NCBI GenBank assembly: GCA_949878595.1
Contig: CATLBG010000002.1
Coordinates: forward strand, 1 to 40,003
From: an uncultured Clostridia bacterium
GTDB taxonomy: Bacteria > Bacillota > Clostridia > Christensenellales > UBA1242
Length of the DNA: 40,003 nucleotides
Direction of reading: 5' to 3'
Below are positions 1-40,003 of the stretch, in pieces. Below the pieces are notes generated by a model. That model made no database searches. It was not told the origin of the DNA and was given only the letters and a program-made list of their open reading frames with translations. Each line of letters starts with the position of its first letter. Positions within the stretch are counted from its first letter, which is position 1. Position numbers and translations under genes: made by a program.

Positions 1-13
1 GTTGTATATAGAC

Positions 14-22
14 TGATAAAAT
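14..22 (+). promoter_or_regulatory. Possible extended -10 element (TGaTAAAAT) upstream of the first giant gene; any -35 would lie off the window
   Basis: The sequence tgataaaat at 14-22 matches TGnTAnAAT. Nothing upstream can be inspected. TTTTGCAA also occurs twice (43-50 and 64-71), 21 bp apart, between this element and the start codon. Confidence 0.25.
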
Positions 23-104
23 TTTGAGTTAAAAATATTGATTTTTGCAATTTATTTTATTTATTTTGCAAACACTATTTTTGACTGAAACTCATGGGGG
101 AAAT

Positions 105-3100
105 ATGAATTTCAAATTCTTTAGTTCGCTAATAAGTGCGACAGGTCAAACAATTGATCCTTCATACATTAGAGATACTTTTATGAATTGGGGTGCTGGC
201 TTAGCTGCTTTAGGAAGTACTCTATTTAATTTTATTTGTGGACTTTTTTATAATGTTGTCAAATGGCTTTTGGCATTCACTGATTTCCTTCAATATTTCA
301 TTCAAAAACTTATTGGTCTAGATTATTGGGTGAATAACAATGTTTATTCAATTGAAGGTGCAACCAGCAGTGATTTGTTGTTTTCATTTCTCTATAACGA
401 TACGATTCAAAAAGTTTTTAATACAATGCTTGCAGTTTTTGCAGTCTTATTAATTATTTTTACAGTATATGCAATCATAAAATCTGAATGGCAATATGTA
501 ACTGGCAAAAACTTTGGTGATGGAACCAACTCAAAAGCTCAAATCATTACAAATGCACTAAAAGCAATTGCAATGGTTCTTGTGTTTCCACTAACCCTTA
601 CCCTAGGAATTATTTCTTCAAATGCAATCCTAGCTTCAATATATAAGGCTTTAAACATAGACATGGCTTCAACATTTGGTGGAACACTGTTTTTGATTGG
701 TAGTAAAAATGCAAATAGATATAGGGTTTATGCAAAATCGGGGCAGCGTTCGGCGATAACTGACACAATTAAGTTTTATGTTAAAGATGGTTTAGTTATC
801 AGGTATGGTTCAACTGATTATAACGATGGTTATATCAATCAATATAGCGACTATGCTCAATATCTTAGAGCTCTTAGAGAGGGTAATGGTGCAACTCTCT
901 ATGAAGTTAACACAATGTTTGATATGATTGATATTGGCAGTGGAAGTTTTTCTGGATACTGCATTGGCATGGATATTGGCAATCAAAGACAATACTACAT
1001 GGTTAGATGTTCATCTGATAATAAAGTTGGAATGTATTATTATCTTAAAAACATTCTTCGTGTAGATATTATGGGTGATGGCGAAACTGGTGATGCTGGC
1101 AATAGAACAATCTATAACGAAATTGGAAGAGGAAACTTTAGCAGTTCAACTGGGGCAAAAGGCTTTATTGATGGCAAAAATTTCAGTGGTTCAAGTTGTG
1201 AAGAACTTTGGAATGCTTTCTGGAATACATGGGGTTATGCTTCAATTTATGATACAAAGCATGACTTTGAAACAAGTCTTGGCTATTCAGTTTTATCAAG
1301 AGCAAATGATGATAGTGCAATTTTAGGAGAAAATAAATCAATTCTTAGTTATATGGGGTTAGAGAGCTTTTCATCAGTAAAAATGCTCTATAACTCTTCA
1401 ATGATGTCTACATATTTTGATGGTGGACAATTTGGATTGGTTCAACTTGCAAATGAATATCATGTTATGGCTGATGTTGTTGACTTTATGAATAATAATG
1501 GCGTAACACTTTATATGCTTGATATGACATCAGATATGATTGACTGGAATTATGGTGAGTATACTGTTGATTCAAAATGGATTTCATATAACAATTCAAC
1601 TAAGAGCTTGAATATTATGCCTTCTGGAACAATTCCAAATGGTGATTCACAATATCCATTTACAAATACACCACTTGCAAATACAACTCCATTTATTGTT
1701 AGCTATTCAGATATGGTTAGTGATGTTGAGTCTGGAAATGTTTTATATACTGCAAAGGCTGGTGTGTCTAATGAACTTGAAGGTTCAAAATTTATTATGT
1801 GTTATAAGGTTGTTGAAAGAGATGGAACTTCAACAAAATATGTTCCACTTGTTAATCGCAAAGCATTTACTGATCCAGTAACAGGCAACAAATACACATT
1901 CTCATCTGATTATTATTCATCAGATTATAGAGGTGTGGTTATTGCAAAAGGTGTTTTTGCAAATAAAACATTGCTTGGTTCAAAAGTTGGAAATATTGAT
2001 GCAATGAATGGTTCTCCAACTTATATTAAAACAGGCTCAAAGATGCAAGATGGAACATCAATTGATGCTAGCAAACCATATTATTATTACATGGATGTTA
2101 GCGGAACAGTTATTCAGTATGCTGGATATCCATCAGCAAACTATCCATCAGACACATCTGCAAGTCTTGGTGGTTTAAGCTTTGGAGATGCTTCAGATTA
2201 TGTGATTAGAAATAATGGCTCAGGTGAGATTTTCCCAACATCAGGTTTCGATTTATCAACTGTGGCAGATGGCTCTAATGCTTTAAAAACCTCAAACTCA
2301 TTCAAAATTCAAAAGAAAGATGATTCTGGTGTTTATCAAGATGTTACAATAACTCCAGAACTACTTAAACAGTTAAATATTAATTTAAAATATTTCTTAT
2401 CAAATGCAGTAGTTGATGAAAATGCTGATCCTGATAGTTATAAAAAGTTGGCTAATGCAACTTTCTCGGGAACTGAATCAGGAAAGACTATTGAATTTAA
2501 ATTTTCTGCAGATGGTGGAACTAAATATTTCTATATTGGCTATTCAGATACAGAATTTTATTTGATGACATTTGACTCTGATAGTCAAACTTACATCAAG
2601 TATGAAGATGCAATTAACAATAATACTATTATTTCAAAATTTGAAACTTTAAATAAGTCTATAGTTAATGGTGAAAGCCCAGGTGATGTTACTTTAGGGC
2701 TTGGAGATAATACTCTAACTATCAGAGATGGAATTTCAGTTGATACTGCAATTTATCCAAATTATAGTGTTACTAATATGGCTGATTCTTCAGGAGAAGT
2801 ATTGCAAAATAGGTTCAAAATTACAGGAACAGATAGTATTACTCCTGATGTTATTCAAACATTGGTTATACCTCTTGAATACACAGTTAGTGCTGGTGGG
2901 TCAATATTCTGCTCAGCAACTTATGCTGGTCAATCAGTTACAGTTAATGATGGTAGTGGAGATAAAACATATTCACTTTTCACATTTGTTTATCAGGGAA
3001 CTAATTATTACCTTACTGTAGAAAGCACTTCAGATTCATTCTCTGTTTGCTCATATTCAACAACTGCTGATGGATTTGTCTCAAATGAGAATTCTAGAGA

Positions 3101-6100
3101 TATTGTTGCAAAATCTCGTAGATATAGACTCATGTATGACTATGTATCATTATCAAATAGTTCGGAATTTGGTAAAGAAATTGCAGTTTTGTCACCATCA
3201 GATTTCACATTCCAAGACAATGTTAGTGGAAATAGCAATTTGCAACTATTTATGACTTCTGAAAAACAGATAGTTATGGGTGGAAAGTATCAATATGTTA
3301 ATATATATTTTGATACAAAGGGAACAGGTAGACTTGTTACTGTTGATGGTAACAATAAAGTAACTTTTGCAGAACCAGTTGAAAAGAATGATGATAACAC
3401 TTCATATTTATATCATTCAGATGAATATACATTTAAGCTTTTCAATTACTATACTGGTGAAGTTGGAGAACCAATAACAGTTGAAACTGGGGCAACAATG
3501 ACTAGCCCAAGCTATGAAAACTTTACTGTAACAAGTTCTTCAATTAATACAAACTGTTGGTATTTAACAACTTTTTCATGGGATAATCTATTTAAAGATA
3601 ATCCAGGCAGATTTGGTGTAAACAGTGCACTTTTAAATCCACATACTCAGTTCTATTATGAATCAAATAAAAAGATATTTGATGAGAAGAATGATGGATT
3701 TACAATCAAACTTACATTGCAAAAAAATGGCACGACTTATAAAGTTACAGCAACAAATACAGGCATGAAAGATAGCACTGGACTTAACAAAATTTATTCA
3801 TTTAAACTTTCAGAAGATGGTCCAACTTATTATATGACTATGCGTGTCAATGCAGATGCTTCTGTTACAATTTTAGATAGTTATGGAAATACTATTGAGA
3901 ATAGTAATTTTGAGGCAACCTTTATGAAGGATCCAACTTACACACTTACTGTTGGTGGAACAACCATAAATAAAGAATTTCATTCTTATGAATTTGGCAA
4001 TTCATTCGTGCAAAATGGTTCAATTTACGTTGAAACTAATGATTTAGTTGATACTTCAACAAGTCTTGGAACAACTAAACTTTATATGAAGCTTACTGAT
4101 AAAAATAGTTTAATTTACTATGATGAAGTTATCAATGGAAATCCAACTATTAGAGCTGCTAGCATTGAAGAAAAAAGTGTAACAAAAGTTGGTCTTGGAC
4201 TTAAAGAATATAACCAGGATTCAGATTCTTTAGTTGCTGCTTCTGAGAGTTCAGAGGAGGGTTGGTCATTCTCTATTTGGGTAAGCCCAGAATTTTCATG
4301 GAATGCTCAAAGCAATTCATATGGTCTTTATAATGGTAGAAACTATGTTGCAACCATATATAAAAATCTTGGAACAGAGGTAAATTCACCATCAGAAATT
4401 GCATCAAAATCAATTCGTATTTTATATGATGGAAACACCTATTATAACATTTCAACTCAAAATAAATATAATGGCGACGCGGAAATGCTTTCTTATTACA
4501 ACAGAATCAAAGGTTCTTTTGTGACAAGTTTTCATAGAACAAGTTCAAATATAGAAAATTGGAAACTCAGTTTTGCGATTTTACCTCTAATTAATTTTAG
4601 AGTACATTTAAGCTTTGGACTTTATTCTATGAATAGAAACATTGAATTGGATAATAGTTTCAAACTTTCAGATGGTATTCAATTTGACTATTTCTTTGAA
4701 AATGCAGATGTTGAACTTGAAACATTCTATATTCAATCAAAAATAAGTTATTGGATATTGGTAATTGCTTCAGTGTTGATTATCAAAACTCTTATGACTG
4801 CACTTTGGGGAATTATCAAAAGATTCTATGAAATCACTCTATACTTCCTCGCTATGCCAGCAGTGGCATCTACAATTCCACTTGATGAAGGCAATAAGTT
4901 TAAAAGTGGAATACAGGAGCCTCTTATTAAGAAGGTTCTCAGCACCTATGGCGTAATTTTGGGCATAAATGTGTTCTTCATATTGCTTGCTCCAGTAAGA
5001 TCACTTTCACAGGTATTCACAGAACAAGATATTGCAGAATCAGGAACCTATTTCCTCAAATATCTTCCAATTAGTGCAAGCATGCTAAACGACTATGTAT
5101 ACATATTGTTTGTGCTTGTTGCTTTCACAATGATAGAAACTCTTCCAGGAGTTATCTCTGGATTAATTGGTGCAGATGATGTTTATGCTAAGGGTAAGGA
5201 AACAAAACAACAAGTTAGTCAGAATCTTTCAGATGCTGCAAATGCAGTGTCAGGAAAAACTTTAATTGATGGCACAAAGAATGTCGTTTCAAAGGCAACG
5301 AACTTTATTCCAGGCAAAAACCTAGTTTCTGGAGCATTTAACAAAGTTAACCAAGCAATTGATCATAAGATTGGTGAATGGGGTGAAGGTTTTGGTAGAG
5401 GCTATAGAGAAAAAATTAATTCTGATGGAAAAGATAAAAAATCAGAAGAGGGTGCACCAGCATCTGGTGGTGGTGGCTCAAGTAGAGCAGCTAATAACCT
5501 TGATGGTGCAACAGAGGCAGAAAATGGTCGCAGCTTCCAAGACTTTAATGAAAACACAGATTCATCTCTATATGATACACTAAAAGCACAATATTTAGCT
5601 GATGAGGGAACATCTGATGAAGAGTTTGCTCGTGCAATGTTCAGCACAAATAATTCTGCAAGTAGCAGTGCAATTGCAAATCTTATAAGAAATTCTCACG
5701 GTTCTAGTGGTGAAATGGGCAAACTTGTTTCTAGCATGCTTGGTGATAAATCAATTAATGACTTAGACGATTCTGCATTAGTTAACCTTGCAAAGGAATC
5801 AGGCAACTTTAACAAACTTTCTGATTTTGCAAATAACCATATCTCATTAACACTTGGTGAAGGAGTTTCAGGAACTCTTCAAGAAAAAATTATTAGTAAT
5901 GCAAAGAAAGACCCAGAACTTTTAGGCGAAGCAATAATGAATCTTTCAAATGGAAAATTCAGTTCAGCTGCAGATGCTTTTGCTCATAGAAATGACGCTG
6001 ATGTAAAGAAATTGATGGGTTCACAAGGATTTGCCGATGAAGTTCTATTGATGGCTCAAACTCGTGATTTGCAAGGCAAATTCAAACTTGGTGCTTGGGA

Positions 6101-6599
6101 TTTACTTTCTGGCAAAGATCAAAAGAGACTTATCAAAAAGCATGGTTCAAACAGAATGGGGTCAGCTCTTGGTAGATCAGAAGCTGAGAGAAATAGAGCA
6201 ATTGCAAAAGCTGTAAAGGAAGTAATAAAATCAGACACAAGCCTATCAAAAGAACTTAAAAACTCAGTAGTTAAACAAATTGAGAGTGATGGAATAAAGT
6301 TTGATAGTGCAACTAATGATCAAATTGTTTCAGTCTTAGTAAAAAATAGTAAACTTCTAGAAAAAATTAAGGAAATTTCAAAATATAATGCAGCTATGAA
6401 AGCTAGAAGTGAACTTGAAAGTTCAACTACAATTTCTAGAATAAATAATAGACTTAAGAAAGTTGAAACAGAAATGAAGAAAAACGATAAAACAGGAATT
6501 GCAAATAGCTTTATGAATGGTGGAAATAAACTAGAAAATGACCCACAGTTTATAGAGGCAATTACCAAAAAAGTACTAGAAAAAATCAACAAAAATTAA
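105..6599 (+). CDS. Giant polytopic membrane protein (2164 aa), paralogue A of a three-member family; function unknown, C-terminal multi-TM module possibly VirB6/TrbL-like
   Basis: An uninterrupted 6.5-kb ORF in AT-rich DNA (track 45..6599). I place the start at ATG 105 (MNFKFFSSLIS...). GGGGGA lies at 96-101, and this N-terminus aligns with that of the 23573 gene (MTNLISSLVNF). Position 45 is a TTG with no SD. There are three N-terminal hydrophobic segments, a long N/S/T/Y/D-rich middle region, four hydrophobic segments at about nt 4740-5180, then a K/E/S/G-rich tail of about 470 aa. Shared motifs: ANEYHVMADVVDF (from 1449) and GSKFIMCYK...YVPLVN...VIAKGVF (1782-1958). Confidence 0.93.
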   Translation: MNFKFFSSLISATGQTIDPSYIRDTFMNWGAGLAALGSTLFNFICGLFYNVVKWLLAFTDFLQYFIQKLIGLDYWVNNNVYSIEGATSSDLLFSFLYNDTIQKVFNTMLAVFAVLLIIFTVYAIIKSEWQYVTGKNFGDGTNSKAQIITNALKAIAMVLVFPLTLTLGIISSNAILASIYKALNIDMASTFGGTLFLIGSKNANRYRVYAKSGQRSAITDTIKFYVKDGLVIRYGSTDYNDGYINQYSDYAQYLRALREGNGATLYEVNTMFDMIDIGSGSFSGYCIGMDIGNQRQYYMVRCSSDNKVGMYYYLKNILRVDIMGDGETGDAGNRTIYNEIGRGNFSSSTGAKGFIDGKNFSGSSCEELWNAFWNTWGYASIYDTKHDFETSLGYSVLSRANDDSAILGENKSILSYMGLESFSSVKMLYNSSMMSTYFDGGQFGLVQLANEYHVMADVVDFMNNNGVTLYMLDMTSDMIDWNYGEYTVDSKWISYNNSTKSLNIMPSGTIPNGDSQYPFTNTPLANTTPFIVSYSDMVSDVESGNVLYTAKAGVSNELEGSKFIMCYKVVERDGTSTKYVPLVNRKAFTDPVTGNKYTFSSDYYSSDYRGVVIAKGVFANKTLLGSKVGNIDAMNGSPTYIKTGSKMQDGTSIDASKPYYYYMDVSGTVIQYAGYPSANYPSDTSASLGGLSFGDASDYVIRNNGSGEIFPTSGFDLSTVADGSNALKTSNSFKIQKKDDSGVYQDVTITPELLKQLNINLKYFLSNAVVDENADPDSYKKLANATFSGTESGKTIEFKFSADGGTKYFYIGYSDTEFYLMTFDSDSQTYIKYEDAINNNTIISKFETLNKSIVNGESPGDVTLGLGDNTLTIRDGISVDTAIYPNYSVTNMADSSGEVLQNRFKITGTDSITPDVIQTLVIPLEYTVSAGGSIFCSATYAGQSVTVNDGSGDKTYSLFTFVYQGTNYYLTVESTSDSFSVCSYSTTADGFVSNENSRDIVAKSRRYRLMYDYVSLSNSSEFGKEIAVLSPSDFTFQDNVSGNSNLQLFMTSEKQIVMGGKYQYVNIYFDTKGTGRLVTVDGNNKVTFAEPVEKNDDNTSYLYHSDEYTFKLFNYYTGEVGEPITVETGATMTSPSYENFTVTSSSINTNCWYLTTFSWDNLFKDNPGRFGVNSALLNPHTQFYYESNKKIFDEKNDGFTIKLTLQKNGTTYKVTATNTGMKDSTGLNKIYSFKLSEDGPTYYMTMRVNADASVTILDSYGNTIENSNFEATFMKDPTYTLTVGGTTINKEFHSYEFGNSFVQNGSIYVETNDLVDTSTSLGTTKLYMKLTDKNSLIYYDEVINGNPTIRAASIEEKSVTKVGLGLKEYNQDSDSLVAASESSEEGWSFSIWVSPEFSWNAQSNSYGLYNGRNYVATIYKNLGTEVNSPSEIASKSIRILYDGNTYYNISTQNKYNGDAEMLSYYNRIKGSFVTSFHRTSSNIENWKLSFAILPLINFRVHLSFGLYSMNRNIELDNSFKLSDGIQFDYFFENADVELETFYIQSKISYWILVIASVLIIKTLMTALWGIIKRFYEITLYFLAMPAVASTIPLDEGNKFKSGIQEPLIKKVLSTYGVILGINVFFILLAPVRSLSQVFTEQDIAESGTYFLKYLPISASMLNDYVYILFVLVAFTMIETLPGVISGLIGADDVYAKGKETKQQVSQNLSDAANAVSGKTLIDGTKNVVSKATNFIPGKNLVSGAFNKVNQAIDHKIGEWGEGFGRGYREKINSDGKDKKSEEGAPASGGGGSSRAANNLDGATEAENGRSFQDFNENTDSSLYDTLKAQYLADEGTSDEEFARAMFSTNNSASSSAIANLIRNSHGSSGEMGKLVSSMLGDKSINDLDDSALVNLAKESGNFNKLSDFANNHISLTLGEGVSGTLQEKIISNAKKDPELLGEAIMNLSNGKFSSAADAFAHRNDADVKKLMGSQGFADEVLLMAQTRDLQGKFKLGAWDLLSGKDQKRLIKKHGSNRMGSALGRSEAERNRAIAKAVKEVIKSDTSLSKELKNSVVKQIESDGIKFDSATNDQIVSVLVKNSKLLEKIKEISKYNAAMKARSELESSTTISRINNRLKKVETEMKKNDKTGIANSFMNGGNKLENDPQFIEAITKKVLEKINKN

Positions 6600-6619
6600 A
6601 CATTAGGAGAGCAGGATAA

Positions 6620-9600
6620 ATGAATCCTAAATTTCAAGAAGAAATTAAATCTTATTTGAACTCTTTAGAAGAAGACCCAGAAAAGGGACTTGAACTTTTG
6701 CGTAGGCTTCAGGGTGAAGACCCTAAGGCCTACAATGAAGCTGTTGATGCAATAATTGAATTGCTCCCATCAGATCAAATTCAAGCCCTTTCAAGAATGG
6801 GTACTGAGCAAGGTTATCTTGCATTGAGTCAAGCTGAACAGCAAAAGCTTTTTAGTGTAGTTGGAAGCGAAGAACTTGCAAAAGAGTTGAGTTATCACGA
6901 GGTTATGGAAGTTTTAAACAACAAAGACCTTCGTGAGATTTCTGATGAGCTTGAAGAAAGGGCAGATAAGCAAGATAATGTTGATTATGCCTATAATTTT
7001 GAAAAAGATTTAATTGATATTGAAGAACTCAGAAAATCGCTAATGAATGGACCAGAAGAAGATGTCCAAACTTTTGTTGAGAGGTATTTTTCTGGATCTG
7101 GATATGAAAATAATAAGCATAATAAAGAACTTATAGCTATGAGATTGTGGGGCAGAGATAATGTTGTTTCAGATATAATTAGAGGAAACGAAAAAGAAAC
7201 TGAAACAGCTATAAAAAAGTTTGAAAAAGAAAATAAAGATGTAAAATTTGCATCACTTGACCTTTCTGCTCAAAATAGAATTTTAAGAGAAGCATATGAG
7301 GCTTTATCTAATGATAACAAAGAAAATGCCGATCTTGCATTTGCAAACTCACTAATAGTAAACAAACCAGCAAAAGAAAAAACAAAACTCGCTCAAAAGA
7401 TATTAGATGAAGCTAAAGATTTAAATAAGTCTGTTGAAGAATTACTTTTTGCTTCAAAACAATTAAGATCAGAAATTGGACTAGCTGAATGTGAATTTAA
7501 AAACTCAAATTTAGATCAAAAAGTTATTGAGAATCTTGATGAAAAAATTTTTGAAAACTTGCATAATCAAATAATCAAAGATCGTTTTGATGAAACATCA
7601 AAGGTTATTGAATCGGCAAAAAAGCGAATAATAGAATCAAATATAGAAAAAAGAATTAAAGATGGAAAGATTGAAGTAACTGATATTCCAGATCCAAGCG
7701 AAATGGATTTTGATGAAAAAAGAGATTTTAATTATAGAGTTTCATTATTAAATAGACATTTAAGGGAAAATCCAGAGTCTGATATTCTTAAAAATATCTT
7801 GCTTAACACTCACTTAGTAAATGAAGATGTAATACTGAAAGAACTTATTTCAAGACAAGAAGATTTAAAAAAGAATGCTTCAAAATTATCATATGACGAA
7901 ATTAAGCAATTTTTAAGGGTAGATGTTATAAATAGCTATTTCAGTGAAAACCAATCACTTAAAACAACTATGCTTCAAGTTGGTGGAAATAATTTACTTT
8001 TAACTTTCAATGAGAAACAATTAGATGCAAAATTTATAAATACAGTTAATCGCAATAAGAATATTAGAGCAGATGTTTTAAAAGATGCATTTATTTCTGG
8101 CAAAGAAAATAATAAGATTTTAAGTGAAATTAAAACAGTTTTATCGCTTGATAAAGAAACAGTTATAGATGATTATAATTTTGATAAACTTTCTAAGCAG
8201 GCAGCAGAAAAAGTTTATATTGCAGAAAACGGAAAAATTAAAAAAGAAAAAGAAGCAGAAGTGCTCGCTTCAGTGAAGAAACTCTACAGAGAAAATTATC
8301 TTTTCAGGTCAGTTATTTATTCAGAAATGACAGAAGTTGTTAGTTATATGAGTGAAAGCCCAGATAGTGTTCAGGCAAAATTCTTTGGCGATTATGTGCC
8401 TATGAAAATGCCTAAATCACTTTCTGAAGCAATTAAAACTGGTAAAAATGCAGTATTTAGTTTGGATTCAAGATTTAGTCGTGCAATAAGTGCCTCGTCA
8501 AGCATTATTGGTGATCCAAAGAAACAAGTTGCTGATGAAGACAGGGCTAAACAATCTCAAGAGATTAGAAGACAGATTGCTATAATGACTGACAAAATCA
8601 ACAACTTAAGCACAAAACAAAATGGTAGAGAATATTCTGTTCAGGCAAAAGAAATCTTGGGTGAAAATTATAACAAAATATATAATTCAAAAACTCTCAT
8701 TACTCAACTTGTTGGTGGTGGAGTGGAAAATGAAAGTCCTGCAATTCAGCAGAGAGATATTTTGAAAGGACTGCAAACACTTATGCTTCAAGCAGTGAAG
8801 AGAATAGATTCAATTTCACTTTATATTCCAGCACCATATGAATTTAGAAATGATCCAAAATTTAGAGATAAATTGTCGTTAAAATCTAGCAGTGAAATTG
8901 TTAGTAAAAATGTTGATTATGGCAGATTTGCAGTGTTGACGCTTGTGAAGAAGGGAACAAATGCTGTTGCTCAAACAAAAATGCAACAAGACTTCATGAA
9001 CAAAGACCCAGAGTATAAAATGATTGTTGAAGAGTTTAACAGAAGGTATGAAAAGTTCTCAGAAACTGAAGAAAAACTTGAAGACCTTAGACAGTCGCTT
9101 GAAAAGCTACAGGGTAAAGAGACAGGTTCTTCAACTGCTAGAAATATGGTTAGAAATATTAAAACAGCAATTTCAGATCAAGAGAAAAAACTAATCATTT
9201 TAGAGTCTTATATGCTTAAAGCTAAAGAGACAAAAGAAAGTTATGAGAAAAAATTTGCTGCAAAATTAGATAAAACAGCAAAGAAACAATCAATTGAAGT
9301 TAATAGTCAAGTTGCAGATATCTTCACATATCAAGATGTATTCCTTAAAGGAAATAATGTTCCAATCAATCCAAAAACAGATACAAAGCTTGCTATGCAA
9401 ATTAGAAAAGTTGTTAACCAATTTATATCTAATATGCTTGCTAGTATTGATAGGGTAAATGAAACCTTAAGGCTTAGAAATGTAAAACAAATTTCACTTA
9501 AAAATACAAGACTTGGTGGTGTAGTAAAACAGTCTGGCATTATTATAAAAACATTGACTGAGGAAAGAGATAAAATTAGTGATGAACTTAAAAATTTGTC

Positions 9601-9742
9601 AGAGACAAGTGAAGAATATAAGGCTAAAAAGGCAGTTTATATTAGAATAATTAATGACTTATCAAGAGTTAAGAATGATACAAAAATGCTTGAAGATACT
9701 TTTGATAAACTTGGTATTGGAGAGTTAAAAAACAAACAATAA
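6620..9742 (+). CDS. Large soluble K/E-rich, probably coiled-coil protein (1040 aa), function unknown
   Basis: An uninterrupted 3.1-kb ORF with AGGAGA at 6605-6610. It has no hydrophobic segment long enough for a TM helix. It contains long heptad-like runs rich in K, E, L, I and N, with no Walker A and no HxH/HUH relaxase-like motif seen by eye. It begins 20 nt after the upstream gene. Confidence 0.9.
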   Translation: MNPKFQEEIKSYLNSLEEDPEKGLELLRRLQGEDPKAYNEAVDAIIELLPSDQIQALSRMGTEQGYLALSQAEQQKLFSVVGSEELAKELSYHEVMEVLNNKDLREISDELEERADKQDNVDYAYNFEKDLIDIEELRKSLMNGPEEDVQTFVERYFSGSGYENNKHNKELIAMRLWGRDNVVSDIIRGNEKETETAIKKFEKENKDVKFASLDLSAQNRILREAYEALSNDNKENADLAFANSLIVNKPAKEKTKLAQKILDEAKDLNKSVEELLFASKQLRSEIGLAECEFKNSNLDQKVIENLDEKIFENLHNQIIKDRFDETSKVIESAKKRIIESNIEKRIKDGKIEVTDIPDPSEMDFDEKRDFNYRVSLLNRHLRENPESDILKNILLNTHLVNEDVILKELISRQEDLKKNASKLSYDEIKQFLRVDVINSYFSENQSLKTTMLQVGGNNLLLTFNEKQLDAKFINTVNRNKNIRADVLKDAFISGKENNKILSEIKTVLSLDKETVIDDYNFDKLSKQAAEKVYIAENGKIKKEKEAEVLASVKKLYRENYLFRSVIYSEMTEVVSYMSESPDSVQAKFFGDYVPMKMPKSLSEAIKTGKNAVFSLDSRFSRAISASSSIIGDPKKQVADEDRAKQSQEIRRQIAIMTDKINNLSTKQNGREYSVQAKEILGENYNKIYNSKTLITQLVGGGVENESPAIQQRDILKGLQTLMLQAVKRIDSISLYIPAPYEFRNDPKFRDKLSLKSSSEIVSKNVDYGRFAVLTLVKKGTNAVAQTKMQQDFMNKDPEYKMIVEEFNRRYEKFSETEEKLEDLRQSLEKLQGKETGSSTARNMVRNIKTAISDQEKKLIILESYMLKAKETKESYEKKFAAKLDKTAKKQSIEVNSQVADIFTYQDVFLKGNNVPINPKTDTKLAMQIRKVVNQFISNMLASIDRVNETLRLRNVKQISLKNTRLGGVVKQSGIIIKTLTEERDKISDELKNLSETSEEYKAKKAVYIRIINDLSRVKNDTKMLEDTFDKLGIGELKNKQ

Positions 9743-9786
9743 AAAGTGCGAAAAAGTTACAAAATTATTAAAAAAACGCTATATAT

Positions 9787-9815
9787 TTGCTAGTTTATTG
9801 TAAAAGTTATATAAT
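9787..9815 (+). promoter_or_regulatory. Near-consensus sigma-70/SigA-type promoter inside the operon, upstream of the VirB4-like gene
   Basis: TTGCTA (9787-9792), a 17-nt spacer, then TATAAT (9810-9815). It lies in the only sizeable intergenic gap of the operon (9743-9835). AAGGAG sits at about 9822-9827 before ATG 9836. Confidence 0.5.
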
Positions 9816-9835
9816 TTAATTAAGGAGAAAATTAG

Positions 9836-12523
9836 ATGGCTGCAAGAATGATTCCAAAAGCAACGAAGGTTAAAACCCAGTTTTTTAAAGGGTTAAATTT
9901 TTCTGATATATTTGTTATTTTGTTTGCACTTGTGCTTGTTGCACTTGCCATGACAAGTATGTTTAGTTTAACAGTCAGATTAATAATTTCGGCAGTGATT
10001 GTGTTTATTACAATCATCATGTTTTTTAGTTTTGAACCAGGTGTTAAACTATACAAACAAATAGGTGATTTATTTAAACATATATTTGGAATAAACACCT
10101 ACAAAAAGATGAAAAAAAGTTCACACAAGAATGTGATGAATCTTATGCCTTATGCTGGAATTTTAGAGCAAGAATATGACGAAAAAAGACAGATAGGTAT
10201 TATTGACTATAAAGAATATTTTGGTGCAGCTATTGAGATTAACTGTATTCAGTTTTATATGCTTTCTGAGTCAAGACAAAACACTTATATTGACACCTTA
10301 GAGAGTGCACTAAAAACAATTTCTCCAGATGACCTTGGTGCAATTTATAAATTTGCTAGACCAATGGTGTTTGATAACTATATTGATAACGAATGCAAAA
10401 AGAGAGAAGAAATCTTAGAGTCTGTTAGAAACGGAACAACAAACATTAACGAAGCAAGACCAAGACTAGAAATTGCAGAAGCTAGAATTGCAAATCTTGA
10501 GTCTATGAATGTTGATAGTGAGTTTCCAGTTTATAAAGATCATATGTATCTTGCTTTCTATTGTTCAAGCATCAAGAGTTTGCTTCAGGTTGTAAACTTT
10601 GTTTCAAGCACTATAGAAAGTGGTTCAGGTGGTGCTATGGAATGCAAAATTCTAGACCGCAAACAAACCGCAGTATTTTTAAAGAGTTACTATACAACAA
10701 ACTTTGATGAAAGGGAAGTTAAAAATATTGATCCAAAAGAACTTATGAATTGGATTTGTCCAGATAAAATTTCTTTTGGTTTAAACAAAGTTAACATTGA
10801 TGGAAGAAATCTTTCTTTCTTTGAACTTTCAGAGTATCCTTTAACAGTTCCAAATGCATGGGGAAGAACATTCTTCTCAGTGCCTGGTGCAAGAGTATGT
10901 GTTAAGTTTAAACCTGTTGAGCAAGCTCAATCAGAAAAGAGATTAGATAAGTCTATTATGGACGTTAGAATTCAGGCTTCAGAAGGAAGTGGAAAAGCTT
11001 CTTCACAGCTTGAAGTGCAAACTCATCTTCAAACACTAACAGAACTTATGCAATACATCAAGCAGGGTTCAGAAGTTTTGTTTGATACAAATATTTATAT
11101 GATGGTTGAGCAGGAGCAAAAGAAAGCATTTAGAACTCAAGTTATGAGGGCAGGCTTTAGAGCTTATGACTTATTTGGAAAACAAAAGGAAGCCTTCACA
11201 AACTGCAACGTTTCAAGACGTATGACAATTAAGAGATTTGAAAGAGGTATTAACTCATCATCTCTTGCGGCAATCTTCCCATTTGTTTCAGATGCAATTC
11301 AAGACCCTAAAGGATTCTATGTTGGAATGAATAGTGAGCCTGTGTTTGTTGACTTCTTCCAAAGAGATAAAGAGAGAATAAACTCAAACATGGTTATCAT
11401 GGGAAAATCTGGTTGTGGAAAATCTTTCTGCACCAAATCACTTCTTGCAAACCTTGCAGCTGATAATAGTAAAATATTTATTCTTGACCCTGAAAAAGAA
11501 TATGACATCATTGCAAAAAATATGTATGGAAAGGTTATTGATGTTGGTTCTGCTAGAGAGGGAAGAATTAACCCACTTCAAGTTAATGCTTCACAAGATG
11601 ATGAAGAGAGTGCAAATGGAAATGTTTCACTTGCCATGCACATGCAATTCTTAGAGACATTCTTTGGAATGATTCTTGAGGGTATCACTATGGATGGCAT
11701 GGAGCTTTTGACCCAGGCACTTAAAGATTTGTATGCAAAGTTTGGTATAACAAATTCAACTCAAATTGAAACAGTAAAACCAGAGCAGTTTCCAATTATG
11801 CAAGACTTATATGACTATATTTGTGAACTTTATGAAACTGCTACTGATGAATATAACAGAAATAACTATAAGGTATTAAAAATATACCTAAATAAATTTG
11901 CAGAGGGTGGAAGAAATGCGGTTCTTTGGAATGGTCCATCAACAATCTCATCTGCAGAAAACTTTATTGTATTTAACTTTCAGTCACTACTTGCAAACAA
12001 TGCAGGTGCTGTTGCAAATGCACAGATGCTTCTTGTCATGCGCTGGCTCAACAATGAAGTTATTAATAATAAAGACTATAATGCAAGATATCACTGCAAA
12101 CGTAAAATTATTGTTGTTATTGATGAAGCTCACGTATTCATTGATCCAAAACAAACAATAGCACTAGATTTCATGCAACAAATGGCAAAGCGTATTAGAA
12201 AATACGAAGGATCACAAATCGTTATCACACAAAACATTAAAGACTTCACAGGATCTCCTGAAATTGCAAGAAAATCAACAGCTATTATCAATGCTTGTCA
12301 ATATTCAATGATATTCTCACTTGCACCACAAGATATTTCAGACCTTGTTCTTTTATATGAAAAAGCTGGAAAGATTAATGAAAAAGAACAAGATACAATC
12401 GTAACAAACCCAAGAGGTAGGGCATTCTTCATGACAAGTCCATACTCAAGAACAAACATAGATGTTCTTGTTAATGACAGAGTCCGCAACTTGTTTGAAA
12501 AACTTCGTGAAGATGCAAAGTAA
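9836..12523 (+). CDS. virB4: VirB4/TrsE/TraE-family type IV secretion (conjugative transfer) ATPase with a fused N-terminal PrgI/VirB3-like two-TM segment (895 aa)
   Basis: Walker A GKSGCGKS at 11402-11425. Walker B IIVVIDEAHVF at about 12107-12139. VirB4-typical strings are also present: RNLSFFELSEYPLTVPNAWGRTFF, GRINPLQV, IVITQNIKDF. The N-terminus IPKATKVKTQFFKGLNFSDIFVILFALVLVALAM plus a second hydrophobic helix resembles PrgI/VirB3-type small membrane components. Confidence 0.85.
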   Translation: MAARMIPKATKVKTQFFKGLNFSDIFVILFALVLVALAMTSMFSLTVRLIISAVIVFITIIMFFSFEPGVKLYKQIGDLFKHIFGINTYKKMKKSSHKNVMNLMPYAGILEQEYDEKRQIGIIDYKEYFGAAIEINCIQFYMLSESRQNTYIDTLESALKTISPDDLGAIYKFARPMVFDNYIDNECKKREEILESVRNGTTNINEARPRLEIAEARIANLESMNVDSEFPVYKDHMYLAFYCSSIKSLLQVVNFVSSTIESGSGGAMECKILDRKQTAVFLKSYYTTNFDEREVKNIDPKELMNWICPDKISFGLNKVNIDGRNLSFFELSEYPLTVPNAWGRTFFSVPGARVCVKFKPVEQAQSEKRLDKSIMDVRIQASEGSGKASSQLEVQTHLQTLTELMQYIKQGSEVLFDTNIYMMVEQEQKKAFRTQVMRAGFRAYDLFGKQKEAFTNCNVSRRMTIKRFERGINSSSLAAIFPFVSDAIQDPKGFYVGMNSEPVFVDFFQRDKERINSNMVIMGKSGCGKSFCTKSLLANLAADNSKIFILDPEKEYDIIAKNMYGKVIDVGSAREGRINPLQVNASQDDEESANGNVSLAMHMQFLETFFGMILEGITMDGMELLTQALKDLYAKFGITNSTQIETVKPEQFPIMQDLYDYICELYETATDEYNRNNYKVLKIYLNKFAEGGRNAVLWNGPSTISSAENFIVFNFQSLLANNAGAVANAQMLLVMRWLNNEVINNKDYNARYHCKRKIIVVIDEAHVFIDPKQTIALDFMQQMAKRIRKYEGSQIVITQNIKDFTGSPEIARKSTAIINACQYSMIFSLAPQDISDLVLLYEKAGKINEKEQDTIVTNPRGRAFFMTSPYSRTNIDVLVNDRVRNLFEKLREDAK

Positions 12524-12544
12524 AATCACTTAGGAGAGAAACCC

Positions 12545-15500
12545 ATGTTAAATATGTTAAAGAGTTTAATGTGTTTAATAGCGGCAGAACCATGTTCTGC
12601 TGTTTCTCATGGGCAATCATTTTTGGCAGCGATGTCACCATCGCTCGGTTGGATTGTTATAAAAAATGTTTTTTTATGGCTTTGGAACTGGATTTTATCT
12701 CTTATTTGGATAATAGAAAAATTTGTGCTTGGTATAATGGATGCTCTTCAAGCCATTGTATATGAGTTTCTTGGCATTGGCACAACTGTTGATGATTATT
12801 TAAATTTTGCAACAAAAAATGATGCAACCAAAATTTTGGTAGATACCTTTAAAGCAATTTTAGCTGTGGCAATTGTGCTTATGATTATTTTCACAATTGT
12901 TGCAATAATTAGACAAGAGATTGAAACTGCAACTAATGCAAAAGGTAAGGGCAATGAGGAAACCAATAAAAAGGGTCCTATTGTAATGAAGCTTTTCAAA
13001 GGCATTATGTCAGCAATTCTTCTTCCATTTGCCATGATTGCAATCATTGGTGCTGTAAATTCAGTTTTAACTGCATTTAACAATGCACTTCAAGGTGAAA
13101 ATCAAACAACAATAGCAGGTCAGGTGCTTGCGACATCGACCTATGATGTAAATAAATATAGGCAATATGCTAACAATAATAAGCGTGTTCCTGTGCTTAT
13201 TGAAGCATATAATGTTGACGATTATGGTGCTGACCAAAAGGAAGAACTTGTTTATAAAATCAAGTCTGTTTCAGTTCAAGAAAAGTTAATAAACACTGCA
13301 ACTGATATAAATAAAAACTTGCTTCTTTCTTTCAATGAATCATTAACTTATGAAAATAACAAATTAACAAACAATTCAAAATACGCAGACTACTATGAAA
13401 GTTTTGTTTGCACTGCAGAACAATATCAGGTTATGGCTGACTTTATTGATTATTGTGAGCTAACTAACACAAACTTTTATATTAAGGCAATAGATGATAA
13501 TGACATTGAGTGGAAATATGTAGACTCAAGTGTTTTTGATGCAGCAAATATGTCATTAAATATCACATATAGAGATGCAAATGACCTTGACGGAGATGGA
13601 AAAACTAACGACACCTACACAGTGTCATTCTCAATGGGTTTTGATGTAACTTCTCCAATTTCAAATGCACTTGATTCAATTAGTGCACTCCTTGGCTTAA
13701 ATCAATATGGCGATATGAAATATAATGAAATGGAAAGAGACCCAAATTCCATCAACATGGTTCAATGGGCAAATGAAAAAGTTTCTCTACATTTCTCATA
13801 TGGATTCAAAATTAATGATATGAGTACTTGGACACCAGCTGATGAAATTTTGATGTATGAATATTATCATTTCTCATCAAACAACTCACTTGCAGATTAT
13901 TCATTTTCTGATTTAAGTTATGAAAATCGTGGAAATGCAACACTAGATGCTTATAAAATTGTATATAGAGATTATTATCCTGACGCTGGAGCATTTTCTA
14001 GTGAAAAAGTAATTTATGTTGTATATATCAATGGTTCATACTATAAAATTAAAAAATCTGAAACTGAAGTTGATAGCTATGGCAACAAATTCTATGTTTT
14101 AGATGCAAATGAAGATGCAAAGTTCTTAGAAAAGGGTTACACAATTCTATCTGAAGAACCAGAGAAAGCAGAACTTAAATTTGTTGGAAAACAAGGTAAC
14201 TTTAGCTTAAATAATCCATCAACTTGGAGTTATACAGACCAAATTTTAATCTATGAATATTATAAAGACCTTTCATATAACAATACTTTCTCAAACTATA
14301 ATATTTCAGATTTGGGTAAGGGAATTCAGGTTTCAACATACAAAATAAGAGATTATGATGCTGCAGGAAATGAAACAGAAAATAGATATGTTTTGCTAAA
14401 TGGAACATACTATTTGGTTTCTGCTCCATCATCAGGAAGCAATTATGTGTTGACAGGCTCAACAAGTAGTTCAAACTTCTTAGAGAGTATTGAAGATAAA
14501 TATTTAACAACTTACTATAACTATGTTGGTTCCAATGGAAATGCTATCAAGATTGAGGACATAAGAGGGGAGTTTGGAATTTCAACTAACACAACAACAA
14601 ATAAAACTGCAAATGACTTTATAATTGACTCAGATGATGGTGTAATTTTCACTAATCTTGAAAGAAATATTAACTATGTGTTAAGCGAAGAAATTGAGTT
14701 TAACTTAAAATATACTCCAGGTTTCGATTATAGAGATGTAGACACTTGGAGCTATAAAGATTATTTCTTATTCTATTTATATGCCAAATATTTAAATAAC
14801 TCAAGTCTAACTGTTGATTCATTAAAATATACACCACTTCCAGGCATTGTTGGAAAGTTTAATGGAAAAACTTACTATAAAATTCAGAGTCAGTTAACTG
14901 AGAATAATAGCAAGTATAAAACAGTATATCTTTGCGTTGATGATATTAATAATATCTCAACTCAAAATATTAAAAATGTAATAAATGAGCAAACTACACT
15001 TGAAAACAACAGATTTAGCACAAATGATGACCTTGCATTCACACTTATTACAGATCCATATACAGTATTTTCAAAGGTAGAAACAGAAATAAGAGATTTC
15101 ACATTTTCTTCTAATGTTAGTTTTGAAAACGTGAATGAATGGAAAATGAGAGATTATATTCTCTTCCTTTTGGATAGTCGTGGAATAATTGGATTGCCTG
15201 CAAATTTTGAGAATTATCAATATAATTCAGTTGTTTATAAGGGTGTAAGTATTGGTGCAAATCTTACTTCAAATCTTTATAGTTTTGGTTCAGGAGATAA
15301 AACAATTTATTTAAACGAAAACTATTTAGTGAACTTAGGATATAATGATTTCGATGAATTTTTAGATACAAAACTTATAACCTTCATTGCAAAAAGATTA
15401 TCAAATTCTTCAAACGGTGAAATTAAAAAACTATTGCTTGAGAGAGAAGATTTGATTTCTAACATAGCAAATAGTGATGCTTATAATAGCAATACTCATG

Positions 15501-18500
15501 TGTTTGCAAGCTTGGTTAATGCATTAATTAATATCTATGGATTTGGAGCAGAAAGTGCAGATAAAATTTTAGATATTTATAATGATCTTTCAACTTATAC
15601 CTACACAAATTCAAATTTTATTGCAGATGATCTTTCAACCTACACAATTTTTGACCTTGCTATATATCTTTTCACTGGAAGAGCTACTGGAAGATATAAT
15701 AACTATATTGCAAATGTTAATGGGGAAATGAAATATATTATTGGTGACTATGCTGTAAGTATTTCAAATAGTAGCATTTTCAGCTCAACTATTTCACAGG
15801 AGAGCTATGTCACATCAGGAGCTGTTAACCTTGGTGGTCAATCATTAACAGAATATTATAAAGATAGTGGACTTTCAAGCAAAGTTTTAATGGTCAGCAA
15901 GGGTGAAAATAGTTTGTCTCATGCAAATAATCTTGACTATATTTTTGTTAGTGATGCAGTAAATGGAAATTATACTAATCTTGATGTAATTATAGCTGGC
16001 TTAAATTTAACTCAAAAAGTTTCTTATGAGTTATACACAAATGGTGTATCAAACTATTTGCTTCTTGGTGAAAAAGATAACACCTTATATTATCTTACAG
16101 TAGATAATTTTAATATGGATAATATTGCAAGCTTATCAACAAATTCAACCATAAGCTTAAATTCAAATATAAATCCATTTGTTGTTAGTGGAACATATAA
16201 TTCATTTAGTGGTTCAACTGGTTCAAATAATTATAATTTAATGGATTCAGTTATTTTTGAACTTACAAATAACACAAGTCCTGCAAGTTATAGAATTTAT
16301 ACTTCTTCACTCCTTGGAGGAAAGAGTTATATTTCAATTGATGGAACGTTTGTTGAATACAATTCAAGCATAGTTAATTTTGATAGATTGGCATCAGGAT
16401 ATAATGATTATGAAGACCTTGTTGATATTTTAATTAACAATTATTATAATTCATATGTTGTTGGAAACATTGGTTCAACCACAGGTAATACTAATATTTC
16501 TTATAATGTTTCTGATTTTGATTTGGAGGATATCAATACTTATACTCCACTTAGATTAATATTAAATAAAATTGGTGTAACTTCTGATGTTTCAGGATAC
16601 TTAACAAGATCAGCAAACAGATTATATTTTGTTATTAGACTGACAGATATAAATGGCAAAGTAACAACTTATAACATCAATGTAACAGATTTTCTTGATG
16701 CAGATGGCAATGATATTCAATCAGAAATTGTTAAACTTCGCTATAGAGCAGCTCTTTGCTATCAGACTAGTGGGGCATTTAAATCTCCAAGTGAGGTTAT
16801 AGATGATTTAGAAAATTTAAATCAAAACATAGAAAATGCAATTAGCAGCTATGTTGTTTCATCATACACATCTAATCCATTAAATTTCACTAAAGAAATG
16901 ACAGAAGAAGATATTAGTTCTTGGAATTGGCTTGATATAGCACACTATTATGTTTTTGGGACATTCAGAACTACCAACGATTTTGTGCTATATTCAGACG
17001 TAGAAGTTAATGGAAATGAAAGATATTTATATGTTGGGCTAAATAGTGGTGGAACAACAAGATTTGTTAGATTTGCATCTAGCATTCTTTCAGCTGATGG
17101 AACAGTAAAATTAGAAGATTTTGATTCAGGAAACAGACGTGTTTCATTCTCTTTGGATTCAGACTCTTCACTTTTAGGATTGCTTTATTATAAATACACT
17201 GGAAGTGAATCAGGTTCAGTAAACTATGCAAAAATTGGAAGTGGTGAAGATGCAAGAAGAATTTATTCTATTCTAGATCAAAATACTGGTTCATATGTTT
17301 TCTATATTGGCTATGAAGATCAATCAAAAGAATCAAGCATAAATTCAGTTGTTTCAGCTAATTCATATACATATAATCTCAGTGCAACAACTGAAAACCT
17401 TTACACATGGAATCTTTTAGACTTGCTTATCAAAGCGGCTGATGGAAACTTGTCAAACAAAGCATACAATATGAGTTCTAGAATATATACGATTGACGGC
17501 AACAGATATATGCTTGTTAATGGATACTATATTAATATTGATCTTGTTGGAGCAACTCTATCAGAAAAACTTCAAGATGGTTCAACAACAGAATATATCA
17601 GAACAATTGAAAAGACACGAATTCCTTCAGCAGAAAGTTTCTTTGGATATTCATCAAATACAATTAATGATGTGAACTCTAGTTCAGCATTTAACTATGG
17701 ATTTATTAGACTAAGGGCAAGTAATGTTTCAAAGAAAACAAATCCTTTAGTTACTGATTCAACCACAGGAAATATAATTGCCTCAAATGAAGTTAAACTA
17801 TACTTCTCAGAGGGATTTGACTTTAGTGATTATTCTTCTTGGAAAAATTCTGACTTTATGCTTTATTATTTGTTCAAAACAGGACACATGGATTCATCGG
17901 TTCAAACTTTCCAATATTATGTTAATCTTGGCTATGTTCCAGCAACAATGTATGCACTAGAATCCTATGATAATTATGGCAGTGTAACTATAAATAAAGT
18001 ATACAAAGTTGGAGAGGGTGAATGCAACTTTGGTAGCTTTGCAAATCTTAATGCATCTTCAATAGAGGCCTACAGAAACTCAGTTAGTAGTGATGTGTTT
18101 AATAGTTTTATTAGAAATATTGCTGATTATAATTTTATTAATTACAACATTTGGCAACTTCAATATGAAAGACAGCTTACAAATATCTTTACTCAATCAA
18201 ATTCAGATGCAGATTTGTTTGTTTCGATAGATGGCAAACCAGTAACAAATCCAGGCATTGGAACTTTTGGAATTTCTATTACAACTGACATTAATGCAAG
18301 AGATTTTATCTATAACAACTATTATTACTTTAATGTAAACACTGAAGATGAAGAGCTTGTAAATCTCAGAGTAAGCACAAGTATATCAGATTCACTTAAT
18401 GATTCAACTGAAACAAAAATAATTAACTTAAAACTTTCAGAAGGTTTTGATATCAATGATATTTCAACTTGGACAATTTTAGACTATATTATTGTTCGTG

Positions 18501-21500
18501 AATATGCATATGATCACTCAAATAGCACAATTTTTGGCAACTGTGAATTTGAAGAATTAAAACAAGACTTCTTAATAAAAGTTTATGTTATTAAGGGTGC
18601 TGATGGTGATAGAAATTATTTAATGATAAATGGTCATTATTATAACATCACAGATGCACAAGATGGTGTAACTGGCAAGTTAACTAATGCAGTTAGCAAA
18701 TCAGATTTAATCAATGATGGCTATAGTTATTCATTTAAATTAGATGCAGGCGAATTGTATTATGACCTTAGCAGATCAAGAGAACAAATCTCAAGAGAAC
18801 TTGTAAAATCAAATGATAGTTTGGTTTATAATTTAACAGTAGATGACAAAACATATACTTACTTTAGAAAAATAGACAGTAACTTAGAGAGAGTTTATAG
18901 AGTTAGTTTAACAACTCTTGATACTTATAAAATTTCTGTTATGGTTCGTGATGTTAACTGGGTTCAAAAACTCATGAACGATATGCAAGTAATTTATCCA
19001 GATCTCAACTGGGCAAACTTAATTGCAACAAATGGCTGGTTTGACACACTTGGTGAATATCATTCTTCTTATGCATCAGGACAATTTGTTGCAAGTGGCA
19101 ACACTGCAAACATAACTGCAGCTGGTATGGTTCTTTCAGAATTCTTGCTATCTATCGCAAACACAAGTTATGCGGGTTTTGCAGAATATGAATATAGTTC
19201 TGTATTTGATGAAGATGTAATAAATGCTTTAATGTTAGCAATGCTTGGTGAACAAAAATATGAAACATTAAAAATTCAAGCAAAAGTTTTTGTTGAAATG
19301 TTTAATGTTGGCTTTGCTCAAATTCTAGATGACGTTGCTGCAGAAAGAGGGCTAAATATTGTTGATGGTGAAGTGAGCAACCTTACAATGAGCATATATA
19401 AATCATATTTAGCTTCAATCTTACTTTCATCTGATCTTGGTGAATATTTATACACAATTGCAACTAGAGTTTATTCTCAATATGCTATTTATGAAACTTT
19501 GGCATTTGCAAGTGGAGACTATGCAAATTATTATGCATACATAAATGGTTTTGCTGATGAAACAGGAAAAGTTGTTGATGCATTTAAATATGCAACCTTT
19601 AGAGAACTTGTTGAATTTGAAAATACAAGCTTAAAAGATGATGCAGTTCCAGTTTATACATTTAACTATTATGCTGTTTATAGAGCTATAATTAATAGCA
19701 ATGCAAGCAAAGCAGAAACAAACTTAAGTTTGCATTTTGGTGAGCTTGATGCTTTGGTTGAATGGGCAAAAACGATTGGAATAACAGAGCAGCAACTTAA
19801 GAATAGAGGTTACTACAAAACAGGTTATACTGAAAAAGATATCAGAAATCTTTTAACTGGTCTTGGACTAAATAATGTGTTTGTTCCAGTTTCATATGAT
19901 ACACTTATTTCAAAATTAAATGCAGAATATGAAACAAAATATACATCATATCGTGGTTCGACTGATAGATTTAATGATAATGATGAATCACATTTTAGCT
20001 ATATGCTTCATGTTTATTGGTCAATTCGTCAAGACTTAAAAAATCGTATGATTCTAACATCTCCAGTATATCTTAGAATTTATGAAGATTATATTTATGG
20101 TAACATTGATAGGTGGGAAATTGAATGTGACATGACCATAAATGCATCTTCAAGTTTAATTCAATACTATGACATATACAAATTATTATTACAGACAAAA
20201 AAATTCTCATATTTAGGTTCATATCTTCTTGCATATTTCCCAAATCTAGTATTTACACTTGAAACTGAAGAAGATTATGATCAATTTGTTGAAGATTTCA
20301 CAATAGGAAATTATTCAATTGATGCTAATTCGATGGTTTATAGGCTAAAAGAAATATTCCCATCGTCAACTACTTATGGAAAAATCTTAAACAAAGTTTT
20401 TGCATCAGACACACTAAGCCCTAGTGATATTATTTTGAAAACAAAATTAATGTTTGATTCAGAAGAGGGTAAAGTTAGTTCGTGGAACACAATTGTTCAA
20501 ACAAGAGATAATATAGAAGCTTTGCTTAGCGAACTTGCAGATGTTATGGATCTTGCTGTTGGTGAAAAAACACCAAATGGATCAATTCACGTAAATTTCA
20601 CACAAAATGTTTATAGTGAAACATATAATTCACTTTCAAGCATATATGAAAAGTTAAATGACTATATTGGAACTCAAAATACAATTGATAAGATTGAAAA
20701 AGCAAGCATAACATTCACTTTGGCACAGTTCAGCAACAACTATGTTGAAAGTGGATTTGAGTTTACTATTAGAAATAAGGTTTACACTTTAGATACAGCA
20801 ATTTCTGCTCAAAGACTTGCAGAATATGTTTATGGTGGAGCATATCTTGATCAGTTTGGAGTATATGCACAATATACTAGTCCAACTTTCACAGGAATTA
20901 TTCACCCAACAAAGGCAGTAGATACAGAAGATGGTAATAGAGTAAAAACTAAGTTAAACTGTTTCACAGAACTTAGAGAATTTGCAGGAAGCATTGCAGA
21001 CTACACTGCAAAATTATACTTCTTAACAAACTTAAAAGATCTTTCAGATAATGTTAGTGATTCAATGCTCTTAACTGAAGAGCTATATGCAACAAATGGC
21101 TATATTGGTGCATACTTTGGTAATTCTGGAGGCAGTTATAAAACTTCACTAGAATATCTAATCTTAGATCATATTGTTGCAGAGGAAGAAATTTATACAG
21201 ATACACTTTTAAGATTGATTTTTGGTGATACAGAAGATTCTTTAAATAGAATGAATTGCAGTGATATTTATATTACTCTTTTAGAAAAATTCTTAAGCGG
21301 AAGCACAAACTATAGTCCAGCAGAATCAGAATTTATTAATAACAATAAGAATAATGGTTTGATTAAAGTTGCCGAAAATGGTTCAATTGCTTCGCTTTCA
21401 GAAGAATTTATTAGACTTGGTCTTAGAAGATATCTTGTATATATTCAAACAACAGATAGTAATATAAAAACCATTAATACTGGTTCAGGTTACACCTATT

Positions 21501-23554
21501 TAACTGGAGGTGACATTGAAGGCTATTATGGTTTATATCAACCAAATGGTTATAACTCTCATGGTTATTATGGTGAGGGCTACACCGCTAGTGATAGAAT
21601 TCATATAGCTTTTAAGAATGTTATTTCTTACCTTACTATAAGTGAAGAGCAAAAAGAAGGTGATATTGACTTAGGTATTGAAGGAAAGACTGTAGATCTT
21701 GATGGCATGACATTCAAAGATTTAAAATCTTATTTAATTGATTCTTTGGTTGATTATCAGAAAAATGAAGGCGAGGGAGCAGAGAATGCTGCTAGATATT
21801 TGACACTTTTCAATCTAATTAGTGGTCAATTTAACTATATGATTAATGAAGATGGCAAGGGCTTAAAGAGTATTGGCACAACACTTTCTTCAGTTAATAA
21901 AGATAAGCAAGATGGTTCAAACCTTGTAAAATATAAAAATGAAATAATTTATCAGGGTAATGACTATGGAACAAAGTCAACTTTATATGCAAGCTTTAAT
22001 ATTGACAGGTCAACAAGAGGCACAATCTTGAAACTTTGCGGAATAGAAAACAGACCAATTGAAGAGCTTGTAAAATTAGAGTATGATGAGCTTTATCAGA
22101 GAAATGGTTCATATGATGAGGCTAAAGGCGATGTATTCATTCTATGCTCATATGATGATGAAACAGGAAAATATGTTCCATTCCTTGCGAGCAACAGTAA
22201 ATATTCTGGTTCTTTTGGTGGAACAAATTACATGGATTATATCAATGATTATGGCCACAGAATTTTCACAGATTATTATGATTCAGAATATGGCGTTAGA
22301 TTTGCATATCCAATCATTGCAAAAGGGATTGTAACTCCAGATTTAAAACCAACTGCAATTAAGATTGAAGACAATGTTGCTAAATTCTATAGAACAGACA
22401 TAACTGCTACTGCAAAGGTTGAAGAGAGTGCTCTTCAAAAAGTTAATGCTTCAGTAGAAACAACAACTGTTGGATATGTGCAATATGTAAATGTTTCTTC
22501 ATTTAACAACATTCAATCAAAAAATGAAGGTAACACTATGTTTATTGGTTCATCAGATATAATGAGCTACATAAACTCAGATGCAAGTGTATACTATGTT
22601 CAATATACAAACGTCTATAATATTTCAAAAGCTGATGGCTTTGACGGAATTTCAGTATTAGATTCATTCTCGGCATTCTTCAATATGTCAATTCAAATGC
22701 ATTTATTAATGGTTCTTGCGTTCATAACATTAGTTCCATTATTATTCAATGCATCTGGTGCAGTTTTAAGAAGAATTTTAGATTTGATTTTATTGGTTCT
22801 TGCTGGACCATTATGCATTTCAATGAATTCATTAAAGCATACAGATGAAGAACAACAGGCATATAGCCAGTGGAAGAAATATATGTTCAGCACACTTCTT
22901 AGTGTGTTTGGATTAATAATTTCATTTAATCTATACTTTATCATGATTTCAATAGTAATGAACATGAATTTTGTTAGTGCTGGTGACTCAACCATGGAGA
23001 GAATTAGCATGATTGGTGGACTAAACTTTGTTACAGCACCAATCCTCAATGCTGCAATAAGAATCATATTTGTGGTTGTTGCAACCAACATAATAGAAAA
23101 TGCAGCAGATATGCTTCTAAATATGCTCACTGGTGGAAAGGCAAACAGCTCATTTAAATCAGCTCTTGGTGGCGAAACAATAATTAAGTCTCTTGGAAGC
23201 TTAAAGGATTCAATGGTTAAAGATATAAGAACTGTAACCTCAGGTGCAAGAGATGTTATTAATGGAAAAATTTTAATTGAAGCAAAGAATGCAGTTGTAG
23301 AATCCCTTCCTGGTGTTCAAGTTGTTAGAGGTGCCGTTGAAGGTGTTGGAAATGTAAATAACTATCTAAAATCTAGAGAACTTTATAAAAAAGCAAGAGC
23401 GAAGGGAATAAATCCATTAGTTGCAAGAGCTGCAGCAAAAGAATATAGAAATAACTACAAAAAACAAAGAGATGAAATAAATAAAAGAAGACAGCAATAT
23501 GCTCAAAGTTTCTATGGCAGAATGGGTCTAAACTATGGTGGAGGCAAAAAATAA
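12545..23554 (+). CDS. Giant polytopic membrane protein (3669 aa), paralogue B; repeat-rich ectodomain, function unknown
   Basis: An uninterrupted 11-kb ORF with AGGAGAG 7 nt before ATG 12545. It has an N-terminal 3-TM module like the 105 and 23573 genes. Shared motifs: AEQYQVMADFIDY (from 13415) and GDVFILCSYDDETGKYVPFL...YPIIAKGIV (22127-22333). A C-terminal hydrophobic cluster lies at about 22697-23145, followed by a basic tail of about 135 aa. Confidence 0.93.
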   Translation: MLNMLKSLMCLIAAEPCSAVSHGQSFLAAMSPSLGWIVIKNVFLWLWNWILSLIWIIEKFVLGIMDALQAIVYEFLGIGTTVDDYLNFATKNDATKILVDTFKAILAVAIVLMIIFTIVAIIRQEIETATNAKGKGNEETNKKGPIVMKLFKGIMSAILLPFAMIAIIGAVNSVLTAFNNALQGENQTTIAGQVLATSTYDVNKYRQYANNNKRVPVLIEAYNVDDYGADQKEELVYKIKSVSVQEKLINTATDINKNLLLSFNESLTYENNKLTNNSKYADYYESFVCTAEQYQVMADFIDYCELTNTNFYIKAIDDNDIEWKYVDSSVFDAANMSLNITYRDANDLDGDGKTNDTYTVSFSMGFDVTSPISNALDSISALLGLNQYGDMKYNEMERDPNSINMVQWANEKVSLHFSYGFKINDMSTWTPADEILMYEYYHFSSNNSLADYSFSDLSYENRGNATLDAYKIVYRDYYPDAGAFSSEKVIYVVYINGSYYKIKKSETEVDSYGNKFYVLDANEDAKFLEKGYTILSEEPEKAELKFVGKQGNFSLNNPSTWSYTDQILIYEYYKDLSYNNTFSNYNISDLGKGIQVSTYKIRDYDAAGNETENRYVLLNGTYYLVSAPSSGSNYVLTGSTSSSNFLESIEDKYLTTYYNYVGSNGNAIKIEDIRGEFGISTNTTTNKTANDFIIDSDDGVIFTNLERNINYVLSEEIEFNLKYTPGFDYRDVDTWSYKDYFLFYLYAKYLNNSSLTVDSLKYTPLPGIVGKFNGKTYYKIQSQLTENNSKYKTVYLCVDDINNISTQNIKNVINEQTTLENNRFSTNDDLAFTLITDPYTVFSKVETEIRDFTFSSNVSFENVNEWKMRDYILFLLDSRGIIGLPANFENYQYNSVVYKGVSIGANLTSNLYSFGSGDKTIYLNENYLVNLGYNDFDEFLDTKLITFIAKRLSNSSNGEIKKLLLEREDLISNIANSDAYNSNTHVFASLVNALINIYGFGAESADKILDIYNDLSTYTYTNSNFIADDLSTYTIFDLAIYLFTGRATGRYNNYIANVNGEMKYIIGDYAVSISNSSIFSSTISQESYVTSGAVNLGGQSLTEYYKDSGLSSKVLMVSKGENSLSHANNLDYIFVSDAVNGNYTNLDVIIAGLNLTQKVSYELYTNGVSNYLLLGEKDNTLYYLTVDNFNMDNIASLSTNSTISLNSNINPFVVSGTYNSFSGSTGSNNYNLMDSVIFELTNNTSPASYRIYTSSLLGGKSYISIDGTFVEYNSSIVNFDRLASGYNDYEDLVDILINNYYNSYVVGNIGSTTGNTNISYNVSDFDLEDINTYTPLRLILNKIGVTSDVSGYLTRSANRLYFVIRLTDINGKVTTYNINVTDFLDADGNDIQSEIVKLRYRAALCYQTSGAFKSPSEVIDDLENLNQNIENAISSYVVSSYTSNPLNFTKEMTEEDISSWNWLDIAHYYVFGTFRTTNDFVLYSDVEVNGNERYLYVGLNSGGTTRFVRFASSILSADGTVKLEDFDSGNRRVSFSLDSDSSLLGLLYYKYTGSESGSVNYAKIGSGEDARRIYSILDQNTGSYVFYIGYEDQSKESSINSVVSANSYTYNLSATTENLYTWNLLDLLIKAADGNLSNKAYNMSSRIYTIDGNRYMLVNGYYINIDLVGATLSEKLQDGSTTEYIRTIEKTRIPSAESFFGYSSNTINDVNSSSAFNYGFIRLRASNVSKKTNPLVTDSTTGNIIASNEVKLYFSEGFDFSDYSSWKNSDFMLYYLFKTGHMDSSVQTFQYYVNLGYVPATMYALESYDNYGSVTINKVYKVGEGECNFGSFANLNASSIEAYRNSVSSDVFNSFIRNIADYNFINYNIWQLQYERQLTNIFTQSNSDADLFVSIDGKPVTNPGIGTFGISITTDINARDFIYNNYYYFNVNTEDEELVNLRVSTSISDSLNDSTETKIINLKLSEGFDINDISTWTILDYIIVREYAYDHSNSTIFGNCEFEELKQDFLIKVYVIKGADGDRNYLMINGHYYNITDAQDGVTGKLTNAVSKSDLINDGYSYSFKLDAGELYYDLSRSREQISRELVKSNDSLVYNLTVDDKTYTYFRKIDSNLERVYRVSLTTLDTYKISVMVRDVNWVQKLMNDMQVIYPDLNWANLIATNGWFDTLGEYHSSYASGQFVASGNTANITAAGMVLSEFLLSIANTSYAGFAEYEYSSVFDEDVINALMLAMLGEQKYETLKIQAKVFVEMFNVGFAQILDDVAAERGLNIVDGEVSNLTMSIYKSYLASILLSSDLGEYLYTIATRVYSQYAIYETLAFASGDYANYYAYINGFADETGKVVDAFKYATFRELVEFENTSLKDDAVPVYTFNYYAVYRAIINSNASKAETNLSLHFGELDALVEWAKTIGITEQQLKNRGYYKTGYTEKDIRNLLTGLGLNNVFVPVSYDTLISKLNAEYETKYTSYRGSTDRFNDNDESHFSYMLHVYWSIRQDLKNRMILTSPVYLRIYEDYIYGNIDRWEIECDMTINASSSLIQYYDIYKLLLQTKKFSYLGSYLLAYFPNLVFTLETEEDYDQFVEDFTIGNYSIDANSMVYRLKEIFPSSTTYGKILNKVFASDTLSPSDIILKTKLMFDSEEGKVSSWNTIVQTRDNIEALLSELADVMDLAVGEKTPNGSIHVNFTQNVYSETYNSLSSIYEKLNDYIGTQNTIDKIEKASITFTLAQFSNNYVESGFEFTIRNKVYTLDTAISAQRLAEYVYGGAYLDQFGVYAQYTSPTFTGIIHPTKAVDTEDGNRVKTKLNCFTELREFAGSIADYTAKLYFLTNLKDLSDNVSDSMLLTEELYATNGYIGAYFGNSGGSYKTSLEYLILDHIVAEEEIYTDTLLRLIFGDTEDSLNRMNCSDIYITLLEKFLSGSTNYSPAESEFINNNKNNGLIKVAENGSIASLSEEFIRLGLRRYLVYIQTTDSNIKTINTGSGYTYLTGGDIEGYYGLYQPNGYNSHGYYGEGYTASDRIHIAFKNVISYLTISEEQKEGDIDLGIEGKTVDLDGMTFKDLKSYLIDSLVDYQKNEGEGAENAARYLTLFNLISGQFNYMINEDGKGLKSIGTTLSSVNKDKQDGSNLVKYKNEIIYQGNDYGTKSTLYASFNIDRSTRGTILKLCGIENRPIEELVKLEYDELYQRNGSYDEAKGDVFILCSYDDETGKYVPFLASNSKYSGSFGGTNYMDYINDYGHRIFTDYYDSEYGVRFAYPIIAKGIVTPDLKPTAIKIEDNVAKFYRTDITATAKVEESALQKVNASVETTTVGYVQYVNVSSFNNIQSKNEGNTMFIGSSDIMSYINSDASVYYVQYTNVYNISKADGFDGISVLDSFSAFFNMSIQMHLLMVLAFITLVPLLFNASGAVLRRILDLILLVLAGPLCISMNSLKHTDEEQQAYSQWKKYMFSTLLSVFGLIISFNLYFIMISIVMNMNFVSAGDSTMERISMIGGLNFVTAPILNAAIRIIFVVVATNIIENAADMLLNMLTGGKANSSFKSALGGETIIKSLGSLKDSMVKDIRTVTSGARDVINGKILIEAKNAVVESLPGVQVVRGAVEGVGNVNNYLKSRELYKKARAKGINPLVARAAAKEYRNNYKKQRDEINKRRQQYAQSFYGRMGLNYGGGKK
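13780..18660 (+). repeat. Protein-level array of at least 8-9 degenerate modules of about 60-90 aa inside the 3669-aa gene
   Basis: Module starts seen at about 13783, 14170, 14690, 15090, 15595, 16880, 17375, 17795 and 18420. Recurrent pattern: hydrophobic-x-hydrophobic-x-F-S-x-G-F-D-x-x-D-x-S-T-W-x-x-x-D-x-I-L-x-Y-E-Y-Y ... N-G-x-Y-Y-x-I. Examples: LKLSEGFDINDISTWTILDYIIVREY...MINGHYYNI, and LYFSEGFDFSDYSSWKNSDFMLYYLF. The repeats are divergent at DNA level. Confidence 0.7.
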
Positions 23555-23572
23555 TACAAAAGGAGAAAACAG

Positions 23573-26500
23573 ATGATTGCAGGTAACATGACAAACTTAA
23601 TAAGTAGCTTAGTGAATTTTGATTCATCTGTTTTCTCACGCTTTGTTTGTGCAAATAATATTTTTTCTGCAGTTCAAAAAGTCATGAATTTCTTGTATGG
23701 ACTATTCTATACAATTGCAAAATATCTATTATATTTAGTAGATTTAATTTTCTCATACATTCAAAAACTTGCTGGATTAGATATGGCTATGGATTCACTT
23801 GAAAGCATGATATCTCCAGATAGTGATATTGTCTTTAATTTGCTTATTTCAGGCAGTGACTTAGTCACGGCAATAATTAGAAACTTAATAGTTTTGGCTA
23901 TTGTAATGATTATAGTTTTTGCAATTATTGCAATAATCAAAGGGCAATATGATGCAATGAAAAAGAATTCGCAGGCTAGCCCTTTTGAAACTTTAAAAAC
24001 AATGTTAAAAGCATTTTTGCTATTATTAGTTACACCTCTTTTTACGATAGGAGGAATAATTGTTTCAGATTTGTTGCTACAAACATTATATAGAGCAACT
24101 AATGTAAGCGGGGCAATGTCGCTTGGCACGCAAGTGTTTGTGTCGGCGTCATCTTCTGCAAATGCATATAGACTTTATGCACAAAATGGAGGACGAATCC
24201 CAATAACTTTTGATGGAACAAAAAGCTCAGAGATAAATGCATATTTTAATGATCATTCAGTTTCAGATGGTTTTGTTAAGTATCTCCAAGATAGCAAAAA
24301 TTCGGGAAATGAAACTAACCCAATTTATGCTACCTACATGACATTTTTGTCATCAGATTTCACTCCTTATATCTCAATGAATGATATTTTAAGTAGTAGT
24401 GATGAGGTCAAAAATACAAAAGAACTATATGATACTTATTATGATTACTATATTCCAAGTGATGGAGAGTCGTTAATTTATCCAGATTTAATGAAAATTC
24501 AATCATATGCAGAACAGTATTATGTTATGGCAGATGTTATTGATTTCTGTGTTAAATCTGGTTCAGAGCTATACATGAGAACAATTGAGCAAGTGCTTAG
24601 AAGCGTTTGTAACTTAAAGGACGACTTCGCAGATAAAGAAAAGATTTTCAGCACACTTGTGAATCAATATGAAATTAAATTTTTCAATGGCTATGACACA
24701 GAAACTAGTCAGCCAATAAATGAAGTTTTAATTAGAACCACAAACGATTATTTAATGAATATTCGCAGAGGTTCACTAATTAGTTTTAATAGCAACTACT
24801 ATGCACCTGATGATTCGGGTGATCCAACAGTTAGAATGCAAATTAGAGTGATTCATGTGGTTGGTGAGACTGATGAACTCAGGGGTGCAAAATTTATTAT
24901 GACCTCAAAAAATGAGGTTCAGACAGCAGATGGCATTTCTCAAAGATATTTTATGCCTCTTGTCAATGGTTATGTTGGAAACTATGGCACAGAATTTAGG
25001 TCAGACTATATTAGAGATGGAAGTATTGTTGTTGCAAAAGGTGTATTCAGCAATTCAAAATATCCAACTGCAATAAAAGTAATTTCTGGTGATATAGATA
25101 AACCGATAATAGCTTTTTATAGGGAAGATATAGATGCTCAAGCAACTGGTCAGCTTGGTGATTATTTCTCGCTCAAGGTTGATGCTCCAAAGGGTGGTTT
25201 CCTAGGAAAACTTATAAAGATGATAAAAGCACTCTTTGACCCATCAGAGCTTATTCCAGAAATCAATGTCAATTTTGATGCACTGCAAATAACCTACGAT
25301 AAATCTAATGGTCCAACTGAAGTTGATACACTCATAGACGGCAGAATACGGCTGGGTTATTTCATGAAATTTAATCCAACTTATCCAACGACAGATCTTG
25401 TCACAAATTTTTGTCTATCATATACTGAGCTATATAGTGCTCCAAAAATGAATTATCTTTTATTGGTGGTTGGCTCATTTTTGCTTGTTAAGGTATGTTT
25501 AAGTGCTATAACATCATTAATTGAAAGAGCTTATGAGCTCTTCCTAATATTCATAACCTATCCTGCGGCTTGTGCTACTATTCCAATTGATAATGGTGGG
25601 GCATATGGCACATGGCTCAAAGGCTATTTTGAGAGAATATTTAGAGCGTATGGATTTATTTTAGGTATAAATTTTGTGCTTATGTTATTCCCAATAATTC
25701 AAAACATAGCGTTTTTCTCGCAAGATGATATAGGAACTTCAAAAATAGTTAGAAGAGTTGGTGTATTATTCTTCAATGTTATGACAGTTCGTCAAATAAC
25801 AGAGTCTCTAAACTTCTTTATTGCAATAATATGTGAGCTCATTGCATTCACACTCATTGAAACAATTCCAGAAACTGTTTCAACTATTATTGGTGGAAAA
25901 GATGCAGCTCTTAACATTAAAGACAACAATGTATTCAAAAAACTCACTGAAAAAGCTGGAAAAGTGACAAGTACAGTTGGAAAAGTTGTTGTTCCTCCAC
26001 TTAAAACACTAGAATATGTTGGATTAAGCATGTCAAGAAGTCAAAAAGCAAAACAGAAAAAGAAACAAATGAGAGATCAACTTAGAAGTAAAGTTATGAC
26101 TAGTGTTGGACTTGATGTATTTAGTTCTCCTTTAACTGAAAAATATAAAGATGAAAATGGCGTGGAAAGAAGGAGATTTACTCAACAAGCCAAAAGTCAA
26201 TGGGGTCTTGGTAGTAAAATTAAGGAAGAAGCAAAGCGTAAGCATGATTTTAAGAAAGCTAAAGCTGAGCAAGATGAAGCTAATGAAAATCTATTTAAAG
26301 TACTCAATGACCCTCTTTCAACAAAAGCTCAAGTTACTGATGCTCTTGCTCACTATGAAGCTATGGCAACAAAGACATCATCAACTACTAGAAATAAGGG
26401 ACTTAAATGTAATCAATGTCATCGTTCATTTACTATTGATAAACTAATGGCAGAAGATAACAAGCGTAAAACAATTATTGAAAAGGATTCAGAAGGTAAA

Positions 26501-26656
26501 GAGGTTAAAAAGAATAATCCAAATTACTTTAAAGATACTCTTAAACAAAGAGGAGGATGGCTTTGTCCAGACTGCTTCATGCCAGGTATGGATCCTGGAA
26601 GTGCTCCAAAACTTGAACCTGTTGATAAAAAAGACAAAGGTTCAGAAAGTAAATAG
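23573..26656 (+). CDS. Large polytopic membrane protein (1027 aa), paralogue C, the minimal version of the family, with a C-terminal CxxC...CxxC zinc-ribbon-like tail
   Basis: The ORF has AAGGAG 8 nt before ATG 23573. It has an N-terminal 3-TM module. Shared motifs: AEQYYVMADVIDF (from 24509) and GAKFIMTSK...YFMPLVNG...IVVAKGVF (24884-25048). A hydrophobic cluster lies at about 25448-25900. The K/R-rich tail carries CNQC (26408-26419) and CPDC (26564-26575). Confidence 0.92.
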   Translation: MIAGNMTNLISSLVNFDSSVFSRFVCANNIFSAVQKVMNFLYGLFYTIAKYLLYLVDLIFSYIQKLAGLDMAMDSLESMISPDSDIVFNLLISGSDLVTAIIRNLIVLAIVMIIVFAIIAIIKGQYDAMKKNSQASPFETLKTMLKAFLLLLVTPLFTIGGIIVSDLLLQTLYRATNVSGAMSLGTQVFVSASSSANAYRLYAQNGGRIPITFDGTKSSEINAYFNDHSVSDGFVKYLQDSKNSGNETNPIYATYMTFLSSDFTPYISMNDILSSSDEVKNTKELYDTYYDYYIPSDGESLIYPDLMKIQSYAEQYYVMADVIDFCVKSGSELYMRTIEQVLRSVCNLKDDFADKEKIFSTLVNQYEIKFFNGYDTETSQPINEVLIRTTNDYLMNIRRGSLISFNSNYYAPDDSGDPTVRMQIRVIHVVGETDELRGAKFIMTSKNEVQTADGISQRYFMPLVNGYVGNYGTEFRSDYIRDGSIVVAKGVFSNSKYPTAIKVISGDIDKPIIAFYREDIDAQATGQLGDYFSLKVDAPKGGFLGKLIKMIKALFDPSELIPEINVNFDALQITYDKSNGPTEVDTLIDGRIRLGYFMKFNPTYPTTDLVTNFCLSYTELYSAPKMNYLLLVVGSFLLVKVCLSAITSLIERAYELFLIFITYPAACATIPIDNGGAYGTWLKGYFERIFRAYGFILGINFVLMLFPIIQNIAFFSQDDIGTSKIVRRVGVLFFNVMTVRQITESLNFFIAIICELIAFTLIETIPETVSTIIGGKDAALNIKDNNVFKKLTEKAGKVTSTVGKVVVPPLKTLEYVGLSMSRSQKAKQKKKQMRDQLRSKVMTSVGLDVFSSPLTEKYKDENGVERRRFTQQAKSQWGLGSKIKEEAKRKHDFKKAKAEQDEANENLFKVLNDPLSTKAQVTDALAHYEAMATKTSSTTRNKGLKCNQCHRSFTIDKLMAEDNKRKTIIEKDSEGKEVKKNNPNYFKDTLKQRGGWLCPDCFMPGMDPGSAPKLEPVDKKDKGSESK

Positions 26657-26690
26657 TATTGAATTTTCTTTTTAAATATTACTTATAAAA

Positions 26691-26720
26691 AAGACGGGCA
26701 GTCATGCTTGTCTTTTTTTG
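26691..26720 (+). terminator. Rho-independent terminator closing the giant-gene operon
   Basis: AAGACGGGCA (26691-26700), loop GTCA, then TGCTTGTCTT (26705-14). This gives a 10-bp stem including two G-U pairs, followed by TTTTTTG. Confidence 0.75.
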
Positions 26721-26728
26721 TGCATTTG

Positions 26729-26737
26729 TGATATAAT
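26729..26737 (+). promoter_or_regulatory. Extended -10 element (TGaTATAAT) immediately upstream of lspA; possible leaderless transcript
   Basis: tgatataat lies at 26729-26737. The lspA ATG is at 26744, about 7 nt downstream, and there is no Shine-Dalgarno between them. Confidence 0.35.
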
Positions 26738-26743
26738 ATATAT

Positions 26744-27232
26744 ATGATACTAGGATTCATTGTTGCAGTAGTTGCCATTGGGTTAGACCAGCTCACAAAG
26801 TTTTTGGTTTATGGAAGTGCTGCAAAGTCAATAATTGGTGATTTTTTATGGTTTCAAAGCACCCTCAACACAGGTGTGGCATTTAGCTTGTTTGAAGATT
26901 TCACAGTAGTTTTTATAATAATTTCAAGCATTGCTTCAGTTCTTATTGGCTGTTTAATTGTTAGCAAAAAACATCTTTCAGGCAAATTTCAAAAATTTTG
27001 TTTGGGTTTAATTCTAGGTGGAACATTTTCAAATCTTATAGACAGAATAATCTTTGGCGGTGTTAGGGACTTTATATATTTAAAATTTATTGACTACGCA
27101 ATTTTTAATGTTGCAGATATGGCTGTGGTGTGTGGAGTTATTTTACTATGTGTTTCACTCATAGTTTCACTATTTAAAGAAGTAAAATTAAACAAAAAGG
27201 AAAGTTCAAGCAAAACAAATGATGGAGCTTAA
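26744..27232 (+). CDS. lspA: Lipoprotein signal peptidase II
   Basis: 162 aa with four hydrophobic helices. Contains IGLDQLTKF, NTGVAFSLF and the FNVADMAV catalytic-Asp motifs typical of LspA. Confidence 0.9.
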   Translation: MILGFIVAVVAIGLDQLTKFLVYGSAAKSIIGDFLWFQSTLNTGVAFSLFEDFTVVFIIISSIASVLIGCLIVSKKHLSGKFQKFCLGLILGGTFSNLIDRIIFGGVRDFIYLKFIDYAIFNVADMAVVCGVILLCVSLIVSLFKEVKLNKKESSSKTNDGA

Positions 27233-28142
27233 TTCAACAATAATAGTCAAAGATTTAGTCGAAAAGACAAGGTTAGACATTTTTCTTGCCACTGAAACAG
27301 ATTGGACAAGGTCTCAGATTAAGCAGCAGATTGATAGTGGTAAGGCTCTTGTTAATGGAAAAATTCAAAAGGCGGGCTTTTTAATTAAAAATGGAGATGA
27401 AGTTACTCTGTCTTTTTCAAGAGAAGAACTTAGTGCTCAGCCAGAAGATATTCCTTTAGACATAATTTATGAAAATGATGATTATGCCATAATAAATAAA
27501 CCTCAGGGCATGGTGGTGCACCCAGCTCCAGGAGCTTATAATCATACACTTGTCAATGCACTTTTGTTTCATTTTGAAAAATTAAGTTCAGGCTCAAATA
27601 ATATTCGACCAGGCATAGTGCATAGAATAGATAAGGATACCTCAGGTCTATTGGTTGTTGCAAAAAATGATGCAGCCCATGCAAATTTAGCCAGTCAAAT
27701 TGCAGAGCATACTTGCTTTAGGCATTATTTAGCACTTCTTGAAGGAAACTTAAGGGAAGATACGGGGACTATCACAACTTACATTAGTCGAAGCGAAAAA
27801 GATAGAAAAATGATGCAGGTTTCTGGAAGTGGAAAAATAGCCATAACACATTATAAGGTAATTCAAAGATATAAAGATTATTGTTTAACTGAGTTTGTGC
27901 TTGAAACTGGAAGAACTCATCAGATAAGGGTCCATGCAAAATATTTAGGTCACCCAATTGTTGGAGATAAAACCTATGGGTTAAAAAATCAAAAGTTTAA
28001 TTTAGATGGACAGCTTCTCCATGCATACAAGCTAGAGCTCACTGAACCAAGAACAGGAAAGAGAGTTAGCTATGAATGTGAAATGCCTGTGTATTTTAAA
28101 AATATTTTAAAAAAACAAGAAAATAACAAAATAAGCGATTGA
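27219..28142 (+). CDS. rluD: RluA/RluD-family 23S rRNA pseudouridine synthase with N-terminal S4 domain
   Basis: Contains HRIDKDTSGLLVVAKN, the RluA-family catalytic Asp motif, and GRTHQIRVH. It overlaps lspA by 14 nt, as in the common lspA-rluD operon. It is the only gene here ending in TGA. Confidence 0.88.
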   Translation: MMELNSTIIVKDLVEKTRLDIFLATETDWTRSQIKQQIDSGKALVNGKIQKAGFLIKNGDEVTLSFSREELSAQPEDIPLDIIYENDDYAIINKPQGMVVHPAPGAYNHTLVNALLFHFEKLSSGSNNIRPGIVHRIDKDTSGLLVVAKNDAAHANLASQIAEHTCFRHYLALLEGNLREDTGTITTYISRSEKDRKMMQVSGSGKIAITHYKVIQRYKDYCLTEFVLETGRTHQIRVHAKYLGHPIVGDKTYGLKNQKFNLDGQLLHAYKLELTEPRTGKRVSYECEMPVYFKNILKKQENNKISD

Positions 28143-28167
28143 CTTTAAAAAATGTTAAACTTATAAT
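28139..28167 (+). promoter_or_regulatory. Consensus SigA-type promoter for the small membrane protein gene
   Basis: TTGACT (28139-28144), a 17-nt spacer, then TATAAT (28162-28167). It overlaps the rluD stop codon. Confidence 0.6.
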
Positions 28168-28198
28168 AAACATAGAATATTTAGGGGGAGAAAATAAA

Positions 28199-28525
28199 AT
28201 GGCAGAAAAGAAAAAATCAAGCACCACAACAACAACTAGCACAAGCACAAAAAAATCATCAGGTTATAGCTTTGGATATATTTTAAATATCCTTGCATTT
28301 GTTGCAGTTGTTATTGGTGGTATTGCTCTATTCATTGCAATGATTTTGGCAAAACTAGATGTTAGCGCAGGTGCAATCACAGCACTTCAAAAAGTTGCAA
28401 ACTCAATTGGTTGGGCAGTGCTAGCACTTCTTTCATTTAGATTTATCAAGAATAGAAGAAGAATTTGGCTTTGGGTTGTTTGGGCAGTTGCTGTTGTAAT
28501 GATTGTTGTTGGAATAATCTTATAA
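28199..28525 (+). CDS. Small integral membrane protein (108 aa) with an S/T/K-rich N-terminus, function unknown
   Basis: I take ATG 28199 as the start (MAEKKKSSTTTTTSTSTKK...) because GGGGGAG lies upstream; the track start 28139 is a TTG inside the promoter. Three hydrophobic helices follow. Confidence 0.7.
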   Translation: MAEKKKSSTTTTTSTSTKKSSGYSFGYILNILAFVAVVIGGIALFIAMILAKLDVSAGAITALQKVANSIGWAVLALLSFRFIKNRRRIWLWVVWAVAVVMIVVGIIL

Positions 28526-28530
28526 GCTTA

Positions 28531-28567
28531 AATAATTCAGCTAAATTTGGCTGAATTATTTTTATTT
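28531..28567 (+). terminator. Hairpin plus T-run (intrinsic terminator or attenuator) between the two small membrane protein genes
   Basis: AATAATTCAGC (28531-28541) and GCTGAATTATT (28550-28560) form a perfect 11-bp stem with an 8-nt loop, followed by TTTATTT. Confidence 0.6.
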
Positions 28568-28585
28568 AAAGGAGAGAGGATTCTC

Positions 28586-28903
28586 ATGAATAAAAAAGAA
28601 GTTTTAAAACTATTAGACTATGCAAGCTATATAGCACTTTTGATTGCAACAGTTCTAATTATTATTTTTGAAGTTACAGCAAATATGGGTGTTTATAAAA
28701 TTGGACTTATTGTATATGAGGTTTGCTTCTTAATTTTAATTGTCTTCACCATAATGAGAATTAGTTCAGTTTTCAAAAAAGAGGCAAAGGAAGACGAAGA
28801 CTTTAATCTTACAAGAGGACAAAAAACATTTTTGATTGTAAAACTTGTGTTAGTATTGCTTGGTTTTTGCTTGACAAGCACAATGCTTATTATGTTCAAG
28901 TAA
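28586..28903 (+). CDS. Small integral membrane protein (105 aa), function unknown
   Basis: ATG 28586 (MNKKEVLKLL...) is preceded by AAGGAGAG. The track start 28547 is a TTG lying inside the hairpin. There are three hydrophobic helices. Confidence 0.65.
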   Translation: MNKKEVLKLLDYASYIALLIATVLIIIFEVTANMGVYKIGLIVYEVCFLILIVFTIMRISSVFKKEAKEDEDFNLTRGQKTFLIVKLVLVLLGFCLTSTMLIMFK

Positions 28904-28940
28904 CAATGATCGCTTTGTATAGGCAAAGTGAGCTTTTACC

Positions 28941-28969
28941 TTGACAAATTAAAAAAAAATATATAATAT
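28941..28969 (+). promoter_or_regulatory. Probable promoter of tig
   Basis: TTGACA (28941-28946), then either a 17-nt spacer to TAATAT (28964-28969) or a 15-nt spacer to TATAAT (28962-28967). Confidence 0.45.
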
Positions 28970-28999
28970 AATAATGTTAAATTTTTTAAGGAGTAAATT

Positions 29000-30286
29000 A
29001 TGACATACAAAATTGGAGAAAAAAAAGACGGAAAACTCACTGTAAACTTTGAGCTTAATGCTGAAGAGTGGGAAACAGAAGTAGAAAAGGCTTACAAAAA
29101 AAATAAAGGAAAATATAAATTAGATGGTTTCAGACAAGGTAAAATTCCAAGAAGAGTTTTAGAAAAAACTTATGGCGAATTTTTGTTTTATGAAGATGCA
29201 TTAAATACTGTTTGCGATAACAGTTTCTTTGATTTTATTGAAAAGGAAAAAGATGTTCAAGCAGTTGCATATCCAGATATTTCAGTTAAAAAATTAGAAA
29301 AATCAGGTGTGGAATTTGTTGCAACAATCACACTTCTTCCAGAAGTTGAACTTGGTGCATATACTGGACTTGATATTGAAAAAACAAAAGTTTCAGTAAC
29401 AGAGAAAGAAGTTGACGAAAAAATCAAAGATCTTCAAGAAAAACAAGCTAGATTTGTTGATGTTGATAGTCGTGCTGCAAAAATGGGCGATTTAGTCAAC
29501 ATTGATTTTGCAGGTTCGATTGATGGTGTTGCTTTTGATGGTGGCACAGCAAAGGATTATGAACTTGAACTTGGTTCACATTCATTTATTGAAGGTTTTG
29601 AAGAACAAGTAGCAGGAATGAAAATTGACGAACAAAAAGATGTTAATGTAACATTCCCAAAAACATATCATGTTAAAGATCTTGCAGGAAAGCCAGCAGT
29701 TTTTGCAGTTAAACTTCTTTCTATCAGAGAAAAACAAATGCCAGAAATTGATGACAAATTTGCAGCAGATGTTTCTGAGTTTAATACTTTAGCAGAGCTT
29801 AAGTCAGATACAAAAGAAAAGATTAAGGCAGATAAAGAAGCAGCTGCAGATAAAGAACTTGAGGGTAAAATTGTAGACGCAATTGTTGCAAATGCAAAGA
29901 TTGATGTTCCTGAAGTTATGGTTACAACTCAACTTAACAAAACTATTGAAGATATGAAGAGAAACTTGTCTTATCAAGGCATGAGCTATGAAATGTATCT
30001 TGCATATCTTGGCATGACAGATGAGCAGTTTAGAGCAGAAAATAAACCTCAAATAGAAAAACAAATCAAAACAAGCTTAGTTTTAAGTGAACTTGTTAAA
30101 AAAGAAAACATCAAAGCAGAAGAAGCTGAAGTTGATGAAAAAGTTAAAGAGCTTGCAGAAAAAATGAAAAAGACAGAAAAAGAGCTCAAAAAAACAATGA
30201 CAGATTCTCAAAAAGAAGTAATTGAAAACAATATTATTTCAGAAAAAGTTATAAAACTTTTAAAAGAGAAGAATAATATAAAGTAG
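29000..30286 (+). CDS. tig: Trigger factor (ribosome-associated peptidyl-prolyl isomerase chaperone)
   Basis: 428 aa. Has the N-terminal ribosome-binding signature [14 protein letters not shown] and a central FKBP-like [20 protein letters not shown]. It sits directly upstream of clpP-clpX. Confidence 0.93.
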
Positions 30287-30299
30287 TTTAGGAGATTAT

Positions 30300-30893
30300 A
30301 TGAACGAGAAAGATATGCTAATTCCAATGGTTATAGAGCAAACAAACCGAGGAGAAAGGTCTTATGATATTTATTCAAGACTTTTAGAGGATAGAATAAT
30401 TTTTCTTGATGGCGAAATCACGGACCAGTCAGCAAATCTTATAATTGCTCAACTAATATATTTAGAGGGCAAAGATCCAGATAAAGATATAATGATGTAC
30501 ATAAATAGTCCTGGAGGTAGTGTTGTTGCTGGAATGGCTATTTATGATACTATGAACTACATTAGGTGTGATGTCAGCACAATTTGTGTTGGGCTTGCTG
30601 CCAGCATGGCTGCCATATTGCTTTCAAGTGGTACAAAGGGCAAAAGATTTGCTCTTCCAAATTCTGAGGTTATGATTCATCAGCCACTTGGAGGATTTCA
30701 AGGTCAGGCGAGTGATATAAAAATTCATGCAGAGCATATGATGCGAACTAAAAAAGCATTGAATAGAATTTTGTCAGAAAACACTGGTGAAAGTATTGAA
30801 ACTATTGAAAAAGATACAGATAGGGACAACTATATGTCGGCTGAAGAAGCAAAAAAATATGGTTTAATTGACAAAATTTTTGCAAAAAGATAA
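30300..30893 (+). CDS. clpP: ATP-dependent Clp protease proteolytic subunit
   Basis: Contains [29 protein letters not shown], the catalytic Ser context GLAASMAA, and His in MIHQPLGG. 197 aa. Confidence 0.97.
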
Positions 30894-30901
30894 TATTTCT
30901 T

Positions 30902-30947
30902 CAAAGATATACAAAAGATTTTTTCGCTTGCATATCTTTGTTTTTTT
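30902..30947 (+). terminator. Hairpin plus T7 run between clpP and clpX (partial terminator or attenuator)
   Basis: CAAAGATAT (30902-30910) pairs with ATATCTTTG (30932-30940) across a 21-nt loop, followed by TTTTTTT (30941-30947). Confidence 0.45.
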
Positions 30948-30958
30948 AAGGAGAATTT

Positions 30959-32290
30959 ATGGAAGACAATCAAGGGACAAACATACCTCCAAAGGGTGGC
31001 TGTTCATTTTGTGGCAGACCAAGAGGTTCATTTAAAGAAATTGTAGAAAATCCAACAGGTAATGTTGGCATTTGTAGTGATTGTATAAAAATCTGCAGAG
31101 AAATACTTCAAACGGAAGAGCGTAAGCGTCAAAAAGAGCATCTTCTTTCTTTGCCAAGCCCAGAAAAAATCAAAAAAGAGCTTGATGAGTATATAATTGA
31201 TCAAGACAAAGCAAAAGAAGTTTTGTCTGTTGCTGTATACAACCACTATAAAAGAATTAACTATTTAATTGCAAAAAAAGAGAAACAAGAGTTAGAAGAT
31301 GGTGGCAAAACAAAAACAAAACAAATTGAAGATGTTGATCTTGAAAAAAGCAATGTTTTAATGCTTGGTCCAACTGGATCAGGAAAAACTCTTATTGCAA
31401 AAACTCTTGCAAAAATTCTAGATGTTCCATTTGCTTCGGCTGATGCTACAACTTTAACTGAGGCTGGCTATGTTGGCGATGATGTAGAAAATATTCTATT
31501 AAAACTCATTCAAGCAGCAGATTTCGACATTAAAAGAGCAGAAAAGGGTATAATTTATATTGATGAAATTGACAAAATTGCTAGAAAAGGTGAAAATGTG
31601 TCGATTACTCGTGATGTTTCAGGAGAAGGTGTTCAACAATCACTTCTAAAAATACTTGAGAGCACTGTTGCTAATGTCCCACCACAAGGTGGAAGAAAAC
31701 ACCCAAATCAAGAGTGCATTCAAATAGACACAACTAACATCTTGTTTATTTTAGGTGGTGCCTTTGTTGGACTTGAAGATATAATTAAAAAGAGAACAGA
31801 AAATACAACTCTTGGTTTTGGAGGAAATGTAAAAACCAAAAATCAAATAAAGCCAAGTGAACTTCTTGAAAAAGTTGAGCCACATGACCTTATAAAGTTT
31901 GGATTAATTCCAGAATTTATTGGAAGAGTTCCAATCTCTGTAACTTTAAGTGAATTAGATGAAAAAGCATTAAAGAAAATTTTAACTGAGCCAAAAAATG
32001 CCTTAGCAAAACAATATAAAAAGCTTTTTGATATGGATGGAATAAAACTCGAGTTTACAAATGAAGCTATTTCATGCTTTGCTAGAAAGGCAATTGAACT
32101 TAAAACTGGTGCAAGAGGTCTTAGAACAATTATTGAATCGGCTATGCTTCCAGTTATGTATTCTGCTCCAAGTAAAAAGGAGAACATAAGCAAAATTATT
32201 ATGGATATTGACTCAAATGACAATACTTTGGTAGTTCCAACAATTATTGAAAAACAAGTTTCAGAGGAAACTGTAACAGACATAGCTTAG
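30959..32290 (+). CDS. clpX: ATP-dependent Clp protease ATP-binding subunit ClpX
   Basis: N-terminal C4 zinc finger (CSFCG...CSDC). Walker A GPTGSGKT, Walker [10 protein letters not shown], and the GFG pore loop region. Confidence 0.97.
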
Positions 32291-32312
32291 TATATAAAAC
32301 CTAAGGCTATTA

Positions 32313-32369
32313 AAAAATCAATACGAATCAAATTTTGAATGATGGCAAATTCGTATTGATTTTTTTTTG
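32313..32369 (+). terminator. Rho-independent terminator after clpX
   Basis: A perfect 16-bp stem, AAAAATCAATACGAAT (32313-32328) with ATTCGTATTGATTTTT (32349-32364), and a 20-nt loop. The T-run continues to about 32368. Confidence 0.75.
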
Positions 32370-32412
32370 TTTGAATGTTATTATATTTTTATAAAGTAAG
32401 GGCGAAAATATC

Positions 32413-33003
32413 ATGAAAACTATTAAAAATGCCACATTTATTAAGTCAGTAAGTGATTTTAAGGGCTATCAAAGCTCAAAGCTTCCAGAAATCATAATTG
32501 TTGGCAGAAGCAATGTTGGCAAATCTAGCATAATTAATATGCTTGCAAATAATAAAAAACTGGCAAAAGTGTCAGCTACACAGGGCAAAACAAAGCTTGC
32601 CAATTTTTTTATGTTTAATAATGAGTTTGTGCTTGTAGATTTGCCGGGCTATGGTTATGCAGAAGCAGGAAAGTCAGAGCAAAACAGATGGAGAGATATG
32701 ATAAATGGTTACTTTACCTGTAAAAATAATTTAAAAATGTCAATTTTACTTGTTGATGTTCGCCACACTCCAACAGAACAAGATATTCAAATGCTCGAAT
32801 ATTTTGTAGTCAACAATATTCCTGTAACAGTTGTTGCAACAAAATTTGATAAAATAAAAAAGAGTGAAAAAATGCAAAAGATAACTAGCATTGCAAATAC
32901 GTTTAATATGGGTAAAGATAATGTTTTTTTAACCAGTTCAGAAACTGGTTTTGGAAAACAAGAACTTATTGATAGAATTTATCAGTTTGTAGGGGAGAAA
33001 TAA
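32413..33003 (+). CDS. engB: Ribosome biogenesis GTPase EngB (YsxC/YihA)
   Basis: G1 GRSNVGKSSIIN, G3 DLPGYGYA, G4 TKFDK. 196 aa, in the usual position downstream of clpX in Bacillota. Confidence 0.9.
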   Translation: MKTIKNATFIKSVSDFKGYQSSKLPEIIIVGRSNVGKSSIINMLANNKKLAKVSATQGKTKLANFFMFNNEFVLVDLPGYGYAEAGKSEQNRWRDMINGYFTCKNNLKMSILLVDVRHTPTEQDIQMLEYFVVNNIPVTVVATKFDKIKKSEKMQKITSIANTFNMGKDNVFLTSSETGFGKQELIDRIYQFVGEK

Positions 33004-33005
33004 AA

Positions 33006-33704
33006 ATGAAAATTTATGCAATTAGTGATTTGCATTTAAGTTTTGCATGCAACAAACCCATGGATATCTTTGGTGGCAACTGGGAAGGATATACAGAAAA
33101 AATTAAAACAAATTGGCAAGCAAAGGTAAAACCAGAAGATATAGTTTTAGTTGCTGGCGATATTAGCTGGGCAATGAAACTTGATGAGGTTCATGAAGAC
33201 CTAGCTTGGATAGATAAACTTAACGGCACAAAAATCATAATCAAGGGCAATCATGAATATTGGTGGAATTCAATTTCTGCCGTAAGAAGCATCTTGCCAA
33301 GTTCAATTAAAGCTATTCAAAATGATGCAATAAAAATAGATGATTTTGTATTTTGTGGCACAAGAGGTTGGGTTGTTCCAGAACAGGGTAAAGAACTTTC
33401 TGAAGAAGATTTAAAGATTTACAAGAGAGAAGTTGAACGTTTAAAACTTACCTTAACTTATGCTGATAGTCTTAGACAAGAAGGCAATAAACTCATATTA
33501 ATGATACATTTTCCACCATACAACACAAAAAAAGATGATAATGAAATTACAGAGTTAATAGAAAAGTTTAAGGTGGACACTGTTATATTTGGACATATCC
33601 ATGGATACACAAAATGTGACAAAATAACTGAAAGAAATGGAGTAACTTATTATTTTACATCTTGTGACCACATAAATAACGACCCAGTTTTAATTTACGA
33701 ATAA
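33006..33704 (+). CDS. Calcineurin-like metallophosphoesterase
   Basis: Contains the motifs ISDLHL, GDISWA, GNHEYWW and GHIHG in canonical order. Its RBS GGGGAGAAA lies in the engB 3' end. Confidence 0.8.
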   Translation: MKIYAISDLHLSFACNKPMDIFGGNWEGYTEKIKTNWQAKVKPEDIVLVAGDISWAMKLDEVHEDLAWIDKLNGTKIIIKGNHEYWWNSISAVRSILPSSIKAIQNDAIKIDDFVFCGTRGWVVPEQGKELSEEDLKIYKREVERLKLTLTYADSLRQEGNKLILMIHFPPYNTKKDDNEITELIEKFKVDTVIFGHIHGYTKCDKITERNGVTYYFTSCDHINNDPVLIYE

Positions 33705-33734
33705 AAAAAGAAGAACATTTATGTTCTTCTTTTT
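33705..33734. terminator. Bidirectional terminator between convergent genes
   Basis: AAAAAGAAGAACAT (33705-33718) and ATGTTCTTCTTTTT (33721-33734) form perfect 14-nt arms, with A/T runs on both sides. Confidence 0.75.
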
Positions 33735-34071
33735 ATAATGCTAAAAGTAGGTTCTGCAAATTCTTTTCTTTTGATTTTTTATAGCATAGGAAAATATCAA
33801 TTAAATTCCATAAACCAAAAGTAATAAAACCAAAAAGAAGTTTGGCAATACCAAGACCAACATCTCCAAGGATAAATCTATCAACAGAAAGACCACCAAG
33901 GAAAATAGAACAAAGCAAAACAGTAGTCGGATTGTGTGTTTTTGCAGTTAAGATTGCATCATAAGAATCATCACTTGCCTCCTCAAGTTTCTTTTTAAAA
34001 TATGCCTGTTTGTCGCTAGGAATTCTATCTTTATATTGCATAAATAGAACATCAGCTTTATTTTTTTCCAT
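33733..34071 (-). CDS. TM2 domain-containing membrane protein
   Basis: 112 aa. Contains CSIFLGGLSVDRFILGDVGLGIAKLLF...GLWNLIDIF, matching the TM2 pattern (two helices around a G-x-D-R-F-Y/I-L-G core). AAGGAG precedes the ATG on the minus strand. Confidence 0.8.
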   Translation of the reverse strand: MEKNKADVLFMQYKDRIPSDKQAYFKKKLEEASDDSYDAILTAKTHNPTTVLLCSIFLGGLSVDRFILGDVGLGIAKLLFGFITFGLWNLIDIFLCYKKSKEKNLQNLLLAL

Positions 34072-34115
34072 TTTCTTCTCCTTTGAATATTTTTAATTTA
34101 TAAGTTAATTATATA

Positions 34116-34158
34116 AGTAGAAATCTACTATGTCAATTAAAACAAGTAAATTTCTACT
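34116..34158. promoter_or_regulatory. Two related 14-bp boxes, candidate operators for the adjacent XRE regulator, in the divergent intergenic region
   Basis: AGTAGAAATCTACT (34116-34129, itself an AGTAG/CTACT palindrome) and AGTAAATTTCTACT (34145-34158) are 29 bp apart start to start. They lie between the divergently transcribed TM2 and XRE genes. Confidence 0.45.
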
Positions 34159-34169
34159 AAAATATAGTT

Positions 34170-34376
34170 ATGGAAAGCATAATTGGAAAGAAAATATTTG
34201 AACTAAGAAAAGAAAAGGGAATATCACAACAATTTTTGGCAAAAGAAATTGGTGTAACACAAAAAGCAATTGATTTCTGGGAAAAGGGAATAAATGAGCC
34301 AAAGGCAAGCTATATAGTAAGTCTTGCTAAATACTTTGGAGTTACAGCAGATTATCTGCTTGGACTAGAAATTTAG
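34170..34376 (+). CDS. XRE-family helix-turn-helix transcriptional regulator (68 aa)
   Basis: LRKEKGISQQFLAKEIGVTQKAIDFWEKG is a classic Cro/C1-type HTH, and the C-terminal YFGVTADYLLG is typical of short XRE proteins. No SD precedes the ATG. TAAAAT at 34158-34163 could give a leaderless mRNA. Confidence 0.85.
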   Translation: MESIIGKKIFELRKEKGISQQFLAKEIGVTQKAIDFWEKGINEPKASYIVSLAKYFGVTADYLLGLEI

Positions 34377-34386
34377 TAGAATATTG

Positions 34387-34415
34387 TAAAAATGGGGTAT
34401 CACCCCATTTTTTTA
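34387..34415 (+). terminator. Rho-independent terminator after the XRE gene
   Basis: ATGGGGT (34392-34398), loop ATC, ACCCCAT (34402-34408). Flanked by an A-run upstream and TTTTTTT downstream. Confidence 0.8.
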
Positions 34416-34439
34416 TGCCAAAAATCCCTGAAAATGGTA

Positions 34440-34463
34440 GTTATTAACAAAATTGTTAATAAC
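34440..34463. promoter_or_regulatory. Perfect 24-bp palindrome upstream of the mraZ promoter (unknown operator or hairpin)
   Basis: GTTATTAACAA-AA-TTGTTAATAAC, with 11-bp perfect arms. Confidence 0.4.
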
Positions 34464-34471
34464 TTTGTTAA

Positions 34472-34490
34472 AAAAGTGGTTAAAAGTGGT
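34472..34490 (+). promoter_or_regulatory. Tandem AAAAGTGGT boxes with 10-bp period: candidate MraZ binding sites
   Basis: AAAAGTGGT occurs at 34472-34480 and again at 34482-34490, directly upstream of the -35 of the mraZ promoter. MraZ is known to bind short direct repeats containing GTGG/GTGT with about 10-bp periodicity in dcw promoter regions. Confidence 0.5.
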
Positions 34491-34499
34491 CAAAATCTA

Positions 34500-34528
34500 T
34501 TGCAATTTACTTTTTAAATTAATATAAT
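34500..34528 (+). promoter_or_regulatory. Promoter of the dcw (mraZ) operon
   Basis: TTGCAA (34500-34505), a 17-nt spacer, then TATAAT (34523-34528). AAAGGAGGGG RBS precedes ATG 34560. Confidence 0.6.
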
Positions 34529-34559
34529 ATATCTATAAACTTATAAAGGAGGGGTAGCT

Positions 34560-34979
34560 ATGCTCATTGGAACCTATCGTCACAGCTTAGATGCAAAGAA
34601 GCGTATGCGTATGCCTTCTAAGTTTAAAGCTGCTATTGGAAGTGATTTTATAATCACAAAGGGCACAGCAAACAATTTGTTTGTTTTTTCAAGAGCAGAA
34701 TTTGATGTGCTCTATAACAAGCTCACAAACTTGCCACTTTTTGACGAAGAAGCTCAAAAACCTATCAGAAAGTTTCTTTCATCTGCCTTTGATGCAGAAG
34801 AAGATCCTCAGGGCAGAGTATTGCTTCCAAAAGAACTAGTTCTTCATGCAGGAATTGTAAAAAATATAGTTTTGATTGGTGTGGGTAATCGTGTAGAAAT
34901 TTGGGCAGAAGAAGTTTGGGATAAGTTAGATTCAGAATCTACTGCAGATTTCAGTGTTCTTGGCAAACTTGGAGTATAA
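34560..34979 (+). CDS. mraZ: Transcriptional regulator MraZ
   Basis: 139 aa. Has the duplicated UPF0040 motifs DAKKRMRMP and DPQGRVLLP. It is the first gene of the dcw cluster. Confidence 0.93.
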   Translation: MLIGTYRHSLDAKKRMRMPSKFKAAIGSDFIITKGTANNLFVFSRAEFDVLYNKLTNLPLFDEEAQKPIRKFLSSAFDAEEDPQGRVLLPKELVLHAGIVKNIVLIGVGNRVEIWAEEVWDKLDSESTADFSVLGKLGV

Positions 34980-34982
34980 CAA

Positions 34983-35915
34983 ATGGCAGAATTTTTGCAT
35001 ATTCCAGTTTTGAAAGATCAAACAATAAGTCTTTTAGATGTTAAAGAAAACGGAATCTATGTTGATGGCACTTTAGGTAGAGGCGGTCATTCAAAAGAAA
35101 TTTTGAAAAAGTCTAACATTAAATTGCTTGTTGGTATAGATCAAGATGAAGAAGCTTTAGCTGCCGCAAAAAATAATCTTGCAGAGTTTAAAAATGTTAC
35201 TTATATTCATGACAACTTCCGAAACATTGATCAAATTTTAGAAAGTCAAAAAATAGACAAGGTAGATGGAATTCTAGTTGATATTGGCGTTAGTTCTTAT
35301 CAAATAGACAATGCAGAGCGTGGATTTTCTTTTAGATATGATGCGAAATTAGATATGAGAATGGATAGGTCAGGGAGTTTTTCAGCTTATGATCTCATTC
35401 AAACATATTCAGAAGAAGAACTAACAAGAGTTATTCGTGACTATGGCGAAGAAAAATTTGCTAGAAGCATAGCAAGACATATTGTTAAAACCAGAGAAGA
35501 ACAACCAATTGAAACAACAAAACAACTTGAAGATATAATTTTAAAGTCTGTTCCACGCTATCGTGGTCAAGATGGCAAAAGCAATGTTCAAAGAACTTTC
35601 CAAGCAATAAGAATAGAAGTTAATAGAGAACTTGAAGTATTAACAGAGTTTATTGACAAGGCTGTCAATCACCTAAAAGTAGGTGGAAGATTAGCAGTTA
35701 TAAGTTTCCATTCGCTAGAAGATAGAATTGTTAAGCAAAAATTCAAAGAACTATCAACAGGTTGCATTTGTCCTCCAGATTTTCCAATCTGTGTATGTGG
35801 ACACAAGGCAAGTGTTAAATTAATCACAAAACACCCAGTTGTTGCAGATGAAGAAGAGTTAAAACAAAATTCAAGATCAGCTCCTGCAAAACTTAGGGTT
35901 ATAGAAAAAATATAA
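34983..35915 (+). CDS. rsmH: 16S rRNA (cytosine1402-N4)-methyltransferase RsmH (MraW)
   Basis: Contains HIPVL, DGTLGRGGHS, DIGVSSYQID and SFHSLEDRIVK. Confidence 0.95.
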   Translation: MAEFLHIPVLKDQTISLLDVKENGIYVDGTLGRGGHSKEILKKSNIKLLVGIDQDEEALAAAKNNLAEFKNVTYIHDNFRNIDQILESQKIDKVDGILVDIGVSSYQIDNAERGFSFRYDAKLDMRMDRSGSFSAYDLIQTYSEEELTRVIRDYGEEKFARSIARHIVKTREEQPIETTKQLEDIILKSVPRYRGQDGKSNVQRTFQAIRIEVNRELEVLTEFIDKAVNHLKVGGRLAVISFHSLEDRIVKQKFKELSTGCICPPDFPICVCGHKASVKLITKHPVVADEEELKQNSRSAPAKLRVIEKI

Positions 35916-35937
35916 GAAGTTACTAAGGAGAAAGTGT

Positions 35938-36621
35938 ATGACAAATGAGAATGAATTTTTAAATTCAAGAACCACAACAGAGTCTCAAAGAGAAACAGTC
36001 AGCCAAGGCTATGTAGCCCCAAGCACATATATTTCTCCTGAGCAAAAGCAAAGTGAAAATTTTGATTATTCAGATGATTATTCAGTTGCACAAAATTTCA
36101 CTGAAGAAACAGGTTATCAAACAAAAAATGCTACAGAATTGAATTCTGAACAAACTGAGCAGGTAAGTTATGATAGAATTTATGCTCCAGTAATTATCAG
36201 AAAAAAAGAAGAAAAGAACGAACAAGAAGTTGTTTCGCTTACAAAAACAAAAGAAGTCATTCATTTAACAGGTAGACTTAAAATTGCTTTTGCCATGTTT
36301 TTGGTAATAATGGCATCACTAATTGCAGTTATTGCATTCAATTTTTCAGCAGCAAGCAGAATAAATGGGTCACTTGCTTCCAAACAGCAGAGAATTAATG
36401 AACTTCAACTTAGCATAACAGAACTTACTGATAAATATAATTTAGTAAGTAGTGATGGATATTTGCAAGATTTTGCTGAAAAAGCAAACTTTGTTGTGGC
36501 AGATGAATCAAACACTGTTGTAATAACAATGAATGAGATGTATACAAGAGAATCTGTCCAAGAAGTTCCATCAAACTGGTTTAATGATGTTTGTGAATTC
36601 TTCTCTAAGCTTTTTGGCTAG
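35938..36621 (+). CDS. ftsL: FtsL-like bitopic cell-division protein with a long N-terminal cytoplasmic extension (227 aa)
   Basis: It lies between rsmH and the class B PBP. It has a single TM helix (IAFAMFLVIMASLIAVIAFNF) followed by a short coiled-coil-like stretch (QQRINELQLSITELTDKYN). There is no sequence-level family signature beyond this. Confidence 0.55.
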   Translation: MTNENEFLNSRTTTESQRETVSQGYVAPSTYISPEQKQSENFDYSDDYSVAQNFTEETGYQTKNATELNSEQTEQVSYDRIYAPVIIRKKEEKNEQEVVSLTKTKEVIHLTGRLKIAFAMFLVIMASLIAVIAFNFSAASRINGSLASKQQRINELQLSITELTDKYNLVSSDGYLQDFAEKANFVVADESNTVVITMNEMYTRESVQEVPSNWFNDVCEFFSKLFG

Positions 36622-36670
36622 ATAGGCTTCCAAACAAATACAAAAGATTTTGTAGATGTTTGGAGCAGAG

Positions 36671-38569
36671 ATGGCAATAAAATATAGTTCATATTCAATG
36701 ATAAAAAGGTTACTTGCATTAACGATGCTTGTAGCCTTTTTTGCGTGCATAATAATTTTTCGTATTTTTTATTTGCAAATTATTGGCGGCTATAGTTTGG
36801 TTAAAGAAGGTTTAACGGAGTGGTTGAGAGATCTTCCACTAATTGCCGCAAGAGGAGAAATAACAGACAGAAACGGAGTTGTGCTTGCTTCAAGTCACAC
36901 AACATATGATGTTTATATTCGTCCAGCAGATGTAACAGATGAAGAAGGGACGGCAAAATTACTTTCAGATGTTTTGGAAAAAGATTATGAAGAGACTTAT
37001 GAAAAAGTGACCAAAAAGGGTTTGAGTGAAATTAAAATTGCTACAGATATAGAGAAGGAAGATGTTCAAAAAATTTTAAAAGACTTCAAATCTGGAATAT
37101 TCTTCACCACTGATACAGTCAGGAACTATAACTATGATTCAATGCTTTGTCAAATTTTGGGTTTTGTTGGTGCAGATAATGCAGGTCAAACAGGTTTAGA
37201 GGCTTTCTATAACACTTATTTGGCTGGTTCAGATGGTGTATGTTTAGTTGAAGCAGATTTAAAGGGTACAACTTTAAACAATTCTTTAACATATTTTGAA
37301 AATCCAATAAATGGTTTAAATTTAAAGTTGACAGTAGATTTTAAAATTCAAAATGCGGTCGAAGAAAGCCTTGCTAAGGCAATGATTGAGACTGGAGCAA
37401 AGTCTGCAACTGCACTTGTTACAGACCCAAAAACAGGTGAAATTTTAGCCATTTCAACGCTTCCATCTTATGATTTAAACAATATACCAAGAGATGATAT
37501 GTCGATTTTAAATAGTCTTTCTAGGGCAACTGCAATAGTAGATACTTATGAGCCAGGGTCAACTTTCAAGGCAATAGTGACTGCAATTGCACTAGAAGAG
37601 GGATTAACCTCAGAACATAATTATTTTTACTGTCCAGGCTATAGAATAATAAACGGTGTGCAAATAAATTGTGCAAGGCGTAGCGGACATGGCAGCCAGT
37701 CACTTGAGCAGGGGCTTATGAATAGTTGCAACTGTGTGTTTATGGATTTAATTGCAAGAATTGGTGTGGAAAAATTTTATAATTATCTAGATAAAATGGG
37801 GTTTACTAGTTCACTTGGCATAGATTTTCCAGGCGAAACATCTGCAGTTTTAATGCCATTAAAATCCGTTACAGCTCCAGATCTTGCCAGAATGGGTTTT
37901 GGTCAAACCATAGCAATTTCAGCACTTCAAATGACAGCTGGGTTCAATGCAGTTATTAATGGTGGAAATATGCTTCAACCATATCTTTTAAAAGCTATTT
38001 CAACTGAAACAGGAAAGGAAGTTTATAGCAGATCAACCACACAAATAAGTAAGCTTTTCAGTGAACAGACAAGCAATGCCATGAGAAAAATGCTTTTCTC
38101 AGTTGTTGACAAGGGCGGCGGAAAATATGCTAAGGTAGATGGTTATCAGATTGGCGGAAAAACTGGAACAGCTCAAAAGTATGAAAATGGAGCAATAGCA
38201 CAGGGTAAATATATTGCATCATTTATAGGTTTCGCACCATATGATGACCCAGAATATTCAGTTTATGTTGTTATAGATGAGCCTAAAGGAGCTTATTATG
38301 GCGGAGTTGTTGCAGCACCTGTTGCAGCAGAAATTTTTTCAAAGATATTCACAATAAAAAACGTTGCAAATAGTGGAAACTTTGAAACAGAAGAAAAAAC
38401 AATTGAGCTTCCAACATTCATTGGAATGACGATTTCTGAAGCAGGTTCAGAGATTGCAAAACTTGGTCTTCAATATTTAGTTCAGGGTGACGGCGACTAT
38501 GTAACAGGTCAAATAGCGGCTCCAGGGACAATGGTTGGAAAGAATGATATTGTTTTATTAATTTTCTAA
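36671..38569 (+). CDS. ftsI: Class B penicillin-binding protein (FtsI/PBP2B/SpoVD type) with one C-terminal PASTA domain
   Basis: SxxK (GSTFK), SxN (SCN) and KTG (KTGTA) motifs in order, with an N-terminal TM anchor. A PASTA-like segment, IELPTFIGMTISEAGSEIAKLGL, lies at the C-terminus. I prefer ATG 36671 as the start because GGAG lies 5 nt upstream; the track start 36656 has no SD. Confidence 0.9.
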   Translation: MAIKYSSYSMIKRLLALTMLVAFFACIIIFRIFYLQIIGGYSLVKEGLTEWLRDLPLIAARGEITDRNGVVLASSHTTYDVYIRPADVTDEEGTAKLLSDVLEKDYEETYEKVTKKGLSEIKIATDIEKEDVQKILKDFKSGIFFTTDTVRNYNYDSMLCQILGFVGADNAGQTGLEAFYNTYLAGSDGVCLVEADLKGTTLNNSLTYFENPINGLNLKLTVDFKIQNAVEESLAKAMIETGAKSATALVTDPKTGEILAISTLPSYDLNNIPRDDMSILNSLSRATAIVDTYEPGSTFKAIVTAIALEEGLTSEHNYFYCPGYRIINGVQINCARRSGHGSQSLEQGLMNSCNCVFMDLIARIGVEKFYNYLDKMGFTSSLGIDFPGETSAVLMPLKSVTAPDLARMGFGQTIAISALQMTAGFNAVINGGNMLQPYLLKAISTETGKEVYSRSTTQISKLFSEQTSNAMRKMLFSVVDKGGGKYAKVDGYQIGGKTGTAQKYENGAIAQGKYIASFIGFAPYDDPEYSVYVVIDEPKGAYYGGVVAAPVAAEIFSKIFTIKNVANSGNFETEEKTIELPTFIGMTISEAGSEIAKLGLQYLVQGDGDYVTGQIAAPGTMVGKNDIVLLIF

Positions 38570-38580
38570 TGGAGTTAAAA

Positions 38581-40003
38581 ATGAAATTATTTTCTTTAAT
38601 AAAAAATTTAAATTGTAGAGTTCTAGGAAACACGGTTCTTGAAATCAGTGGACTCTATCATCAAGACACAGAAGTTAAAGAGGGTGGACTATTTTTCTGT
38701 CTTCGTGGGACAAGAGTAGATGGAACTAACTTTGTAAAAAGTGCAGTCAAAAATGGTGCCGTTGCGATAGTTAGTGAAAGTGAGCTTTCTATATCTCTTG
38801 GAGTAACCCAAATTATAGTTAAAAATGCAAGAGAATTTATGAGTTTGCTTGCATGCAGATTTTATGGTAATCCTGCAGATAAATTAAAAATCATTGGAGT
38901 TACTGGAACAAATGGTAAGACAACAGTAACAAATTTAATTGCAAATTCTCTTAAATTTCTTGGCTCTAAATGTGCAGTTATTGGAACAAATGGTGTGTGT
39001 TTTAATGGCAAAACTTATGACAGTGGCATGACAACTCCAGATCCAATTGAACTTCAAAAATATTTCAGTTCAATTGCAAAAAGCAAAATTGAATATGTTT
39101 GCATGGAGGTCTCAGCTCATGCTATAGATTTATATAAAATTGCAGGTTTTAGATTTAACTTGGTCATCTTTACAAATTTAACAGAAGACCATCTAGATTA
39201 TTTTAAAACTATGGAAAATTACTTTAGAGCAAAGGAAAAATTGTTTTCTAAAAAGTTTTCAGATTTTGCAATAATAAACGCTGATGATGAGTATGGTAAA
39301 AGATTACTAGATAGTATAAATTTATCAAAACTTTCATACGCTATAAATAGTGAAGCTGATATTATTGCAACTGAAATTAAAGCTTGTGGAGAAAAACAAA
39401 TCTTTAATGTGAGTGGCAAAAAATATGAACTTTCACTTCTTGGTAGATTTAATATTTATAATACACTTGCTTGCATTTTGGCTCTTCAAAAACTTGAGTT
39501 TAATGCTGAAGAAATTATTTTGGCAATAAAAAATCTTCAGCCTGTTGCTGGAAGATTCAATACCTATATGGTTAATGGAACCACAGTTGTTATTGACTAT
39601 GCTCACACTCCTGATGGTTTGAAAAATGTTTTGACATCTTGCAGAGAACTTGCAGACAATAAAAAGGTTATTTCAGTTTTTGGTTGCGGTGGAAATAGAG
39701 AAACGCAAAAACGAGAAATTATGGGTGAAATTTCAGCAAAAAATGCTGATTTAACCATTATTACTAGTGATAATCCAAGATTTGAGTCTAGAGAAAAGAT
39801 TGCAAGAGATATTGAAAAGGGTATAAATGGCGGCAGTTATATAATAATTCTTGATAGAAGTGAAGCTATAAAAAGAGCATTAGAGTTTGCAGAAGATGGA
39901 GATGTTGTTCTCATTGCTGGCAAAGGAGCAGAACCTTATATTGATGAAAATGGAATAAAAATTCCTTATAGTGATAAAGCAGAAATTGAAAAGTATAGGA
40001 GAT
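38581..40003 (+). CDS. murE: UDP-N-acetylmuramoyl-L-alanyl-D-glutamate--2,6-diaminopimelate ligase, 3' end cut by the window
   Basis: My own translation from ATG 38581 (GGAG at 38572-38575) stays open to the window end; the gene is absent from the ORF track because it has no stop. Motifs: GVTGTNGKTT, MEVSAHA, FTNLTEDHLDYF, DYAHTPDGL, FGCGGNRE and TSDNPR. Confidence 0.92.
   Translation, partial: MKLFSLIKNLNCRVLGNTVLEISGLYHQDTEVKEGGLFFCLRGTRVDGTNFVKSAVKNGAVAIVSESELSISLGVTQIIVKNAREFMSLLACRFYGNPADKLKIIGVTGTNGKTTVTNLIANSLKFLGSKCAVIGTNGVCFNGKTYDSGMTTPDPIELQKYFSSIAKSKIEYVCMEVSAHAIDLYKIAGFRFNLVIFTNLTEDHLDYFKTMENYFRAKEKLFSKKFSDFAIINADDEYGKRLLDSINLSKLSYAINSEADIIATEIKACGEKQIFNVSGKKYELSLLGRFNIYNTLACILALQKLEFNAEEIILAIKNLQPVAGRFNTYMVNGTTVVIDYAHTPDGLKNVLTSCRELADNKKVISVFGCGGNRETQKREIMGEISAKNADLTIITSDNPRFESREKIARDIEKGINGGSYIIILDRSEAIKRALEFAEDGDVVLIAGKGAEPYIDENGIKIPYSDKAEIEKYRR

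Follow-up and report, generated by a model that had tools for sequence, protein, structure and literature searches.

The rvh T4SS of Rickettsiales is chromosomal and vertically inherited, and carries tandem extended VirB6 paralogues in reduced-genome, host-dependent bacteria. Extended VirB6 proteins are also treated in PMC12857230. CDS16 of Mycoplasma ICEs is essential for ICEA transfer, and its equation with canonical VirB6 is an inference made in the literature (PMC12857230, PMC6030558). In Patescibacteria, relaxase-less chromosomal T4SSs with arrays of PF18895 pilins are essential (PMC12102498, PMC12857230).

The locus described here extends into a window of 40,003 nucleotides, by which we mean the whole stretch of DNA analyzed. 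Judging from profile matches, its parts are homologous to those of the Mycoplasma ICE conjugation channel (CDS15, CDS16, CDS17 and T4CP). We consider it probable that the locus encodes a chromosomal T4SS that has been domesticated, has no relaxase, carries extreme extended VirB6 paralogues and serves a host function instead of self-transfer; its analogues would be the systems of Patescibacteria and Rickettsiales. The module looks to be vertically inherited and fixed in a lineage of uncultured animal-gut Clostridia, as opposed to being a mobile element, and it likely forms a cell-to-cell contact machine. The initial annotation called the system non-canonical, a term that suits its triplication, giant inserts and chromosomal fixation, but not its parts, which fall into an already described set of families (CDS15/16/17 plus VirD4).

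Five plus-strand ORFs (g1, g2, virB4, g4 and g5), the same as those listed in the initial annotation, encode products of 2164, 1040, 895, 3669 and 1027 amino acids with intervening gaps of 20, 93, 21 and 18 nucleotides. A GGAG-type SD site precedes all five starts; that of g1 was taken as position 105, with TTG 45 as an alternative. The features in the window are as follows, with the supporting evidence in parentheses.

105..6599, + strand: g1, extended VirB6/CDS16-like polytopic protein, paralogue 1, 2164 aa (ORF, NCBIfam, paralogy, TM segments)
222..764, + strand: g1 N-module, aa ~40-220, 2-3 TM helices, first half of the CDS16 model (BLASTP, HMM)
4725..5390, + strand: g1 C-module, aa ~1541-1762, 3 TM helices, second half of the CDS16 model (NCBIfam, BLASTP, TM segments, HMM)
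6620..9742, + strand: g2, 1040 aa, soluble, E/K-rich, all-helical (no TM segment)
9787..9815, + strand: promoter-like site TTGCTA-17 nt-TATAAT in the 93-nt gap before virB4 (consensus match in an AT-rich genome)
9836..12523, + strand: VirB4-type ATPase, 895 aa, Mycoplasma ICE CDS17/Mbov_0397 family (NF045975, PF19044, Walker motifs)
9908..10045, + strand: VirB4 N-terminal membrane hairpin, aa ~25-70 (hydropathy peak 25-43, hydrophobic stretch)
12545..23554, + strand: g4, extended VirB6/CDS16-like protein, paralogue 2, 3669 aa (ORF, NCBIfam, paralogy, TM segments)
12680..13195, + strand: g4 N-module, aa ~46-217 (NCBIfam, BLASTP, HMM)
22676..23347, + strand: g4 C-module, aa ~3378-3601 (BLASTP paralogy, TM segments)
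23573..26656, + strand: g5, extended VirB6/CDS16-like protein, paralogue 3, 1027 aa (NCBIfam, AF2 model)
23681..24208, + strand: g5 N-module, aa ~37-212 (BLASTP, HMM, AF2 model)
25430..26011, + strand: g5 C-module, aa ~620-813 (NCBIfam, BLASTP, HMM, AF2 model)
~26687..26720, + strand: intrinsic terminator ending the operon (14-bp stem, GUCA loop, U-run)
26744..27232, + strand: lspA, housekeeping gene that opens the conserved right flank (PF01252, E 3.5e-32)

The strong terminator claimed for the end of the operon is borne out by its folding energy (dG -16.3 kcal/mol, z = -3.9, 0 of 200 shuffles equally stable); a simple consensus scan did not pick it up. The lspA gene follows immediately downstream, as had been noted, and lies outside the machine, marking the right boundary of the module. 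The promoter-like site may serve as an internal promoter upstream of virB4.

The three giants are polytopic and share two paralogous modules (BLASTP E 1e-6 to 1e-23), in agreement with the initial annotation. Each is a Mycoplasma ICE CDS16 membrane protein (Mbov_0396/MMCAP2_0566, putative VirB6) interrupted by a hydrophilic insert of ~400 (g5), ~1300 (g1) or ~3150 (g4) amino acids, and their N- and C-modules match the two halves of the Mbov_0396/MMCAP2_0566 models. The N-module of g1 aligns with residues 37-212 of g5 (E 8e-20) and 46-217 of g4 (E 2e-15). It is followed by the ectodomain insert, by the C-module, where residues 1535-1690 match MMCAP2_0566 (E 1.5e-19) and Mbov_0396 (E 2.5e-9) in NCBIfam, and by a ~400-aa tail. 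Residues 47-221 of g4 match NCBIfam model positions 2-162. The g4 insert is non-repetitive, and a search for repeats in its DNA found none; a search of 1.84 billion representatives recovered only 103 clusters homologous to it, and almost all of these are short fragments or g4-like proteins of 1,000-4,708 aa. The smallest giant, g5, scores 88.1 bits with MMCAP2_0566, just under the cutoff of 90 (E 6e-25), and has a ~400-aa alpha/beta ectodomain and a ~250-aa helical tail; its AF2 model has a pLDDT of 69 overall and 85-94 in the ectodomain. Hydropathy and this medium-confidence model suggest a topology with the loops outside and the tails inside.

A VirB6-like fold, raised in the initial annotation, did not emerge when the g5 model was compared with known structures by Foldseek, where no hit reached significance and R388 TrwI came up no better than E 2.5-3.9. 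Profile searches of PDB sequences and Pfam likewise gave no match at all. The module has no separate compact VirB6-like gene, and therefore the giants are the sole candidates for the VirB6 subunit.

The assignment of the 895-aa product to VirB4, the one family that the initial annotation could name, holds in a profile search at 600 bits with NF045975 (cutoff 590; residues 6-887), and PF19044 matches at E 4e-20. Walker A (GKSGCGKS at 523) and Walker B (IIVVIDEAH at 758) are intact. The N-terminal hairpin is possibly a VirB3-like fusion, and the VirB4 of one relative gives a weak DUF5592 match. Identity to Mollicute plasmid and ICE copies is only ~26-33%. Profile searches yielded VirB4 and CDS16-family matches but placed g2 in no Pfam or NCBIfam family, nor did g2 match PDB. 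AF2 models it as all-alpha, with poor confidence (pLDDT 51). In relatives, a g2-like stretch is contained within the g1-like ORF, and g2 is most likely the cytoplasmic C-terminal tail of g1, split off.

The 5.4 kb of the same contig that precede position 1 of the window encode VirD4, two pilin-like proteins and a surface protein. The two VirB2-like pilin genes (PF18895/Mbov_0395) begin ~170 nucleotides upstream of g1, and one product, u132, is above the cutoffs of both models (Mbov_0395, 42.2 versus 40; PF18895, 27.5 versus 26.6). The divergently oriented virD4 gene lies 1.2-3.1 kb before the window, and its product belongs to the CD1115 family (conju_CD1115, 257.8 bits, cutoff 250), with a Walker A motif and TrwB_AAD_bind and TraG-D_C domains. 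The anchored surface protein (744 aa) has a signal peptide and a C-terminal TM segment. The whole module thus spans ~32 kb in two arms: a divergent arm with the surface protein and VirD4, and a larger arm with the two pilins followed by g1, g2, VirB4, g4 and g5. The initial annotation had found no VirD4, relaxase, integrase or hydrolase, which is correct within the window, but a coupling ATPase does belong to the system, and its apparent lack arose partly because the window starts downstream of VirD4. Upstream inspection, which that annotation had proposed, yielded VirD4, the pilins and the surface protein but no relaxase, integrase or att repeats.

Housekeeping genes stand at both ends of the module, with murI, rpsT and holA, and comEC nearby on the contig, to the left of the surface protein and lspA-rluD-tig-clpPX to the right. 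The 4.5 kb on the left and the 13 kb on the right encode no relaxase or recombinase, no integrase, DDE transposase or att site was found accompanying the module, no flanking att-like repeats of at least 14 nucleotides surround it, and GC content is flat across its boundaries. In the related genomes compared, the module keeps its chromosomal site even where synonymous divergence between species is saturated. The right junction is identical in three relatives (L088, L089 and L090) whose g5 proteins are 33-55% identical, and relatives whose VirD4 is only 53-60% identical still have the surface protein followed by rpsT/holA/murI at the left junction. Gene order and the three orthologous giants are conserved in relatives with VirB4 56-98% identical, and g1, VirB4, g4 and g5 hold the same positions throughout the clade. 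The VirB4 of one relative shows 95% identity, compared with 93% for ClpP, 88% for ClpX and 81% for Tig, and the giants are 33-72% identical between relatives. Values of pS are similar in all genes compared (0.52-0.67), which indicates one shared divergence time for them, and dN/dS is 0.02 for VirB4 and 0.15-0.25 for the giants. As read from these sequences, all module genes are intact and under purifying selection. Related gut Clostridia with reduced genomes, family UBA1242 among them, have compact homologues (440-930 aa) that HMM searches link to the giants. The 11 scanned are full-length Mbov_0396/MMCAP2_0566 members (best 246 bits, cutoff 90), and among the 25 of 64 Pfam families listed for their neighborhoods are VirD4, pilins and housekeeping enzymes, with no relaxase or integrase.

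The initial annotation left a choice between an ICE module and an uncharacterized T4SS-derived apparatus, and these data favor the latter. All recognizable parts do fall in families named after Mycoplasma ICEs or Gram-positive conjugative elements, the VirB4s on plasmids that come closest are those of Spiroplasma, Mesomycoplasma and Bacillus, and Mycoplasma ICEs, too, have no canonical relaxase and rely on a DDE transposase encoded distally (PMC6030558). Nevertheless, we regard it as improbable that the module is the transfer part of an ICE, or its decaying remnant, that is still or recently mobile with integrase and relaxase farther out. Housekeeping genes directly adjoin both ends, the 4.5 kb and 13 kb of flank covered lack recombinase and relaxase, flanking repeats and a GC shift are absent, the junctions are the same at pS ~0.5-0.67, and conservation of VirB4 exceeds that of ClpX and ClpP. 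Decay is not the explanation, because all genes are intact under purifying selection. Unlikely, though less so, is a chromosomal conjugation machine that exchanges chromosomal DNA within the lineage, much as happens in the distributive transfer of mycobacteria or the chromosomal transfer of Mycoplasma. The giant ectodomains would then be adhesins for mating or determinants of partner recognition. Such a role would suit the fast-evolving surface parts, the presence of comEC, which indicates that the lineage handles DNA, and the homology to the Mycoplasma ICE channel, through which chromosomal transfer takes place (PMC12857230). The retained VirD4, with its DNA-binding-type domain, fits DNA transfer equally well. 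However, neither a relaxase nor an oriT was identified, and the very low dN/dS of VirB4 and its conservation above ClpX exceed what a facultative sex apparatus would predict.

It is very improbable that the giants are adhesins or S-layer-like surface proteins beside a small T4SS and not functional subunits. In favor of this reading, the giants are rich in N, S, T and Y, homologues of the ectodomains are confined to their own family, and in other lineages VirB4 is followed by another kind of giant that has just a signal peptide. Against this, both CDS16-family halves stand at the ends of every giant, the TM modules are the best-conserved parts (pN ~0.09 versus 0.2-0.5), the order g1-VirB4-g4-g5 is constant across the clade, and the module offers no other candidate for the VirB6 subunit.

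The putative VirB6 subunit of the CDS16 family has been triplicated, each copy carrying a large, non-repetitive, fast-evolving insert between its N- and C-terminal TM bundles. If the module is indeed a domesticated T4SS, these bundles from the three paralogues might form a membrane translocon with VirD4 and a VirB4 hexamer anchored by its own N-terminal hairpin. The giant loops would reach outward through the peptidoglycan, standing in for the missing VirB8/VirB1 wall-complex parts, and together with the pilins and the anchored surface protein might contact another cell. The two ATPases, VirB4 and VirD4, could then drive a substrate, either DNA or protein, across. The host is walled, as had been proposed, given its PBP with a PASTA domain, MurI and dcw genes.

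Among known systems, ConG (ICEBs1), Orf15 (Tn916) and TcpH (pCW3) of the MPF-FA type are also VirB6-like and polytopic. These proteins of walled Firmicutes have extra domains, measure 700-900 aa and are paired with VirB4 and VirD4 (PMC12857230). However, they are single-copy on mobile elements with relaxase, integrase and a CHAP/SLT hydrolase, and the giants have no NCBIfam or Pfam match to their families. The T4SS of Patescibacteria (CPR), essential in Southlakia epibionticum, is similarly chromosomal in a monoderm with no relaxase nearby, has arrays of PF18895 VirB2-like pilins, retains VirB4, VirD4 and VirB6, and occurs in very small genomes with predicted dependence on a partner cell (PMC12102498, PMC12857230, PMC12306168). 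It differs in keeping VirB1, VirB3 and VirB8 homologues, none of which was detected here, in a VirB4 of its own clade, and in a VirB6 of ordinary size, where the present module has three giant copies of the VirB6-like subunit; for this module, essentiality and an epibiotic lifestyle would at most be possibilities.

The Mycoplasma ICE and Rickettsiales VirB6 analogies drawn in the initial annotation both fit. With Mycoplasma ICEA/ICEB (CDS5 VirD4, CDS15, CDS16, CDS17 VirB4) the module shares a VirB4 in the same NCBIfam equivalog (NF045975), a pilin-like protein of the Mbov_0395/CDS15 family, a channel protein of the Mbov_0396/MMCAP2_0566 (CDS16) family, the local order CDS15-CDS16-CDS17, and the lack of VirB1 and VirB8. 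In contrast to these ICEs, it occupies a fixed chromosomal site in a walled Clostridium, lacks the DDE transposase (CDS22) and inverted-repeat ends, has a signal peptide- and TM-anchored protein in place of the CDS14 lipoprotein, carries a VirD4 of the C. difficile CD1115 family, and has its CDS16 homologue triplicated with inserts of 400-3150 aa. Like rvh, it is chromosomal and, as far as it appears, vertically inherited in reduced-genome, host-dependent bacteria, with duplicated pilin-like genes and several tandem VirB6-type paralogues beside virB4 that are much enlarged by hydrophilic domains. The rvh system is diderm, with VirB7-11 and a VirB6 of the TrbL/VirB6 Pfam family, whereas the host here is monoderm, neither sequence nor fold searches detect a TrbL/VirB6 match for the giants, and the insert sits in the middle, between the TM bundles, and exceeds 3000 aa at its largest.

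The virB4 gene lies in an operon of five co-directional genes with intergenic spacings of 20, 93, 21 and 18 nt, and a GGAG-type ribosome-binding site precedes all five. The GC content (0.29-0.35) is unchanged through the operon and over its boundary. The features, in window positions, are as follows.

105-6599, g1, 2164 aa
6620-9742, g2, 1040 aa
9836-12523, VirB4, 895 aa
12545-23554, g4, 3669 aa
23573-26656, g5, 1027 aa
~26687-26720, terminator hairpin, 14-bp stem followed by a U-run (-16.3 kcal/mol, z -3.9 by folding)

When the ORFs, ribosome-binding sites and hairpin were re-read, the five-gene layout of the initial annotation (sizes, gaps, SD sites and terminator) proved accurate. The 93-nt gap before virB4 also carries a near-consensus sigma-70-like promoter (9787-9815; TTGCTA, 17 nt, TATAAT). 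This predicted promoter could produce a separate virB4-g4-g5 transcript, or it may be a chance match, given the 31% GC content of the genome.

The 895-aa product had been called a VirB4 ATPase, and this assignment is right. It scores 600 bits (curated cutoff 590) against the NCBIfam equivalog model NF045975 ('Mbov_0397 family ICE element conjugal transfer ATPase'), is aligned over model positions 3-893/894, and thus belongs to the CDS17/Mbov_0397 family of Mycoplasma ICEs. The protein also matches PF19044 (E 4e-20), DUF87 and AAA_10, and its Walker A and Walker B motifs are intact. The N-terminus forms a membrane hairpin that may be VirB3-like.

The products of g1, g4 and g5, hereafter the giants, were correctly proposed to be paralogues. 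BLASTP among them reveals two common modules, an N-module at approximately residues 40-220 and a C-module at residues 1541-1727 of g1, 3378-3601 of g4 and 620-813 of g5. Hydropathy predicts two to three TM helices per N-module and three to four per C-module. Each giant matches two Mycoplasma-ICE membrane-protein models, NF045889 (Mbov_0396) and NF045848 (MMCAP2_0566), through half-models only. Residues 47-221 of g4 correspond to model positions 2-162, and residues 1535-1690 of g1 and 617-776 of g5 to positions ~165-315. The half-model matches and common modules indicate that the giants are one family of CDS16-type polytopic proteins. Whereas CDS16 is one contiguous domain of ~300 aa, its halves in the giants lie 400-3150 aa apart, score 55-88 bits against cutoffs of 70-90, and are separated by central-loop inserts of ~400, 1300 or 3150 hydrophilic residues. 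Profile searches, which the initial annotation had proposed for all five proteins, therefore placed VirB4 above its cutoff, left the giants with half-models below theirs, and gave no match for g2.

In M. agalactiae, ICEA transfer requires CDS16, which is taken to be the likely VirB6 of the ICEA system (PMC6030558, PMC12857230). Pfam returned no match to the giants, including none to TrbL/VirB6 (PF04610), and a VirB6 identity was likewise not matched among PDB sequences or by the R388 TrwI fold. Structure prediction and Foldseek, the other check that had been suggested, were run on models of g5 and g2 and gave no significant VirB6-type match. For the AF2 model of g5, which is of medium quality (33 sequences, pLDDT 69), the best E value against the PDB was 0.17, and R388 TrwI/VirB6 chains appeared at E 2.5-3.9.

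The giants carry no internal repeats at the DNA or protein level, which rules them out as tandem-domain adhesins. For a 1200-residue piece of the g4 insert, a search of 1.84 billion representatives gave only 103 homologous clusters, which consist almost entirely of large g4-like proteins or short fragments; the inserts are thus restricted to the giant family. In one relative (L013), the g4 orthologue is present as two overlapping ORFs (10166-16363 and 16333-20088; 2065 and 1252 aa). A frameshift, a mistake in the assembly or a true division of the gene could account for this split.

The g2 product is rich in E and K and lacks a TM segment. Among PDB sequences it has no match, and a word-index search for homologues found three proteins only. 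Its model (3 sequences, pLDDT 51) is poor, such that the all-helical prediction is of low confidence and the Foldseek matches are meaningless; nothing in the fold is relaxase-like. Because a g2-like stretch forms part of the g1-like ORF in relatives, we read g2 as a cytoplasmic tail of g1 that has become a separate gene.

An exact copy of the window lies within contig CASRBT010000004.1 (MAG GCA_949433855.1), and the locus that includes the sequence upstream of the window (L001) contains four more genes directly before position 1. The whole module thus comprises nine genes over ~32 kb, set between housekeeping genes. Two of the four, u99 and u132, are paralogues of 99 and 132 aa with two TM helices each. 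The u132 product exceeds the cutoffs of PF18895 (T4SS_pilin) and Mbov_0395 ('pilin-like conjugal transfer protein'; 42.2 vs 40 bits), and u99 reaches 26 bits against the Mbov_0395 cutoff of 40. The statement that a coupling protein is missing was wrong once the upstream sequence was read, as the locus also includes the following gene.

L001 6785-8740 (outside the window), minus strand, VirD4, 651 aa (PF02534, E 3e-44; TrwB_AAD_bind; TraG-D_C)

This divergently transcribed gene codes for a protein that scores 257.8 bits against conju_CD1115 (NF045973; cutoff 250) and carries the Walker A motif GASGTGKT. Behind it lies a gene for a 744-aa surface protein with a signal peptide and a C-terminal membrane anchor, in which a lipobox Cys is absent. 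A hairpin and T-run follow the second pilin gene (L001 ~9750-9790, ~110-150 nt before window position 1), and the pilins therefore seem to be transcribed apart from the g1 operon. Separate transcription is common for abundant pilin subunits.

To the left of the surface protein gene are murI, rpsT, an M28 peptidase gene, holA and comEC. To the right of the operon are lspA, rluD, two small ORFs, tig, clpP, clpX, engB, a phosphoesterase gene, mraZ, rsmH and a gene for a PASTA-containing PBP. These flanking genes, including that for the PBP, indicate that the host is a walled monoderm. The small ORFs (28139-28525 and 28547-28903; 128 and 118 aa) have no family match except for a weak, sub-threshold DUF6069 hit of the first, and they keep their position between rluD and tig in three relatives (L088-L090) at 38-70% identity. 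An unusually long gap of ~850 nt precedes mraZ (33704-34560), where there is no Rfam match and the sole ORF is one of 112 aa on the minus strand (33733-34071). Clustering at 90% identity groups the window's ClpX with a 49-aa fragment labeled as a helix-turn-helix protein from 'Holosporaceae bacterium Namur', which is probably a mis-binned or mis-annotated database entry.

The initial annotation had left open whether the operon belongs to a divergent ICE or to a T4SS-derived envelope machine. The ICE alternative would account for channel proteins whose closest named families come from mobile elements. However, Pfam and NCBIfam searches found no relaxase, integrase, transposase, replication/partition gene or peptidoglycan hydrolase in the module or the flanks examined. 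Neither the 10 kb upstream nor the 13 kb downstream contains a transposase or recombinase, the DDE transposase CDS22 included. Flanking repeats of 14 nt or longer are absent around the module, where the sole match is 13 nt and T-rich, and no tRNA or Rfam match offers an integration target in the window. Inspection of the upstream region, which had been recommended, thus uncovered VirD4 and the pilins and gave no relaxase, integrase or att repeats in the examined flanks. The right junction is also identical in L088-L090, where g4-like and g5-like genes are followed by lspA, rluD and the same series through tig, clpP, clpX and engB to mraZ, rsmH and the PBP gene, even though g5 identity is only 55, 38 and 33%. 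On the left, five metagenomic relatives with VirD4 proteins 53-60% identical to that of the module have a divergent virD4 followed by a gene for an SP/TM-anchored surface protein of 641-1020 aa. In four of the five, those that are long enough (L092, L094-L096), the surface protein gene is followed by rpsT, and murI, M28 or holA is close by; in the opposite direction from virD4 are two pilin genes, a g1-like gene and virB4. The right neighbor is a different one, gap, in relatives whose VirB4 is 62% identical, as expected from rearrangement over long times, and no empty site was seen among the relatives' loci compared. With these junctions constant in diverged relatives and no integrase, relaxase or att repeats detected in or beside the module, an ICE or other mobile element is unlikely. 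The module is chromosomal, relaxase-less and has PF18895 pilins near virB4, as described for the T4SSs of Patescibacteria (PMC12102498), and the findings agree with a T4SS that belongs to the host, is inherited vertically and is under strong selection.

Substitution patterns were compared with two relatives. Relative to the L088 contig, identity is 95% for VirB4, 93% for ClpP, 88% for ClpX, 81% for Tig and 80% for RluD, and falls to 61% for the C-terminal part of g4 and 55% for g5. Relative to another species representative (L024), it is 98% for VirB4, 72% for g4, 69% for g1 and 52% for g2. In this second pair, pS by the Nei-Gojobori method is 0.52-0.67 in all four genes, which suggests a common divergence time, and dN/dS is 0.020 for VirB4, 0.15 for g4 and 0.25 for g1 and g2. 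Constraint is far stronger in the TM modules (pN ~0.09) than in inserts and tails (pN 0.2-0.5). All module genes are intact and under purifying selection.

At least 478 GTDB species-representative genomes encode a VirB4 relative. Among the 80 matches listed, all are uncultured MAGs, and those with a stated source come from the animal or human gut (human, mouse, chicken, rabbit, roe deer, yak and buffalo). Identities fall into tiers of 98%, 81-88%, 56-63% and 42-46%. At 56% or above, wherever the locus is long enough, the order is always g1-like, VirB4, g4-like, g5-like, and the two modules lie hundreds to thousands of residues apart in proteins of 1862-4960, ~1780-4700 and 813-1724 aa, respectively. 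The clade thus keeps orthologous sets of three enlarged VirB6-like paralogues flanking virB4. About 22 species representatives show this giant layout.

In the 42-46% tier, one to three tandem copies of compact homologues (440-930 aa) with adjacent modules are located upstream of virB4. All 11 scanned are full CDS16-family members (best 246 bits, cutoff 90), and a profile of compact homologues has no match in the PDB or Pfam. Among 25 of 64 Pfam families, the neighborhoods of compact homologues include VirD4, pilin genes and housekeeping enzymes, and no relaxase or integrase. The giant form thus looks to have arisen through lengthening of the central loop in a compact system that was chromosomal beforehand. 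Nine compact loci (L045, L059, L063, L066, L067, L075, L078, L084, L086; 89 ORFs) recurrently encode an Rce1-like CAAX protease (6 matches) and SBP_bac_3 solute-binding proteins (5 matches), which may be conserved accessory genes of the ancestral system.

In seven other loci with VirB4 proteins 42-45% identical (L061, L074 from Ca. Caccovivens sp., L077, L080, L081, L083 and L085), a different giant begins ~20-110 nt after virB4. It exceeds 3300 aa to the locus end, has only an N-terminal signal/anchor helix and lacks CDS16 modules, suggesting that the pairing of VirB4 with a giant surface protein arose more than once in gut Clostridia. Two MAGs, CALWEA01 (L056 and L060) and CAJJUK01 (L051 and L081), carry two distinct VirB4 loci on different contigs, one of the compact-VirB6 type and one of the signal-peptide-giant type. 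Thus, paralogous T4SSs appear to coexist in one small genome.

The module comprises VirD4, VirB4 with its VirB3-like hairpin, VirB2-like pilins, a VirB6-like subunit and a surface protein. No VirB1 hydrolase or VirB8 (NTF2-like) domain is detected in the nine proteins by Pfam or NCBIfam (E <= 0.01-0.05), although a divergent domain of either type could be hidden in the giant inserts. In the proposed machine, the TM bundles of g1, g4 and g5 and the two ATPases would form a membrane platform, the giant loops would cross the wall and act as both conduit and contact surface, and a substrate would be transferred to another cell. The retained VirD4 allows either a DNA or a protein substrate. Overall, the interpretation of the operon as an unusual T4SS-derived apparatus is partly supported.

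Ca. Caccovivens and Ca. Caccopulliclostridium, which carry more distant VirB4 relatives, are assigned to family UBA1242 and have 1.0-1.1 Mb genomes with 34-35% GC (PMC8035907); through them the host might share the lifestyle of this group. According to a 2025 study, UBA1242 bacteria have genomes below 1 Mb in which biosynthetic pathways and standard transporters are missing; an obligately symbiotic or parasitic life is predicted for some hosts, whose 'hypothetical membrane proteins' are unexplained. Related lineages are predicted to be partner-dependent (PMC12306168). The low dN/dS of VirB4 (0.02) and its conservation above that of ClpX might be a sign that the system is essential for growth with a partner. 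We offer, as a tentative and rather doubtful proposal, that small-genome, partner-dependent gut Clostridia turned a Mycoplasma-ICE-type channel into an indispensable host-interaction organelle, as Patescibacteria and Rickettsiales did in parallel. The three giants would then serve as a wall-spanning conduit and fast-diversifying contact surface for attachment to a microbe or host cell and exchange of macromolecules or nutrients. Given that the module stays at one site, that VirB4 is so conserved and that some hosts are predicted symbionts or parasites, the locus is a testable candidate for partner-cell contact by uncultured gut bacteria. The series from compact to giant forms also provides natural material for studying the role of extended VirB6 domains.

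To our knowledge, the T4SS functions known from Gram-positive bacteria nearly all amount to conjugation by mobile elements, and Patescibacteria provide the only strong case so far of a host-owned T4SS in monoderms. If the domesticated reading is true, this locus would add a second and independent example, from Bacillota. Dedicated systems of this kind in monoderms are a long-standing question (PMC12857230).

Among known systems, the Mycoplasma ICE channel has a similarly minimal list of parts, but the CDS22 transposase, CDS14 lipoprotein and excision ends of those elements were not found with the module. The chromosomal T4SS of Patescibacteria is alike in genomic status and pilin content (PMC12102498, PMC12857230). 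The giants of the 'Hodor' megaplasmid belong to a different, sortase-linked system (PMC12934698). The analogy drawn earlier with Rickettsiales rvh systems holds in that tandem, enlarged VirB6-like paralogues are present beside virB4. However, Rickettsiales-type systems have a PF04610 domain and diderm VirB7-VirB11 partners, which were not found in this module from a walled monoderm. A literature search did not find a paper on this giant-VirB6 T4SS, and its architecture, with three VirB6-like subunits, loops of 400 to >3000 non-repetitive, lineage-restricted residues and neither VirB1 nor VirB8, has not been described before. The recognizable parts all come from described families; what is new is the triplication and extreme extension of VirB6-like subunits in a probably domesticated monoderm T4SS.

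Follow-up and report, generated by a model that had tools for sequence, protein, structure and literature searches.

In M. agalactiae, a transposon insertion in any one of CDS15, CDS16, CDS17 or CDS19 abolishes transfer of ICEA (PMC6030558), and CDS16 has been termed 'likely the VirB6-like component' (PMC12857230). An 'extended-VirB6' subfamily has been described (PMC12857230, citing Alvarez-Martinez and Christie 2009), and Ehrlichia chaffeensis possesses four VirB6 paralogs (Bao et al. 2009, cited in PMC12857230). What the extra domains of 'extended' VirB6 proteins do is stated as not known (PMC12857230). Nearly all known Gram-positive T4SSs move DNA only, and VirB2-like pilins have not been found in them except in Patescibacteria (PMC12857230).

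We analysed a stretch of 40,003 nt (the window) from an uncultured Clostridia bacterium of a gut lineage (GCA_949878595.1 CATLBG010000002.1:1-40003). It carries a gene cluster in the order VirD4-like coupling protein, two VirB2-like pilins, g1, g2, Mollicute-type VirB4, g4 and g5. At present the products of g1, g4 and g5 are annotated as hypothetical. The features from g1 to g5 are listed below.

105-6599, plus strand: g1, 2,164 aa, paralog 1, located before the VirB4 gene
~192-770, plus strand: N-module of g1
~1437-1970, plus strand: shared middle domain of g1, with motifs b and c
~1971-4664, plus strand: lineage-variable insert of g1
~4665-5417, plus strand: C-module of g1
5418-6596, plus strand: predicted cytoplasmic tail of g1
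6620-9742, plus strand: g2, hydrophilic, K/E-rich protein of 1,040 aa
9836-12523, plus strand: g3, VirB4-type ATPase of the Mollicute ICE type (Mbov_0397/TraE/CDS17 family)
12545-23554, plus strand: g4, 3,669 aa, paralog 2
~12611-13567, plus strand: N-module and motif b of g4
~13799-18889, plus strand: array of ~10 divergent repeats of 120-150 aa in g4
~18890-22102, plus strand: conserved, mostly helical g4-specific region
~22103-23551, plus strand: motif c, C-module and basic tail of g4
23573-26656, plus strand: g5, 1,027 aa, paralog 3, the shortest
23645-24217, plus strand: N-module of g5
24218-25417, plus strand: folded domain of 400 aa in g5, predicted to face outward
25418-25942, plus strand: C-module of g5
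25943-26653, plus strand: basic tail of g5, with CNQC...CPDC

All reading frames of the cluster are intact, and each has a Shine-Dalgarno-like sequence; g1, g4 and g5 form tightly packed frames of 2,164, 3,669 and 1,027 codons. The start of g1 is most likely the ATG at 105, which is preceded by a GGGGG Shine-Dalgarno-like run and was also chosen by gene callers. The g3 product contains an N-terminal hydrophobic hairpin (aa 16-73), a Walker A motif (GKSGCGKS, aa 523) and a Walker B motif (IVVIDE, aa 759). It scored 600 bits against NF045975, above the cut-off of 590 for this Mollicute equivalog, and matched Pfam P-loop_TraG at 4e-20. The coupling protein exceeded the cut-off of the NCBIfam CD1115 family, and one of the two pilins, pil132, passed both PF18895 and NF045849 (42.2 bits against a cut-off of 40). 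The cluster thus has the VirB4 and VirD4-type pair of monoderm T4SSs (MPF-FATA-related; Mollicute or Patescibacteria type). The g2 product showed no predicted membrane segment by hydropathy and no family match in Pfam, NCBIfam or PHROGs; g2 is missing from most related loci and is an accessory gene of the sub-lineage. No VirB8-like protein or cell-wall hydrolase was recognised by Pfam, NCBIfam or PHROGs among the cluster proteins, in the window or in ~10 kb upstream.

An earlier, sequence-only reading of this DNA had proposed that the three large membrane proteins share one scaffold. Pairwise alignment agreed with this proposal: g1, g4 and g5 contain collinear N-terminal, middle and C-terminal modules with similarity far beyond chance (E down to 8e-24), separated by large gaps at the places predicted. 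In BLASTP, g1 and g5 matched over the N-module (9e-21), the middle (4e-7) and the C-module (8e-24); g1 and g4 matched at 7e-16, 0.008 and 6e-9, and g4 and g5 at 7e-8 and 1.5e-11. The negative control, in which g1, g4 or g5 was compared with g2 or g3, gave a best E of 0.18. A profile HMM built from g5 orthologues only (Z = 1e6) found g1 in three pieces (6e-43, 1.5e-12 and 6e-41) and g4 in two (3e-31 and 2e-31).

The motifs quoted in the earlier reading were all present, at the positions it assigned or a few bases away. Motif a reads FIQKLIGLD in g1 (297-323), VYEFLGIG in g4 (12758-12781) and YIQKLAGLD in g5 (23756-23782), and the N-module ends in ANRYRVYA (711-734), VNKYRQYA (13148-13171) and ANAYRLYA (24158-24181), respectively. 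Motif b is NEYHVMADVVDF at 1452-1487 in g1, and its copies in g4 and g5 were read in the translations. Motif c (G-x-KFIM / YVP / IAKG) spans 1782-1955 in g1, 22127-22330 in g4 and 24884-25045 in g5. The motif d strings lie at 4818-4886 (g1), 22769-22828 (g4) and 25523-25591 (g5); they had been listed in the order g5, g1, g4 and not by coordinate. The claim of a basic tail in every protein held for g4 (pI 10.3) and g5 (pI 9.7), but not for g1, whose whole tail is near neutral (pI 7.9) and basic in its last 150 aa only. From these alignments we count g1, g4 and g5 as three old paralogs. When the concatenated cores were placed in a crude neighbour-joining tree, the positional classes of g4 and g5 were not cleanly monophyletic, so that the age of the triplication is judged from best-hit patterns and class-specific inserts.

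Hydropathy and an AlphaFold model of g5 gave six long helices, divided equally between the N- and C-modules; the membrane part of the model has moderate confidence (pLDDT 60-75). All insertions map to one site, the loop that joins hydrophobic helices 3 and 4. Among 215 relatives the distance from N- to C-module ranges from 276 to 3,153 aa, and it amounts to ~400 aa in g5, ~1,300 in g1 and ~3,150 in g4; in Mollicute members, the two membrane halves are joined by a loop of ~35 residues. When the positive-inside rule was applied over the 215 members, the region separating the modules proved acidic (K+R 8.4%, D+E 14.2%), and both the loop joining helices 2 and 3 and the tail proved basic. This charge distribution predicts that both ends of the membrane bundle are in the cytoplasm and makes an extracellular position of the insertions most likely, in agreement with the surface exposure suggested for them before.

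Large extra regions were located where they had been noticed, ~900 aa between motifs c and d in g1 and ~2,850 aa between b and c in g4. The 1,027-aa g5, however, is not a bare scaffold as had been thought, since it holds in the helix 3-4 loop a folded domain of 400 aa that contains motifs b and c. The description of the inserts as variable payloads fits the g1 insert, for which no conservation was seen even among relatives with 44-50% identity in the flanking modules, and the g4 repeat array (28-35% identity), whose number of detectable copies differs among relatives. It does not fit residues 2101-3180 of g4, where conservation equals that of the membrane core (38-47% versus 36-47% identity); the tails drift to 22-30%, compared with 36-47% for the core and the g4-specific region. 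The three forms probably arose from a folded domain inserted in the outward loop between helices 3 and 4, with further nested insertions in g4 and g1: g4 would have gained the repeat array and a conserved helical region of ~1,000 aa between motifs b and c, and g1, after motif c, ~900 aa of variable and probably strand-rich sequence. No similarity was found among the g1 insert, the g4 insert and an upstream surface protein of 744 aa. Foldseek searches of the PDB with the g5 model and with g4 residues 1966-3165 gave no match with E<0.6, and therefore assign no fold-based function to the shared ectodomain or the g4-specific region. When the g5 family was searched against the PDB as a sequence profile, there was no match at E<=0.1, and those at E 0.3-0.9 were all unrelated. 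The giant proteins gave nothing usable when scanned with Pfam, PHROGs and PADLOC. A defence-system reading was rejected, the sole matches to HerA-like models coming from the VirB4 P-loop.

The scaffold itself belongs, as judged from profile comparisons, to the Mbov_0396/MMCAP2_0566 family of Mollicute ICE proteins, the N- and C-modules corresponding to its two halves. We take this family to be CDS16 of Mycoplasma ICEs, given its adjacency to TraE. This relationship was absent from the earlier reading. NCBIfam models NF045848 and NF045889 matched all three proteins (E 1e-9 to 6e-25), model positions 2-162 falling on the N-module and ~165-315 on the C-module. The E-value of NF045848 was 6e-25 for g5 and 1.5e-19 for g1, and that of NF045889 was 2.5e-9 on the g1 C-module. 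Bit scores stayed below the curated cut-offs (90 for NF045848 and 70 for NF045889), at 88.1 and 54.8 for g5, 70.5 and 37 for g1, and 55.1 and 55.3 for g4. Using hhalign, we compared the profile of the concatenated N- and C-modules of the 215 members with single PGAP-annotated Mollicute sequences. A Spiroplasma Mbov_0396-family protein matched with 95.6% probability (E 1e-8) over 250 columns, unbroken across the junction, and an M. hyopneumoniae member with 89.9% (E 2e-6), compared with <=1.1% for reversed and shuffled controls. BLASTP and the g5-family HMM gave a best E of only 0.003 against two Mollicute Mbov_0396 proteins, which is too weak; the relationship is thus visible only by the NCBIfam models and by hhalign with the 215-member core profile. 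The Mbov_0399/CDS19 family, considered for g4 and g5 by reason of their position after VirB4, was discarded (no NCBIfam match; hhalign 0.2%).

As to the VirB6 question, Pfam TrbL/VirB6 models did not match g1, g4 or g5 at E<=0.1, and TrbL_4 was touched by one of 22 g5 orthologues (E 0.0086), a hint at most. Foldseek with the g5 model, its membrane part at pLDDT 60-75, gave no significant PDB match; TrwI/VirB6 (7o3v_F, 8rtd_H) appeared at E 5-6 with target-normalised TM-scores of 0.29-0.36. Comparison of the core profile with PrgH and TcpH by hhalign gave a probability of <=1.2%, at the low sensitivity that single-sequence targets allow, and a homology search with TcpH returned only sequences >=93% identical to it. 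The label 'VirB6-like' is therefore presumptive, and derives from position, topology and the literature's own inference: the scaffold proteins are polytopic, have at least five hydrophobic helices and are encoded beside VirB4.

We think it likely that the three paralogs of a CDS16-family protein, the two pilins, VirB4 and the VirD4-like protein together constitute a chromosomal T4SS, which is apparently vertically inherited. The shared motifs have next to no probability of being chance similarities of low-complexity hydrophobic segments. Membrane segments are compositionally biased in an AT-rich genome, but this explanation is refuted by the pairwise BLASTP results, the g5-orthologue HMM and the reversed and shuffled hhalign controls. 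It is also very unlikely that the three proteins are adhesins, envelope or polymorphic-toxin-like proteins that reuse a common anchor independently of the neighbouring ATPases. Such a role would suit the make-up of the proteins, each of which consists for the most part of a large, acidic, repeat-containing region that is probably extracellular and in which no known T4SS fold was found. The anchor, however, is homologous to a protein needed for mycoplasma conjugation (PMC6030558), the gene order with respect to the pilins and VirB4 is invariant in ~30 species, and no toxin, sortase-signal or defence domains were detected by Pfam, NCBIfam, PHROGs or PADLOC.

The conservation of the locus bears on two further explanations. 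The order g1-like, VirB4, g4-like and g5-like recurs wherever the flanks are covered, among 34 loci of gut Clostridia species representatives, and full-length orthologues in the same cluster order are present in ~30 species of uncultured gut Clostridia. Metagenomes contain ~2,000 relatives, the longest of 7,309 aa, and tblastn of g5 against 72,556 plasmids gave no match. The cluster could be the transfer module of an ordinary active ICE, its three proteins being mating-pore or adhesin components and its site incidental, as the scaffold, pilin and VirB4 families were all defined on Mollicute ICEs, the cluster encodes a VirD4-like coupling protein, an SSB gene lies within the cluster in one related locus, and the closest plasmid relatives of the VirB4 are on Spiroplasma and Bacillus plasmids. 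We judge this unlikely: the window and the ~10 kb upstream yielded no relaxase, integrase, transposase or repeat boundary, the GC content is uniform and equal to that of the flanks, and housekeeping genes abut the cluster at both ends and also flank the loci of other sub-clades. In eight loci from different species the downstream lspA-rluD-tig-clpPX synteny is the same, although identity among their g5 orthologues is only 30-42%. That the cluster is what is left of an old conjugative element in decay, with giant genes that have lost their function, is highly improbable. Decay would fit the failure to find several canonical components of Gram-positive systems (VirB8-like, hydrolase, relaxase), but the three long frames are intact with ribosome-binding sites, their orthologues are full-length across species, the core and the g4-specific region keep their identity while the tails drift, and the VirB4 Walker motifs are intact.

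In the chromosomal T4SS that we favour, VirB4, VirD4 and the conserved helices would together build a membrane translocon, in which the three paralogs may be mixed in one oligomer. Their acidic ectodomains (400 to 3,150 aa) would extend through the cell wall and beyond, and may take on the wall-spanning and target-contact roles that in other Gram-positive systems belong to VirB8-like proteins, hydrolases and adhesins, homologs of which were not recognisable in the cluster. The basic tails would lie in the cytoplasm as a possible dock for the ATPases or for the substrate, be it DNA or protein. A broader proposal, which we offer as tentative, is that a T4SS sharing its origin with the minimal conjugation system of Mollicutes has been fixed clade-wide and inherited vertically in low-GC gut Clostridia, with VirB2-like pilins and with the ectodomains of three giant VirB6-like subunits replacing wall-spanning and adhesin parts, and serves a lifestyle function other than self-transfer. 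If so, candidate functions would be contact-dependent exchange with other cells, mycoplasma-type exchange of chromosomal DNA, and effector delivery, and the locus would be a second Gram-positive case beside Patescibacteria. It bears on whether gut Clostridia use T4SSs beyond plasmid or ICE transfer. It also connects the minimal machinery of Mollicutes with a chromosomal system of walled Clostridia, a connection that bears on the origin of the Mollicute system. For study of the extra domains, it offers a precisely defined insertion site, the metagenomic relatives, and a natural series on one homologous core, from the short Mollicute loop to 400, 1,300 and 3,150 residues at the same site.

Compared with the Mollicute systems, the helical core is homologous over both halves, a P-x(5-7)-D-x-G-x(3,4)-W stretch is conserved after helix 4, and the gene lies between a pilin-like gene (Mbov_0395 family) and a Mbov_0397-type VirB4; the order pilin, scaffold, VirB4 is the same in M. 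hyopneumoniae and on a Spiroplasma plasmid. In contrast to the Mollicute models, of ~306-322 positions with contiguous halves, the proteins here carry their insertions in the helix 3-4 loop. There is one copy per locus in Mollicutes and three paralogs here, and the setting is a wall-less Mollicute ICE there and the chromosome of walled Clostridia here, with no DDE transposase or other ICE backbone genes in the window or the 10-kb upstream flank.

The likeness to the extended VirB6 proteins, as defined in PMC12857230, and to tandem VirB6 paralogs as in Ehrlichia is one of architecture: several paralogous polytopic subunits, each with at least five hydrophobic helices, are encoded beside VirB4 and bear hydrophilic domains of very large size, central or C-terminal. 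Here, however, no sequence or significant structural similarity to VirB6/TrbL was detected, the host is monoderm, the insertions are nested inside a folded domain predicted to face outward, and the longest protein has 3,669 aa in the window and 7,309 aa in the wider family. PrgH of pCF10 (~270 aa) and TcpH of pCW3 (832 aa) are likewise polytopic proteins adjoining VirB3/VirB4-like genes, and the coupling protein here is in the same NCBIfam family as PcfC of pCF10. These are plasmids with relaxases that encode hydrolase and VirB8-like proteins, whereas none of these was seen in the cluster. The chromosomal T4SSs of Patescibacteria share the monoderm host, the chromosomal location without an associated relaxase, and PF18895 VirB2-like pilin genes beside VirB4, VirB6-like and VirD4-like genes (PMC12102498; PMC12857230). 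They belong to another phylum and have an array of six pilins instead of two, whereas here the VirB4 matches the Mollicute equivalog and the channel subunit is triplicated and giant. With its three giant paralogs, the locus is an unusual, unannotated variant of a T4SS.

The window holds five closely packed genes, all on the plus strand, on one of a set of contigs from metagenome-assembled genomes of uncultured gut Clostridia:

105-6599, plus strand, g1, large membrane protein (the ORF runs from a TTG at 45; the gene-caller start is the ATG at 105, after GGGGG)
6620-9742, plus strand, g2, hydrophilic protein
9836-12523, plus strand, g3, VirB4-type ATPase
12545-23554, plus strand, g4, large membrane protein
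23573-26656, plus strand, g5, large membrane protein

The sequence-only reading had proposed, from short motifs, that g1, g4 and g5 share one scaffold of N- and C-terminal membrane modules with motifs b and c between them. All the motifs it quoted were found where it placed them, and composition-corrected BLASTP gave collinear matches in all pairs. For g1 and g5, E was 9e-21 in the N-module, 4e-7 in the middle and 8e-24 in the C-module; for g1 and g4, 7e-16, 0.008 and 6e-9, respectively; for g4 and g5, 7e-8 in the N-module and 1.5e-11 for the middle together with the C-module. No match of the three to g2 or g3 was better than E 0.18. An HMM built from g5 orthologues of other species only, with the database size set at one million, matched g1 in three pieces (6e-43, 1.5e-12, and 6e-41) and g4 in two (3e-31 and 2e-31). 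Chance similarity as the source of the shared motifs is refuted.

In g1 the HMM alignment breaks after motif c; in g4 it breaks between b and c. These are the places where the big insertions had been proposed. The g5 protein had been taken for essentially the bare scaffold, but a 400-aa domain with motifs b and c (aa 216-615) sits between its N-module (aa 25-215) and its C-module (aa 616-790), which is followed by a basic tail. This tail, predicted to be cytoplasmic, ends in a Cys4 zinc-ribbon-like arrangement, CNQC and CPDC separated by 48 aa (aa 946-1001, window 26408-26575), which one Pfam treble-clef model touches at E 1.2; it might be a binding site for nucleic acid or for another protein.

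In g4, about 2,850 residues split the b/c domain. Residues 419-2115 (window 13799-18889) form an array of about ten repeats, each 120-150 aa long, highly divergent from one another and missed in BLAST self-comparison; in each, a helix with an S-T-W-x-x-x-D-x-I-L-x-Y-E-Y-Y-like motif precedes strand-rich sequence. When trained on the g4 repeats, an HMM picked up 1-6 copies in the g4 orthologues of nine other species (E 1e-7 to 1e-38), the number detectable varying among species, and none in g1 or g5. After the array, aa about 2100-3180 make up a g4-specific region that is mostly helical. The identity of g4 to six orthologues was 28-35% in the repeat array, 38-47% in the g4-specific region, 36-47% in motif c plus the C-module, and 22-30% in the tail. 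In g1, about 900 aa after motif c could not be aligned in distant orthologues; the stretch is absent or replaced even where the relatives' flanking modules are 44-50% identical. Thus the idea of variable payloads on a conserved core stands for part of the inserted sequence, while another part is as constrained as the core.

None of the three proteins matched Pfam or PHROGs. All matched NCBIfam NF045848 ('MMCAP2_0566 family conjugal transfer protein', 322 positions) and NF045889 ('Mbov_0396 family ICE element transmembrane protein', 306 positions) at E 1e-9 to 6e-25, below the curated cut-offs in every case (nearest g5, 88.1 versus 90 bits). Model positions 2-162 align to the N-module and about 165-315 to the C-module, so the scaffold corresponds to two halves of one small protein. 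We compared N- and C-modules, cut from 215 relatives and concatenated, with single PGAP-annotated Mollicute family proteins by hhalign. A Spiroplasma protein was matched at 95.6% probability (E 1e-8), with 250 aligned columns unbroken over the module junction, and an M. hyopneumoniae protein at 89.9% (E 2e-6); the reversed and shuffled controls for each gave at most 1.1%. In the Spiroplasma protein a loop of about 35 residues joins the halves; in relatives of the window proteins this loop has 276-3,153 (median 407). Mbov_0396 adjoins Mbov_0397, which is TraE (PMC3365025), the VirB4 homologue numbered CDS17 in the literature (PMC12857230), and is therefore CDS16. In M. agalactiae, transposon insertion in CDS15, CDS16, CDS17 or CDS19 abolished ICEA transfer (PMC6030558); CDS16 is described in a 2025 review as 'likely the VirB6-like component' (PMC12857230). 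Judged by sequence homology, g1, g4 and g5 are members of a wider Mbov_0396/CDS16 superfamily; they miss its curated cut-offs and lack its compact architecture. Comparisons by Pfam, Foldseek and hhalign, the last with single sequences as targets for PrgH and TcpH, did not show membership of VirB6/TrbL proper.

Each module has three long hydrophobic helices by hydropathy and in an AlphaFold model. Charge statistics over 215 members predict the loop between helices 1 and 2 (net -2.7) and the inter-module region (K+R 8.4%, D+E 14.2%) outside, and the loop between helices 2 and 3 (net +2.7), the segment after helix 4 (net +1.8) and the tail (K+R 19%) inside. Ectodomain pI is 4.5-4.65 across the three proteins. 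Six helices with both termini cytoplasmic and the inserts outside would be the best reading; we keep it as a hypothesis because many VirB6 hydrophobic helices in the R388 structure are not in the membrane (PMC12857230). The g5 model (mean pLDDT 65) is confident in the b/c domain (80-94) and moderate in the helical core (60-75). Foldseek found nothing in the PDB for it at E below 1; TrwI/VirB6 chains and DotA appeared only at E 2.5-6, with the helical core of moderate confidence. A model of g4 residues 1966-3165 (mean pLDDT 65, many helical blocks at 70-90) had no PDB match at E below 0.6. From these two models, built on shallow alignments of 22 and 17 sequences, no enzyme, VirB8-like or adhesin fold was assignable.

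The neighbours of these genes include further secretion components. The g3 protein passes the cut-off of the Mollicute VirB4 equivalog NF045975 (600 versus 590 bits) with both Walker A and Walker B intact. Its N-terminal hydrophobic hairpin (aa 16-73), included in the Mollicute model, is possibly a VirB3-like segment fused to VirB4; that would account for no separate VirB3 gene being seen. Two features lie in L005, the locus reaching upstream of the window start:

L005 8912-9725, directly upstream of the window start, a tandem pair of VirB2-like pilin genes (99 and 132 aa; PF18895 / NF045849)
L005 4530-8740, minus strand, divergently transcribed, VirD4-like coupling protein and adjoining 744-aa protein

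The 132-aa pilin is above the cut-off for both models, and each pilin has a Lys-rich loop flanked by two hydrophobic helices. The coupling protein belongs to the CD1115 family (258 versus 250 bits), which includes pCF10 PcfC. The 744-aa protein, with a signal peptide, a probably strand-rich ectodomain, a C-terminal membrane anchor and no family match, is a candidate surface adhesin for the system. Between g1 and g3, g2 encodes a K/E-rich protein of 1,040 aa (pI 5.9) without a membrane segment; it is missing from most related loci, with a weak homologue (E 1e-13) in L036 only. Farther upstream lie murI, rpsT, an M28 peptidase gene, holA and comEC; 3' of g5 follow lspA, rluD, tig, clpP, clpX, engB, mraZ, rsmH, ftsL and a PASTA-bearing PBP gene. 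In one MAG (L020 17621-18217) clpP is in two ORFs, probably an assembly or sequencing frameshift unrelated to the cluster.

Scanning one genome per species gave 34 loci, every one in uncultured gut Clostridia from humans, mice, rabbits, deer and sheep. In each locus with flanks covered the order is g1-like, VirB4, g4-like, g5-like; the g4-like proteins have 1,720-3,700 aa and the g5-like ones 790-1,580 aa. With few exceptions, a protein resembles the positionally matching window paralog most closely. The neighbour-joining tree of cores is poorly resolved. An exhaustive profile search gave 2,175 representative proteins at E<=1e-3 and 637 at E<=1e-30, with the same three architectures and lengths up to 7,309 aa. 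The longest, P0147, continues for about 5,450 residues past its C-module; C-terminal extensions range from 2 to 5,468 aa, and the longest of these tails are putatively cytoplasmic. In one related species (L026 7415-8851), genes for a polysaccharide deacetylase and an N-terminally extended SSB lie between the coupling protein and pilin genes, which hints at wall remodelling and single-stranded DNA handling, respectively. In Mesomycoplasma hyopneumoniae NCTC10127 (L041 6131-14999), members of the Mbov_0395, 0396 (750 aa), 0397 and 0399 families form a four-gene mini-cluster between dprA and rpsT; its flanks are housekeeping genes, and further ICE genes are not seen there. The Clostridia cluster is likewise next to rpsT (L005, L026), which could be coincidence or the trace of an old chromosomal location.

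Taken from homology through to function, our explanation is probably correct; the homology and architecture of the three proteins are near certain, and the functional part is tentative, falling a little short of an even chance. They would act without redundancy as VirB6-like subunits of the channel in a chromosomal T4SS. The helices would form a membrane translocon together with VirB4 and VirD4, the ectodomains would build structures that cross the wall and make contact, and the tails would dock cytoplasmic partners. The substrate may be DNA or protein: the coupling protein, and an SSB gene that one related locus carries, lean towards DNA, and the missing relaxase leans against classical conjugation. 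That the three are instead independent surface proteins reusing a common anchor is quite improbable.

An ordinary active ICE is unlikely. The cluster and about 10 kb on each side showed no recognisable relaxase, integrase, transposase, VirB8-like protein or wall hydrolase. GC stays at 29-34% in all 2-kb bins of the window and shows no step where the cluster ends. Eight loci keep the lspA-to-clpX downstream context with g5 orthologues only 30-42% identical, compared with about 80% for ClpX, and in other sub-clades the cluster adjoins gapA or a class II aldolase gene; vertical inheritance of a fixed chromosomal system therefore fits better than a roaming element, which is not proof. We give very little credence to a decaying remnant of such an element.

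Full-text searches found no description of the Clostridia system. VirB2-like pilins have not been found in Gram-positive T4SSs except those of Patescibacteria (PMC12857230). By analogy, g1, g4 and g5 are comparable to the extended VirB6 proteins that Ehrlichia, among other organisms, encodes as tandem duplicates, and by context the cluster resembles the Patescibacteria T4SS, which is chromosomal, lacks a relaxase and has pilins.
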